Part shown: piece after piece, positions 1-64,000 of the stretch
How the letters are laid out: each line of letters opens with the position of its first letter
How positions within the stretch are numbered: position 1 is the stretch's first letter
Assembly (NCBI GenBank): GCA_026936335.1
Contig: JAPMXV010000077.1
Coordinates: forward strand, 44,276 to 108,275
DNA from: Mantamonas sphyraenae STR306
Lineage: Eukaryota > Protista > CRuMs
DNA: 64,000 bases
Direction of reading: 5' to 3'
The notes under the pieces: generated by a model
Database searches by the model: none
Told to the model about the DNA's origin: nothing
The model's input: the letters and a program-made list of their open reading frames with translations, nothing else
Program-made: the position numbers and the translations under genes

Positions 1-249
1 GGACGATCCGGGGGAGAGAACGTGGCCACTGCTTGACAGGAGTTCTCCCCCAGGGTCATCCTCATCGCAGGTGGGGAGCAGGAGGAGGAGGAGAGGTTTG
101 CATGGGAAGGAGCGGGTGGATGTGCAGGGTGAGGAGGGTGGGCAGGGTGGTGGTGTGCAGACGAGATAAGGTTAGGCTGTGAAGGCAGCTTTTGCGTCGC
201 CCCAAGCCGGGGAGGGAAGGGGCGAAAGTCGTGCGAGCTCGGCCTGTGT

Positions 250-500
250 CACTGGCCCGGCCTCTTACGTGCCACTGCACAGTCCACCAGACTCCAAAGT
301 CAATGTACCCCCGCACATTGGTGATGCCCATCCATGGTACCCGCAACAAGACACATGCGTGTGTCTGCGACGCACACGGCGTCGTTTTGCTCGCTTGGCC
401 TGGTTTTGGCCTGGTTTTGGCCTGGTTTTGGCTCGTTTTTGGCTCGTTTGGCCGAGTTTTGGCCCGGCCTTGGCTCGATTTTTGATTCACCTTTGGCCCA
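250..500. repeat. Dispersed direct repeat copy 1 (partner at ~10278-10520), containing a tandem ~10-11 nt TTTTGGC-type minisatellite
   Basis: The string ggcccggcctc..acgtgccactgcaca..accagactcc...gacgcacac.gcgtcgtttt...ttttgatt.a.ctttggcccagc occurs at both sites. Boundaries are approximate. Confidence 0.75.
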
Positions 501-828
501 GCTCCGACGCGGTCATTCCTGTCCACAAATCCATCCGACCGACAATCCGCGAGAGGGGCCCTTGGGTGGCCGACAACCAGAACGTAAAGGGAAGCCATGT
601 TCGAGCACGGGAGGGAGGGGTGGAAACAGTGGGCGGCGGCGTGATCCTTGGGGCACCGCACTTGTTCTTCCACGCATTGCCCCCACCCCCACCACCACCC
701 TTCCCCTGAGCGTGTGTGTGTGCAAACGAATGTGTGGATTCTGACACATTTAGGAAGAAGTGGCTGTGGGCAAGATACGACACATGGGTGGGCAGTTGGC
801 ATGTCGATTGAAGGTGTATGCCCCGTCA

Positions 829-1712
829 TCACGCTCTGCACACTTCTCTGTATCTGACCAGATCATTCTTCCAGCCCCGTTCCCAGTGCAATGCTGGTGC
901 ATCCTTGTGTCGCCTTCCTTCGCCATGGACACCCAGTGAGGCCAAGAACACAGCACCTTCCCGGGAAACATCCTCCACCCAATCATCCTTCTCCAACGTC
1001 GTATCCTCACTCGCGCAGCACTTGCAAGGGAAGATACACATCATTGCCTCGTCGACACCCCACTTGATCCTATCCTGCTGGTTTGCAGGGATCTTCTGCC
1101 GCACCAACTCTGTCTCCTCCCACCTCTTCTGCACAGCCTTTCCACACTTGCTTCCTCCCATGGCCTCGCACATCCCTGTTGTCACCAGCATGAGTGGGCT
1201 GCGTGTCACCACTTTCTCCAACAGGCGCGGATCCTTGTGCTGCTGCCACAGGTCCCACCACATGCTCGCTTTCTCCCTCACTTTGCCATCGAATGCATGC
1301 AGCTTCTCAACTGCCGTCGAGCTGTCCAACGCGTGCGGATACGCGTATGTTTCCTTCTCCATGTCCTGAAGGCACCAGAACCGGAGAAACCCTTCAAGAC
1401 CCTGCTTCTTCCTTGGTCAATCACCCCATGGAGGACTCGCCGTCTCAACTCCTCGCCAACCCACCACGTCTCATCATTTCGAACAATCACATTGCTCAGC
1501 ACACTCACATGAAACCCGTCGTCCAGCAGCTGCATCCACCTTTCATCAGTGGCCACTTCTCTCTCCCTCCAATGTGGCCCCACCCTGTCCGTGTCCACAA
1601 GCTTGCCCACCTCCACCCCATCCGGGTCATCCAATCCCTCCATGGCAACAACGATAACCTCCGAGTCGTCGCATGGGTGCCTCTCGTACACTGCTCTGCC
1701 CATCCGTTGTGG
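829..1712 (-). pseudogene. Truncated, frameshifted relic of the F-box-like helical-repeat family (C-terminal third only)
   Basis: ORF 1278-1763 (PCDDSEVIVVAMEGL...DERWMQLLDDGF) and ORF 829-1362 (LDSSTAVEKL...DWVEDVSREGAVFLASLG) align in two different frames to the C-terminus of the genes at 1760 and 5563. There is no N-terminal part, and the relic begins just past the stop of the upstream paralog. Confidence 0.8.
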
Positions 1713-1759
1713 TGCAAGTGAGTGTCGAGGTGCGCAGGTCGGGAACGGGATCACACCAA

Positions 1760-4700
1760 TCATTTTCCATTGCCTTCAAACGCAGTGTACACTTCCCTCA
1801 ACTGTTCCAGTTCCTCTGTCTGATCATCTTCAAATGCTATGTCACAGTATCGCATGTCAAACACTGTGATCTCCAGAGACGCCAGAAAGTCGGCTCCTTC
1901 CCTACTTACCTCATCCGTCCAGTCCTCCTCATCAAACTCGTACCCACACTCCAACAGCACTTGTAAACGGATGAGGGTATCAGCAGAACCACGCGATGAC
2001 AGCACATCGTGGGCCCATTCGCACCAGTTCTCCCGTTGTGCCTGGCACTCCTGGCGGACTTGCTCCACCTTTTCCCACCTCTTCTGCGTCTCCTCACCAA
2101 GTTTCTCTCCTTCCAAGGCCTCGTACATCCCTTCTGTCACCACCATGAATGGAATGCGCCTCACCAGTGCCTCCAGGACCTGTGGATCACTGCAACGCAG
2201 CAGCAGCTCCAGCAACAACCCTTTGTCCACTCCACCATGGATTTCAAGCAGCTTCTCAAGTGCTGTCGAGCTGTCCAACTCGTACAGACACGCATATGCT
2301 TCCTTCAAAGCTGTTCGACTGGTTCCCACCAACTGCTTCAACACGAGCATCATTCCTTGGTCAATGAGCCCATGGACGACTCTCCTCTGCAGCTCAACAC
2401 TGTACCTACAGAAACCGGTCATTCCAGGCATCATGGTCCCCAGTACCTTCACAGGGAATCCATCGTCCAGCAGCTGCATCCACCTTTCGTCAGTAGCCAG
2501 TTCTTTCGACCACCACCCTGTCTCCAGCTCTTCTGCGTTCACGAGCTTGCCCACCTTCACCACATCCGCGTTCTCCAGCCCCTCCATGGCCACTGCTACC
2601 ACCTCCGAGTCGTTGCAGGCGTCTTTCCTCACTGTTCTGCGCATCCACTGCCGCACGTAATCCACAAAGGCCTCAGCCCCGTTCTCTCTGCACACGCTCA
2701 CACATCGATTCACCTGCTGTTGCCAGCGTTCTTGCAAGCATGGCCGAGTGGCTCCGGTCCATACGGTCTCCTTCAGCTCGTATGGCACCCACAATGACCT
2801 GTCGTCGTCATCGAACTTGTCCTTGGACAGCAGGCTAGGCAACAGCCTTTCGTCATGGTCAAATCTGTAGCACTCGAGTATGGTCTCGACCTCCAGTTGC
2901 GCCGTGTGCCGCTTCACTGCCCACAGTACAGCATCCCTGCGTTCCCAACCAGCATACGGCCCCGTAGTCTCAAGGGCACGCGTGAGCAATGTCATCAAAT
3001 GCTCCTGCGGAAGCACCATACCATTGCTGTCAAGGGCCGCCCTCAGATCCATTGGGTTGGCTATGTCAACAACCCTCCCCCATGCCCCACGTTCAGCCAG
3101 CAAACGAATGGCTTCCATGTGCGGACATACCTTGTACACCTTTGCCACAGTGTCGTCATCCAGCTGGCCCCCGTGTTGGTCCAGCACCCACTCACTCGCT
3201 TTCCAGTATTCTTTTCTTCGTGCACGCATGAGAAATCGCATCACATGCTCATGCGGAAGCACCATATCATTGCTGCGAAGGTGCGCCCTCAGGTCCTCAG
3301 GGTTGGCTGTGTCAATAACCATCTCCCATGCCTCACGTTCCACCAGCAAACGAAGAGCTTCCTTGTTTGGATGTATCTTGTACACGTGCGCCACAGTGTC
3401 GTCATCCAACTGTTCCCTGTGTTGGACCAGCATCCACTTCACAGTGCGACTTGCTTCACAGAGATCTTTTGCGTGTTTTCTGTGTGCATATTTGGGATCC
3501 CTGATCGCTTTCGAGCGATCGGCACTTTGGGCACACTCGAGAATTCGCAGCAAAAGCTCCTTCGGAAGCACAATGCCCATCGTGTCAAATTCCGCCCTCA
3601 GAACATCAGGTCTTGTTGCGCCAACAATCGCCCCCCATGACTTCCGTTCCACCAGAACAGCCAGAGGTTTCGTGAAGAAACCGCGAGGATACCTTCCATG
3701 TCTTTTCCACAGCCGTACCACGGCATCGTCGCCCAGTCGTGACACGATTTGAGGCCTGTTGACAATCCACGACGCCGTTTCGAAATCACTGCGTGCATCC
3801 TGGTACAAGATATAGGCATGGTGGGCAAGTGTGGCCACGGTCTTCTCCTCACCCTCCACCAGGACGAGCGCCCTTATCAGATCACGGGCAGGCGTATTCT
3901 TGGCCAGAGCATCCATGGGTAGCGTGGACAGAACACATGAAACCAGTGCGTGGTTGTTCAGGACCCAACACATCTCCTGCAACAGAGTCAAGTTCTTCGA
4001 CTCACAGACAGTTTGCAACGCCTTTGGCCATTCAGCTTCTGGCAACGCTGCTGGAATGAGGGGAAGCATGCCTCTACATCCGCTCAGCCCCATCGCCATT
4101 GCTTCCTTCACACCAGCAAGGCCGTGTCCCACCAACACCTGCGTCAACGCATTGCCGGTGCACCGCAGCTCATGTCGGCTACGACGGACATACTTCACAT
4201 ATGCCTCTATGTTGGACAGTGGAACATCTGCCAGTGTTCGTCCCATCGAGTCTGGCTGACCCAGTCGTCCCCTCACTCGGGGAAGCTGCGCCACGTTGCC
4301 TTTGTAAACCGCGGCCATGCTGGCATTCACCTCGAATGATTGCAGGAGACTCTTCGGAGCACCTGATGCCAACAACACGCCGTACCGTGCCTCGTGGAAG
4401 GGCACACATGCATCAACGACCTTCATCAAGGCCTTGTTGGTGAACTTGCTCAGCGATGTTCGCCGCAACACACACTGCAGCGCAGGAAGTGAGCGTCCAC
4501 ACACAGGTGGCAAATCCTCCACACGCATGCGTTCAGGCACACTGTTTCCCGCAAACAGCTCAAACAGGGCCCTGTTCCAGTACAGCCGGTTCAGCCGTGG
4601 CACCCGGAGCCGTTTGTGTCCAAACTTGACCACCACACCACCAATCTCGCCCAATGTGGACACAAGGGTGCTTCTCAGTGGCTGGTTGTCCACTTGGTAC

Positions 4701-5206
4701 AGGTCGCCCATGTCCACCATGTGTGTGTTGATGGAGAAGAGGGCAAGGGCGGCACCGGCGTCCAAATGAGGCACCACACGTTCCCACACCTCCACTGGCA
4801 CCTGTGACAGCAGTGTCTCCATGCGGGAGGGCGGAGTTCTCTGACGACGGGCGCGACGGGGGCGACGTGAGGCAGTGCTCTGTGCTGTGTCACCCAGCTG
4901 CTGCTGGTGCTGGTCAGCGGATGCTGACCTGTCAAAAACACATCCAGCACACACGGGTTCACCATGGCCATGTCAGCACAGATAAAGGGTGCGGTGGGGA
5001 AGAATGGTTGATTGCTGTGCTTCCTACCTGCTTGTCTGTGTGTCGTCCACCGTCATGTCGTCTGTGTGGTTGGTGAGCTCTGCCGATGCTCGCACCTTGG
5101 CCACCCGCTGACGTTTGGGTGCAGGGGTGGCGTCCACCAATTGGCCATCTTCCTCATCAACCACATCCTCATCCTCTCCATCCACTGTGCTACGCTTGCG
5201 GGACAT
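1760..5206 (-). CDS. F-box-like protein A: basic NLS-like exon 1 (MSRKRS...PKRQR), F-box-like motif, three ~82-aa helical repeats; exons 5206-5028 and 4928-1760
   Basis: LLSQVPVEVWERVVPHLDAGAALALFSIN matches the F-box pattern L..lP.Ev...i...L. A phase-2 intron at 5027-4929 (GTAGGA..GCTGAC..TTTTTGACAG) joins ORF 5024-5302 to ORF 1760-4954. The paralog has the same intron. Confidence 0.75.
4929..5027 (-). other. Spliceosomal intron, 99 nt
   Basis: GT donor, CTGAC branch site and GACAG acceptor. It restores the frame and is conserved in paralog B at 8420-8518. Confidence 0.75.
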
Positions 5207-5562
5207 GAATGTGTGTCCACAGTGGTGGCCTTGAATACGGATTTCCTTTGGCCAAGGCCGAGCTGGCACCACGTCCCAACACAACCCCAACATTGCATCC
5301 ACATGAGACCCACGATGACGCTCACAAACTCTGCCTGTCTTCGCTTCTCAGCATGTCAAAGAGCACCTTGTGTCCGCTGGTGGCTCCGATCTGATCCCAA
5401 CTCCGACCCATGTACACACCACCAAACCATGGTGAACGAACCAAGCCAACGATTCAACAAAACGGGAGAACCAACGCAACAGCATGGACTCTGTTCCATC
5501 GCTGGTCCCTTGCAAAGACCGAACAACACACGCTGCATCCCAGACAACACGCGTGTGACCCA

Positions 5563-8500
5563 CTACATTCCAAACGCACTGTACACTTCCCTCAGCCATT
5601 TCAGTTCCTGTGTCTCCTCATCGAAAGGTGCTGTGTTGCAATATGGTCTGCAATACACTCTGATCCCCAGAGACGCCAAAAAGTGGGCTCCTCCCTTGCT
5701 TATCTCACGCGTCCAGTCCTTCTCGCCAAACTCGTACCCACACTCCAACAGCACTTGTAACCAGATGAACATATCATCAGAATACGATGACAGCATCTTG
5801 CGAGCCCATTCACTCCAATCCTCCCGTTGTTCCTGGCACTCCCGCCGGACTTGCTCCACCTTGTCCCACCTCTTCTGCGTCTGTTCACCAAGTTTCTCTC
5901 CTTCCAAGGCCTCGTACATCCCTTTTGTCACCACCATAAATGGGATGCGCGACACCAGCTCCTCCAGGACCTGCGGATTCTTGTGCAGCAGCAGCAGCTC
6001 CAGCAGCATCTCGTAGCCCACTTCATCGTGGATTTCAAGCAGCTTCTCAATTGCCGTCGAGCTATCCAACTCGTACAGATATGCACATGCTTCCTTCACA
6101 GCCGTTTGCCTGGTTCCCACAAACCGCTTTAACACGGGCCTCATTCCTTGGTCAATGAGCCCACGGACGATGCGCCTCTGCAGCTCAACACTGTACTCAC
6201 GGAAACCGGTCATTCCAGGCATCATGGTCCCCAGTACGTTCACAGGGAACCCATCGTCCAGCAGCTGCATCCACCTTTCCTCAGTGGCCACTTTCTTCGA
6301 CCACCGCCATGCCTCCAGCTCTTCTGCGTTCACGAGCTTGCCTACCTCCACCACATCCTCGTTCTCCAGCCCCTTCATGGCCACTGTCATCACCTCCGAG
6401 TCGTTGCAGGGTTCTTTCCCCACTGTTCTGCTCATCCACTGCCGCACGTATTCCACAAACGCCTCAGCCCCATTCTCTCTGCATACACTCACACATCGAT
6501 TCACCTGCTGTTGCCAGCGTTCTTGCACGCTCGTCCGAATGGCTGCGGCGAGTGCAGACCGCTTCAGCTCGGATGGCACCCACAATGCCCTGTCGTCGTC
6601 ATCGATGTTGTCCTTGGACAGCAGGCTAGGCAACAGCCTTTCGTCATGGTCACACCTGTAGCACTCGAGTATGGTCTCGACCTCCAGTTGCGCCGTGTGC
6701 TGCTCCACCGCCCACAACACATGCTCATTGCGTCCCCACTCTTGAGCATACGGCCCCGTTTTCTCAAGGGCACGCGTGAGAAATGTCATCACATGCTCCT
6801 GCGGAAGCACCATACCATTGCTGTCAAGGACCGCCCTCAGATCCGTAGGTTTGGCAATGTCAACAACCGTCTCCCAAGCCTCACGCTCCACTAGCAAGCG
6901 AATGGCTTCCATGTTCGGGTGTGTCTTGTAAACGCTCGCCACCGTGTCTTCATCCAGCTGCTTCCCGTGGTGGACCAGCACCCACTCACTCGCTTCCCAG
7001 TATTCTGTTCTTCGTGCACGCTTGAGAAATCGCAACACATGCGCCTTCGGAAGCGTTTTACCCTTGCTGTCAAGTTCTTCAGTCAGTTCACTTGGTCTTG
7101 CAATGGCTTCCTTCCAAGCCTCCCGTTCCACCAGAAGAGCCAGAAGATCCTTGAGATGATACTCTCCACACAGCTGTACCACTGCATCGTGGTCCAGTTG
7201 TGACACGAATCGAGGTGTGCTGGCAATCCACCTCTCCATTACCCTATCTCCCCGTGCAGCCTCGAAGAGCAGTTTGGAATGTTCGACAAGTGTGGCCATG
7301 GCCTTCTCCTCGCCCTCCACCAGGATGAGTGCCTCGTGCAGTGCATAGGCTGGTGCATTCATGACCAGCGCTTCAATTGGTAGCGTGGATAGCACACATG
7401 AAACCAGGTCATGGTTGTCCAGCACATCCGGCAACTGCCGCATCAGAGTCAAGTTCTTCTCCGCACAGAGTGCTTGCAACGCCTTTGGCCATTCGGCTTC
7501 TGGCAACATTTCTGCAATGCAGGCAAGCATACCTCTACACCCGCTCAGTCCCATTGCTATTGCTTCCTTCACACCCGCAACGCCGTGTCCCACCAACACC
7601 TGCGTCAACGCTGAACGGGTGTGCTCCACCCGCCCTCTGTCTTCCATTGCATACTTGACGTGTGCAACGATGTTGGACAGTGGCACGTCTGCCAGTGTTC
7701 GTCCCATCGAGTCCGGCTCACCCAAGCACACGTACTCGACCCCACTACCGGTGTCCCCATCGTAAATCGCATCCATGTCGGCATCCAACTCCATCTCTTC
7801 CACGAAATACTCCGGGGCACCTGCTGCCAACAAAACAGCTCCCTTCGCCTCAGGGAAAGGCAGACATCTCTCGACGACGTCCATCAGGTCGTAGCAATCT
7901 ACCTCGTCGTCCCAACTGTAGTCGTACCAACTGCCGTCGTTGCAACTTTCGGCCAGTGTCGTTCGCCGCAACACACACTGCAGCACAGGAAGTGAGCGTC
8001 CACACACACGTGGCAACTCATCCACATGCATGCGTTCAGGCACACTGCTTTCCCCAAACAGATCAAACAGGGTCCTGTTCAAGTACAGGCGGTTCAGCCG
8101 CGGCACCCGGTGTCGTTTGTCGCCAAACCAGACCACCACACCACCAATCTCGCCCAATGTGGACACAAGGGTGCTCCTCAGTGGCTGATTGTCCACTTGG
8201 TACAGGTCGCCCATGTCCACCATGTGTGTGTTGATGGAGAAGAGGGCAAGGGCGGCACCGGCGTCCAAACGAGGAACCACACGCTCCCACACCTCCACTG
8301 GCACCTGTGACAGCAGTGTCTCCATGCGAGAGGGCGGTGGTATCTGGGGACGGGAGCGACGTGAGGCGGTGCTCTGTGCTGTGTCACCCAGCTGCTGCTG
8401 GTGGTCGCGGGATTCCGACCTGTCAGAAGCACACCCAGCACACACGGGTTCACCATGGCCATGTCAGCACAGATAACGGGTGGAGTGGGTGAGAATGGGC

Positions 8501-8688
8501 GGCTTTTGTGCTTCCTACCTGCTTGTCTGTGTGTCGTCCACCGCCATGTCGTCTGTGTGGCTGGTGAGCTCTGCTACCGCGCGCATCTGCTGACGTTTGG
8601 GCGCTGGGGTAGCGTCAACGGACGGGTTCTCTTCCTCATCAACCTCAACTCCATCCTCTCCATCCACCGTGCTACGCTTGCGGGACAT
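5563..8688 (-). CDS. F-box-like protein B (tandem paralog of A; two helical repeats); exons 8688-8519 and 8419-5563
   Basis: The N-terminus is near-identical to A and the C-terminal third is highly similar. It has a 99-nt intron at 8518-8420. Confidence 0.75.
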
Positions 8689-10277
8689 GAATGTGTGTCC
8701 GCAGTGGTGGCCTTGAATACGGAGTTCCTTTGGCAAAGCCCGAGCACCCTCAGTGGCCTCGTCTGTGACACTCTGCCCTCTCAGTCGCCCATACACAACC
8801 CCTCTCTTTCTCCTCTCTGTCCACACCCGCACCGGCCGCAAAGCACACCGAAAAGAGTGCACCTGCCATTGTGCGAGGTGTGTGGTGTGGCTGCTCTCCA
8901 CAACGGCCGATTGCGTCTCACGACCAACCCAAACACATCCATCGACTGATTCCATGCATTTACCACCCTCTTCCATGTGTATCCCTGTTTCGATTGACCT
9001 GTGGCGTGCTGTGCTGGGGATTCGAGCGAGTGATCAGGAATCCGCCAGATTTTCACCAGTTCGCCCACCAGCCTTCGTCCTGCAACCCAGCGTCCCTGGA
9101 CATCCCCCATCCCGATCATCCAACGCCATTTTCATTCCCTCGGTGCTTCCCCTGCACCGTGTGCATGCTCACCAGCCCATGTTGTCCCCACCTCTTCCTC
9201 CCCGTGTGCTTTTTTGCACCCCGTTTGCACTGCTTCCTGCTTTCCACTCACCCAAATTCTCCTTGTCCTCCCTTTGTTGCCACCCACGACCATTGAACAG
9301 GTTGCTTTGCACATCATTGCCTCGTGTGTCCTCCCAATCCAATCCCAAATCCACCATGGTGTTCACATCCGTCCAGAGGTGCCTGTGCATGTCCCCACGT
9401 GCATTGCGGCATCCATCGTTGTGTGTTGTTCTGTTCGGGGCTGCCAGCAAAAGCCCGCAGCTCCCGCGTCTCCTCTCGCCACCCTGTCGTCGTCCAACGA
9501 CACAGCGGAAACGTCCATCGCTCACATCCTCCCAGTTGCCGTTGTCCTCATTGCTGTGTTCCACCGTGTCCTCCACACTCGATAGGGGCAGTCTGCGTCT
9601 CATGGGGTCCCCTTTTTGGCCAGTGCCGTCCTTGTCCTTTTGGTCCATCGGGCGCCGACAAAAACCAAAAGGCGAGGCTGACTCCACTCCCTCCCCTTCC
9701 TTCCCCCATCCATCCTTTCCTGCACCATTTCCCACACACCACCCAAGTGTCATGACACCCAAATCCAGGCGTCTGTCCATCCTCCTCTTCCCCGTCTCCC
9801 TTTCCATTCTTCAAGCAATCCATTCCCAACTCCTTCTCTCCCTCGTCTTCCTCAGCTACGCTGTGTCCCATTTTGCTTCTCCACGCCCACCCTCCCCACA
9901 GTTTCCCCCCATTCTCCCCTCCCACCCTGATGCTCAACAGCAGCTGACATGTGCGTGTGCATCCCATGTGCCGTTTGATCTCCCCCCCTACTTCCATGTC
10001 ATCCTCCCACACCAAACAAGCACCAGGTTGGCCCTGTGCATTTCATCCCTGGGTTTCCTTTCTGCCCTGTTGACGGAATGGGGCCGAGGGTGGCCAAATG
10101 CCTTTATCACACGCTCTCTGTGCAAGCCACCCGCCCCACCCCACCCGGAGTGTTTCCCCCACCTCCTTGGCAATGAGTATTCTGCATTCATTTCCACCTG
10201 GCGATCATTCCACGTTGGGTTCACCGAGTTGGCACTCATTCTGCTGCTCCATTCCACCGCCGTGTCGGTGCTGCTCT

Positions 10278-10520
10278 TGGCCCGGCCTCTCACGTGCCAC
10301 TGCACAACCCATCAGACTCCAGACTCAATGCCACCCCGCACATGGGTGATTGCCATCCATGGTATCAGCGACAAGACACAAGAATGTGTTTGTGACGCAC
10401 ACAGCGTCGTTTTCTACTTTGGCCAGATTTTGGCAGATTTTGGCAGATTTTTGCTCGATTTTTGGCTCGGCCATGGCCCGGCCCTTTGGCTCCTTTTTTG
10501 ATTGAACTTTGGCCCAGCGC
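10278..10520. repeat. Dispersed direct repeat copy 2 (partner at ~250-500)
   Basis: Same shared string as copy 1, here with a (GATTTTGGCA)n tandem. Confidence 0.7.
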
Positions 10521-10812
10521 CCGCCACATGCCGGGTTTCCCTCACCTTGTCCGACACAGCTTGGAACATGTGCTGCACCAGAACAACACATTGCAAGCAT
10601 GGCACGGCCACTTCATACTCTTTTGCTGCGTCCGAGGAAGAAAGGTGTGGTGTCGACCCCCTTTGCTTGCACATTGCCAATCGAGTGAACAAAGGCAACT
10701 CCACCGCCACTGCCCATGCCAGATCTGCGTTCTTGGTGGTGGTGGATGGATTGGGTGTGCCATGCGACGAGTGTGACACAACAACACGAAACACACACAG
10801 AGTGGGGGAACA

Positions 10813-12934
10813 ATGAGCACAATCGCACGGGGCAAGGGCAAGGGCAAGGCAGGCAGCAGCAGCAACACCAACCATGGGATGGGCAGTGCGCATGGTCTGT
10901 CCACAGATGGACCTGACCATTACCTGCAGTCGGAGCGCACAAAGGCGTACGGCCCTCTTTCGCCGCTGCAGGGCAAGGCAGGACCCGACACATCGCCGGC
11001 AGTGCGCACGCTGTATCATGACATGTACAAGAGTGGCCTGTGTGCCGATGTGGAGATTGTGCTGGAAGGACTGGATGGGGCGGGTGAGTTGGAGGAAGGG
11101 GAAGAAACGAGAAGCAAAAGCAAAACGCGGGGCAGCAGTGTGGCACACACACACACACACTGTGGGTTGCTGACACCAAAAGGGGGGATATTGGATGACG
11201 AATGATGACGGGACACACCTACCCGACAGATGGGGAGGAGTTGGGTGGGAAGGATGTGGTGCTTCGTGCACACCGTTCGTTTCTGTGTCTGCACAGCGGA
11301 ATGTGGCGGTATCTGCTGGAGGTTGAGGACGGGGCAGCAGCGTCGTCGGGGGCAGCGGTGTTGGAACACAGCAGGGAGGATGGACAGGGAGGAGGGATGT
11401 TTCGAATGGTGGTGAAGCGGGGCACACAGAGTGTGGGTGTGTTGCGTGCAATGGAAGTGGCGGTGGGGTGGTGCTACGGCGGTACCCTGCCTGTGACCAA
11501 CGTGGAGCTGTGTTACAGTCTGTTGGCCGTGGCACAGTTCTGGCTGATGCCCATGCTGACGGAGCATGTGATGCAGTGGGTGGGACAGAGGCATGATGCA
11601 GAGACACTGGTGAGGATGTGTCGTGGGGGCAGTCTCGTGGGGGCCATGGGCGTCGCCGAGGTGGTGCACTCCAATGTGTACCATGCAAGTGTGTTGCGGG
11701 TGGCAAAGGAGTGGAGCAAGGTGGCAGATGCGGTGAGTGGTGGCAAGGTGGCACGTGGGGCGTTTGGGTTTATGCGGGGCTGTGTGTTTGTGGCGATGGT
11801 CAAGGTGGCGTTGGAGCAGCATGGGGAGGAGGGAGTGGACAAGGGGAAGCTGGCACAGGTGGTGGGTGGGTATTTGGAGAGTGTGGATGTGGAGGAGATG
11901 GTGGAGGCGGAGGAGGTGGAGTACTTGAGTGCGTTGTTGGAGGGCGTTCGGCACAACGAGGAGATGGGATTGTTGAAGGCGGCACTGGCAACAGGTGCGA
12001 GTGAGGATGTGGTGAGAGGATTGTGTGTGAAGATTGCAGGGAAGCTGGAGGTGTTGCAGCGGGATGGGCGCGTGAACCTGAGCGGGCTGCCGGTGTGGGT
12101 GGCAGAGCTGATCCTGAGTGCGGATGGGATCGATGTGAAGAGTGAGGACGATGTGCTGGAGATTGTGGAGAGATATGTGGAGGAACATGATGGGGAGGGG
12201 GAGGAGGAAGGGTGGGAGAGGCGGATGTATGGGTGTGTGCGGTTTGGGCTGCTGGGCTCGGAACGTCTGGAAGGGATGCAGGAGGACGGAGAATGGGACA
12301 CGCGGTATGTGGACTTGATGGTGTTGATGAATGGTCTGCTAGATGTGCTGCGCATAATCAAGGGCCAGGAACCAGTTCACAGCAAGAAACGAGCATTTGA
12401 AGTAGATGTTGTCCCAAGCCTGGACTGGGACCGGGTCGACCGAAGCCGAGGAACATTCACAGAGGACAGCCTGGATAAGACTGGAGGTGGTTGGACAACA
12501 TGGATTGGCAAGGAGAAGCTGCGCTCGGGACAGCGATGGAGCGTACGAGTGGACCGATTGTCCTACGGCATGATCGGAATCTGCACCAGCACGTGCGATC
12601 TCACAAGCAACGCCCTTGGTAAGTCATCACATCCCAGAGACACCATACACCGAGTACTGACACCATATGGCTCACAGGGACCAAGCAGGGAAGCTACAGC
12701 TGGAACTGGAACGGCTTGCAAGGACAAATGTTCAAAAATGGAAACAACACCAAAATCAACACGCGCTTCAACCAAGGCGACATTGTGACGGTGGAGCTGG
12801 ACACCAGGGCCCACACACTGAACTTCTCCCGCAATGGCAATGTGGACGCTATCATCGACAACATTGACGACGACACATGGTACCCTGCTTTCAGCTGCCA
12901 GAGTTCCAAGATGACGATTGTGCCCACACCATAG
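10813..12934 (+). CDS. BTB/POZ-BACK-SPRY protein 1 (putative Cullin-3 adaptor); exons 10813-11083, 11230-12618, 12678-12934
   Basis: BTB motif: CADVEIVL...VLRAHRSFLCLHSGMWRYLL...WCYGG...LLAVAQFWLMPML. BACK-like motif: LILSADGIDVKSEDDVL...CVRFGLL. SPRY motif: WSVRVD...MIGI...FNQGDIVTVELD...LNFSRNG...WYPAFS. Introns GTGAGT..GACAG (11084-11229) and GTAAGT..CTGAC..CACAG (12619-12677) join three ORFs in frame. Confidence 0.85.
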
Positions 12935-13481
12935 GACCAATGAACGGATTTTGTACCATCACTGTGTCTCTGATGATGAATCACGCACATTGTCGCCATG
13001 GTCACCAGATCCATGCCTGCCACACCCCGTCATCGGCTCTCCTCCACGAGCCAGCTCCGCATGCCCAGAATCAAACCAAGATCTCGTATGGATGCTTATG
13101 GCAGGTAATGGTGGCTTTCGGTGCCATGTAGACATGCTATGCTATCGGTTGGACTGGACGTGCTGAACGAGCAAACAGCCAGTCATGCAGGGCGGAAGAC
13201 AATTCCATTGGACGACTCCTGCAATCGACGCTGCACGTGCTGCATCTCATCAACAACCATCTTGAGAGCGGATTGTGACGGTACCGGGAAAAGGGTGGGC
13301 CACATTTGGACGACTCTGTTTGCTGCGTCCGAGGAAGAATGGTGTGGTGTCGACACCCCTTTGCTTGCACATTGCCAATCGAAGGAACAAAGGCACTTCC
13401 TCCGCCACTGTCCGTGTCAGACCTGCACTTTGGTGGGTGGTTGATGGATGCGCTGTGCAATGCGACGGGTGTGACACAACA

Positions 13482-15622
13482 ATGAGCACAATCGCACAGG
13501 GCAAGGGCAAGGGCAAGGGCAAGGGCAAGGCAGGCAGCAGCAGCAACACCAACCATGGGATGGGCAGTGCGCATGGCCTGTCCACAGATGGACCTGACCA
13601 TTACCTGCAGTCGGAGCGCACAAAGGCGTACGGCCCTCTTTCGCCGCTGCAGGGCAAGGCAGGACCCGACACATCGCCGGCAGTGCGCACGCTGTATCAT
13701 GACATGTACAAGAGTGGCCTGTGTGCCGATGTGGAGATTGTGCTGGAAGGACTGGATGGGGCGGGTGAGTTGGAGGAAGGGGAAGAAACGAGAAGCAAAA
13801 GCAAAAAGCGGGGGCAGCAGAGTGGCACACACACACACACACACACACTGTGGGTTGCTGACACCAAAATGGGGGAATATTGGATGACGAATGATGACGG
13901 GACACACGTACCCGACAGATGGGGAGGAGTTGGGTGGGAAGGATGTGGTGCTTCGTGCACACCGTTCGTTTCTGTGTCTGCACAGCGGAATGTGGCGGTA
14001 TCTGCTGGAGGTTGAGGACGGGGCAGCAGCGTCGTCGGGGGCAGCGGTGTTGGAACACAGCAGGGAGGATGGACAGGGAGGAGGGATGTTTCGAATGGTG
14101 GTGAAGCGGGGCACACAGAGTGTGGGTGTGTTGCGTGCAATGGAAGTGGCGGTGGGGTGGTGCTACGGCGGTACCCTGCCTGTGACCAACGTGGAGCTGT
14201 GTTACAGTCTGTTGGCCGTGGCACAGTTCTGGCTGATGCCCATGCTGACGGAGCATGTGATGCAGTGGGTGGGACAGAGGCATGATGCAGAGACACTGGT
14301 GAGGATGTGTCGTGGGGGCAGTCTCGTGGGGGCCATGGGTGTCGCCGAGGTGGTGCACTCCAATGTGTACCATGCAAGTGTGTTGCGGGTGGCAAAGAAG
14401 TGGGACAAGGTGGCATATGCGGTGAGTTGTGGCATGGTGGCACGTGGGGCGTTTGGGTTTATGCGGGGCTGTGTGTTTGTGGCAATGGTCAAGGTGGCGT
14501 TGGAGCAGCATGGGGAGGAGGGAGTGGACAAGGGGAAGCTGGCACGGGTGGTGGGTGGGTATTTGGACAGTGTGGATGTGGAGGAGATGGTGGAGGCGGA
14601 GGAGGTGGAGTACTTGAGTGGATTGTTGGAGGGCGTTAGGCACAATGAGGAGATGGGACTGCTGAAGGCGGCACTGGCAACAGGTGCGAGTGAGGATGTG
14701 GTGAGAGAATTGTGTGTGTCAATTTCAGACAAGCTGGATGATCTTCGGGAGAATGGGCGCGTGAACATGAGCGGGCTGCCGGTGTGGGTGGTGGAGTTGA
14801 TTCTGAGTGCCGATGGGATCGGTGTGGACCATGAGGACGATGTGCTGGAGATTGTGGAGAGGTATGTAGAGGAACATGATGGGGAGGAGGAGGAGGAAGG
14901 GTGGGAGAGGCGGATGTATGGGTGTGTGCGGTTTGGACTGCTGAGTTCGGAACGTCTTGAAGGGATGCAGGTGGACGGAGAATGGGACACGCGGTATGTG
15001 GACTTGGTGGTGTTGACGAATGGTATGTTAGATATGCACCGCATTAGCAAGGGCAAGGAACCAGTCAACAGCAAGAAACGAGAAATTGGAGAAGAGATTG
15101 TCCCGAGCCTGGACTGGGACCGGGTCGACCAAAGCCAAGGAACATTCACGGAGGACAGCCTGGAAGACACTGCAGAGAATTGGACAACATGGGTTGGCAA
15201 GAAGAAACTGCGCTCGGGACAGCGATGGAGCGTGCGAGTAGACCGATTGACCTACAACATGATCGGGATCTGCAACAGCACCTGTGATCTCAGAAACAGC
15301 GCCGTTGGTAAGTCACCACATCCCAGAACTCCATACACCGATTGCTGACACCACATGGCTCACAGGGAGGAAGCAGGGGAGCTACAGCTGGTACACGTTT
15401 GGCTCGAATGGAAAGACGCGCAAAAATGGAAGTTCCACCAAAATCAGCACGCGCTTCAACCAAGGCGACATTGTGACGGTGGAGCTGGACACCAGGGCCC
15501 ACACACTGACCTTCTCCCGCAATGGCAATGTCGACGTCGTCATCGACAACATTGACGACGACACATGGTACCCTGCTTTCAGCTGCTACAATTCCAAGAT
15601 GACCATTGTGCCCACACCATAG
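13482..15622 (+). CDS. BTB/POZ-BACK-SPRY protein 2 (tandem paralog); exons 13482-13764, 13919-15307, 15366-15622
   Basis: Same architecture and intron positions (13765-13918, 15308-15365). The BTB region is essentially identical to copy 1. Confidence 0.85.
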
Positions 15623-16281
15623 ACCAACCAAGGGATTCTGTATCATCATTGTGTCTCTGATGATGAATCACGCACATTGTCGCCATGGTCACCAGATCCA
15701 TGCCTGCCACACCCCGTCATCGGCTCTCCTCCACGAGGCAGCTCCGCATGCCCTGAATCCAAACAAGATCTCGATATGGATGATAATGGGAGTTGGAAGA
15801 GTGGCTTACGGTGCCTTGCAACGGTACCTGAGGTGGACTGACACGTGCTGAACGAGCAAAAAGCCATGTCGGTGCATGGCAGCACACAGTTCCATTCGAC
15901 TCCTGCACTCGACGCTGCACGTGCTGCATCTCATCAACACCCATCTCGAGAGCTTAGGAGTGACGGCATCGGGAACAGGCCCGGTGGACAACGGCGCGGA
16001 AACTCGACAACAACCGCGTTCCACACCCACATGGGCCACATCCCTGGACGAGGGAAGTGACAACAGCACATACTGCATACACTCCATTATTTATCCACAC
16101 CCTTGCAAGACAGATCATCCTGGGCATCCATGTCATCATCTTGTGACACAAGACCCCACTCCCATCCAAACCCACTTCCCCCTTGTGCAACACCCCCTCT
16201 CTCCTTCTCTTTTGTGTCAACAACAACGATTGCAATGATTTTGTGCCACCCTCGCCCCTTCATTGCTCCCCTCCCCTCCCG

Positions 16282-17457
16282 TCATGTGCTGTGCCCACCA
16301 TGTGCCTCCCGCATGTGGTCATACGTGGCCGCACTTGTGGTGAAGCCAATGCCACACTTGTAGCACACATGGGTGCCACACACACACGCCACATGGTTGC
16401 ACCCGCTCTCCTTGGCCAGCCCATGCCCACACGTGGGACACTGCCTCCACCCACTGCCTCGCCACAGCATCCCCAGCAGCTCATCCCCACGTCGGTTGTC
16501 CCTTGCCCACTGCTGGTACTTGCGACAGTCATGGTTGCCCCTTCCGTCGTCATCCCAGTGCGCCTTGCACCCGTGGCACCATGCCTTGCCACATCGCTCA
16601 CACTCGCATCGTGTGCTGCCCTGTCTCCGTGCCACCGCAGGATCCACCTTGCCCTCGCAGTCTGGCGTCACACACGCATGCCACTTGGCTGTGCGCACAT
16701 CCCACGCCAGCTTGGCCAGCGCCTCCTTGTCCCGCTTGCTCTGCAGCACCCTCATCGCCGTCTTGGTCGACACCCTCACCTCCTTCTTCTTCCCACCCTT
16801 CCCACCCGCCCAGCACATGCGACAGCGCAGAGGCATCATCCGCGACTCCACCTGCGCTGCAATGTCCATCCTGGCACAGTCCAGACACATCCTGTGCTCA
16901 CATCGGGTGCCCAGAAAGGCCATCCCACTCTGCTCCTTGCTCTCCTCGCACACAGCGCAAGGGTAGCAGTGGTGGAACTTGCACTGGTCTCCGTGCTTGC
17001 AATCCTCCCCATGCTTGCACACACGCACTCCCTCGGCCCCACACGCCTTGCATCCTCCCTTGCTCTTGCTCTTGCTCCTGTTCTTGCTCTTGCTCATCTC
17101 CACCTGTGTCTTGCTGCCTGCCCGTGTGCTCAGTGTCACTGTGCTCCGTCCCATGTGCACCTGCGTCACGCAGTGGTGGTCGCGGCATCGCTCTGGGCCG
17201 TACCGACACTTCTCGCCCCATGTGCACTTCTTGTCCTTGGTCGTCTTTGCCCTGCATGTCCCACACACCCTCATCCTCCTGGTGCTGCTGCTGCTGCTCT
17301 TGCGCTGTGTCTGCTCCTTGTCTGTGTCTGTGGTGCTGGTGGTTGTGCAGTGGTGGTTGCGACACTCCCCGGGGCCAAATCGGCACCGTGTGCCCCAGGT
17401 GCAGTTCTTCGGCTTGTCCGTCTGTGTTCCGCATGTGTTGCATGTGCGTGTGCTCAT
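16282..17457 (-). CDS. RBR-type E3 ubiquitin ligase with three N-terminal Cys/His zinc modules
   Basis: RING1: CAVC...CEHRMCLDC...CRMC. IBR: CVTPDC...CERCGKAWCHGCKAHW...HDC. RING2: CPTC...KESGCNHVACVCGTHVCYKC, with the catalytic GCxH. The N-terminus is MSTRTCNTC...CTWGTRCRFGPGECRNHHC plus two related copies. Confidence 0.85.
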   Translation of the reverse strand: MSTRTCNTCGTQTDKPKNCTWGTRCRFGPGECRNHHCTTTSTTDTDKEQTQRKSSSSSTRRMRVCGTCRAKTTKDKKCTWGEKCRYGPERCRDHHCVTQVHMGRSTVTLSTRAGSKTQVEMSKSKNRSKSKSKGGCKACGAEGVRVCKHGEDCKHGDQCKFHHCYPCAVCEESKEQSGMAFLGTRCEHRMCLDCARMDIAAQVESRMMPLRCRMCWAGGKGGKKKEVRVSTKTAMRVLQSKRDKEALAKLAWDVRTAKWHACVTPDCEGKVDPAVARRQGSTRCECERCGKAWCHGCKAHWDDDGRGNHDCRKYQQWARDNRRGDELLGMLWRGSGWRQCPTCGHGLAKESGCNHVACVCGTHVCYKCGIGFTTSAATYDHMREAHGGHST

Positions 17458-17790
17458 CCTGGAATTGAGTTGGTGTGGACATCGCATCGCCATCCTGGTC
17501 GCTTTTCCCTTTGCAGTGTGAGTGTGTGTGTGCAGTTGCGGAGAGTGCAGTGTTTGTGTGCAGTTGCCGATTTTCCTGGGGCCCTGTTCAAAAATCCGCC
17601 CACCGCCCACTGCCCCCACCCACCCAACCCAACCCAACCCATCCCAACACACACACCCAACCATGAGCACACGCACATGCAACACATGCGGAACACAGAC
17701 GGACAAGCCCCAGGACTGCACCCTGGGGCACACGGTGCCGATTTGGCGCCGAGAAGTGTCGCCACCACCACTGCACAACCACCAGCACCA
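17335..17790. repeat. Inverted repeat (arms ~17335-17457 and ~17663-17790) made of the shared 5' coding module of two divergent genes
   Basis: atgagcacacgcacatgcaacacatgcggaacacagacggacaagcc... is present on both strands, with ~205 nt between the two ATGs. Confidence 0.9.
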
Positions 17791-18689
17791 ACACACCCAA
17801 CACCGCCGCCGCCGCCGCCAAGACGACCAAGGCAAAGCCAGGAAGGAGCATGACCCACCGAAGCAGCAAGATCACCACGGAGACGAAGCGAGTGGCCAAG
17901 GCGCCGTTTGACCTGGTCTTCCTGGTCGACACGAGCACTTCCATGCAGGGAGATCGCATGTCTGCAGCCGCCGCTGGGTTCCGCGCCGTTGTGGGTGCCC
18001 TGCGCGATTGCGACCGGGTGAGCCTGTACACCTTTGCGGACAAGGTGAGGAGGGTGTTTGGGCCACTCAAGGCAGCCAAGGTGGATCTGGACAAGGCGGT
18101 GGGCACGCTGGAGGAGGCGTGTGGCAGCCATGGCAGTGGGGTGGAGCAGTTGCTGCAGGCACGGATGACGGATGAGGATCTGGCGAGGGTGTTGCGGGAT
18201 CAGGCAGGCAGCAGCGCCTTCCAGCCGGACGGATACACGGCGCTGTACGACGGCATGGACACGGTGATGGACGCCATGGCACAGTGGCAGACACGGAGCA
18301 ACGCAGGAAAGAGTGCAGGCGCCAACCTGGTGGTGATCACCGATGGGGAGGACACGGCGTCGGTGCAGGCTGGGGCCAGGGACGTGACAGCCAAGCTGGG
18401 GGCGAGTGGCATCCGCAACTTTCACATGCACTTTGTGGGAGTGGGGCTGGACAGGAGGACGGGGGCACGGTATGCCAGCATGTGCAAGGCGTGGACACAC
18501 ACGCGCATGTGGCACAGCAAGGACGCAGAGGATCTGGGCACTCATCTGAAGCGGATCAGCACGATGGTGGTGGAGCAGATGGTGCAGGAGGACAGAGAGG
18601 TCAAGGTGCATGTGCGCGAGCGACGCAGGCGCAAGGTGATTGGCCAGCGAAGGGTCAAGGACGATGGGGAGGGCAGTGGGAGGAAGTGA
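17663..18689 (+). CDS. Zinc-module-vWA protein; as assembled it has a +1 frameshift at ~17721-17723 (vWA ORF 17850-18689)
   Basis: MIDAS motif FLVDTSTSM...GYTALYD...LVVITDGED. Removing one C from ACCC restores CTWGTRCRFGAEKCRHHHC and reads in frame into the vWA ORF. Confidence 0.75.
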
Positions 18690-18959
18690 AGAAATGCAGG
18701 AGAATGGCACACACACACACACATTCATGCAGAGAGGTAGAGGGAGGAGGAGGTGGTGTCTATTTGGACACTTGCAATGGGTACGGATGGGCATGTGTGT
18801 GGAGATGGAAAACTGGGGTTGCGCCAATCGCCACACACACACCAACTGCACATGGAGTCCCAAATGGGAGGGTGAAGACATCACTTTTCCTCTGAGCACT
18901 CGGGTGTCTGTGTGCACACCACTCCATGTTCCACTGCCTCGACACACCCAGGGCACAGC

Positions 18960-19668
18960 ACCCACACACACACACACACACATGGACAATGGCCATATTG
19001 GCACCTGTTCGAGGCTATGGGGGGTGGCAACCAAAGCAGCGAGTCCAACGAAAAGGCCACCCACCGCCCCCTTGGATGGCGACGACGGCACGCAGTTGAC
19101 TGCATGCAGTGGCCATCACAAAAGACATGCGCGGTTGCCATGTGCACAGAGTCAGCCAACCCAACTGACAACCACCCACCATGTCCGGCAACCCATACCA
19201 GCGAGGATCCACTGCCTACCAGCGAGGATTGGCTGCTCACTACCGGCAGCAGGACGACAACCACCAGCGGACCATCCTGAGTCCCGGTGAGCGACGATGG
19301 GTCAACTACGCCATCCATGACCCATCCACGTCCCACAACCCTCGGGTAGAGCAGATGCTGCGCACCATCCAGGACCGACATCCCAACCTGCGACGATGAG
19401 GCAGCGCCCGCCACCCACACCCACCCACCCACACACCCAATGCACACCCACATTCCCCCAACACCCTCCACTCTCTGTAACCCATCCCAGTCCATGGGCA
19501 CACGTCCTCTTGCTCATGTCTTGATCCAACTTGTGGGACAGTGCACACACCACTGGAGGTGAAGGGCGAGACCACATCCATGTGGTCGTCCATTGGGTTC
19601 CACGTGTGCATAGATGGACACTTTGAATGGTGTGGGATTGCATAGAATGCACGAGTGCAGTTGGAGGA
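18960..19668. repeat. Direct repeat copy 1 (~700 bp; partner ~20935-21607), carries the MSGNPY microprotein
   Basis: Shared from (CA)n-atggaca..tggcca through catagaatgcacgagtgcagttggagga. Confidence 0.85.
19181..19399 (+). CDS. 72-aa microprotein (MSGNPY...DPSTSHNPRVEQMLRTIQDRHPNLRR)
   Basis: The paralog at 21141 keeps start, stop and frame despite a rewritten middle. A C/A-rich leader precedes the ATG, as in other genes here. Confidence 0.55.
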   Translation: MSGNPYQRGSTAYQRGLAAHYRQQDDNHQRTILSPGERRWVNYAIHDPSTSHNPRVEQMLRTIQDRHPNLRR

Positions 19669-19732
19669 CTGCACCCAAAATTGGACGACTGCCCGAGGCC
19701 CAGACGCGCCCACCCTTGTCCAGATTGTACCC

Positions 19733-20341
19733 ATGTGCAATTGCAAAAGCGGATGCAAGAACAAACGCTGCACGTGCGTTCGCAATGGTGATGTATGTGG
19801 CAACTCGTGCGGATGTACCAACTGCGAGAACAAAGGAGGAGGCTCTGTGGAGTCTTTGGAAGTTGCCCTCGGCGAGCTGAGCCTGTCGTCGAACAGCTCC
19901 TCAACTGAGTACGTCAAAGCGTACGCAAGCGTAAGTGGCAATAGAAAGATCTTTGAGATTCCCAAGGGCAAGGCATTGCCTGCAAAGGTGCCGGTGCAAC
20001 TGGATGACGAAGACCTTGTTGCCCACGTCAACGGGTCCTCGATGCACAAAAAGAACTGGAAGCAGTACTGGATCAAGATTGTTGAACTCAGCTGGCCATC
20101 CAAATGCCAAATCAAAGGCTGCGGCAACGAGGCTCAGGTCGGAGCACATGTGTACGTGAAGAGCGAACGGTACGTCATCGAGGCAAAGTCCGGAGACAAA
20201 GATCGGCTTCAGTTCATCCTCCCGACGTGCCGTTCATGCAACACCAACGGTGAGGGGAATTACTCGGAGTGGGTGGAACCCAACAAGGGGGCATGGGTTG
20301 CATCGTTGGAAGGCCATGACAACTGTTTTGATTGGTCCTGA
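19733..20341 (+). CDS. CXC/TCR-like Cys-rich domain fused to a His-Cys (HNH/beta-beta-alpha-Me-like) domain
   Basis: N-terminus: CNCKSGCKNKRCTCVRNGDVCGNSCGCTNCEN. C-terminus: NGSS...W..YW...C..GC...GAHV...ILPTCRSCN. A homolog lies at 61045-61365. Confidence 0.7.
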   Translation: MCNCKSGCKNKRCTCVRNGDVCGNSCGCTNCENKGGGSVESLEVALGELSLSSNSSSTEYVKAYASVSGNRKIFEIPKGKALPAKVPVQLDDEDLVAHVNGSSMHKKNWKQYWIKIVELSWPSKCQIKGCGNEAQVGAHVYVKSERYVIEAKSGDKDRLQFILPTCRSCNTNGEGNYSEWVEPNKGAWVASLEGHDNCFDWS

Positions 20342-20934
20342 CCAACAAGGACCGCCCGAAAGAACACGCTGTTCTCCACCGAGGAGGGTCCTCTGTGGCC
20401 ACCACCGCACATGCAAGCGCGACTCTCAAGTGCCACCTGAATCCACAACGCATGACCCCCAGTCCCCCTTCCACAATGTCCACCAGCACATCTCCACCAC
20501 TTCCATCCTATTCAGAACAGGTCACTGCCGGAAGAACTGGGCACAATCTACCTCACCTGCACCCTTGACGGGGTTTCCGGCCCTGCAAGCTCGCCCAGGC
20601 GGAATCGATATCTACGACACCACCAGCCAGTATCAGTTTAACATGTCTCTCGTGCGATGCCAACTGCCACCCAATGGGTGCACTACCAACGATCAGGAGG
20701 AGCACGCTCAGACTTGCGCAAAAAGATGCGAACGCCCGAACTACGAGATGAGCAATAGCCAGGAGCTTGGATAAACCCAGCGTGTGTGTATTACGAAGAA
20801 GGGGGTGGGAACGACGCTCATTCAAACCATTGTGTCAATGACGATGGACAATCGGCCACGGAAGCTGGCCGTCCACATTCCACTTTCACCCGTGCTGTTC
20901 CGTTCTCGCCGAGACTAAACTCTGGCACAGTGTA

Positions 20935-21607
20935 CACACACACGCACAAATGGACAGTGGCCAATGGTATCTGTTCGTGCGAGAGGCACGCTGGTCAGGC
21001 AATTCAACCCAGCAAGGCCACCCACCGCCCGCGGATGGCGACGACGGCACGCAGTTGACTGCGTGCAGTGGCCATCACAAAAGACAGGGTGCGGCTGCCA
21101 TGTGCACAGAGTCAGCCAACCCAACTGACAACCACCCACCATGTCCGGCAACCCATACCACACCACATTCGGGTGCATTTCCCACCAGCCAGGAGCGGCT
21201 GCTCAATACCGGCAGCAGAACCACTATCGGACTGAACGAGTCCACTACCCCTTCCGTGACCCATCCACGTCCCACAACCCTCGGGTAGAGCAGATGCTGC
21301 GCACCATCGAGGACCGACATCCCAACCTGCGACGATGAGGCAGCGCCCACCACCCAACCACACACACACACACACAATGCACACCCACTTGCCCCCAACC
21401 CCCAACACCAACACCCTCACTCTCTCTGTTACCCGTGTCACCCCGTCCCTGCTCATGTCTTGATCCAACTTGTGCGATGTGCACACACCACTAGAGGTGA
21501 AGGGGCGAGACCACATCCATGTAGTCATCCATTGGGTTCGATGTGTGCATGGATGGACACTTTGAATGGTGTGGGATGCATAGAATGCACGAGTGCAGTT
21601 GGAGGAG
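20935..21607. repeat. Direct repeat copy 2 (partner ~18960-19668)
   Basis: Shares the same span as copy 1. Confidence 0.85.
21141..21338 (+). CDS. 65-aa microprotein, paralog of 19181-19399
   Basis: Same N- and C-termini as the paralog, with an in-frame length difference. Confidence 0.55.
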   Translation: MSGNPYHTTFGCISHQPGAAAQYRQQNHYRTERVHYPFRDPSTSHNPRVEQMLRTIEDRHPNLRR

Positions 21608-21799
21608 TTCACCCACTGTACAGCTGCTGCTGCAGGCGGCTCACCACGTCCAAAGGACATTTTGTGGGAATTCTGTTTAAGGTTCGAACGAGACATGCGT
21701 TGTGATCCACACACAATGACATCACACAATCACACACACACTGCTGGCTTCCTTGTGAACGTGTCTCCCTTGTGATCCCCTCCCCCTCCCTCCCAAGTG

Positions 21800-23371
21800 T
21801 CAACGCTGCTTGCACGCCAGGGCCAGATGAACCACTCCTGCATCGTCCTGAAACGACGTCCGGGCCAGCGCCCATTGAGAATCACCGGTGATCTCCACGC
21901 CTGCCACCGCATCGGTGACCACACACGAGGGCAACCGCACACGCAAGGACCCACGACGGCGTTCCAGACCGAGAAGCACCCTGAGCTGCTTCAAATTGGC
22001 GGATGCATCCACCTTGTGCCAGCTCTGCGATCCGGGGTGGTGCGACTGGTACGACATGGAGTGTTTGACCAGAACCTGCTGCGCCTCACCCGCCACGGGG
22101 ATGCCCTGCACTTGGATCTGCTCACCACTGCCCTCGATGGAACTGTTGCCATACACAGCCTTGATTGTGTACGTCCCCGTTTGGTGCACCGTCCACTGGA
22201 CCACACAGCGTGACGCCTTTGCACACTCCACCGACCCGGCAAATCCGTCCATCGTCACACGCAGTGATGACAACACAATCTTGGGTCCGGGTCCCTCGAT
22301 GTCCACCACAATGCGCGGCCATTGGAACGCGTTGCGTACCACGCGAACACGCATGCGCAGATGGGTGGCGGTCAGCTGCACCATCCACTCTGGGAATGTC
22401 ACCTTGACCAGACTCCATGGACGGTAGCTGCTCCGTGAGTCTCCCCTCTGCATCCACACAACCCCGTTGGAGGATTGCACAAACATCTTGTCATTGAGTC
22501 TTGGGAGGGCATGGCCGGTGCCATCGAGCAGAGATACGGCCCTCTGATTGGACACTCTGTTCCCTTGGACGACATAATCCCCCACAATAATTCCGTAGAT
22601 CTGCACCCTCGGTGGCACAATGCTCGTTGTGTTGTCCATGTGCACCAACACTCTGCCCGCCGATCGACTGTTTCCAAGCAGGCCAAGTTGAACATCAGGA
22701 TCGGACGACTCCCACAGACCCAGCCACCTGACATCGTGCCGCACCGCCTCAAATTCCGACCCAATCCACGTCACCGTGGCATTGTTCACATCCACAACCC
22801 ACGCTGCAATGCCCTCCAACTCTGTCCAAGCCAGGTAGCGGCCGGCGGAAAGCTCACGCAGAAAAACATGGGTGGATTCGTCGATGAACCTGCGTCCGTC
22901 GACGTCGCCAGCCACAGTCGTCCAGCGAACAGACTTGCATTCGATGTGATTGAGCCGGGTTTGTCGCAGCTGCACCAGGGTGATGGGAGCGTGTGAGCGG
23001 GGAACGCCTTGTCTTCCGCGCGAAAACGCTGCGAGCACGGTGTCGTCCCACAACGGCGTCAAACGGTCCAGCACGTCCTTGATGTCACACGGCGACGACG
23101 ATGATGATGATGATGATGCACCCTCCCAAGACACAGGCGTCACCGAGTTGTCCTTCCATGACCATAGGGCGAGTTCATGGTTGGTGTCGGTGACCAGTGC
23201 GTTGTGAAAGGCTGCAAACTGCCTCAGAACACGTTGGTGTTTCCACATCTCCACACTCTCTTTCACATCCACTGTCATCTGCAGAGGGGTTTCGTCCAGG
23301 TGCGTCTCCCACGGCAACGCCAGGGCAATCGGCACCACGGCGATCAGAAGAACAAGCGCCGTGAGTTTCAT
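21800..23371 (-). CDS. Secreted protein with beta-rich repeats and a filamin/Ig-like segment
   Basis: Signal peptide MKLTALVLLIAVVPIALA. The segment VVQWTVHQTGTYTIKAVYGNSSIEGS resembles a filamin-type Ig fold. Confidence 0.6.
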   Translation of the reverse strand: MKLTALVLLIAVVPIALALPWETHLDETPLQMTVDVKESVEMWKHQRVLRQFAAFHNALVTDTNHELALWSWKDNSVTPVSWEGASSSSSSSSPCDIKDVLDRLTPLWDDTVLAAFSRGRQGVPRSHAPITLVQLRQTRLNHIECKSVRWTTVAGDVDGRRFIDESTHVFLRELSAGRYLAWTELEGIAAWVVDVNNATVTWIGSEFEAVRHDVRWLGLWESSDPDVQLGLLGNSRSAGRVLVHMDNTTSIVPPRVQIYGIIVGDYVVQGNRVSNQRAVSLLDGTGHALPRLNDKMFVQSSNGVVWMQRGDSRSSYRPWSLVKVTFPEWMVQLTATHLRMRVRVVRNAFQWPRIVVDIEGPGPKIVLSSLRVTMDGFAGSVECAKASRCVVQWTVHQTGTYTIKAVYGNSSIEGSGEQIQVQGIPVAGEAQQVLVKHSMSYQSHHPGSQSWHKVDASANLKQLRVLLGLERRRGSLRVRLPSCVVTDAVAGVEITGDSQWALARTSFQDDAGVVHLALACKQR

Positions 23372-24330
23372 GTTGGGTCCGGCAGGGCAGAGCAGGGGCA
23401 CGGTGGGCATGTCATGGGGTCCCACCATGTTACCTGCAGGTACGATGATGCAAATGTTTTCCTCTCTAATTCTTTGCCTGACAATTGCAAACGTGGCTGC
23501 AAAAAAGGGAAGATCTGCGGTACTGCGCCAACCCAGAGTGCAACAACGCCTCTTTGAGACCAATGCAGACGATGATGGAACATGCGTTCCAATTCGTGTG
23601 TGGATAGACACATCCCAATGGTTTTCGTGCGCCGTGGTACACGAGGGGGGATGTGAACGTGTGTGCAGCTGCCCAAGCGAAAGCACCCTCCATCCAGGGT
23701 GAGGCGTCCCTGAGCACCATCCGGAAGGTGCCATCCACATGCTTCTGGGATCGCAGCCATGGCTTTCTCGGTGTGCAGTTGCCCCTAGACCTCCACCGCC
23801 AGAATTCCTGATTCCCCACACCGCACCCGCCAGACGACGAAAACGGGCACTTGAATGGCACGGGATGGTCCCAAACGACGCATGTGTTCGATGGGAGCCC
23901 ATGCATGCGGTTCATGGCATGACACATGTGCCTGTACATTGTCCAGGTGGAACGGGTGGGTGGAACAAGGAGATGGCTTTGGGCACGACGATGGGTTTGT
24001 TGAACGGCCAATTGGGCGCGGTGTTGAGTCGCACGTTGGCGGAGAACAACAGAGATATCCATTGTGGATGACCATGGATGAGGGAATATCAGCAGCTGCG
24101 GTGCGCAGTGGGGACTACGCTTATCCTTTACCCGTGGGTTTCGTGGAGGGAGGGCTTCATTGAGAGTTGTGGAGAAAGGCACACTGAGAGAGTGTGTTTT
24201 GGTGTGTGTTCAATGAGATACAAGGGGTGGTGAGGTGGGGAAGGGTCATTGTTGTTGGCAAAAAACCCTCTCGCGTCACACTTGATCTTTGGCTGCTTGC
24301 TCACGCGGCCGACCTACAGACACGTTCAAG

Positions 24331-26454
24331 ATGAGTGAAGGACTGAGCGATGAGGAATGGAGAAATTTGCTGCATGGCGGTGATGAGCAAGCAATCAGTG
24401 AGGCCCTGGAACGTGCTGGCAGAGTAAGTGTGGTTGATTTGAGGGGCATCCCTTCCATGGTGAGGTCATGAGTGGCATCAGACTGGGAAACTGACAGCAC
24501 AATGCAGGAGCTGAACCTCCAACGCAACCAGATCGGGGACGAAGGGGCAGCTGCGTTGGGCACAGCACTGGCACAGAACAGCACATTGAAGGAGCTGCAC
24601 CTCGGTGGCAACGAGATCGGTGTCGAAGGGGCAGCTGCGTTGGGCACAGCACTGGCACAGAACAGCACATTGCAGGGGCTGTACCTCGGTGGCAACAAGA
24701 TCGGCGACGAAGGGGCAGCTGCGTTGGGCACAGCACTGGCACAGAACATCAAATTGAAGGAGCTGGCCCTCGGTGGCAACAAGATCGGCGACGAAGGGGC
24801 AGCTGCGTTGGGCACAGCACTGGCACAGAACATCAAATTGAAGGAGCTGGCCCTCGGTGGCAACAAGATCGGGGACGAAGGGGCAACTGCGTTGGGCACA
24901 GCGCTGGCACAGAACAGGACCTTGCAGGCGCTGGACCTCGGTGGCAACAAGATCGGCGACGAAGGGGCAGCTGCGTTGGGAACGGGACTGGCACAGAACA
25001 GCTCATTGCAGCAGCTGAACCTCAGTTTCAACCAGATCGGTGTCGAGGGAGCAGCTGCGTTGGGAACGGGACTGGCACAAAACAGCACATTGCAGAAGGT
25101 GGACCTCGGAGGCAACCAGATTGGCGCCGAAGGGACAGCTGCGTTGGACACAGCACTGGCACAGAACATCAAATTGAAGGAGCTGGCCCTCAGTGGCAAC
25201 AACATCGGCGACGAAGGGGCAGCTGCGTTGGTCACGGGACTGGCACAAAACAGCACATTGCAGAAGCTGAACCTCAGTCACAACAAGATCGGCGACGAAG
25301 GGGCAGCTGCGTTGGGAACGGGACTGGCACAAAACAGACCATTGCAGAAGCTGGACCTCAGAGGCAACCAGATTGGCGCCGAAGGGGCAGTTGCGTTGGT
25401 CACGGGACTGGCACAGAACAGCTCATTGCAGAAGCTGTACCTCAGTTACAACAAGATCGGCGACGAAGGGGCAGCTGCGTTGGGAACGGGACTGGCACAA
25501 AACAGAACATTGCAGGAGCTGGACCTCGGAGGCAACCAGATTGGCGCCGAAGGGGCAGTTGCGTTGGTCACGGGACTGGCACAGAACAGCACATTGCAAA
25601 AGCTGTACCTCAGTTACAACAAGATCGGCGACGAAGGGGCAGCTGCGTTGGGAACGGGATTGGCACAGAACAGCTCATTGCAGCAGCTGAACCTCAGTTT
25701 CAACCAGATCGGTGTCGAGGGAGCAGCTGCGTTGGGAACGGGACTGGCACAAAACAGCACATTGCAGAAGGTGGACCTCGGAGGCAACCAGATTGGCGCC
25801 GAAGGGACAGCTGCGTTGGGCACAGCACTGGCACAGAACAGAACATTGCAGAAATTGCTGATTCCCTCTATCCCATCGCTGACACGCGACCATCTGGCTC
25901 GCAATACCCAAAAGGCAACTGAATTTGTCAACTCTGTCCGCAATGGTGATTTGGTGACCATGCAAGAACTATTTGCATGGGGCGTCCACGTTGATGCGCT
26001 GGTGGTCGAACGTGCAGCCACCCCGTTGCTGCTCGCTGTTGAAGCAAATCAAGCAAAATCTGCGAGAGTCTTGTTGGAGCATGGTGCCACTGTGACCCCT
26101 GCTGTCAGGGAATGGACGGAGGAAGTGGGCTGGTCACCCCAGTGGCACTTTCTCTGGAGCCCACAGGTGGACAAACGAATGGAGACGGCCATGGTGATGA
26201 ACATGGAGGAGCGGGAAGTGATGTTTGACGCAGGGAGCATGGCTGAGTACGAGCCCACGGCTGAGTGGTGCACCCAGCCAGACGAGGTGTTAACGAGGGT
26301 CATGGGATGGCTGGCACGACTACCTGAGGACCAATCATCGACGTCAGCTGGTGGCAATCAAGCACACAAGCGCCAGCACGACGGCGACGACGACGTAGTC
26401 CACACTACAGGCAACGATACCAGCACGCACGATACCAAACGACATCGTGTGTAG
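24331..26454 (+). CDS. LRR(16 x 28 aa, RI/NLRC3-like)-ankyrin-F-box-like protein 1; probable intron 24424-24507
   Basis: 84-bp repeats encode xLxLxxNxIGDEGAAALGxxLAQNxxLQ. Ankyrin motif: TPLLLAVEANQAKSARVLLEHGA. C-terminus: WSPQWH...QPDEVLTRVMGWL. GTAAGT..ACTGAC..GCAG removes an in-frame TGA. Confidence 0.85.
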
Positions 26455-27070
26455 GCAAAGTCTCCTTGCAAGCGGTCACACCTTGTCTTCTGTGCTCCAT
26501 CCACCAGGAGTGTAGCACATGGCAAGCGTTGGTTGGGATGTGGAAATGTGGCAGTGGTGTGTGGCTGGTGTCGACGACCAGAAAGACGCCGGAAGATTGC
26601 GCGGGGCTCCTGCTGTGCCACAGTACGCACGCAGCAAGGGGAATCCTCCAGGGAGGCAGATGGTATCCTGCAAAGTATGGGAGGGTAACGGGCCAGCAGG
26701 TTTGGCATGTTGTGGTGACACCCGGGGCAGCGGCAACTTCCGCCAGGACCAGTGCCCTGCGCTGCGTGTTTATGCAGATACAACACCAACGAACAGAACC
26801 AAATGGTCATGGGCATGCACACACGAAAACGAGCCCCCGCACATTGTTTGTGGTTGCATCGAGGACGACGCAGCATTTGGGTGGGAATTCCACCCTTGGA
26901 TTGCGACTGCATGCCGGGAAGACCCCGTGGTTGTTGCGATCCCGATGCATGCAGTTTGCCAACACACTGTACTTGATGGTGATTCCACTGGCAAGGATGA
27001 CAGTGGTACAACACAGCACACAAAGAGCAAGAGAGACCACACCACAACCCAACACACCCAAGAGCAAGAG

Positions 27071-27397
27071 ATGAGCACACGCGTTTGCCAGACTTGCCAC
27101 CAGACCACAGACCGAACCCAGGATTGCCGCTATGGCCAGCGATGCCGGTATGGGCCCGAGCGATGCCGGTTCCACCACTGCCACCACCACCACCACCGGT
27201 CACGATGGAGTGGTGAGCACAGCCACCGGACGCAGCCGCAGCAGCAGAGACACACGAAGAAGCAGCGGGAGAAGAAGCAGGAGGCAGGAGACGAGGAGCA
27301 GGCAGAGGGAGCAATGACCGAGCAGCTGATGCAGGTGGTCGTCACCGTCAGCACAGCTGTGGTCACCAGCATCCTCCGATCACGCGGATGGATCTGA
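27071..27397 (+). CDS. 108-aa zinc-module protein with a His/Gln/charged linker and a hydrophobic C-terminal helix
   Basis: MSTRVCQTC...CRYGQRCRYGPERCRFHHC, the same leader as in the RBR and vWA genes. It has a C/A-rich 5' leader and is duplicated at 30807. Confidence 0.65.
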   Translation: MSTRVCQTCHQTTDRTQDCRYGQRCRYGPERCRFHHCHHHHHRSRWSGEHSHRTQPQQQRHTKKQREKKQEAGDEEQAEGAMTEQLMQVVVTVSTAVVTSILRSRGWI

Positions 27398-27661
27398 GCC
27401 AACCTGCCCCCCCCCTGGACGACACACGTGGACGAGGAGAGGAGAAGGAGAGACTGGGAGAGAGAGATGGAAGAGAGAAGTGAGCGGGTGAGATGACATT
27501 CTCTCTTTTTGTCCCTTTCGCTTGTCTCTTGGTTCCCCGCACCACCCCCAATGTGTGACAATGACACCAACCAAGGGATGCAAAAAAGAAAGAACCCACC
27601 CACAGATGTGTGCGTGGGGTGGGGTAGGGTGTGTGTGTGTGTCGGTGCTGGTCATGGTGGA

Positions 27662-27874
27662 TCACCATCCATTGTCTCGGGCCATCCGCTGCAGACCTCG
27701 CACCAGCTGCACTCGGTCATCCCCCGACGCTCGCCCAGGGTCGATGTGGGCGTTGGCCAGAAAGGCACGGTTGCCTCGGGCCAGGTTGGGAGCTCCGTCT
27801 GCGTTGATGGCCATCCACCGGTAGTCACCGCCGGTGGTCCAGACTCGGGCTCGTCGCTGTCGCTCGTTGGGCAT
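27662..27874 (-). CDS. 70-aa microprotein (MPNERQRR...ARDNGW)
   Basis: The two substitutions I can see versus the copy at 31413 are both synonymous in this frame (CGA/CGC, CGT/CGC). It has a C/A-rich leader, and a third diverged copy keeps the start and the GW-stop end. Confidence 0.6.
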   Translation of the reverse strand: MPNERQRRARVWTTGGDYRWMAINADGAPNLARGNRAFLANAHIDPGRASGDDRVQLVRGLQRMARDNGW

Positions 27875-28566
27875 GTTGTGTGTGTTTGCTGTGGGTTGGG
27901 GTTGGGTAAGCGGGGTGCGCTGGTGTCATTGTGGGTCCCATGGTGCCATTTTGTACCCGTCAGGTGCCATCCACATTCTTTTGTGATCGCAGCCATGGCT
28001 TTCTCGGTGTGCAGTTGCCCCTCGACCTCCACCGCCAGAATTCCTGATTCCCACACCCCACCCGCCAGACGATGAAAACTGACACTTGGATGGCATGGTG
28101 TGGTCTCACACGACGCATGTGTTCCATGGAAGCCCATGCATGCGGTTTATTGCATGCCACATGTGCCTGTGCATTGTCCAGGTGGATCGGGTGGGAGGAA
28201 CAAGGAGATGGCTTTGGGCACGACGATGGGGTTCTTGAACGGCCAATTGGGCGCGGTGATAAGTCACAGGATGGCGGGGAACAACAATGGTAACCATTGT
28301 GGATGACCATGGATGAGGGAATATCAGCAGCTGCGGTGCGCAGTGGGGACTACGCTTATCCTTTCACCTGTGGGTTTCATGGTGGGAGGGCTTCATTGAG
28401 AGTTGTGGAGAAAGACACACGCAGAGAGAGAGTGTGTGTGTGTGTTCAGTGACGTACAGGGGGTGGTGAGGTCGGGAAGGGTCATTGTTGTTGGCTAAAA
28501 ACCCTCTCGCGTCACACTTGATCTTGCGCTGCTTGCTCACGCGGCCGACGTACAGACACGTTCAGG

Positions 28567-30063
28567 ATGAGTGAACGATTGAACAGTGAGGAATGGATAA
28601 ATTTGCTGCATGGCGGTGATGAGCAAGCAATCAGTGAAGCCCTGGCAAGTGCTGGCAAAGTAAGTGTGGTGGATTTGAAGGGCATCCCTTCCGTGGCGAG
28701 TTCTTGAGTGGCATCAGACTGGGAAACTGACACCACATTGCAGGAGCTGGACCTCGAGGACATCATGATCGGTGTCGAAGGTGCAGCTGCGTTGGGCACA
28801 GCACTGGCACAGAACAGCACATTGCAGGAACTTAACCTCAAGGAGAACCAGATCGGGAACGCAGGGGCAGTTGCATTGGGAACGGGACTGGCACAGAACA
28901 ACACCTTGCAGGTGCTGCTGCTCGGACGCAACAAGATCGGCGACGAAGGTGCAGCTGCACTAGGCACAGTACTGGCACAGAGCAGCTCATTGCTGTGGCT
29001 GGACCTCAATGACAACCAGATTGGGGACGAAGGCGCAGCCGCGTTGGGCACAGGACTGGTACAGAACAGCAAATTGAAGGAGCTGGTGCTCAGACGCAAC
29101 AATATCGGGAACGCAGGGGCAGCTGCGTTGGCCACAGGACTGGCACAGAACAGAACATTGCAGGGGCTGGTGCTCGGACCCAACAGCATCGGCGACAAAG
29201 GGGCAGCTGCGCTAGGCAGAGTACTGGCACAGAACAGCTCATTGCTGTGGCTGGACCTCTGGAGCAACCAGATTGGTGACGAAGGAGCAGCTGCGTTGGG
29301 TCAAGGACTGGCACAGAACAGCACATTGCAGGAGCTGTGGCTCGGTGGCAACCAGGTCGGGGACAAAGGAACAGCTGCGCTGGCCTCCAATCTGGCACAG
29401 AACTGCACGTTGCAGAAGCTGGGCCTCGAGACCAACCAGATCGGCGACGAAGGGGCAGCTGCGTTGGGTCAAGGACTGGCACAGAACAGCACATTACAGG
29501 GGCTGGATCTCATGAACAACCAGATTGGGGACGAAGGGGCAGCTGCGTTGGGTCAAGGACTGGCACAGAACAGAACATTGCAGGAATTGCGGAGTTCTTT
29601 CTTGATCCCATCTCTGACAAGCAACAATCTGGCTCGCAATACCAAAAAGGCATTTGTCTTTGCTGACTCTGTCTGCGGTGGTGATTTGGTGACCATGCAA
29701 GAACTCCTTGCATGGGGCGTCCACGTTGATGTGCTGGTGGGCGAACGTGCAGCCACCCCGTTGCTGCTCGCTGTTGAAGCATTTCAAGAAAAAGCTGCGA
29801 GAGTCTTGTTGGAGCATGGTGCCACTTTGACCCCTGATGTCAGGGAGTGGATGGATGATGTGGGCTGGTCACCCCAGTGGCACTTTCTTTGGAGCCCACA
29901 GCTGGACAAGCAAATGGAGACGGCCATGGTGATGAACATGGAGGAGCGGGAAGTGATGTTTGGCGCAGGGAGCATGGCTGAGTACGAGCCCACGGCTGAG
30001 TGGTGCACCCAGCCAGACGAGGTGTTAACGAGGGTCATGAGCTGGCTCAGCGCGACTGCCTGA
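28567..30063 (+). CDS. LRR(10 x 28 aa)-ankyrin-F-box-like protein 2; probable intron 28660-28743
   Basis: Paralog of 24331-26454 with a different LRR number and different surface residues. A net +1 change near 30048 removes the basic tail. Confidence 0.85.
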
Positions 30064-30806
30064 GGACCAGTCATCGAAGCCAGCTGGTGGCAATCAAGCA
30101 CGCAAGTGCCAGATCGATGACGACGACGACGTAGTCCACACTACAGGCAGCGATACCAGCACGCACGATACCAAACGGCAGCGTGTGTAGGCAAAGTCTC
30201 CTTGCAAGCGGTCACACCTTGTCTTCTGTGCTCCATCCACCAGGAGTGTAGCACATGGCAAGCGTTGGTTGGGATGTGGAAATGTGGCAGTGGTGTGTGG
30301 CTGGTGTCGACGACCAGAAAGACGCCGGAAGATTGCGCGGGGCTCCTGCTGTGCCACAGTACGCACGCAGCAAGGGGAATCCTCCAGGGAGGCAGATGGT
30401 ATCCTGCAAAGTATGGGAGGGTAACGGGCCAGCAGGTTTGGCATGTTGTGGTGACACCCGGGGCAGCGTCAACTTCTGCCAGGACCAGTGCCCTGCGCTG
30501 CGTGTTTATGCAGATACAACACCAACGAACAGAACCAAATGGTCATGGGCATGCACACACGAAAACGAGCCCCCGCACATTGTTTGTGGTTGCATCGAGG
30601 ACGACGCAGCATTTGGGTGGGAATTCCACCCTTGGATTGCGACTGCATGCCGGGAAGACCCCGTGGTGGTTGCGATCCCGATGCATGCAGTTTGCCAACA
30701 CACTGTACTTGATGGTGATTCCACTGGCAAGAATGACAGTGGTACAACACAGCACACAAAGAGCAAGAGAGACCACACCACAACCCAACACACCCAAGAG
30801 CAAGAG

Positions 30807-31145
30807 ATGAGCACACGCGTTTGCCAGACTTGCCACCAGACCACAGACCGAACCCAGGATTGTCGCTATGGCCAGCGATGCCGGTATGGGCCCGAGCGAT
30901 GCCGGTTCCACCACTGCCACCACCACCACCACCGGCCACGATGGAGTGGTGAGCACAGCCACCGGACGCAGCCGCAGCGGCAGCAGCAGCAGCAGAGACA
31001 CACGAAGAAGCAGCGGGAGAAGAAGCAGGAGGCAGGAGACGAGGAGCAGGCAGAGGGAGCAATGACCGAGCAGCTGATGCAGGTGGTCGTCACCGTCAGC
31101 ACAGCTGTGGTCACCAGCATCCTCCGCTCACGCGGATGGATCTGA
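30807..31145 (+). CDS. 112-aa zinc-module protein, near-identical to 27071-27397
   Basis: Differs mainly by an in-frame 12-nt poly-Q expansion. Confidence 0.65.
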   Translation: MSTRVCQTCHQTTDRTQDCRYGQRCRYGPERCRFHHCHHHHHRPRWSGEHSHRTQPQRQQQQQRHTKKQREKKQEAGDEEQAEGAMTEQLMQVVVTVSTAVVTSILRSRGWI

Positions 31146-31412
31146 GCCAACCTGCCCTCCCTGGACGACACACGTGGACGAGGAGAGGAGAAGGAGAGAC
31201 TGGGAGAGAGATGGAAGAGAGAAAGTGAGGATTCTCTCTTTTTATCCCTTTTGGCTTGTGTCTTGGTTCCCCGCACCACCCCCAATGTGTGGCAATGACA
31301 CCAATCAAGAGATGAAAAAAAAAAGAAAGAACCCACCCACAGATGTGTGCGTGGGGTGGGGTAGGGTGTGGGTGTGGGTGTGGGTGTGTGTGTTGGTGCT
31401 GGTCATGGTGGA

Positions 31413-31625
31413 TCACCATCCATTGTCTCGGGCCATCCGCTGCAGACCTCGCACCAGCTGCACTCGGTCATCCCCCGACGCTCGCCCAGGGTCGATGTGG
31501 GCGTTGGCCAGAAAGGCGCGGTTGCCTCGGGCCAGGTTGGGAGCTCCGTCTGCGTTGATGGCCATCCACCGGTAGTCACCGCCGGTGGTCCAGACTCGGG
31601 CGCGTCGCTGTCGCTCGTTGGGCAT
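31413..31625 (-). CDS. 70-aa microprotein, same protein as 27662-27874
   Basis: Only synonymous differences from the first copy were seen. Confidence 0.6.
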   Translation of the reverse strand: MPNERQRRARVWTTGGDYRWMAINADGAPNLARGNRAFLANAHIDPGRASGDDRVQLVRGLQRMARDNGW

Positions 31626-32178
31626 CTTGTGTGTGTTTGCTGTGGGTTGGGGTTGGGTAAGCGGGGTGCGCTGGTGTCATTGTGGGTCCCATGGTGCCAT
31701 TTTGTACCCGGCAGGTGCCACCCACATGCTTCTGGGATCGCAGCCATGGCTTTCTTGGTGTGCAGTTGCCCATCGACCTCCACCGCCAGAATTCCTGATT
31801 TCCCACACCCCACCCGCCAGTCGACGAAAACGGACACTTAGGTAGCATTGGGTGGTCTCACACGACGCACATGTTCCATGGGAGCCCATTCATGCAGTTC
31901 ATTGCATGACACATGTGTCTGTGCATTGTCCAAGTGGAACGGGTGGGTGGAACAAGAAGATGGCTTTGGCCACGACGATGGGTTTGTAGAACGGTCGTGG
32001 TGGTAGCGGATGCACGTGTGCATGTTGGAATCATGGAATGGTGTGGTTTTGGTGGAACTCGGGTGCAGTCCTCGGAGTCGATCGACTGCACTTCTGGCCA
32101 GTTCCCTTTTGCACGGACGGATTGCGCCGACTCACTCAACACAACTACCATCCACACGACCAACCCATCCAACAAGCG

Positions 32179-33357
32179 ATGAGCACTCGCGTTTGCCAAA
32201 CTTGCCACCAGACAACAGACCGAGCCCAGGATTGCCGCTTTGGCGAGCAATGCCGCTTCGGCCCCGAACGATGCCGCTACCATCACTGCTACCACCGGCG
32301 TGGATGGCGTAGTGAGTGCAAACACCGCAGGGAGCACCAAAGCTACAAGGAGTGGCAGATGGAGCAGCCCTGGCGACGGAAGCAGGATCAGCGAGCACGG
32401 GACAACGAGCGGGAGGCACAGGACACCGAGCAGGCAAGGAAGATCCAGCTGCTGTATGAGGCTCCCAATGGCCGCACCGGTGCCATTCTCCTCACAGAGA
32501 ACAGCACCATCGCCACGCTGCACACATCACTTGCTGACCGCGTGAGGATTCCCGAGGACAGGCTGTGGATGACACACCATGGGAAGCCGCTGCGTCCGTC
32601 GACATCGATATCAATCCACGACTACAACATCGATGAGGGAAGCATCGTCCGCATCATGCTGCGCAACTCGTGGCACCACGAGCCGCATGACACCGAGGAG
32701 ACAGAGACAACCACGACACCGGCAGCCACACAATTCACATGTCCAATCTGCGACGACGACGAGGTCGACCCGTCCACCGAGGCCACGGCGATGGGATGTG
32801 GTCACACGTTCTGCCACCAGTGCTGGTCGAAACACATCGAGGCACGCCTGGGCGAGGCACCCCAGATCCGCTGTCTCGAGAGTGGCTGCGGAATGGTGGT
32901 GGACAGTGGTACGGTCAGCCGTGTGGCAGATCAGGAGCTGTGTGACCGCTACGAGCACATCTGCCTCGGCAAGGCTCTGGACGAGCTGGGATTGCTGTAC
33001 TGCGCCAACACAGAGTGCAGCAACGCCTTTGAGGCCGACGCTGGCGACAGCTACGTCACCTGTGCCGCCTGTGGACACAGCACATGTGTGTCATGTCGTG
33101 CAGCGTGGCACACCGGGATGACATGTGCTGAGGCCAGCGATGCATCGTCCATCCAGGATGTGGCATCCCTGAAGACCATTGCCCAGACGACAAAGGCATG
33201 TCCCGAGTGCAACGAACGCATCGAGAAGAACGGTGGGTGCAAGCACATGACGTGCAAGTGGTGTCAGCACGAGTTCTGCTGGGGCTGTTTGCAGCCATAC
33301 ACACGCACAGCAAGGAGAGGTCTCAGTGTACAATGTCTGGACACGTGTACAGTGTAG
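32179..33357 (+). CDS. Zinc-module-Ubl-RBR E3 ubiquitin ligase
   Basis: Leader: MSTRVCQTC...CRYHHC. Ubl: IQLLYEAPNGRT...IPEDRLWMTHHGKPL...HDYNIDEGSIVRIMLR, with no diGly. RING1: CPIC..CGHTFCHQC..CLESGC. IBR: CANTEC..CAACGHSTCVSCRAAWH..C. RING2: CPEC..IEKNGGCKHMTCKWCQHEFCWGC. Confidence 0.9.
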   Translation: MSTRVCQTCHQTTDRAQDCRFGEQCRFGPERCRYHHCYHRRGWRSECKHRREHQSYKEWQMEQPWRRKQDQRARDNEREAQDTEQARKIQLLYEAPNGRTGAILLTENSTIATLHTSLADRVRIPEDRLWMTHHGKPLRPSTSISIHDYNIDEGSIVRIMLRNSWHHEPHDTEETETTTTPAATQFTCPICDDDEVDPSTEATAMGCGHTFCHQCWSKHIEARLGEAPQIRCLESGCGMVVDSGTVSRVADQELCDRYEHICLGKALDELGLLYCANTECSNAFEADAGDSYVTCAACGHSTCVSCRAAWHTGMTCAEASDASSIQDVASLKTIAQTTKACPECNERIEKNGGCKHMTCKWCQHEFCWGCLQPYTRTARRGLSVQCLDTCTV

Positions 33358-33596
33358 CACAGGAGCAGTGAGGAGGAAATGGTGTGTCTGGCTGCGGATG
33401 GAAGAGAGAATGGAGCGGGTGAGGTGATGCATTCTCTCTTTGTTGTCACTCTTGCTTGTGTCTTGTTCCTCCGCACCCCAATGTGTGGCAATGACCAACC
33501 AAGGTATGAAAAAAGAAAGAACCCACCCACAGATGTGTGCGTGGGGTGGGTTGGGGTGTGTGTGTGTGTGTGTGTGTTGGTGCTGGTCATGGTGGA

Positions 33597-33782
33597 TCAC
33601 CATCCATCCAAGCCGGAGACACGGAAGTCATCCCTCCACACCTCAGACACTCGCCCTGGCCAATGCCCTCGGAAGATGTGAGAATGGGCCAGAGAGGGAA
33701 ATCTGTCTGCGTTGGTGCTCCTGCTCCGGTCTCCACGGCTGGTGGTCCAGGATGGGGCGTGTCGCTGTCGCTGGTTTGGCAT
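33597..33782 (-). CDS. 61-aa microprotein, diverged member of the MPN...GW family
   Basis: MPNQRQRH..WTT...NAD..P.LA...DGW*. The flanks are the same as for the other two copies. Confidence 0.45.
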   Translation of the reverse strand: MPNQRQRHAPSWTTSRGDRSRSTNADRFPSLAHSHIFRGHWPGRVSEVWRDDFRVSGLDGW

Positions 33783-34342
33783 CTTGTGTGTGTTTGCTGT
33801 GGGTTGGGGTTGGGTAAGCGGGGTGCGCTGGTGTCATTGTGGGTCCCATGGTGCCATTTTGTACCCGGCAGGTACCACCCACATGCTTCTGGGATCGCAG
33901 CCATGGCTTTCTCGGTGTGCAGTTGGCCCTCGTCCTCCACCGCCAGAATTCCTGATTCCCCACACCGCACCCGCCAGTTGACGAAAACGGACACTTGGAT
34001 GGCATGGTATGGCCCCACACGTCGCATGTGATCCATGGGAGCCCATGCGTGCGGTTCATGGCATGACACATGTGCCTGTGCATTGTCCAGGTGGATCGAG
34101 TGGGTGGAAGCAGACAAATGTCCCCACCGCCATGTCCCTTTGTGCACCACCACCCTCTCCCCCCTTGACACTGCCTCTGTGCATTGAATACACTGCACAT
34201 GGCGGTCAATCACATGTGCCTGCACACAAGGCTGCACATGCAGTGTGTGTGTGCAGTCGACTGTGCCCAGTTGAACATTAAAAGGATCCAAGCGACCTCC
34301 CGCTGCGACAAACCAACCATCCCAACCCATCCAACCCAATCC

Positions 34343-34501
34343 ATGTGTGTCACCACCCACCACCCAACCACCACCGCCATCCACGCACGCGCAGAGTGCA
34401 TCTGGTGTGGAAACACCTTTTCCACACGAGGCATGGTGTGGACAGGCTTCCACTGGCTCTGCCGGCGGTGCTACGACGACGACGACGCCAGTCCCGGGTA
34501 A
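34343..34501 (+). CDS. 52-aa CxxC...CxxC zinc-finger microprotein
   Basis: ECIWCGNTF...WLCRRCYDDDD with a C/A-rich leader. Degenerate copies lie at ~41542-41680 (inverted) and ~41742-41820 (direct). Confidence 0.4.
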   Translation: MCVTTHHPTTTAIHARAECIWCGNTFSTRGMVWTGFHWLCRRCYDDDDASPG

Positions 34502-35020
34502 GGATCGGTGGGGTGGACACGAGGGGAGGTGAGGAATGCCAATTAAGATAGAGCACAGACACACATACACACATTCTGTCCCTCGTTGCCTCCTCTTGCA
34601 AATCGATCAGGGTGTGAGGGAAGGATGTGATGAAGAGATCAGCCAGCAGCTGCTGAATGGGTCGCTACAGTGTCAATTCTGGAGTGTGCTGCAGAGAGAG
34701 AGTGATGAAAGACACCAGCTTGCACTGCATCCACATCCCACCCCTCCCTTCCTCCCTCCCTCTCCATGCAGGCCAGTGCCACCCCACGAGCGCACACACA
34801 GGGCCATCACCGGTCATTGCACGCAGTGCATGGCGGCATAGACAACAATGGTCGCCTCTCATCGTGTCGCCACCGCATGTGTGCAATGACCGTCTCACAT
34901 GGCCCTGATTCCCGTGCGTCTGTGTGATCACTGGCCCAAACAGGAGGGAGTGGTGGGGTGGGGTGGGGGTCAGTGGGTGTGTGGAGGGGGGGCGTGTTTC
35001 ATCCCCAACCACCGCCCACT
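34425..35020. repeat. Direct repeat left of the NLR (~600 bp; partner ~41742-42322)
   Basis: gaggcatg.tgtggacaggc.tccactggctctgccggc...gaagagatcagccagcagctgctgaatgggtcgct...ggcgtgtttcatccccaaccacc is present at both sites. Confidence 0.85.
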
Positions 35021-35217
35021 CCCTCCTATCTCATCGAGCATCCACTGCCTATACATCTGACGCGTGTGCGGTTCGATTTGCAGCACCATCTGAGCATCCT
35101 CCATGATTGGATCACCACGGGGTGCTTTTCTGCTGACGGCGCTGACCGGTTGGGTTTGTGTGCAGTGACACGAAGGATGCCCCTGCCGACCCAAACAATC
35201 GACACACACGGCTGCAC

Positions 35218-38200
35218 ATGAGCACAAAGGAAGACAGCAGTGCATTGTGTAGGCGGTTGTTGGACTGTGAGGGTGAAGATGACCAGAGGAAAGCGTTGAA
35301 AGACTGTGGGTTCCACAAGAAGGTCATCGATGCCTTGTTGGAAGAGAATGCGTACGGTGCTGCGCTGGTGCGGCTGTATCAGACGGAGGACGAGTGGATG
35401 GAGCTGCTGGATGATGCTGGGATCAAGCGGGAGGGGGCACGAGGACAGCGGCAGATCGAGCTTTGGGAGACGTTTATTCTGGACTGCGAGACCAAGGCAG
35501 GCATGGCGGTGGTGGAAGACGGGGGAGATGAAGAGGAGGAGGAGGCTGGTAAGTGAGAGGAGAGAGGAGGTTTGGGGGGTGGAAAGGTTGGGGGAGGCGC
35601 TGACACCTGCCCGCGTGCTTGAGCAGAAGGGGCGTCCAGCTCGTCATCGGCAGGGAGTGTCATGGGCATCATGGACTATTCACGTGTGATGCAGATGAGT
35701 GTGGTGCGTGGAGGGGATGTGTCGTCGGCAGGTTCGTCGAGTGGAGGAGGGGCGAAAGGGAAAGTGGGAGTTGCAAAGGAAGGGCAGATTGTGCCACACA
35801 AGCGAAACACGCGGGAGAGGTGTGGATGGGACGAGGGCGGGATGAGCGATGTGCGTGTGCTGCTGCTGGGTTCGGATGGACAGGCACGAGGAAAGGTCAA
35901 GATAAGCTGTGCAGAAGAGCAGAGGGCGGTGGAAGCAGCGCGACGAGTGGGCGGCTTGACAACGAGTGCTGTGGGGGCGGCTGAACAGGTGGACTTTGTG
36001 GCGGAGATTCGTTCATTGAAGGCACCGATGGTACACATCATGACACACATGGGGGTGGCAGTGGTGGAGGGAGAGGATGCCTCTGTGACGAGAAAGACAC
36101 TTGTGGACTCGCTGCGAGAAGCGAGTCCCGTGGCCGTGTTTTTGAACGGATGCAGCAGTGGAGACATGGCCATGGAGATCAATGACCATGTGCCACTGGT
36201 GATTGGGTACACCGAGGCAGTGGACGATCATGCGGCTGTGGACATGGCCAAGGCGTGGTACGAGAACATTGGGAGTGGAGAGACGGTGGGAGAGGCGTTC
36301 CGGGCTATGGTGGACGCAGGAGGGGAGAAAGAAGGGTCAAAGGCACTGTTGTGTCTTTGGCAGGGCATGGAAGACACAGTGTTGGTCAACACGAGTGGAA
36401 ACAAGGCACAGGATGGGTTCTCCAGGAGGCGTGTGGACAATCTGGGCAAAGCACGAGAGCTTGTGCGACGAGAGGAGGTGCTGCGTGAGCTGGAGGAGGC
36501 AGAAGGGGTGGTGGTGGTGTGTGGTGCGAGGGGCATGGGCAAGACAAGCGTAGTGGAGATGCATGCGCAGGAGGTGAAGGAGAAGGGTGGCACGGATGTG
36601 GTGTGGTGGTGTGCGGGACAGAGCAGAGACTTTGGTGAGTGACTTGCTGCAGTTAGGTGTGGCATTGGGCGTATGGAGTGTGGAACAGGTGCAGTCGGCT
36701 GAGAAGGAGGAGGTGCGAGAGGGAATGGCAAAAAGGGTGATGCAGGCGTTGGATGGACAGCGGTGGATGTTGGTGATGGACGGGGTGGAGGCATGGGCGG
36801 ATGTCAAGGCGTTTGTGCACGCAGGAGGTTGTGTGGTGATGACGACATGGCGGGATGGGATATGGGACAAGCGGGTGGTGGACACTGTGGTGAGGGTGGA
36901 TGTGATGCATGATGATGAGGTGGATGCCGTGTTTGCGAGTGAGGGTGTGGTGGTGGATGGGAAGGAGGAGGAGGAGGCGTATGGGGAGCTGAAGAGGATG
37001 CTGGATGGGATGGCATTGGCTGTGCGACAGGCAGCGGCAGTGATTGGAGAGTGGGGACAAGGTGGATCGGTGCAGAAGTACGTGAAGCGACTGGGACGTA
37101 GTCTGAGGCAGCTGGGGAAGGAGGTGGAGAGCGATGTGTACAGTGGAACAGCGCTGAGTGTGTGGCAGATTGCGATGGAAGAGGCATCGGAGAGGAACGA
37201 GCATGCAGCAAGGTTGATGCAGAGCATGGCGCTGTTGGATGGACAAAATCTGCCAAAGAGGCTGCTGGTGACTCTGATGGAGCAGATTGCGGGTGTGGAC
37301 GACAAGGAAGAGGCAGAGGAAATGGCAGAGGAGGCATTGGAGGCATTACAGAGAGTGTCGCTGGTGCAGCGGGTGGTGGGGCAGGAAAGGAGTGGGTGGA
37401 AGGTGCATGGGCTGACGCAGGTGATGGCAAGGGGAGGACAGGTGGTGGTGTTGGATGGAGAGGGAGGTGAAGAAAGGGTGGTGGGTCTGAAGCAGGTGTT
37501 GAAGATGATGCAGAAGGAGTTTGCTTTCGATTCGAGTGAGCCGCTGGACGAACTTGCATGGCACAGGAGAATGCTGGTGCATGGTGAATCTGTGTGGAAT
37601 GCATGTCACGAGGTGTGCGCACGCAGAAGGGATGTGGAGGACATGTGCTGGGTGGGACAGAACGTGGCGGATGTGCATGACTGGATGGGGTCTTTCGGAG
37701 CCGCAGAGGGGTGGATTGAGGAGGTGATGAGAGTGCAGAAGGAAGCTGGGGAGGGGGAAGAGAGCAAAGGTTGGGCAAGGAGTCTGTTTCTGACTGCCGC
37801 GATTGCATTGGCCAAAGGAGAGTACGCTCGGGCACTGCAGCTGCAGGAGCAGGCACTGGGAATCAGGCGACGGGTGCATGGTGGGGATGAGCACCCTGAT
37901 GTGGCATTGAGCATCCACAACATGGGACAGGTGTACCATGCCAAGGGAGAGTACGATCGGGCACTGGAGCAGTATGAGCAGGCACTGGGGATCAGGCGAC
38001 GGGTGCATGGTGGGGATGAGCACCCGAGTGTGGCCACGAGCATCCACAACATGGCCATGGTGTACGAAGCCAAGGGAGAGTACGATCGGGCCCTGGAGCT
38101 GTTTGAACAGGCACTGGGGATCGAGCGACGGGTGCATGGTGGGGATGAGCACCCGGATGTGGCATCGAGCATCAACAACATGGCCATGGTGTACGAAGCC

Positions 38201-41200
38201 AAGGGAGAGTACGATCGGGCCCTGGAGCTGTTTGAACAGGCACTGGGGATCAGGCGACGGGTGCATGGTGGGGATGAGCACCCGGATGTGGCATCGAGCA
38301 TCCACAACATGGCTGGGGTGTACGATGCCAAGGGAGAGTACGATCGGGCACTGGAGCTGTATGAGAAGGCACTGGGGATCTGGCGACGGGTGCATGGTGG
38401 GGATGAGCACCCGGATGTGGCATCGAGCATCCACAACATGGCCATGGTGTACGAAGCCAAGGGAGAGTACGATCGGGCACTGGAGCTGTATGAGAAGGCA
38501 CTGGGGATCAGGCGACGGGTGCATGGTGGGGATGAGCACCCGAGTGTGGCCACGAGCATCCACAACATGGCCATGGTGTACGAAGCCAAGGGAGAGTACG
38601 ATCGGGCCCTGGAGCTGTTTGAACAGGCACTGGGGATCGAGCGACGGGTGCATGGTGGGGATGAGCACCCGGATGTGGCATCGAGCATCAACAACATGGC
38701 CATGGTGTACGAAGCCAAGGGAGAGTACGATCGGGCCCTGGAGCTGTATGAGAAGGCACTGGGGATCAGGCGACGGGTGCATGGTGGGGATGAGCACCCG
38801 AGTGTGGCCACGAGCATCCACAACATGGCCATGGTGTACGATGCCAAGGGAGAGTACGATCGGGCACTGGAGCTGTATGAGAAGGCACTGGGGATCGAGC
38901 GACGGGTGCATGGTGGGGATGAGCACCCGGATGTGGCTACGAGCATCCACAACATGGCTGGGGTGTACGATTCCAAGGGAGAGTACGATCGGGCACTGGA
39001 GCTGTATGAGAAGGCACTGGGGATCAGGCGACGGGTGCATGGTGGGGATGAGCACCCGGATGTGGCCACGAGCATCAACAATATGGCTGGGGCGTACCAT
39101 GCCAAGGGAGAGTACGATCAGGCACTGGAGCTGTATGATCAGGCACTGGAGATGAAGCGACGGGTGCATGGTGGCGATGAGCACCCGGATGTGGCATCGA
39201 GCATCCACAACATGGCTGGGGTGTACGATGCCAAGGGAGAGTACGATCGGGCACTGGAGCTGTATGAGAAGGCACTGGGGATCAGGCGACGGGTGCATGG
39301 TGGGGATGAGCACCCGGATGTGGCCACGAGCATCCACAACATGGCTGAGGTGTACAAGGCCAAGGGAGAGTACGATCGGGCACTGGAGCTGTATGAGCAG
39401 GCACTGGGGATCAGGCGACGGGTGCATGGTGGGGATGAGCACCCAGATGTCGCCACGAGCATCAACAATATGGCTGGGGTGTTCCATGCCAAGGGAGAGT
39501 ACGATCGGGCACTGGAGCTGCATGATCAGGCACTGGTGATCAGACGACGGTTGCATGGTGGGGATGAGCACCCGGATGTGACCACGAGCATCAGCAACAT
39601 GGCTGGGGTGTACAAGGCCAAGGGAGAGTACGATCGGGCACTGGAGCTGCATGAGCAGGCACTGGAGATCACGCGACAGGTGCATGGTGGGGATGAGCAC
39701 CCTTCAGTGGCCACGAGCATCAACAACATGGCTGGGGTGTACAAAGCCAAGGGAGAGTACGATCGGGCACTGGAGCTGCATGAGCAGGCACTGGGGATCT
39801 GGCGACGGGTGTATGGTGGGGATGAGCACCAGAATGTGGCATCGAGCATCCACAACATGGCTGGGGTGTACGATTCCAAGGGAAAGTACGATCGGGCACT
39901 GGAGCTGTATGAGCAGGCACTGGAGATCACGCGACAGGTGCATGGTGGGGATGAGCACCCTTCAGTGGCCACGAGCATCAACAACATGGCTGGGGTGTAC
40001 AAAGCCAAGGGAGAGTACGATCGGGCACTGGAGCTGCATGAGCAGGCACTGGAGATCGACCGACGGGTGCATGGTGGAGATGAGCACCCGGATGTGGCCA
40101 CGAGCATCAACAACATGGCTGGGGTGTACAAAGCCAAGGGAGAGTACGATCGGGCACTGGAGCTGCATGAGCAGGCACTGGGGATCGGGCGACGGGTGCA
40201 TGGTGGAGATGAGCACCCTAGTGTGGCCACGAGCATCCACAACATGGCTAGTGTGTACAAAGCCAAGGGAGAGTACGATCGGGCACTGGAGCTGCATGAG
40301 CAGGCACTGGGGATCAGGCGACGGGTGCATGGTGGGGATGAGCACCCGAGTGTGGCCACGAGCATCCACAACATGGCTAGTGTGTACAAATCCAAGGGAG
40401 AGTACGATCGGGCACTGGAGCTGTATGAGAAGGCACTGGGGATCGCGCGACGGGTGCATGGTGGGGATGAGCACCCGGATGTGGCCACGAGCATCCACAA
40501 CATGGCTGAGGTGTACCAGGACAAGGGAGAGTACGATCGGGCACTGGAGCTGTATGAACAGGCACTGGGGATCAGGCGACGGGTGCATGGTGGGGATGAG
40601 CACCCGGATGTGGCCACGAGCATCAACAACATGGCTGCGGTGTACAATGCCAATGGAGAGTACGATCGGGCACTGGAGCTGCATGAGCAGGCACTGGGGA
40701 TCTGGCGACGGGTGCATGGTGGGGATGAGCACCCGGATGTGGCCACGAGCATCAAGAACATGGCTGGGGTGTACATTGCCAAGGAAGAGTACGACACTGC
40801 TCTGCAACTGTTGCTTGTGGTTGAAGCACTTCAAACTGCTCTTCTTCCACGCAACCATCCAGGTCTTAGTAACACAATATCAGCTCTCTTTGACCTGAAC
40901 CAGCTTAACACAGCGCGCATGAGTGACGCTGAGGGCACCCTCCGATCCATCCGCTCAAAGAAGAGTGTTCGATTCACGCTGGCCAATCATGCCTTGTCCC
41001 TAGCCCAGCTCAGCGCAGGGGACCCCAATTCTGCGTTGGCCACTCACAGCAGAGTGGTTGCGGACATACAACGTCGCCAATCCTCCTCCTCCTCCTCCTC
41101 CTCGACATGCTCGCTGCCCAAGGTGGTCACTGACTTTGTTCAACGACTCGTAATCACCCATTCCTTCACCCTGCTCACATGTGACCTCCTCCCATTGTGG

Positions 41201-41488
41201 TTTGAGCACGTCTCGGTCGACCAACTCCTATCGTGGACACCAGCCGTCCTCCCTACGTCTCTGAACTCCCTCCTCCAACACATCCCAGATACAATTGCCA
41301 CTGTGGACGCCGCTGAAGCGCTGATTGACTCCCGTGCTCATCTGTATGCACCCTCCCAACACAAGGAACTCATGCACACCCTGGCATCCAAGGCCATGCG
41401 AGCGGGTGACCTAGAACGAGGCAAGCAGCTGGCTTCTTCATCCCAACGAATGCGACGAGGTCAAGAGGATGACAGTGAGGAGTGCTGA
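35218..41488 (+). CDS. NLR-like STAND protein: SAM-like + CHAT (caspase-like) + NB-ARC + 23 TPRs; intron 35549-35626; frameshift at ~36625 as assembled
   Basis: SAM-like: ALLEENAYGAALVRL...LLDDAGIK. CHAT: VHIMTH...VFLNGC...VIGY...AAVDMAKAWY...VGEAF. NB-ARC: Walker A GARGMGKTS, Walker B MLVMDGVE, GMALAV, and MHD-like VHGLTQ. The TPRs are 129-bp units. A phase-1 intron GTAAGT..GCTGAC..GAGCAG joins the first two ORFs. Confidence 0.85.
37814..40780 (+). repeat. Coding tandem array, 23 x 129 bp (43-aa TPR)
   Basis: Unit consensus KGEYDRALELxExALxIxRRVHGGDEHPxVAxSIxNMAxVYxA, counted from the translation. Confidence 0.95.
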
Positions 41489-41741
41489 TGCATGTTGCCT
41501 CTAATGCATCCTCTCATTTCCTCGTGTTGAGCCGCCGATCTTCACTCTGGGCTGTCGTCGTCCCCGTTGCACTCCCCGCAGGCCAGTGGCGGCCAGTCCA
41601 CAATCCCTGCATGGAAAAGCAGTGCCACCTCAGATGCACTCTGTGCGTAGGTGGCTGGTGGATGGTGAGACGCAGGGACACGATCGCGCTGAATGTGGTC
41701 CCGCATCACGCATCGCCAAATAAAACGGCCTTGTCCCTCGC

Positions 41742-42322
41742 TGAGGCATGTTGTGGACAGGCCTCCACTGGCTCTGCCGGCAGTGCTACGACGACAACGA
41801 TGCCAGTCCCGGGGTGGGTACGAGGGGATGAGAGGAATGCATGAAGAGCGAGCACAGACACGTACACATACTCTGTCCCTTGTTGCGTCCTCTTGCAAAT
41901 CGATCACCGTGTGAGGGAAGGATGTGTTGAAGAGATCAGCCAGCAGCTGCTGAATGGGTCGCTGCAGTGTCCATTCTGGAGTGTGCTGCAGAGAGATAGA
42001 GATGAAAGACACACCAGCATGCACTGCACCCACATCCCACCCCTCCCTCCCTCCCTCCCTCTCCATGCAGACCAGTGCCACCCCACAGACGCACACACAG
42101 GGCCATCACCAGTCACTGCACGCAGTGCATGGCGGCATAGACGACAATAGTCGCCTCTCAACGTGTCGCCACCGCATGTGTGCAATGACCGTCTCACATG
42201 GCCCTGATTCCCGTGCGTCTGTGTGATCACTGGCCCAAACAGGGGGGATTGGTGGGGTGGGGTGGGGTGGGGGCAAGTGGGTGTGTGGAAGGAGGGCGTG
42301 TTTCATCCCCAACCACCACCCA
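41742..42322. repeat. Direct repeat right of the NLR
   Basis: Matches the repeat at 34425-35020. Confidence 0.85.
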
Positions 42323-42979
42323 CTTCACACCCACTTCTATCTCATTCCCATCCCCTTCCAGTTCCTGTTCTCTCCACACTGTGTCATGCATCCTTTCATC
42401 CCCAAACCCTCTCTCCCTCTCCTTCCGTTCCATTCCGTGCTTTTTTCCCCAATCCGATCCAATTCCTGACAAAATCCGTCAACCCCAGCCGCCCTGTACA
42501 GCCGTGTGTCCTTCCCTTGATGCATCCTGCGTTCAGAGACGATGTTCATCGACATTCTACGTCGATTGCAGGTGTTGAAAGATACCCCTTTGTCGCCATG
42601 GACGATCCGCAGGTGGGAACCACGACGACGACGGCGACGACGGTGGAAATCGTCGACCCAAAAGTTGCGGCCGGAAACGTCGACCCCCCTTTTGTCCAAA
42701 CCCCACCGTCCGTCGCAATCCCCTCCACCACGACCCCACACACCCATGTGTTCCAACTCTGGGGATGCCGTGAGTTGTTTTTCCGACGCCGTCGAGTGGG
42801 CACCCATGGGACATGTTTTCTCCGTTTGTGCCTGGCTTGTCTCTGCTGGCGCAGGGCCTTGGCCAACCTTCCACCCAGCTTCCTCAACACCCGTCACAAT
42901 CACCCACACATCATCGATCCACAACCAATCCAAATGGCAAAAGGGGGGCATCCCATATGTACATTCACCCCATGGCGCA

Positions 42980-43674
42980 TCAAATCCCACCCCCACCGTC
43001 TGCCCACCCACCCACATGTCCCTGCCCATGCCACCCTCGTCCACCACCACCACCACCACCACGTCCTCTTCCTCCCCTTTCTCCTCTCCCACGCCCTCTG
43101 CCACCCCCACGCACACTCCCACCGCCACCACCAACCTCCTTGCCACGTGCACCACCACCACCACCACTGGCACTCAACCGTCGCGCGAGATCCACCCACA
43201 CGCCGTGCACAGGACCAAACTGCCGTGCATTGGCCAGGGCTTGCGCCTGCGACAACACCGTCTTTGGCACATACCGTCGTTGCTTGCGGTCATACTGCAG
43301 CACAATGGCCACGTCCACACTCCATGAGGCGCCTCCCTCCTTGTTGCGTCTGCTGTGTTTGCTCTGCAAACACACGGGCACCAGCCACTGCGGACGCAAC
43401 GATTGCAACTCCACCGACTCGCACACCAGCCGCCCCTGCAGCGTGTTGTGCAATCCCATGGCCTCCTTCACCGCCCGTTCCAGCTTCATCCACTGTGTGT
43501 CCCCGTCGTCCAGCTCCTGGAACCGCACCGGAAACCGGCCCATCCGCTCCTCCAGAATGTGCCTCTGCGCCACCCCGTCCGCCTCGAAAAACACAGCGGC
43601 ACGCTTGTCAAACACCAGCTCTGCACGATGGAGTGGCTCACACGCGTCCTCGTCACCCTCATTCGATGATGACC

Positions 43675-43707
<33 letters not shown>

Positions 43708-44909
43708 TCGATGTCGTCGTCTCCTCACCCCTCTCCTTCTCGTACTGTGTGTGCACATCCATCCACTCCACCTCGTGTTTCAACGCCTCTTTGATGCCAT
43801 CGATGTCACCGACGTCGTAGGCGCCGTCAAAGCCCATGTCATCCAACACCTGCGGCGCATCGCGTTCCATCTCCCGCTGGCTGCTCACGCCCACCGCAAA
43901 CACGTCCACCCCCGACCTCTGCGTGCGACGCATCACAAACGACACATACGTCATGTTCAGTTGATCCACAGAGTCCTGGCCACCATTGTCGTTGTTGGTG
44001 GAGGTGGTTGTGCACACCAGACCCGTGTTCAACACCACCCCATTGGCCAGTGCCACACAGCCCTGCTTGCACCTCAACGACAGCATCAGCCTGGCACGCA
44101 GGTAATCACTGATCAGCACACGTTGTTGCTGCCCACCATCATCACCCTGCCCATGCCAACCATCGTCATCCTCGTCATCATCATCATCATCGTCCACATA
44201 CCCAAACACATCCACATCGCCACGTCTCCTCCTGAATGCACGTGCAATCACCTCGTCCAGCACGCCGTCGTCCAGTGCCGCCGCAGGCAGCAGCTGCCTC
44301 GTCAGATCCTTCCTGCGCACAAACTCCTCCCATCCCATCTCCTCCCTGCCCAGTCCCTCCACATACGCATGCAATGCCCCATGTGGCACCAATGCCTCTC
44401 TGCCCCACTTGTATGCCAGTGCCTCCAGCCACCTCACAGGGATCCTTGGCAGCGAGCTCAGTCCCACTCTGCTGCCTTCCCCTCCTCCTCCACGGCCCGT
44501 GTCACACAACTCGCCCAGGGTGGCCAGCCAGTTGCAAAAGAAGGACTGCGAGGTGGTACCCTTGCGATCGTTGGTGGTGGCCACCAGACACCAGATGCGT
44601 GCCAGCCCATGCTGGTCCTCCTCGGCATAAAAGGGCACCACCAGCAATCGATCACGCCCCAACTGCAGCGTCCACGTGTACTCACGACACAGAAATATAA
44701 ACACCTCCCGATCCGAACCCAGCCTGGATGACATTGCCACCTCCTCCTGCACCCGACGTGCAATCGCAGACGGCACAAACATGTGGTCCAGCAGACTGCT
44801 GCTGCTGTGGTGGTGGTTGTGGTGGTTGCTTCTGCTGCTTCTTCTTCTGTTCCTGCTGCTGCTGGGTGCCCCTGTGCCCGTGAATGCCTTGTACCGAATC
44901 ATCCATGCT

Positions 44910-44947
<38 letters not shown>

Positions 44948-45002
44948 ACCCACATCATCCTCATCATCAACAACACCATACCCATCCTCATCATGGTACG
45001 TG

Positions 45003-45035
<33 letters not shown>

Positions 45036-46012
45036 GGAGAATGATACGTAGGATGACGGGAATGACGAGGGTCATGGGGATGGTATGGACGTGGGTCATG
45101 GTTGCCTGTGTGCCAGCGTGTCCCACCAGCACCCCCTCCCCCACCATCCCCACCACCCTCATCATACACCCTCATCCCATGTGTGTTGCTGCTACTGCTG
45201 CTGTTGCTACTTCCATAGTCCCCTTCCTCCCCTGTGCTCGGTCCGAAATCCTCCTCCAGCCTCTGCTGCAGCCGTTGGACCACGTCGTCGATGCTGGCCA
45301 CCGCCTCGGCCGGCCATTCCACACCGCCGCCACCACCACCGCCTCCACTGCCACCACCACCCGCATCCATCATCGTCATCATCGTCGTCGTCGTCACCAC
45401 GTCTGCCACCTCGTCCAATCGACACAGATGCGTGGCACGAAAGTGCTGACTGTGATGGTTGGCTTCGTTGCGTTCGGCCAGCAGACACCAGGCGTGGCCT
45501 GTGAGAGCGTCCCTGTGCACCACCACCACAAGCGCCTCCCTGCTCTCGTGCCTGGCTGCCCACGTGTAATCCTCACACAGACGGGCCAACACACGCTTAA
45601 AGTGGGCCGTGGGATAGTCTGGCACCCGCGTGGGAATCTCCCCCACCAGTTTGGGCGGCACAAAGCACGCATCCAACAGCGTCGTCCGGCTGCGTCGCTG
45701 GTGCAGTCCACCGTCAAACATTTTGTACCCCACATGCCATCCATTCGATGACGACGACGATGACGATGATGATTGTGACCATAATGGCTGTGCCAATGAT
45801 GATGATGGTGAGGAGGAGGAGGCGGAGGAGGAGGACAACGAGGACCCCAATGCCCATCGCTCACCTCCGCCTCCTCCTCCCTGCTGCCCCTTTGCCTCCC
45901 AACCACCACCACCACCACTGCCACCACCACTGCCACCATAACTGCTGCTGTTGCCCACCTGCATGTGTTTCCTCCTGGCTGGTGGCACGTATGCCTTTGC
46001 TGCTGCTGTGAG

Positions 46013-46050
<38 letters not shown>

Positions 46051-46108
46051 TGCCACCACCATCATCCCCACCACCACCACCACGGCGTGGCTGGCCTTGG
46101 CTCCTCAT
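42980..46108 (-). CDS. DUF3825-domain protein with a duplicated N-terminal domain, low-complexity tracts and a C-terminal RGG tail
   Basis: LNTGLV...YVSF...HILEERMGRFP...QWLVPVCL...VDVAIVL...RYVPKTVLSQAQALANARQFGPVHGVWV follows the DUF3825 motif order (FNTGL / HI..RFP / QLLLP / Y..TIL..AY.NAR / W). The tail is RGGGRGRGRGERGGRGRG. The start codon is uncertain. Confidence 0.7.
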
Positions 46109-46279
46109 CTCTCTCTCTCTTTGTTTTCTCTTGTTTTTGCCTGCGCCATGGCACACCACCATACAACTCCCATCACCACCAGGCCATTTGCGTCCTTTAG
46201 TGGTGGTGCGAGTCCCCATTCCCCCCCCTTCCCCCCGTCCCCGCTTTTGTCCCGTCTTCTGTGTTGGTACACGCAGACA

Positions 46280-49200
46280 ATGAGCAGCTCCAAGGATCAT
46301 CCAAATCGCCCGGCCGTGGCCCGGAAGCAACCTCGCCGCACCTGGGCATCCTGTAGGTTGCCTCCACGCATCACACTCCCATCCATATCTCTGTACAGCC
46401 CATTGGCCACCCATCTGTCTGTCCCCTGTGTCTCTTCCATGCTTGTGTCTGCCTGTGGGAGGGCGAGAAGCCGGCTGGCCGGGGGTCGACGGTTTTGTGG
46501 GGCGAATCCCGCTTTCGCCAAAGAGCGGCTTTTGTCTTTCCTCCCCTCCCCTGCACTCCCTCTGTGTCATCCACACGTGATTCCCACCCCAACTGCACCG
46601 GGAGCAGTGCACCTGTGTTTCCATGCATTTGGCCATGTGACTCCCCATGCGCCCATCCCCACCCCCTTTCCCCACACTTTTTGGCACCATGCCCACCACC
46701 CCGTTCATCGCCGCCCCACGGACGCCTGTGCTGTCCCCACGCCCCCATCCATTCCCACCGGCGTCGCCCAGGTGTCCTCCACCCGTTCCCAATCCCCATT
46801 GTGTCTCCTCTGGAACAGGGCCACGCCTGTGGGAGGGGGAAACCCCACAAACGCGCCGGCCTCGGATGTTTTCCGCCCCCGTCCTCCCCCTGCCTGCCTG
46901 CCTCCTCCCTTCCCCTTCCCCACCACCGGCCCCATGCACGCCTTTCTCTGCCCTCCTCCGTGTCCCCCACCACCCACCATCTCTAACGCCACTCCCTTCC
47001 CCCCCCCTTTATGTCACTGCAGATGTGGGGCCGAGTGACACCTCACTCCAGTGGCGTCATCAGCCCCAGAAGACGTCGTGGAAGGGGGAGTCGACAGTGG
47101 AGCGGAAGCAGAGTGTGTCTGTGGAAGACACTGTGAAGAGCAAGGTGGGCAATCTGAAGGGCAGATTCGAGACATCGGCAAGCCCGTCTCAGCAGTGGCG
47201 TCATCAGCCCCAGCAGACGTCGTGGAAGGGAGAGTCGACAGTGGAGCGGAAGCAGAGTGTGTCTGTGGAAGACACTGTGAAGAGCAAGGTGGGCAATCTG
47301 AAGGGCAGATTCGAGACATCGGCAAGCCCGTCTCAGCAGTGGCGTCATCAGCCCCAGCAGACGTCGTGGAAGGGGGAGTCGACAGTGGAGCGGAAGCAGA
47401 GTGTGTCTGTGGAAGACACTGTGAAGAGCAAGGTGGGCAATCTGAAGGGCAGATTCGAGACATCGGCAAGCCCGTCTCAGCAGTGGCGTCATCAGCCCCA
47501 GCAGACGTCGTGGAAGGGAGAGTCGACAGTGGAGCGGAAGCAGAGTGTGTCTGTGGAAGACACTGTGAAGAGCAAGGTGGGCAATCTGAAGGGCAGATTC
47601 GAGACATCGGCAAGCCCGTCTCAGCAGTGGCGTCATCAGCCCCAGCAGACGTCGTGGAAGGGGGAGTCGACAGTGGAGCGGAAGCAGAGTGTGTCTGTGG
47701 AAGACACTGTGAAGAGCAAGGTGGGCAATCTGAAGAGCAGATTCGAGACATCGGCAAGCCCGTCTCAGCAGTGGCGTCATCAGCCCCAGCAGACGTCGTG
47801 GAAGGGGGAGTCGACAGTGGAGCGGAAGCAGAGTGTGTCTGTGGAAGACACTGTGAAGAGCAAGGTGGGCAATCTGAAGAGCAGATTCGAGACATCGGCA
47901 AGCCCGTCTCAGCAGTGGCGTCATCAGCCCCAGCAGACGTCGTGGAAGGGGGAGTCGACAGTGGAGCGGAAGCAGAGTGTGTCTGTGGAAGACACTGTGA
48001 AGAGCAAGGTGGGCAATCTGAAGAGCAGATTCGAGACATCGGCAAGCCCGTCTCAGCAGTGGCGTCATCAGCCCCAGCAGACGTCGTGGAAGGGGGAGTC
48101 GACAGTGGAGCGGAAGCAGAGTGTGTCTGTGGAAGACACTGTGAAGAGCAAGGTGGGCAATCTGAAGAGCAGATTCGAGACATCGGCAAGCCCGTCTCAG
48201 CAGTGGCGTCATCAGCCCCAGCAGACGTCGTGGAAGGGGGAGTCGACAGTGGAGCGGAAGCAGAGTGTGTCTGTGGAAGACACTGTGAAGAGCAAGGTGG
48301 GCAATCTGAAGAGCAGATTCGAGACATCGGCAAGCCCGTCTCAGCAGTGGCGTCATCAGCCCCAGCAGACGTCGTGGAAGGGGGAGTCGACAGTGGAGCG
48401 GAAGCAGAGTGTGTCTGTGGAAGACACTGTGAAGAGCAAGGTGGGCAATCTGAAGAGCAGATTCGAGACATCGGCAAGCCCGTCTCAGCAGTGGCGTCAT
48501 CAGCCCCAGCAGACGTCGTGGAAGGGGGAGTCGACAGTGGAGCGGAAGCAGCAGAGTGTGTCTGTGGAAGACACTGTGAAGAGCAAGGTGGGCAATCTGA
48601 AGAGCAGATTCGAGACATCGGCAAGCCCGTCTCAGCAGTGGCGTCATCAGCCCCAGCAGACGTCGTGGAAGGGGGAGTCGACAGTGGAGCGGAAGCAGAG
48701 TGTGTCTGTGGAAGACACTGTGGAGAGCAAGGTGGGCAATCTGAAGGGCAGATTCGAGACATCGGCAAGCCCGTCTCAGCAGTGGCGTCATCAGCCCCAG
48801 CAGACGTCGTGGAAGGGGGAGTCGACAGTGGAGCGGAAGCAGAGTGTGTCTGTGGAAGACACTGTGAAGAGCAAGGTGGGCAATCTGAAGGGCAGATTCG
48901 AGACATCGGCAAGCCCGTCTCAGCAGTGGCGTCATCAGCCCCAGCAGACGTCGTGGAAGGGGGAGTCGACAGTGGAGCGGAAGCAGAGTGTGTCTGTGGA
49001 AGACACTGTGGAGAGCAAGGTGGGCAATCTGAAGGGCAGATTCGAGACATCGGCAAGCCCGTCTCAGCAGTGGCGTCATCAGCCCCAGCAGACGTCGTGG
49101 AAGGGGGAGTCGACAGTGGAGCGGAAGCAGAGTGTGTCTGTGGAAGACACTGTGAAGAGCAAGGTGGGCAATCTGAAGGGCAGATTCGAGACATCGGCAA

Positions 49201-51683
49201 GCCCGTCTCAGCAGTGGCGTCATCAGCCCCAGCAGACGTCGTGGAAGGGGGAGTCGACAGTGGAGCGGAAGCAGAGTGTGTCTGTGGAAGACACTGTGAA
49301 GAGCAAGGTGGGCAATCTGAAGGGCAGATTCGAGACATCGGCAAGCCCGTCTCAGCAGTGGCGTCATCAGCCCCAGCAGACGTCGTGGAAGGGGGAGTCG
49401 ACAGTGGAGCGGAAGCAGAGTGTGTCTGTGGAAGACACTGTGAAGAGCAAGGTGGGCAATCTGAAGAGCAGATTCGAGACATCGGCAAGCCCGTCTCAGC
49501 AGTGGCGTCATCAGCCCCAGCAGACGTCGTGGAAGGGGGAGTCGACAGTGGAGCGGAAGCAGAGTGTGTCTGTGGAAGACACTGTGAAGAGCAAGGTGGG
49601 CAATCTGAAGGGCAGATTCGAGACATCGGCAAGCCCGTCTCAGCAGTGGCGTCATCAGCCCCAGCAGACGTCGTGGAAGGGGGAGTCGACAGTGGAGCGG
49701 AAGCAGAGTGTGTCTGTGGAAGACACTGTGAAGAGCAAGGTGGGCAATCTGAAGGGCAGATTCGAGACATCGGCAAGCCCGTCTCAGCAGTGGCGTCATC
49801 AGCCCCAGCAGACGTCGTGGAAGGGGGAGTCGACAGTGGAGCGGAAGCAGAGTGTGTCTGTGGAAGACACTGTGAAGAGCAAGGTGGGCAATCTGAAGAG
49901 CAGATTCGAGACATCGGCAAGCCCGTCTCAGCAGTGGCGTCATCAGCCCCAGCAGACGTCGTGGAAGGGGGAGTCGACAGTGGAGCGGAAGCAGAGTGTG
50001 TCTGTGGAAGACACTGTGAAGAGCAAGGTGGGCAATCTGAAGAGCAGATTCGAGACATCGGCAAGCCCGTCTCAGCAGTGGCGTCATCAGCCCCAGCAGA
50101 CGTCGTGGAAGGGGGAGTCGACAGTGGAGCGGAAGCAGAGTGTGTCTGTGGAAGACACTGTGAAGAGCAAGGTGGGCAATCTGAAGAGCAGATTCGAGAC
50201 ATCGGCAAGCCCGTCTCAGCAGTGGCGTCATCAGCCCCAGCAGACGTCGTGGAAGGGGGAGTCGACAGTGGAGCGGAAGCAGAGTGTGTCTGTGGAAGAC
50301 ACTGTGAAGAGCAAGGTGGGCAATCTGAAGAGCAGATTCGAGACATCGGCAAGCCCGTCTCAGCAGTGGCGTCATCAGCCCCAGCAGACGTCGTGGAAGG
50401 GGGAGTCGACAGTGGAGCGGAAGCAGAGTGTGTCTGTGGAAGACACTGTGAAGAGCAAGGTGGGCAATCTGAAGAGCAGATTCGAGACATCGGCAAGCCC
50501 GTCTCAGCAGTGGCGTCATCAGCCCCAGCAGACGTCGTGGAAGGGAGAGTCGACAGAGGAGCGGAAGCAGAGTGTGTCTGTGGAAGACACTGTGGAGAGC
50601 AAGGTGGGCAATCTGAAGGGCAGATTCGAGACATCGGCAAGCCCGTCTCAGCAGTGGCGTCATCAGCCCCAGCAGACGTCGTGGAAGGGAGAGTCGACAG
50701 AGGAGCGGAAGCAGAGTGTGTCTGTGGAAGACACTGTGGAGAGCAAGGTGGGCAATCTGAAGGGCGAACGTCGTGTCTGGTGGGCTCCATCCAGTTTTGA
50801 CAGTTACCACAGTCCGCCACCACCACCCCCGATGGATAATGACCAATTTCGTAAATGGAGTGAGAAGGAGAACACTGCTGAGAAACGTGCGAAGAAGAAG
50901 GCGCAACGGGAGAATTCATCTCAACAGCTGTGTCACAAGGTTACCAACAAGGACCTCGGGAATGCGTGTAACAGCACCAACAACCAACGAACCAAGGCCG
51001 AACTGGCCAAGTTTGGATACTCCAACGCCAACATCATCAACTCAGAGCACAACAAGAAACACACTGCTATGGAGAAGCTTCTCGACAACGGGAAAATCAG
51101 TGGGTCTTACACGGGCAAGGATGGATCAAAGAAGAAGGTGTATGCATCAGAGGCCATGAAAGAGAAAGGCGCTCAGTATGTGAACGCCCTGGGTAAGATG
51201 GCAAAGGGAGTCTCGGATGGAACGTACTCAGCGGAAACTGAGGCACATCTTCTCAACCACATCGGGAAAACTTCCGATCTAAAAGCGAACATTGTTGCAG
51301 ATTTGGACATGCGCACTCACAACTCGCCAGAGGCCAAGGTCGAGATCCGCAAGGCCAGATTGAACAAGCAGTACCGGGACCAGGGGTTAGAAGTCGGCAA
51401 CGACTACGATTACGATGCATGGGACGGCACAAACGCGGTGCAGTACACCACTCGCACCCAAGCCTACGACGCTTACTTTGAAGGGCAGGACTATTCGCAT
51501 GTGGCACACACAACAAAGTCTGGACGCCCCGACATGAGATTCACAGAAAACAAGCTCGCGTATGGAGATCAGATTGACGACTGGTACGTTCCCCGAGCGG
51601 TTTTGAAGGTGGGTACGACCCGTACGACGTCGGGGGTTTGGAAATTTTACTGTGGTTTTGACGTATTGGAACGAAGAGTGTGA
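46280..51683 (+). CDS. Protein with ~26 x 48-aa tandem repeats and an unrelated ~285-aa C-terminal domain; probable exon 1 at 46280-46352, intron to 47022
   Basis: A CTCTAAC branch site, pyrimidine tract and CTGCAG acceptor end at 47022, matching the phase of a GTAGGT donor at 46353. Exon 1 contains RKQPRRTW, which echoes the repeat RHQPQQTSW. The only indel I see in the array is 3 nt. Confidence 0.55.
47049..50765 (+). repeat. 144-bp tandem repeat, ~26 near-identical units
   Basis: Unit translation QWRHQPQQTSWKGESTVERKQSVSVEDTVKSKVGNLK(G/S)RFETSASPSQ. Confidence 0.95.
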
Positions 51684-53178
51684 ATGGACGAAGTAAACGA
51701 TGTTTTCATTAGAGTTCAACTTCAGCCAGAACAGGAGGTTCTGGAGGTTCACACTGACGCCGCTCTGCCCTTTGCTGGGCTTCTTTGGGGCAGCCAACAC
51801 ATCCAACTCCTCCGTCTGGGCGAAAAGCTCAAAGTCCAGCCGCCGCAGCCGCAATCCTCCACGCCTGCTCGACTCGTTGCTTCCCGTGCTCCCGTGAGGT
51901 TCTTCACCACTCTCCGGTGGCCCCTTGTGGCTCATGGTGTCGCCGTCTGGCGCTGTGCGTGCTTGCTTTGTTCCCGAGGGCGCGTCAGGAATCCGCCTTG
52001 GAAATCAAGCAAACCGCCTCCCCCTCGCCCTGCTGCGACGCACACGTCCCTGATCTCCATGGAACCAGCACACGTCACAGACCCGTCACAACATCTTTCT
52101 CTTTCCCATCCCCCACCCCATTCCACCATGCCTGGTCCCTGCCCTTGTGTGCTCCCACTCCATCCTCACTATCACGATGTTGCCCTCCAAATGCCCATGT
52201 CCCACCCTTGGATTCAACCACCTCCGTGTCTTCTCATCCACACATGTTCCCTTTGCCCATTTTGCCCATATGGAGCCTGTCTTATACCCCCCCCCCCCCC
52301 CCCCTGTGTTCAGAAAGTGTTTTGCCAGGCCTGCCCTTTGCCTTTGCCTTTCTCCTTTGGCATCCCCACAAGGCATTCCCATGCCTCCCGCGTCGGCGTG
52401 TCCATCCCCGCCCCATCAGCCAGCAACCCAAACTCAAAGCCACACTGGTTCCTGCGCCGGTGGCAAACCTGTCCCCTCTGCTCCGTGCTCTTGGGGCCTT
52501 TGTCTCCCTTGGGCTCTCTCTTTCCGTACATGGCTGCCATGCCGCCTGATGCTGCATGCAACCATGTCCACACATGCATTTCTATGCTGCTGTCCCAGCC
52601 CACAATGTGTGTGTTGCACCAGCTGGCATCTGGGTCGGGTTGTGAGTATGCGTGGCTGCGTCGCCGCTTCTCCTCCTCCCTCGGCTGTGCATCCATTGTT
52701 CACCCGCTGGCGTGAGTTCGCTCGGTGGCATTGTCCTCCCATGCACCCCATCCATGACATGCCTGGGGGGAATCCATTCCCACTCGTGGCAGAGGCACCG
52801 CATGGAAGAACGGGCCCCCACCAATCGGAGCAAAAAGTCACTGAGCCTTCCAATCGCCCTCCAGCCACACACAGAGGCAGCAACCAACCACACGCAAGTC
52901 CGATCGGGGGATTATGGCATGGAATGAACCCAACCGAGTCACCTTTCGATGCATGCATGAGCGATGCAGTGACGCCGAGAGAAGAATGACAACTCCGTTC
53001 TGAGTCGTGCTCACCCAATCCACCGCACATGCACTTCCATCCTAGTTCCACAACTCCATCTCTTCCACCGACCTCCTGCCCACTTGGATGACAGCTCTCT
53101 GCTTTGCGCTGGTGATTTTTTTCCTGCCTGGTTCCGGGATGACAATCACGCGCGCGATCCAAACCAATCCCTTCTCCA

Positions 53179-53924
53179 ATGTCCGACATCAAGCCTGGAT
53201 GGGAGCGAAAGCTCATGGTTTGCAACCCGCGTACGTCTCTGCTTCATATCCGCCTTCCTTCCTTCCCCCCCGTCCCACCTCGTCCCATCGAGTATTCGAA
53301 CCTTACACCCCAAACCGTGCCCCTCCCGTCTCACCAAACCCTCCATCGACTCCATTGTTGCCAACTCCCAACCCTTCTCCTCCAGTCGACCGGTGCTGCT
53401 GCTCTTCAGTCTACACGGCATCCATGGTGCTGCTTGTGCTCTTTTGCATTCTAAGCATCGTCGAGGCCGTCATCACGCTGCTTTCCTTCATCGCTGCTCT
53501 TATCTTTGCACCGGCGTACGCCGTCTTTCTGATCATTGCAACCATCCTTGCTGTCGTAGTCGCTGCGGTCAACGTTTACGGGTGTTGCGCGGTGCGTGAC
53601 GTGCAGGAGGTGAAGATCATCAAGTTTCTTCGTTGGTCCGTGATCCTGTACTTCACTTCGCTCGGCATCAATATTATCCGCCTCATTGTTGGTGCCGCCA
53701 CAGACCCAGGCTACGCTAGTGGCACGCAGATCAGCAACGACATCGTCAGCCTGATTATTTCGCTCATCATCTGGGCTCTGGTCTACTGGACAATGTGCTC
53801 TTTCGCTGTGGGTGTGGAAGAGGGCAAGTTTACCGCTGCCGACCCGCATGGCACCGCTGCTGCCATGAACAAAGGCCCCAGTGGTCCTCTCGGCTCCTCT
53901 GACGAGGAAGAAGCCAGCGTGTGA
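53179..53924 (+). CDS. Four-TM membrane protein (LAPTM/tetraspan-like topology); probable intron 53231-53385
   Basis: Four hydrophobic segments follow an N-terminal CCC. A phase-1 GTACGT...CTCCAG intron gives MSDIKPGWERKLMVCNPLDRCCC. Confidence 0.65.
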
Positions 53925-54036
53925 GGCGCGGAGCTGCAAAAGGAAGAAAGAAAACGAAGGTGGCGCGCATTTTTCGCTGCTTCGAGAGCCTTCCAAGGTA
54001 CCGACAAATACAAGCCGCTTCAGCGCAACCAAGACG

Positions 54037-55254
54037 ATGAAAGCATCTGTGACACTTCCGTGCCTGCTCATTCTTGTTGTCGTCTGCTTCACGCAGGCCA
54101 AGGTGGTTCTGGAAGGTCAGGAGTGGGTGGTGCGGCGTGGCGAGTTTTTGCTGGAGTCCGACGTCTCCAAAAACTCGGATGTGGACATTGCCCCCTGCCG
54201 CTTGATCGGCTGCAACACCAACTTCACCAAGCCTGCGAATCTGTACCTGACCAACCCTGCCGTGGGAAAATCGTCCTTGGCCGTCGCATGGCTGTGGAAC
54301 TCGACGGCTAGCCGCTTCGATGTATTCCGCAGGGAAGTGTTGCAGAATCCTCAACCGTTGACCAACCTGGCGATGCCATCGTGGCTACCGTCGTTCCTCA
54401 ATTCTTCCGTGGCTGAAAGCACGGGAACACTGATTGGAAGCGTCACGGCGGCAGACACAAGCTGCGATCAATGCAAGAAGCATCCAGTGGGCTTCTTTGC
54501 GGACACGAGCCTTCGCGCCAACACGATGTACGCGTACAACGTTGTCGCTCGTCCGAGCAACCTGACGTATGGCGGAGTGGTGGCAATCACCCTTTCCGAC
54601 ACGGAGTTTGAGTACCCGTACGCTCTGTACGGTGTGCTTCCTCTGTTCTTGGGGGTTGGCTTTGGCACCGTGTTGGCGATGCTCTCCACACTGTGTCACG
54701 TCAGGTGCGACGACAACAATGGCAAGAATGACAACTATGTGCGAAGGACTGTCACCAAGCGGGTGGCCGCATTCTTTGTGGTGGGCTTCATCGCCTTTTT
54801 CGTGGGCGGCTTTGTCTTTATCGACGCACGCTCCAGCAGCTACAACAGCGCGGTGCCGACGATTGCGCTGATCCAGAGCCTGGACGAGGGCCAAAGTGCA
54901 GGAGGAGGCAACCCACGCGGGCGACAGGCGGCAGACAACCAGGACGAGCAAGGACGCCAGTCGTCTGTGGTGTCGGTGGTGCAGGGCGGTTGGGAGGCGT
55001 TTGCAAAGACGGACAACAGCACGTCGCAGGTGCGAGACATCGAAGCATTGGTCAAGCTCACCTTCCCTGCGCAGCTCATCATGTACGATCAGGTGGAGGA
55101 CAACCTATACACCGCCACGCCGCAAATCCAAGAGGCATCCACGGCGACCTTGTTCTCGTTCGCAGGCACGTTTCTGGGCGTTGCGGCGGGCCTGGGCCTC
55201 TCCATGTTCTGGGCACGACAACGCAAGTATGGGCTGCGGGACTCCTTTCCGTAA
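54037..55254 (+). CDS. Signal-peptide, FN3-like, three-TM membrane protein
   Basis: Signal peptide MKASVTLPCLLILVVVCFTQA. FN3-like motif W...FDVFR...FADTSLRANTMYAYNVVA. Three hydrophobic helices follow. Confidence 0.7.
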   Translation: MKASVTLPCLLILVVVCFTQAKVVLEGQEWVVRRGEFLLESDVSKNSDVDIAPCRLIGCNTNFTKPANLYLTNPAVGKSSLAVAWLWNSTASRFDVFRREVLQNPQPLTNLAMPSWLPSFLNSSVAESTGTLIGSVTAADTSCDQCKKHPVGFFADTSLRANTMYAYNVVARPSNLTYGGVVAITLSDTEFEYPYALYGVLPLFLGVGFGTVLAMLSTLCHVRCDDNNGKNDNYVRRTVTKRVAAFFVVGFIAFFVGGFVFIDARSSSYNSAVPTIALIQSLDEGQSAGGGNPRGRQAADNQDEQGRQSSVVSVVQGGWEAFAKTDNSTSQVRDIEALVKLTFPAQLIMYDQVEDNLYTATPQIQEASTATLFSFAGTFLGVAAGLGLSMFWARQRKYGLRDSFP

Positions 55255-55352
55255 AAACCACCTCGGACCCGAATACACACTGCGCGCGCGCGGCCTCCTC
55301 CTGTCCCTACTGTCCCTACTCGTTGGGTTGTTGCTCCATGGCGCAACCTCCC

Positions 55353-55391
<39 letters not shown>

Positions 55392-55483
55392 CCGTCTTTT
55401 GCTGGTCTGGACTCGGGACAGCAGTAGTCAGTCACATGGGGTTGTGGACACAGTGCCACTTTTGTATTGTTGGTGAACTCGTT

Positions 55484-56431
55484 TTACAGCAGGCTGGCAG
55501 GGATCTTGAGTTCTTGAACCTTCTTGGACCACTTTTGCATCTCCACAAACCGCTTCGCGTACTCGGAGTCTGAGGCATTCGGTCCCAGAGTGCGCAGTGC
55601 ATGTGCTGCAGCGACAATCTGGCGGCGTGCCTCCACACGGTTTCGGGCGCCGTCGTAGAAGTTACACCATTGAACGGAACTGCGACAATGAGGCAGAGCC
55701 GCAGCGTTGAGTTGCAGCAGGACCGTGGCAGCATGTAGAAAAGCCTGCGTTTCCGCATTTTTCTTTTGGTAATGCCAGTGTTGGTTCCGGTGTCCGCACG
55801 TGTAATGGTAGTAGTTCAGCATCGCCGTGGCAAACGATTCGTAGCCGGACCAGCGAAGCCTCGCTGCCTCGCTGGCCACCTTGTTCTTGGTGGTCATGTA
55901 CAGATGCTTTTGTTGAGCAGCTGCGTGCAAGTAGTGGTTGCGTTGGTGCAAGTAGTACGCGTTGCAGCCCGTGTCGTGGTCCTTCACCTCCGGAGCACCC
56001 ACTTTGGGTGAAAACGACGCCAGGCGCCCGTTTCTTTCTGGGACGTCGCAAGGTCTCACGCCGCCGGGTCGTCAAGCTCCTCGTCCATCCCGAGCGCATC
56101 AGCGTCCAAGGACTCGTCGTCGTCCAGGTCCGAATCTGGGGAAAAGCGGGGAGAGATCGAGCGTGAATACCAAGTCAAATGGGATGGGAGTGCCCGTTGT
56201 AGGGGTACTCCCATCATAGCACGTATTCCCTGGACCATCCTTTTCCCCTGTTGCGCACGCAGTGCAACGCCCAAACTCACTCTCGTCGCCCTCCACGGTC
56301 TCACCATCGGTCAAAGCTTCAGCAGGATGCTGGACCTCGACGTACTCAACGCTGCTGGCCCGCGCGGTCACGCACGCTACCATCAGCAGCACAAGCAATG
56401 CAAACAGAGATTTCGTCATCGTCATCGTCAT
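55484..56431 (-). CDS. Probable multi-exon secreted protein; exon structure unresolved
   Basis: Signal peptide MTKSLFALLVLLMVACVTARA, an acceptor-like TTTTCCCCAG before an acidic segment, and a protein-like ORF at 55484-56059. Confidence 0.4.
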
Positions 56432-57549
56432 CGTCAGTGTTGTGTTTCAATGCCCAGCTCAGCGCGTCAGCACACTCCTCTGTACGTGTCAGCACCTTGG
56501 ATATGGCAGCACTGTCGTTCGTCCTCTGTTCCATGTCGGTGTGCATGGCAAATTGGATGCCCTACCCAAACAGTGACCTGAGCGCAGAAAAGCGGATGCA
56601 GGTGGTCCCGGAAGGAACACGCCCGAGGATGGGTCGCTGGGACGCAGTGTATAGCACGAGAGGTATATATCCCACACATCGGTCGTAAAAAACAGGAGAG
56701 GCGCACACACCAGCACTGTGTAAAACGACTTTTGTGTGCGATGATGGCGGTGTGACCCCTTTGCTGGCAATTCCACTCCACCTTCCCACCTCATCTAGGC
56801 TTTTGACATTGGCCCCGTTCTGTCCGTCGGACTTGCCATGACTGGTACGTGCACAGACACCTCCTTCACGTGTCTGGGATTGCCTCCTCCAAGCTCCACA
56901 CCCTGCATCGGGGAGTCCCATGAAGATTGGCGAGCGCACGACCCAAAAGACAAGCGAAACAAACGTGAAAAACTCCTGCAGATGCCCACTATGATGGGAA
57001 GCTGTTGCGCGCTGCCCACCTGTGTAGGCTGGCCTGACACCCGTGCCAGCAGTGATGACATAGAGGGCAACACATGGATCCATGTCTGCCCGCATGGTGA
57101 CTGCCAATTGTTTGGCGCGTGTGGGCTTGTAGGCGGTAGCGACAGCAAAAGGAAATTGCCCAAAGAGACCTTGACCCTGGCAGGGCAATGCCAGGGACGA
57201 TTGAGAGAGTGTGTGGGGTACCGCACCCCCCTTCCCCCGAGGGGCTGGCCACCTTGCAGAGGGGGTGAGGATAGAGCGCAGCAATGGGACATACCATATC
57301 ATCACTGCGCTGTGGTCCCATGTCACCCAAGTGCACTGTGTGGGTTGACTGGGATGCTTCGTGTCTCCCTCCACCGGCTCCGCGTGTCCCACAAAACGGA
57401 TTTCATTGCGTGCCATAAATACCCCGTGCTTCCTGTGTGCCATATCCATGCCCATGGTTCCATCCCAGGTGTATGATGATGGTGGTGACACGAGCAGGGG
57501 CAGCCAAGACAAAACCAAAACGAGAAGCACCCACCTGCAAATGCACAGG

Positions 57550-59003
57550 ATGGCACACACACACCCACTTGCCCTGTTGTCGCTGGTGGCAATCATCATC
57601 CTTTTGCCCATGGCCAGCGGGTATGGCACAGTGTCAACCATCAGCATGGTGGCCTCTGCCAACCATGCGGCAGGAGCTCCCGACGGGCCCAGCAACGGCG
57701 AGGCTGTGGTGGACCTCACCCAGCACAAGGACACGTTCCCGGAAATGTTTTCGCATGATTCGTTGCTGCGCACGGCAATCCTTGTCGACGTACGTCCCGT
57801 GCCGTTCAACGCAAGCATTGGGCAGTACGACGCCTTGCTGAGGCTGGGCGTTCCGTTTTGGCGAGAAAAAGCTGCAGGAGGAGGGAGCACGGCACTGTGC
57901 AATGCCGCCACCACCTCTGAATACGGCACTCTCACACACGTGGGCAACATCCAATACGCAAACGGGGAGAGTGGAGCGGTGTCGCCGTGTGTGGGCAACA
58001 ACAGCGTGCTGCCCACGGAACTGGTGGTGCCCATTTGGTTCAAGTTGAAGGACACCCCTGCGGGCACGGTGGTGCATGGGTTCCAGCTGAACATGACCAC
58101 CATGCCCACACAGCAAGTGACCGTCGATGGGCCCCCACTCATCACCGACCTGCCCTGGAACGACAACGACAACGACAACGATGACGATGACGAGGGTGGT
58201 GGCCCCACCACCACCATCTCCCCCCGGGTGCTGCTTGCTCCACGCGTGCTCTTTGCACAGCTTCACACACCCAAAGTGCCCACTGCATTTGACATTGCCA
58301 TTGCCGGCCAAGACGGTGCCAAACACTTTGTGAAACAGGTCACGGCAGCCGTGTTTGCCGACGTGTCGAACACAGGCACCACGTACGGGGTGTCCACGGG
58401 AAAGGTGCTGGCCATCACGGCTCCATTTGGACCCGTGGTATCCAGCAACGACACCCTGGGTCCCTTTTTGTCTCATGTGGCCGCGGAGGTTGGACAGCCT
58501 GCGTATGTGCAGCTGATGTTGGAGTCGGGCACACCGTGGTCTGTGGACGGGTACAGCAGGGCGATTGCCGTGACGCTGGTGTCCAGGCAGGTGGGACGGT
58601 GTTTCAAGGGATGCAACGACATCGCTGGGGCTCGGTGTGACATGTACGCAGGTGGTGTGTGCAACTGTGGTCCCACAATGCAGTGGGATGTGGCAGAGAA
58701 CGGCGACCGTGTGTGTGTGAAGCTGCCGAAGCTGGCTTTCAATGTGGCTGTACGCCCGTGTATCACCAAGCTGTGCAGATGTTGGCTGACCGATGGGAGC
58801 AGCTGGTGGCTGCAGGCGACGCCATTGATCTCGGGTACATGAACGCCGGTGTGTTTTGTACCTTGGTCAGCCAAGCAGTCGCACAGAACGACCAACGCCT
58901 GGACGAGGGTCTGAGTGAGGTGGTGGGACGCTACCTGCGCACAGACAACATCATTGAACTCTGCGACGACGACGACGTCGGCGAGTACCTCTGCAGGATT
59001 TGA
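57550..59003 (+). CDS. Secreted protein with an EGF-like Cys motif; intron 58750-58802
   Basis: Signal peptide LALLSLVAIIILLPMASG. Cys motif CFKGC....ARC....GVCNC.....W.....VC. A phase-0 GTACGC..GCTGAC..GAGCAG intron joins ORF 57361-58842 to ORF 58659-59003. Confidence 0.65.
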
Positions 59004-61044
59004 ATGACCGTCGTGCCACACCTGATGCCTTTCACGTGGACCTGTGTTGTGAAGACGGATAGTACTCGAGACTCGTGAACAAAAGGCGCAATGGCCATCC
59101 CGACGTGATGTCAACAGGGACAGAAAAAAAAAACGCTCCTACCACAAGGTATGTGATGTCAACCGCGCTCTAAGGCACCCAATACAAAAGGAAAGAATGA
59201 ACAAGTTTGACCAAGTCCTTGACTTAGTGAAGAGCAGTACGTGAATGTTAATTGATTTTTCAGCAATGGCACTAACCCGTGAGAACTGTAGATCCATCAT
59301 TGGGATACATCGCCCTTGTCTTGGTGGTGCTGGTGGTGTTGCTTTATTTTAACGGGAGTGGTGGGAAGCAGGGTCGCTGTTGGCGGAAACGTAGGAGGTA
59401 ACATCGACAACCGCACCGTGAACGGAAACAACAACAACATGGGTAGTGTCAGACAACGAAACAACCACCACGGAAAGCGAAAGAATGTCAGAATAAACTT
59501 CTGAGCACGCGAGGGCGAGTAGGAGGCAGGAATGATAGACAACCCCTTTGCTACCTTAAGCACAAACATGTCCAAGTCGTCCTGTGGAAAGCCTCGAGCG
59601 AGTGAAGGTGGCCTTGGCCAGCTGGACCGCCGTGAAGAAGTCGGGGCCACACCTCCGTGCAACGTACGGGCCCAAAGCTCGTACCCGGCGTCTATGGTGG
59701 ACGTTCCCGTAGAGGCAGATTTGATTGACGTGTCCCGTAACGAGTCCACCCTGGGAACACGTTGACCACACCCGCGTGTGCAGGGAGGCAGAGACGCCCC
59801 ACAACCCGATTTTCCACGGTGGCGCCAATCCCCCTGGTCTGCGTTCTCAGCCCTGCTGAGGATCACACAGACACGCGTCGAGCACATACACCCCACCCAA
59901 CCGTGCATACAACCTATGGGATGTGCCACATCACCCTCTACATGTCAATAGAGGTCCACCGCGAATACACGGGCCGCAGGAAACCCCACGCTCGCGCTAG
60001 AGGCGGGGAATCCGCCACCCGTTCCCTGCCGCTGCACCCCGCCACAGACCTCACCACGCCCCCACACTCTGCGTCCGGCCCCGTGTCACAGAGTGCCACC
60101 CGTTGCCTGATTCCCGATTTTGGGGTGAAATTTTGGCCGATCCTTTTTTGCAATGGGTGATGTCAGCACTTTTTCCACCTCAAAATGCAACCCCTGCTGA
60201 AACTGGGTCTATGCATAGATTCGCCATGGAAACCTCGACTTGTTCCTCGGCAGGATCACATGCGCTGTGTGTGCCGAGAACGGGGAGGTTGTTTGCGCCT
60301 TGTGTTTTTTTCCGGTGGCGCATGTGCCCCAAACGAACAACATGAACGAGAGGGCGATGCATCCCTTCCAATGGTGACAGAATCGTCCCTGCCTGTTCTG
60401 CCCGAGTCTGGATTGCGTGTGTCACCAGCGCTACTGCTCTCTTCTGCCCCTTTCACTCAGCTGAATCTGTCGGACCCAGCGCGTTCAGGGTAGCATGGCA
60501 GACGACCACAACACGCGCCTGCAGGTTCATGAGGTCTGATGCCAGCAAAAACCAAACCCACCTCACCTTCGTCCGCACCTCCGCTGCATGTGTGGCAGAC
60601 GGTACCCGCGCAAGGGCAGGGTGACGGACCACAAGAAGCAGGCAGTGGGGTTCGCCTGCGACGAGTGCGGTCATCGGCTGGCACGCAAGGACCGCCTGGC
60701 AGAGCACAAGTGCATCTACCACTGCTGCTGAGCAGAGGGCAGGAGCGCGGGGGAAGGGAGGGGGAAGGGACGACGGCAATGCAGCACACACACACACACC
60801 AACTGTCTTTCAATTCCACCATCGCCAACTGACAACTGATAGCCTGCTTCACAGTCTTGTGCAGTCGTTGTTTTTTCGTGCGTGCATGGATGTACGCATG
60901 GTGAGATGGTTCGTGTGGGACTGAGCAGATGCAAGAAGAGAGCAAACGAATGCAGTGCCATGCTGTGTTCCCTTGCTTCATTGTGCCGCCCATTGGGGGG
61001 TGCCCGAGTCCTTGGGCATGCGGCTGCTCGCACTCACTCTCCCA

Positions 61045-61365
61045 TCACCGGTTCAGCCTGGCCAGATTCACACGAGAATCCAGGAACATGTCACTCCTGT
61101 TGCTGCTGGCATTGTGGCCATGGCACATCGGGGCAATGTACCACGCGTTGCTGCTCCGACCGTCCGACACCCGAACATGCGCCCCAACCCGCGCATCATT
61201 GCTGCATCCCATCACGGAGCAGGAGCTTCGACGTGTCCCCGTGACCCCACGATACATCCCGAGCCACGAGCCGTACCCGTCGCGAGAGCTGGACCGAGCG
61301 TACCGGGGATTGCTGGTGCCGTTCACATTGCGCACGCGGAGGTTTGTGTTGCAGTTGAAGGACAT
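61045..61365 (-). CDS. 106-aa stand-alone His-Cys (HNH-like) domain protein
   Basis: VRNVNGTS...SWLGMY...CSVMGC..DARVGAHV...YIAPMCHGHN has the same motif order as the C-terminal domain of 19733-20341. It has a C/A-rich leader. Confidence 0.7.
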   Translation of the reverse strand: MSFNCNTNLRVRNVNGTSNPRYARSSSRDGYGSWLGMYRGVTGTRRSSCSVMGCSNDARVGAHVRVSDGRSSNAWYIAPMCHGHNASSNRSDMFLDSRVNLARLNR

Positions 61366-61429
61366 GTTTTGTTGGGTTGTGGTGATGGAGGGTGCGCAAG
61401 GAGCTCGGGTGTATTTTGAGCAAGACAGC

Positions 61430-61478
61430 GACTGCACGCCACTGCACGCCACTGCACGCCACTGCACGCCACTGCACA
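61430..61478. repeat. 10-bp tandem repeat (GCCACTGCAC) x ~4-5, upstream of the HNH-like gene
   Basis: Directly visible in the sequence. Confidence 0.85.
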
Positions 61479-62102
61479 CCCCTGAACAGCAGGCCATGCA
61501 ATTCTGACACCCATCAATTCTCTTCTGGCACCTCCACACGCCAGCGTCTCGGACAATCTACCCTTCGCTGCGGGTTTGTTTTGAAACTTGCTGTGTGCAG
61601 GAGGATGAAGTTGTTAATTCCCCCCCCTGCTGGCTCGATCTTTGTCTCAGGACTGTGCGACCCATAGACCTCTCCTGGAATCCTCCCGTGGATTATTACC
61701 AGCGAAGCCCCGTACATGGACCTAGCTGTTGTACAGACATTGAAAATCACAATGCGGATTGCCAAGGGTGTATCAAGGATGGGAAATGGGTTTGTTCGTC
61801 GGTGCATCCTCCATCTGGTGGAATCGCTGTTGCTGCTGGTGGCCGGGATTCTTGTTTGTGACTGGCAGTGATGTGTGACTGGAGCGGAGGAATGGGGGCA
61901 CACTGATGACGACCATCGTGGCAGCGAGTGTGCTGGTGGTGTGTCTGTGGTATGCGCTGCGAGATGTGTGGGCTGGTGTGCAGGAGAGACAGCGGGAGAA
62001 GCAAGTGGATGAGGACAAGGCGAGTGCAGCAGAGAAAGTTTTATGGCAGCGGTGACGTCCCCTGTTCCATGCGGATACCACACATGGGTCGCCCCGCCCG
62101 CC

Positions 62103-63990
62103 TCACTGCTTCTCCCCCATCAACTGCTGCACCAGTGCTTCCAGTGCACTGATCCGCTTCTCAAATGCAATTTCCGTACGCCAGCGACTCAACCGCTGCT
62201 CGGTCGTCTCTCCCATCACATTCGCTCCCAGGCCCAGCAGCAGCTCAAACAATCCACGGTCGTCCTCTTCGCCTGCAATCTGCAACGGCGTTCTCCCTCC
62301 CACCTGCGCATTCACGTCCACAAACTCCGCGCACACTTCAACCAGCGCGTGCGCTGCTTCGCCACCACGCAGCACATGCTCCCACACCGTCCGTGGCGCG
62401 TCTCCACCCACCATCTCCACATCATCCACCGAGTACCCTGCCTCCAACAGCACCCTCAACACGGCGACCTGTGCCGTCGTCGTCTCCACAGCCACGTGCA
62501 CCAGTTGCTGTCCTGCGGCGTTTGTCGTCTCGTCAGTCCTCGCCGCACCCGCAAGCGCCACCTGCAAACACTCACTGTGCCCTCGACGCACCAACACATG
62601 CAAGCACGTCTCATCACCTCCTGCGCTCTCCTCCCTGCGGCGCCCACCACTGCCATCCCGTCGCTGCACGTGCCAGCACACGCACCGCTGCTTCATCCCC
62701 CTCGCTGCACGCTTAGCCACGCCCACCTCTTTGCCGCCCTCACTCACATCGACGCCGTCATCTCTGCTGCCATGTCCATGCCCTCGGGCAACCACCAGGC
62801 CCACAGCACGCCCACATCCCACGCGCATCCACACGCTCCGACGTCAGCACCACTTGCACAACCTACCCGCTCCCACATGCTTCACCAACTCCACCAACAG
62901 TCTATCATCCACCGTCTCCTCCATCACCGCTGCTTTCCAACACCGTGCCCAGTTCTCCGTTCTTCCCCACGCTTGCCAACGGGGTCCCACCAAAGCGCAG
63001 CACCGTCTGCACCACCTCCACGTCGCCTCGACTCACTGCCACCTCCACGATCGTCTGTCCTTCCCCGTCGCGTACTTCCTGCACCTCTGCCCACCGTCGG
63101 TGCCTCCATCAACCCAAACAGCCTGCTCAGATCTTCTGCACACAGCGACGCCGTCATCGCGTGTGCCTACCAACTGTGACGACGTGCGCGAGTCCGTGGA
63201 CGATGATGAAGACGACGACGACTGCGTTCCCTCTTCAACAACGCTACCCATCGCAACCACGGGTGTGTCGTGTGCGCTACGGACAAGCAACGCCAGCGCG
63301 TGTCGAGGTTGCGACCAAGATCTCAGTCAGTCAGCAAAGCACGCGCACCGCTTTCGCCCATGCCCATCTGCACGCTCACGTGGTCCCCAGCCAGGCACAC
63401 CCAGCTGCCCACCAAGCCGTTCCACAAGCCACGCCACGGTTTCGCCTTTGACACGTTGCTGCACCGCACTCATGCGCCACCGCCACCAGCTCTAGCCACA
63501 CACACATCTCTCCCACACACCTGTTGCGCCCCTGTGCTGCCACACGCGCCGCCACTCAACACGTCCAAGCACTCATCGCTCGTCTCCGTTCAGTAGCACG
63601 CCCCATGGCACACCCCGTGTTTATCGCAACACCTTGCCACCTCCACCCGCACCTTGCTCTTCCCCATTACTCTCACTCACCCCGTCCTTGCCTGGAGCGT
63701 CCCATTTCGCCGCCGCGTCGTCATCGGCACGTCCACGCACCGACACCGTCCGACCATCAGCGTTTCCTTCCCCAGCCGCGCGTCTCTGCCAGCAGCTTCT
63801 CCACAGCCTCCACTCCCCTGCCTCTATCGCATCGATCAGTGCTTGTTGCACCTTGCGTTCAAATACATCTCGTCTTCCAGCTGCGGATACTCGCCCAGCA
63901 GCGCTTCGATCTCGTTGCGTGTTCGCCGATCCGCAATCATCAGTCCTTGTTGTCCGTCCCATTCGTACACGGATCCGTGTCGTGCTCCAA
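62103..63990 (-). pseudogene. Ankyrin-repeat gene: intact 3' part (62103-~62750) and frameshifted 5' part; may extend beyond the window
   Basis: Ankyrin motifs TCLHVLVRRGHSECLQV and DVNAQVGGRTPLQIA..LFELLLGLGANV. Upstream, ALIDAIEAG continues as EAVEKLLA only after a frame change near 63812. Confidence 0.55.
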
Positions 63991-64000
63991 CAGCCACTCT

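Follow-up and report, generated by a model that had tools for sequence, protein, structure and literature searches.

Background

[quoted passage not shown] Cell-autonomous immunity of protists is poorly mapped, and eukaryotic defence islands are an open hypothesis, raised for fungi (PMC10197012).

We analysed a window of 64,000 nucleotides, in which positions 829-42322 had been proposed to form a clustered, rapidly diversifying immune system that routes its targets to ubiquitination or proteolysis (the original prediction). Judged from sequence, this block looks like one fungal-style immune-receptor gene accompanied by a few ubiquitin-tagging genes, each defence-like when taken singly. Diversifying ubiquitin adaptors beside a protease NLR of fungal type, whose TPR groove also diversifies, would offer concrete candidates for a guilt-by-association test. 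If the genes share only a region of high turnover, the block is an example of ordinary birth-and-death evolution.

Results

Local segmental duplications cover 60% of positions 829-42322 as compared with 0% of the neighbouring 42323-64000 (a tandem array aside), which bears out the predicted duplication and gives the block a sharp edge within the window. The claim that most genes lie in recent duplications does not extend to the two RBR genes, which share only ~24% identity and are not recent duplicates. The block ends with the right copy of a 600-bp direct repeat (34428-35020 and 41743-42324, 89% identical), which flanks the NLR-like gene on both sides. Gene blocks are flanked by direct repeats at several places; for example, ~700-bp copies at 18966-19677 and 20934-21615 stand on either side of a CXC/TCR and HNH-like gene. 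Three tandem segmental units and the beginning of a fourth occupy 23721..34109 (units ~23721-27961, 27962-31707 and 31708-33864). Local exchange between direct repeats, by unequal recombination and by gene conversion, built the block; it duplicated, truncated and shuffled lineage-specific genes.

Gene models were verified for ATG, stop and GT-AG introns; the introns are regular and have branch points. Disrupted reading frames comprise one probable pseudogene fragment and two frameshifts, one in the NLR-like gene and one in the 5´ zinc module of the vWA gene; both frameshifts had been missed in the original prediction. The genes reduce to ~11 lineages, 3 (at most 5) of them ubiquitin-related. 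Profile and structure searches recovered both RBRs, both SPRY domains, both LRR-ankyrin proteins, the vWA domain and the CHAT-NB-ARC-TPR gene; the F-box was not recovered, and HNH, BTB and BACK matched weakly. Spliced models were searched one exon at a time, with lower sensitivity for BTB and SPRY, and the NLR-like gene was searched as two separate pieces. Rfam gave no match, telomeric repeats were sought without success, PADLOC returned weak matches at P-loop and ankyrin level only, and no related locus was found in viral contigs, metagenomes or plasmids.

The NLR-like gene (35218..41488, plus strand) comprises a helical, possibly SAM-like exon 1, the predicted CHAT, NB-ARC and TPR parts, with 23 TPRs of 43 aa (37892-40858, all in one exon), and an orphan tail. 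CHAT matched Pfam below the cut-off (E=4e-4) and PDB entry 8TL0 at E=9e-5, in an alignment that takes in the Cys motif; His and Cys are both kept (the His motif by eye). NB-ARC carries Walker A (GxxGxGKT), Walker B and an MHD-like motif, and matched NF040586 on two pieces (E=2e-28 and E=0.01; profile positions 9-64 and 67-328), with a score far under the cut-off (99 vs 300 bits). A word-index search limited by query length found no homolog of the NB-ARC region, a blank that reflects the sensitivity limit. The model of exon 1 has pLDDT 79, and its highest-probability fold match is a SAMHD1 entry (probability 0.54, TM 0.42, E=2.2). Among the best PDB matches of the TPR array are kinesin light chains and a TPR structure from Podospora, 4Y6C; TPR matches in bacterial genomes are generic. 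Neither a gasdermin-like nor any other CHAT substrate was recognised near the gene. In the assembly the reading frame breaks within NB-ARC at ~36615-36631, and model length mod 3 equals 1. An 18-nt mini-intron candidate fails to restore the frame. Another one of 22 nt lacks a consensus branch point, falls well short of the 58-154 nt of the other introns and would delete NB-ARC-like coding sequence. Because both candidates fail, we prefer a frameshift, which may be an assembly error or the mark of a pseudogene.

Two tandem LRR-ankyrin genes were confirmed in their repeats (LRR_6, E=4e-117 and 1e-51, with ~2 ankyrin repeats) but not in their F-box. LRR-ANK1 (24331..26454, plus strand, 679 aa) has 16 RI-type LRRs of 28 aa, ~2 ankyrin repeats and one F-box-like helix, and LRR-ANK2 (28567..30063, plus strand, 470 aa) has 10 LRRs, ankyrin repeats and such a helix at its extreme C-terminus; both helices are without Pfam or PDB support.

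The two predicted BTB-SPRY genes are tandem paralogs, BTB1 (10813..12934, plus strand; exons 10813-11083, 11230-12618 and 12678-12934; 638 aa) and BTB2 (13482..15622, plus strand; 642 aa). SPRY is clear in both (E=2e-9 and 8e-9), whereas BTB (E=0.005; the domain is interrupted by an intron and exons were searched singly) and BACK (E=0.002-0.02; BTB1 E=0.009) match only weakly, below cut-off. Their 5´ halves are nearly identical, synonymous sites and intron 1 included, while divergence is 9-13% in BACK, in SPRY and in the non-coding flank on the 3´ side; the pair is thus a mosaic of conversion or recombination. Conservation of the BTB part spans synonymous sites, so it stems from conversion and gives no evidence for selection. 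The SPRY domain overall is no more diverged than the non-coding flank, but one hotspot holds 14 differences within 30 nt, every one in amino-acid-changing codons (p=2e-4).

Both RBR genes were confirmed by IBR matches (E=4e-16 and 3.5e-7) and by a RING2 catalytic Cys-x-His motif. RBR2 (16282..17457, minus strand, 391 aa) has three Cx2C-CCCH modules before RING1-IBR-RING2; RBR1 (32179..33357, plus strand, 392 aa) has one, followed by Ubl and RING1-IBR-RING2, and matches ARIH1 at E=2e-27. A word-index search limited by query length gave no homolog of RBR1, again a limit of sensitivity, RBR1 having clear PDB homologs. RBR1 stops ~20 aa past RING2 and has no Ariadne domain, the part through which ARIH ligases connect to Cullin complexes. 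In its tandem unit it occupies the slot held in two neighbouring units by mini-genes (27071..27397, plus strand, 108 aa, and 30807..31145, plus strand, 99% identical to the former), which consist of a Cx2C-CCCH module and a low-complexity tail. Head-to-head with RBR2 lies the vWA gene (17663..18689, plus strand, E=1e-12), with an intact ORF from 17850 and a frameshifted 5´ zinc module that is an inverted 94% copy of the first RBR2 module. Both RBRs, the vWA gene and the two mini-genes thus share one Cx2C and CCCH zinc module at their head, a feature newly observed here.

Of the three F-box-like genes predicted, two proved to be orphans without profile or structure support and the third a frameshifted C-terminal fragment without F-box. 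FbA (1760..5206, minus strand; exons 5206-5028 and 4928-1760) encodes 1115 aa with a basic N-terminus, an F-box-like motif seen by eye from 4822 and a predicted helical solenoid with internal ~80-aa repeats. Its paralog FbB (5563..8688, minus strand; exons 8688-8519 and 8419-5563; 1008 aa) is 70% identical and has fewer internal repeats; both begin with a basic, NLS-like stretch. The fragment of this family (829..1775, minus strand, ~280 codons, frameshift near 1356-1374) aligns to FbA residues 762-1040 by tblastn with 52%/37% identity, has no start codon and is probably a pseudogene. FbA had no Pfam or PDB match and no homolog among 1.84 billion representatives; FbB had none in the word-index search limited by query length, where a blank, as for the NB-ARC region and RBR1, marks the sensitivity limit and does not bear on kin that are longer, shorter or fused. 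Neither the N-terminal motif of this pair nor the C-terminal one of the LRR-ankyrin pair matched an F-box in Pfam at E<=10 or in PDB. The AlphaFold model of FbA (pLDDT 49) places three short helices at the motif with low confidence, and its fold search gave loose matches to giant-virus helical repeat proteins (TM<0.2, not meaningful).

The predicted HNH-like gene (19733..20341, plus strand, 202 aa) carries a CXC/TCR domain (TCR, E=2e-4); HNH matched weakly in PHROGs (E=0.04) and not in Pfam. By eye, the N-terminus of the 523-aa orphan at 21800..23371 (minus strand) resembles a signal peptide; this protein, which is not ubiquitin-related, also shows a faint filamin/Ig-like stretch (E=0.14).

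Per-domain dN/dS, the check proposed for the original prediction and made here within one genome, gave omega >1 at the TPR groove and the LRR concave face. Groove positions 2, 5, 6, 9, 12 and 13 were chosen in advance from the canonical groove, with the register checked against consensus TPR; they carry 17 non-synonymous events on 14.5 sites (omega ~2.3; p=0.012 vs the synonymous rate and p=3e-4 vs other positions). Concave LRR positions have omega ~1.6 (p=0.03) and the remaining LRR positions 0.39 (p=2e-4); LRR2 alone gives p=0.15. These tests use one genome and recombining repeat units, and the p-values are modest and uncorrected, although several tests were run. Surface codons also show a raised synonymous rate, and surface-biased change can also stem from relaxed constraint on exposed residues. 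Other paralog comparisons (BTB, SPRY, orphan pair, LRR-ANK C-terminal) are near-neutral, with omega 0.65-0.9. Diversification at ligand faces is shown for the TPR and LRR receptors and for one SPRY patch. That paralogs differ mainly in binding surfaces is true of the TPR units, the LRR units and one SPRY patch, but not of the BTB pair overall.

Discussion

We favour, with slightly better than even confidence, a birth-and-death block of genes in an intron-poor microbial eukaryote; it carries surface-diversifying receptors probably used in non-self or conflict recognition. As predicted, several genes are built like non-self receptors and bear their evolutionary signature (STAND-TPR, LRR arrays, SPRY, surface-biased change). 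The repeat receptors change in the manner of fungal NLRs and nematode Cullin adaptors, probably for such recognition, and each would have its own output. Binding of a ligand in the TPR groove would lead to nucleotide exchange and oligomerisation of NB-ARC and then to cleavage of a substrate by the CHAT protease, as in fungal CHAT-NLRs; this step requires that the frameshift be an error of the assembly. BTB-BACK-SPRY proteins would act as Cullin-3 adaptors that choose substrates via SPRY, the RBRs as stand-alone E3 ligases, possibly brought to RNA or ribonucleoproteins by their CCCH fingers, and the orphan and LRR-ankyrin pairs are candidate SCF adaptors. Their co-location most likely reflects common residence in a high-turnover region and not a co-regulated pathway.

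An integrated defence island would have the NLR, adaptors, RBRs, vWA and HNH-like genes co-selected and co-regulated as one cell-autonomous pathway, coupled by the CCCH module. The sharp edge, the zinc module common to unrelated genes and the two-gene defence clusters of fungi, for which islands have been hypothesised (PMC10197012), argue for it, as do 4 of ~11 lineages confirmed as E3, adaptor or NLR (binomial P ~0.002-0.07 at a background of 5-15%, uncorrected for a window picked after the fact). We nevertheless find it distinctly unlikely. Tandem duplicates and unconfirmed F-boxes swell the gene count, the sole clear immune-type gene is frameshifted in the assembly with no CHAT substrate recognised nearby, RBR1 has no Ariadne domain, and unrelated genes (a filamin-like secreted protein, mini-genes) are interspersed. 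Of the original prediction, receptor-like anatomy, surface-biased change and the sharp duplication edge are supported; the single system routing targets to ubiquitination or proteolysis finds no support in the present analysis. Quite improbable, too, is a true protist island in which the portable Cx2C-CCCH module would be a shared RNA-sensing or coupling tag, beside a SAM-like-CHAT-NB-ARC-TPR receptor and Cullin adaptors, all co-induced on infection.

The whole-gene omega of 0.65-0.9 fits drift and counts, like the broken frame of the NLR-like gene in the assembly, against the favoured reading. A neutral gene nursery and graveyard, where duplicates drift under relaxed selection, many die, and surface variation means low constraint, would also accommodate the fragment, the frameshifts and a SPRY divergence not above that of the non-coding flank; plant species-specific F-box genes behave in the same way (PMC3030570). 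It is nonetheless unlikely given a TPR groove with omega >1, an LRR scaffold under purifying selection while the faces vary, long ORFs with intact splice sites, and retained catalytic residues of CHAT and RING2. Genes for F-box, BTB, ankyrin and RING proteins abound in giant viruses. An endogenous giant-virus segment, towards which the fold matches of the FbA model point without being meaningful, is extremely unlikely with regular GT-AG introns and branch points, no viral core gene recognised, an NB-ARC-TPR of cellular type, and no relative of RBR1, CXC-HNH, FbA/B or LRR-ANK in viral contigs. Expansions of F-box, ANK and LRR genes are known from intracellular microbes (PMC4209131), and a host-associated protist might export ligases and adaptors against its host or an endosymbiont instead of using them on invaders of its own cell. 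We regard this as very unlikely, for the ubiquitin and NLR genes have no signal peptide (by eye) and FbA/B start with a basic, NLS-like stretch.

The block can be set against several described systems. Like bacterial defence islands, it is a dense, sharp-edged array of fast-evolving conflict-type genes; unlike them, it consists of local paralogs and not of many unrelated systems, with clustering seen within the window. Bacterial proteins also supply the best profile match of the NB-ARC part, the TPR protein of the FxSxx-COOH system (NF040586), and the best structure match of CHAT, SAVED-CHAT (8TL0), but here the gene is spliced and eukaryotic, has no bacterial partners and scores 99 bits against a cut-off of 300. 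The RBRs share RING1-IBR-RING2 and the catalytic Cys with ARIH1/parkin-type ligases, and RBR1 has a Ubl as in parkin and HOIL-1; N-terminal Cx2C-CCCH modules and a missing Ariadne domain in RBR1 set them apart. [quoted passage not shown] Unlike in those accounts, the substrate domain here is SPRY, and the F-boxes have no profile or structure support.

Birth and death with diversifying LRR or TPR repeats outside animals and plants is shared with the NB-ARC-TPR and ROCO-LRR candidates of Ectocarpus (PMC3341825) and the NB-ARC-TPR of Acanthamoeba (PMC4053784). Here, however, the repeats lie in a single exon, which implies recombination within the exon instead of exon shuffling, and the effector is CHAT. 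From the NB-ARC-TPR NLRs of fungi with highly conserved repeats (for example Podospora Pa_2_10340) and their CHAT-NLRs (PMC4986451, PMC10197012) our gene differs by units of 43 instead of 42 aa, the extra helical SAM-like N-terminal exon, the frameshift, a host that looks non-fungal (RI-type LRR genes alongside) and the lack of a recognised gasdermin partner nearby. Otherwise the likeness extends to the layout of effector, NB-ARC and KLC-type TPRs, the high internal repeat identity (91% at nucleotide level), the variable concave-helix residues and the caspase-like CHAT effector.

Architecture of the block

Local duplications account for 60% of positions 829-42322 and for none of 42323-64000 apart from a tandem array; the edge of the block is therefore real. 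Direct repeats bracket the orphan cluster (253-505 / 10278-10521), the CXC-HNH gene (18966-19677 / 20934-21615) and the CHAT-NB-ARC-TPR gene, here called NLR (34428-35020 / 41743-42324). Three tandem units span 23.7-34.1 kb: units 1 and 2 each carry an LRR-ANK gene and a CCCH mini-gene, and in unit 3 the mini-gene slot is taken by the ligase gene RBR1, whose 5´ module and 3´ flank are those of the mini-gene units. The original prediction placed most genes in recent duplications; RBR1 and RBR2, however, are ~24% identical and hence no recent pair. Once duplicates are collapsed, ~11 lineages remain, with three confirmed or probable members of the ubiquitin system, two more possible ones and one NLR. 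Binomial odds of such ubiquitin/NLR content are ~0.002-0.2, depending on the assumed background and the items counted and uncorrected for the choice of this window after the fact.

The repeats around the orphan cluster hold GGCCAAAA-type short repeats inside and may represent the termini of a non-autonomous transposon; near 60100-60210 there is also a terminal-like stretch. Within the repeats beside the CXC-HNH gene lie small orphan ORFs (19181-19399 and 21141-21338, +; 72 and 65 aa, 65% identical). The NLR-flanking repeats contain short Cys/His-rich ORFs and are adjoined by a further inverted 73% copy (34369-34535 / 41509-41667). At 8900-10300 (-), ~1.4 kb with coding-like purine skew and a 213-codon orphan ORF (9172-9810) gave no Pfam match.

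Gene content

Both predicted RBR E3 ligases are real, with IBR matches of E=4e-16 for RBR1 (32179-33357, +) and E=3.5e-7 for RBR2 (16282-17457, -). RBR ligases transfer ubiquitin via the RING2 cysteine, and the catalytic residues of RING2 are kept. RBR1, laid out as CCCH-Ubl-RING1-IBR-RING2, lacks an Ariadne domain; the nearest match to its RBR part is ARIH1 (E=2e-27). RBR2 has no Ubl and is headed by three copies of the zinc module that RBR1 shares with the mini-genes, Cx2C + C-x5-C-x6-C-x3-H (weak zf-CCCH matches, best E=0.002). An inverted, frameshifted 94% copy of this module heads the vWA gene (17663-18689, +), whose domain match is solid, as predicted. The spread of the module is module shuffling by local recombination. 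RBR2 and the vWA gene stand head-to-head with 205 bp between them; their 5´ coding ends (17331-17457 / 17663-17790) form a 94% inverted repeat with each other, possibly a shared promoter or hairpin.

SPRY is clear in BTB1 and BTB2 (10813-15622), while BTB and BACK matches are weak in both; BTB-BACK proteins are Cul3 recruiters. The 202-aa CXC-HNH gene (19733-20341, +) has CXC/TCR and a weak HNH match. In the LRR-ANK genes (24331-31145, with mini-genes), the repeats are present (16 RI-type 28-aa LRRs in LRR-ANK1, 10 in LRR-ANK2, about two ankyrin repeats), but the proposed F-box is not confirmed. Their C-terminal motif and the motif of the orphan paralogs FbA (1760-5206, -) and FbB (5563-8688, -) look like F-box helix 1 by eye, yet neither gave a Pfam match at E<=10 or a PDB F-box match. 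Three F-box-like genes had been proposed; an F-box is confirmed in none, and the third (829-1775, -) is a frameshifted C-terminal fragment. No relatives of FbA were found among 1.84 billion representatives.

The NLR (35218-41488, +) has all the domains expected of an NLR-like STAND protein, namely CHAT, NB-ARC and an array of 23 TPRs (KLC-type, 43 aa each), but in this assembly it is frameshifted after Walker A and before Walker B. The pieces on either side match adjoining profile positions (9-64 and 67-328), which leaves no room for a normal intron. Its first exon is predicted to fold into a small helical domain, possibly SAM. The CHAT catalytic residues are kept, and no CHAT substrate was recognised. 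STAND-TPR proteins switch upon ligand binding and then activate an N-terminal effector.

GC content is 54-62% from end to end of the window, and no housekeeping genes were recognised in it. Genes have 0-2 short introns (GT-AG, 58-154 nt), the majority of which carry a CTGAC branch-point motif. Together these features suggest an intron-poor, probably unicellular eukaryote; the DNA does not appear to be human. The window's proteins have no entry in protein collections, and viral, metagenome and plasmid sets yielded no related loci; spliced genes were searched by reference exon by exon, and the NLR with its frameshift in two parts.

To the right, a gene for a ~1240-aa low-complexity protein (42983-46708, -) with a terminal DUF3825 (Pfam E=6e-7), a mostly bacterial domain, converges on the right flanking repeat of the NLR. 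A 1680-codon ORF (46641-51683, +) comprises 26 near-identical 144-bp (48-aa) repeats, open in one further plus and two minus frames, and a C-terminal domain without family match. Three orphan ORFs at 53424-58839 (+), with apparent signal or transmembrane segments, likewise matched no family. A spliced ankyrin-repeat gene (62103-63300, -; Ank_2 E=7e-9) lies outside the predicted block.

Divergence and its explanation

Paralogs had been predicted to differ mainly in binding surfaces. TPR, LRR and SPRY do diversify with a bias to the surface. Canonical TPR groove positions are 2, 5, 6, 9, 12 and 13; they were set before the test with register checked, per-column variability having already been seen, and each codon variant was scored once. 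Groove omega is ~2.3 against 0.7 elsewhere, among recombining repeats of one genome (uncorrected p=0.012 versus the synonymous rate, p=3e-4 versus other positions). All selection tests share this scope of one genome, recombining units and uncorrected p-values. Omega of the LRR concave face is 1.6 versus 0.39 for the rest (uncorrected p=0.03; single genes p=0.06 and 0.15), and a SPRY patch of 30 nt holds 14 differences, each in a codon whose amino acid changes (uncorrected p=2e-4). The rest diverge near-neutrally: FbA/FbB (omega 0.8), the LRR-ANK C-terminus (pN about equal to pS) and the BTB pair overall, to which the prediction does not extend. Between BTB1 and BTB2, the BTB domain hardly differs, synonymous sites and intron 1 included. 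BACK, SPRY and the non-coding 3´ flank, in contrast, diverge by 9-13%, with the differences spread equally over the three codon positions. The pair is thus a mosaic left by conversion, with near-neutral divergence.

Recombination drives duplication, shuffling and decay in the block. We somewhat favor the view that each of its genes would work on its own in non-self or conflict recognition, and that they would sit together because the region is one of high turnover. The observation in the original prediction is confirmed in part, and its interpretation supported in part; the coupling into one system that an integrated island would need is not seen. Such an island has no recognised CHAT substrate, no Ariadne domain on RBR1 to link it to Cullins, and unrelated genes interspersed, and we regard it as unlikely; a version joined by a shared zinc tag is slightly less likely still. 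Pure drift, a minor but better contender, accounts for near-neutral genes and broken copies, much as it does for plant F-box genes confined to single species (PMC3030570); the TPR and LRR pattern suits it less well. Exported effectors find little support and are improbable; viral origin, also with little in its favor, is the least probable of all.

Comparison with known systems

Defence islands are hypothesised rather than established in fungi (PMC10197012), and a limited literature search turned up none described for protists. New here are the way these genes are combined in an unsampled lineage, a portable CCCH module carried by RBR as well as vWA genes and, possibly, a predicted SAM-like-CHAT head on the NLR. 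Adaptors as immune receptors recall the nematode F-box/MATH-BTB hypothesis, as cited in PMC4334554. Gasdermins were proposed as cleavage targets of fungal CHAT-NLRs (PMC10197012). The NLR itself resembles both the NB-ARC-TPRs of Ectocarpus and Acanthamoeba (PMC3341825, PMC4053784) and the fungal NB-ARC-TPR receptors, whose repeats are concerted and positively selected (PMC4986451).

What the first reader, a model, noticed from the sequence alone, without database searches (positions are those of the whole stretch)
16282..33357. One portable ~37-aa zinc leader is grafted onto four unrelated C-termini in five genes
Seen: MSTRxCxTCxxxTDxxxxC-x5-C-x6-C-xx-HHC starts the RBR ligase (17457, minus strand, with two further internal copies), the vWA gene (17663), two ~110-aa proteins (27071, 30807) and the Ubl-RBR ligase (32179). 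Similarity ends right after HHC. The motif looks like a CCCH finger with an extra CxxC and Cys. Inference: it is a shared targeting or sensing module, possibly RNA-binding or homotypic, that links ligases, a vWA adaptor and short decoy or regulator proteins into one pathway. I do not recognise this architecture set from described systems.
Basis: partly seen in the sequence, partly recalled or inferred. Interest (0 to 1): 0.85.

Follow-up and report, generated by a model that had tools for sequence, protein, structure and literature searches.

The report
Extended CCCH finger spread by duplication
A small zinc-finger domain that likely binds RNA, and would hold a second zinc, is present seven times in five neighbouring genes of a eukaryote, two of them predicted ubiquitin ligases; local gene duplication likely explains most of the sharing, and no shared pathway is shown.

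Summary
The motif is real: six in-frame copies plus a vWA copy broken by one extra C (17721-17723). That base is probably a window error or private allele: all 6 listed contigs crossing it lack it, though none proves this for the vWA allele. Eight Cys/His are invariant and the leader is under purifying selection (short vs Ubl-RBR dN 0.07, dS 0.54). Its second half is a Regnase/ZC3H12-type CCCH finger (PDB 2n5k, E 2e-4) keeping both RNA-stacking aromatics and both glycines. The extra CxxC and H-x-C would form a second zinc site; 0 of 22 hits among 1.84 billion representatives have them. 'Four unrelated C-termini' is overstated. Two carriers are RBR ligases. The two short genes are one tandem duplicate and are paralogues of the Ubl-RBR gene, sharing about 80 residues and the 3' flank. 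The vWA leader is a 128-nt, 94% identical inverted copy of the adjacent RBR leader. CCCH+IBR and ubiquitin+IBR architectures are already catalogued. Verdict: new variant of a known kind, a lineage-restricted extended CCCH finger on likely RNA-binding RBR ligases, with one real graft (vWA). The shared-pathway idea is untested. Interest 0.4.

The parts
16282..17457 (-). RBR ligase gene 1 (391 aa from the MSTR ATG; further in-frame ATGs lie upstream): three fingers, then RING1-IBR-Rcat with S-G-C-N-H at the catalytic position
   Evidence: IBR 30.6 bits, cut-off 24.3; RNF216, E 7e-5
17347..17457 (-). finger copy 1 of RBR gene 1
17170..17280 (-). finger copy 2 of RBR gene 1
16966..17064 (-). finger copy 3 of RBR gene 1; most diverged, exact x5-x5-x3 spacing, His in place of both stacking aromatics, directly abuts RING1
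17458..17662 (.). 205-nt spacer between the head-to-head RBR1 and vWA starts; not self-similar; likely a bidirectional promoter (inferred)
17663..17790 (+). vWA leader: 128-nt inverted copy of 17331-17457 (93.75% identity), beginning exactly at the ATG; one extra C in the run 17721-17723 breaks the frame in the window
17850..18689 (+). vWA domain ORF (279 aa) with D-T-S-T-S, T and D MIDAS-type residues; in frame with the second half of the leader
   Evidence: (VWA_2 49.3 bits, cut-off 27)
27071..27397 (+). short gene 1 (108 aa): finger 27071-27181, linker homologous to the Ubl-RBR linker, mildly hydrophobic 30-aa tail
30807..31145 (+). short gene 2 (112 aa): finger 30807-30917; tandem duplicate of short gene 1 (finger identical in protein)
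32179..33357 (+). Ubl-RBR ligase gene (392 aa): finger 32179-32289, ubiquitin-like domain about aa 90-163, RBR about aa 176-378 with G-G-C-K-H at the catalytic position
   Evidence: ARIH1, E 2e-27
24998..31994 (+). tandem duplication (24998-28242 vs 28730-31994, 89.5%) carrying an LRR-ankyrin gene plus a short finger gene in each unit
33373..34109 (.). 3' flank of the Ubl-RBR gene, 79-81% identical to the 3' flanks of both short genes (27466-28200, 31185-31952)

Best explanation
The 37-residue motif is a selected zinc-finger domain, a Regnase/ZC3H12-type CCCH finger with four extra invariant Cys/His that would bind a second zinc, and it likely binds single-stranded RNA as the targeting end of two predicted RBR ubiquitin ligases, while the vWA and short genes likely got it by local duplication with those ligase genes. 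Shown: the sequence, the eight invariant ligands, purifying selection, the match of residues 14-36 to the Regnase-1 finger, and the duplication geometry. Inferred: zinc site B = C19, C25, C32, H36, as in the CCCH finger; zinc site A = C6, C9, H35, C37, a strap tying the N-terminus to the end of the finger. The aromatics at 21 and 27 would stack on bases, so that the ligase reaches RNA-bound substrates, as RING-type RNA-binding ligases with CCCH fingers do. History (inferred): an old finger-RBR fusion repeated its finger internally; a recent inverted duplication or gene conversion between the head-to-head RBR1 and vWA starts gave both the same leader; a tandem copy of the Ubl-RBR gene replaced Ubl-RBR with a 30-aa tail and was duplicated again with an LRR gene. 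The ligase-less copies could compete for the same RNA, but that is not shown.
For: Eight ligands and two glycines invariant in the 6 aligned copies and kept in the vWA copy. Leader dN/dS: short1 vs Ubl-RBR 0.07/0.54, short2 vs Ubl-RBR 0.07/0.63; synonymous sites near or at saturation between the RBR1/vWA group and the short/Ubl-RBR group (dS 1.5 or more, dN 0.3-0.45). Best PDB sequence hit is the Regnase-1 finger, E 2e-4. PMC8136824 defines C-X5-C-X5-C-X3-H with Tyr-Gly at +2/+3 in both loops as the RNA-stacking element; the copies have F/Y/W at both sites in 6 of 7 (His in copy 3), Gly in 7 of 7, and net charge +2 to +8. 18 of 22 library hits carry a Pfam CCCH family at E<=0.001. Duplication geometry. 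CCCH-bearing RNA-binding ubiquitin ligases are a known class (PMC5707401), and zf-CCCH+IBR is a catalogued architecture (PMC4327156 Fig. S5M).
Against: No copy tested reaches a Pfam CCCH gathering score (best 18.3 bits vs 24.6; RBR1 copy 1 has no hit at all). The second loop is x6, not x5, in 6 of 7 copies. The two-zinc arrangement rests on ligand counting only: both AlphaFold2 models were low confidence (pLDDT 59.7 and 46.0). RNA binding, zinc content and ligase activity are untested. The vWA fusion is broken in the window, and no vWA-type contig crosses the site with 31 letters on both sides. The duplication boundary falls exactly on the ATG and 16 nt past the last Cys, neater than a random duplication would be and compatible with selection for the module. 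RBR1 copy 1 vs vWA shows 6 non-synonymous to 1 synonymous change, so selection on that pair is not shown.
Confidence: 0.6

Rival explanations
1. One reading: the finger is a portable address tag, kept on ligases, a vWA adaptor and ligase-less decoys so that all meet on one RNA target or on each other in one, possibly defence-related, pathway.
For: The leader is far better conserved between the two RBRs (57%) than their RBR parts (20%). The short genes keep the finger under purifying selection. The RBR1/vWA copy boundaries match the domain. The neighbourhood is rich in LRR-ankyrin, BTB-BACK and CHAT-AAA-TPR genes. Loose ends in the sequencing runs point to further copies.
Against: Every sharing has a local duplication explanation; only the vWA fusion is a clear graft. 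No expression, localisation or interaction data exist. The architecture set was not found in any other genome, though several of those searches are insensitive.
Confidence: 0.15
2. The eight-ligand domain has left RNA binding and is a protein-, ubiquitin- or ADP-ribose-binding module or an auto-inhibitory cap of the RBR, like RING0 of parkin.
For: The four extra ligands are absent from all 22 library hits. RBRs commonly carry inhibitory or ubiquitin-binding accessory domains (PMC3940038). Copy 3 abuts RING1 and has lost both aromatics.
Against: Aromatic-Gly pairs and basic charge are kept in 6 of 7 copies. The domain is also kept on proteins with no RBR. No PBZ (PF10283) or ubiquitin-binding finger family was hit at E<=10 (HMMER's filters drop most weak matches).
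Confidence: 0.15
3. Only the RBR-linked fingers work; the vWA and short copies are by-products of a rearranging locus, and the vWA frameshift is real decay.
For: Frameshift in the window's vWA copy; 6:1 non-synonymous to synonymous change against RBR1 copy 1; many recent duplications in the window; weak codon-usage score of the short tails (+0.06 vs about +0.2 for controls).
Against: All 6 listed contigs crossing the C run have one base fewer. None of the six amino-acid changes touches a ligand, and three give the residue seen in the short/Ubl-RBR copies. Short-gene leader dN/dS is about 0.13. The vWA MIDAS residues are intact.
Confidence: 0.1

Closest known systems
Regnase-1 / ZC3H12A-C CCCH zinc finger (PDB 2n5k, 7ndj; PMC8136824)
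   Same: C-X5-C...C-X3-H core, aromatic-Gly at +2/+3 in both loops, basic; best PDB sequence hit, E 2e-4.
   Different: Second loop x6 in 6 of 7 copies; invariant extra CxxC in front and H-x-C at the end; no PIN/NYN nuclease; sits at the N-terminus of RBR, vWA and short proteins.
RNA-binding ubiquitin ligases with CCCH fingers (Makorin 1/2; Roquin recalled) (PMC5707401)
   Same: CCCH finger or fingers plus an E3 domain in one chain.
   Different: Those are single-RING ligases; here the E3 is an RBR with its own catalytic Cys, and the finger is a different, extended type.
zf-CCCH+IBR, RWD+zf-CCCH+IBR and ubiquitin+RING+IBR architectures (PMC4327156, Fig. S5M)
   Same: The pairing of a CCCH finger or a ubiquitin-like domain with an RBR is already catalogued in a survey of 78 eukaryote genomes (labels decoded from a font-shifted PDF text layer).
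   Different: Which species carry them could not be read. No CCCH+ubiquitin+IBR row and no vWA row appears in that list, and the finger type is not specified.
ARIH1/Ariadne and parkin RBR ligases
   Same: Ubl-RBR matches ARIH1 (E 2e-27) and parkin (E 6e-12); Ubl before RBR as in parkin; catalytic Cys-x-His in both genes.
   Different: The chain ends about 15 residues after Rcat, so there is no Ariadne domain; no RING0; N-terminal finger instead. RBR1 is very divergent (best hit RNF216, E 7e-5).

Membership tests
ZC3H12/Regnase-type CCCH finger | C1-X5-C2 and C3-X3-H spacing | tested here: met
   7 of 7 copies, the vWA copy read in two frames
ZC3H12/Regnase-type CCCH finger | C2-X5-C3 spacing | tested here: not met
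   x5 in 1 of 7 (RBR1 copy 3), x6 in 6 of 7
ZC3H12/Regnase-type CCCH finger | Stacking aromatics at C1+2 and C2+2, each followed by Gly | tested here: met
   F/Y/W at both sites in 6 of 7, His in copy 3; Gly in 7 of 7 (definition)
ZC3H12/Regnase protein family | Finger linked to a PIN/NYN ribonuclease | tested here: not met
   No such Pfam family in any carrier
Pfam CCCH families (PF00642, PF18044, PF18345, PF14608, PF25585) | Score at or above the gathering cut-off | tested here: not met
   5 isolated in-frame fingers scanned (short2 is identical to short1): best 18.3 bits vs 24.6, E 0.002; one had no hit
CCCH fingers in general | Binds zinc and single-stranded RNA | not testable with these tools
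   Needs biochemistry; fold models low confidence
RBR E3 ligase | RING1-IBR-Rcat order | tested here: met
   Ubl-RBR: Pfam RING plus two IBR stretches, ARIH1 E 2e-27. RBR1: two IBR stretches above cut-off; RING1 seen only as a Cys/His pattern aligned to the Ubl-RBR RING1
RBR E3 ligase | Catalytic Cys followed by His two residues on in Rcat | tested here: met
   G-C-K-H and G-C-N-H; RBR1 aligned to the RNF216 Rcat (role from PMC3940038)
RBR E3 ligase | Ubiquitin thioester formation and transfer | not testable with these tools
   Needs an in vitro assay
vWA domain | Pfam vWA above cut-off with DxSxS...T...D MIDAS (motif recalled) | tested here: met
   VWA_2 49.3 bits vs 27; residues present; no PDB sequence hit at E<=0.01
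PBZ (PAR-binding) finger, PF10283 | C-x5-C-x6-H-x5-H (recalled) | tested here: not met
   Third ligand is Cys and the last spacing is x3; no PF10283 hit at E<=10

The most novel reading that the evidence does not exclude
An undescribed two-zinc RNA-binding domain, a CCCH finger strapped by a second CxxC/HxC site, is used in this lineage as a shared RNA sensor: on two RBR ligases as effectors, on a vWA adaptor co-transcribed from the same bidirectional promoter, and on tail-anchored ligase-less decoys that tune the response. Together they would form an RNA-triggered ubiquitin defence circuit inside a cluster of LRR and NLR-like genes.
Probability: 0.12. Interest if true: 0.75.

Novelty: new variant of a known kind. 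Interest (0 to 1): 0.4.

Why it matters
If the second zinc site is real, this is a new small domain type built on the shortest CCCH finger, and at 37 residues it is easy to test by NMR, metal analysis and RNA selection. The locus also captures domain shuffling in progress: a domain-sized inverted copy between head-to-head genes, and ligase-less tandem paralogues that kept the targeting end under selection. RBR ligases directed by RNA, with built-in competitors, would extend RNA-binding ubiquitin ligases beyond the RING types studied so far. Without the pathway, it is a lineage-specific domain variant of modest general interest.

Tried and rejected
Whole-genome search: no genome is held, so copies outside the window could not be listed. 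Word-seeded protein searches with the finger alignment (longer proteins), RBR1 and the vWA ORF returned nothing; as not even other RBRs or vWAs scored, these blanks carry little weight. ESM Atlas gave no answer. Viral contigs: no relative by tblastn among 34 pattern matches; 0 matches to a specific pattern; 6 matches to the loose x6 core pattern, none with the CxxC in front or the aromatic pattern, all in stop-rich frames and read as chance; 0 for the x5 pattern. Metagenome scan: 2 loci out of 594 or more pattern matches, both 9-11-residue chance matches. Prokaryote genome contigs were not scanned. P0021 matched profile positions 1-36 but lacks CxxC and HHC. AlphaFold2 models (pLDDT 59.7, 46.0) gave no fold match in Foldseek or VIA-align; this says nothing about the fold. 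Homodimer prediction with zinc: no verdict. No RNA holder listed. Run X4 has no cover on RBR1, the vWA leader or most of Ubl-RBR; not used. The 184-codon in-frame extension upstream of the short genes and the 47- and 69-codon extensions of the RBR genes score negative for codon usage, but so do the Cys-rich fingers themselves, so the starts are not settled; the shared similarity beginning about 35 nt before the ATG favours MSTR. A donor-like GTGAG lies just after the finger in the short and Ubl-RBR genes; splicing there gives short1 no longer frame (27 or 82 codons). A suspected ubiquitin-like ORF in the repeated flank had no Pfam support and a negative codon score. Earlier findings of the scan: none. 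Literature searches with no paper holding all terms. The RBR family review PMC1868946 is not held.
Full report
Setting. The window is eukaryotic in content: RBR ligases, BTB-BACK, LRR-ankyrin, CHAT-AAA-TPR and CXC genes, about 57% GC, few introns. No genome is held for it. It is full of recent tandem duplications. The organism was not identified.

The observation. A six-frame scan finds the pattern C-x2-C-x7/9-C-x5-C-x5/6-C-x2-H-H-C six times in frame: three in the minus-strand RBR gene (17457, 17280, 17064), and at 27071, 30807 and 32179. It appears 0 times in each of 100 third-order Markov resamples; the DNA pattern for the x6 core gives 5 window matches against 0 in 100 shuffles. In the alignment of the six, C6, C9, C19, G22, C25, G28, C32, H35, H36 and C37 are invariant. 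An HMM built from them finds nothing else in the window except two half-matches at 17663 and 17712. These halves are the vWA copy: it has one more C in the run 17721-17723 than its RBR1 twin, so the frame from 17663 stops at 17911, while the second half of the finger lies in the frame of the vWA ORF.

Is the frameshift real? Four runs of one study hold this DNA with scattered differences from the window; they are not independent of each other and may relate to the window's source. Of the contigs listed (10 more not shown), 6 of 6 that cross the C run have one base fewer. Three of them carry RBR1-type letters and so are the twin. Three carry vWA-type letters; one of these matches the window without any other difference, but it has depth 2.8. 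None of the three has 31 letters on both sides of the site. In one search, contigs of three runs laid on the RBR1 arm continue into the vWA linker. An assembly error or private allele is therefore likely but not proven.

How the copies are related. (a) RBR1 and vWA are head to head, 205 nt apart, and their first 128 nt are an inverted repeat of 93.75% identity. It begins exactly at the ATG and ends about 16 nt after the last Cys codon. dS is 0.05, with 6 non-synonymous changes and 1 synonymous: a very recent copy or gene conversion. At three of the six changed sites the vWA copy has the residue of the short and Ubl-RBR copies, so the direction is open. (b) The two short genes lie in a tandem duplication (24998-28242 vs 28730-31994, 89.5%), 99% identical over the 600 nt upstream, and their fingers are identical in protein. 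They count as one event. (c) The short genes are paralogues of the Ubl-RBR gene. They align to residue 78/86 at 52%; the part after the finger alone is reached by 2 of 2000 protein shuffles and 1 of 1000 codon shuffles; similarity starts about 35 nt before the ATG; and the 3' flanks are 79-81% identical over about 750 nt. Homology ends just before the Ubl domain begins (residue 90). (d) The two ligases are both RBRs, 20% identical in the RBR but 57% in the finger; synonymous sites between their fingers are saturated, which fits an old fusion under strong constraint or an old transfer. So 'five genes, four unrelated C-termini' reduces to one clear graft (vWA), one tail replacement and one possible older transfer.

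Selection. Short vs Ubl-RBR fingers: dN 0.07, dS 0.54-0.63. Between the two groups dN is 0.3-0.45 and dS 1.5 or more, with all eight ligands kept and synonymous variation in 5 of the 8 ligand codon columns (copy 3 was left out of this table because of its gaps). The motif is a protein domain, not repeat noise.

What the domain is. The profile's best PDB sequence match is the Regnase-1 finger (2n5k, E 2e-4, profile positions 14-36); ZC3H12C follows at E 0.047. PMC8136824 (passages and section 16 read) gives that finger as C-X5-C-X5-C-X3-H, with Tyr at +2 in both loops stacking on RNA bases and Gly at +3 required for the fold. Here F, Y or W stands at both sites in 6 of 7 copies (His in copy 3), Gly in 7 of 7, and the charge is positive. 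The second loop is one residue longer in 6 of 7, and no isolated finger reaches a Pfam cut-off (5 scanned; best 18.3 vs 24.6 bits). It works like a ZC3H12 finger, by inference, but is not a member of the ZC3H12 protein family. The remaining four invariant residues (C6, C9, H35, C37) are exactly one more tetrahedral set, hence the proposed second zinc site. This is ligand counting only: AlphaFold2 gave pLDDT 59.7 and 46.0.

How widespread. HMMER over 1.84 billion representatives gave 22 hits at E<=0.001. 18 of 22 carry a Pfam CCCH family, and 0 of 22 have a CxxC before such a core or an HHC end. Calibration: held-out copies at about 55% identity score 49-60 bits, above the 35 needed, but copy 3 scores 14-15 and would be missed. 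So close relatives are absent from this library, while distant ones are not excluded; protist proteomes may be thinly covered. Viral and metagenome scans gave only chance matches. Loose ends in the runs point to more copies in the same species: one further finger variant that keeps the C-x2-H-H-C end (run X2), and a different continuation after the short-type linker in 5-6 contigs of X1 and X2.

The partners. Ubl-RBR has Pfam ubiquitin, RING and IBR hits above cut-off and matches ARIH1 at E 2e-27; RBR1 has IBR above cut-off and matches RNF216 weakly. Both keep the catalytic Cys-x-His (role from PMC3940038, passages). The vWA ORF passes VWA_2 and keeps MIDAS-type residues (motif recalled). The short proteins end in a mildly hydrophobic stretch (Kyte-Doolittle 1.5 over 19 residues) followed by basic residues, a possible tail anchor (inference). 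One contig of run X4 spans short gene 2 from 222 nt before its ATG to 84 nt past its stop with 2 gaps. X4 is labelled DNA by guess, but it also holds a joint that skips exactly the 84-nt GT..AG intron predicted in the LRR gene, so it may be RNA-derived; that is a weak hint that the finger is transcribed.

Comparison with what is known. CCCH-bearing RNA-binding ubiquitin ligases are an established class (PMC5707401, passages). In the supplement of PMC4327156 (legend passages and part 6 of file 3 read; file 1 not searchable), the list of IBR architectures from 78 eukaryote genomes includes zf-CCCH+IBR, RWD+zf-CCCH+IBR, ubiquitin+IBR and ubiquitin+RING+IBR; the labels were decoded from a font-shifted text layer, species could not be read, and no vWA row appears. 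RBR genes also expand by recent tandem duplication in plants (PMC2904391, passages). PMC6118397 and PMC3670738 (passages) do not contain the word CCCH. Searches for papers joining CCCH, RBR/IBR and vWA or protist terms found none holding all terms, and searches listed 1-2 general papers each. I found no description of the eight-ligand finger in these searches, which cover open-access text only; the RBR family review PMC1868946 was not available.

Verdict. The motif is real, selected and apparently an undescribed extension of a known RNA-binding finger. Its spread over five genes is mostly local duplication in a fast-changing locus, with one real graft onto vWA whose window copy is frameshifted. 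Most likely mechanism (0.6): RNA-targeting end of RBR ligases, with paralogous by-products that may have taken on regulatory roles. Shared pathway or decoy system 0.15; non-RNA binding module 0.15; debris 0.1. Novelty: new variant of a known kind. Interest 0.4.

Noticed in passing
window 24424-24507 and 28660-28743: Both LRR-ankyrin genes have an in-frame TGA near their start inside a GTAAGT..AG interval of 84 nt; one contig of run X4 joins 24423 to 24508 exactly, supporting an intron and hinting that X4 is RNA-derived.
   Followed up: partly
window 17751 and 30995 (loose ends in runs X1, X2): Contigs leave the window sequence here with other continuations: a further finger variant keeping C-x2-H-H-C, and another tail after the short-type linker. 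More family members likely exist elsewhere in the genome.
   Followed up: partly
window 17831-17980: Runs X1-X3 each hold at least two vWA versions, one with 12 differences in 150 nt: a second vWA paralogue or a divergent allele.
   Followed up: no
window 35662-41488: NLR-like gene: weak CHAT and AAA_16 hits in one ORF, a long TPR array (129-nt unit) in an overlapping ORF of another frame; frame break near 36596-36642.
   Followed up: no
window 46905-50865: About 26 near-identical 144-nt tandem units inside a 1678-aa ORF (46647-51683) with no Pfam hit.
   Followed up: no
window 10617-15979: Tandem pair (90% identical) of BTB-BACK-like genes; each has a frame break between an MSTIA-starting ORF and the main ORF at a CA run, probably an intron.
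   Followed up: no
window 1760-4822 and 5563-8325: Two long paralogous minus-strand ORFs (1020 and 920 aa) with no Pfam hit at E<=0.01.
   Followed up: no
window 19733-20341: 202-aa ORF starting with a single TCR/CXC-like cysteine cluster (E 0.0014, below cut-off).
   Followed up: no
window 42980-46708: 1242-aa minus-strand ORF with a C-terminal DUF3825 hit above cut-off.
   Followed up: no
window 27323-27397 and the matching end of short gene 2: The short proteins end in a moderately hydrophobic stretch followed by basic residues, resembling a tail anchor.
   Followed up: partly
window 23721-24007, 27466-28242, 31185-31994, 33373-34109: A repeated intergenic element of up to about 750 nt follows each tandem finger gene and precedes the LRR genes; its ORFs have no Pfam support and negative codon scores.
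   Followed up: partly
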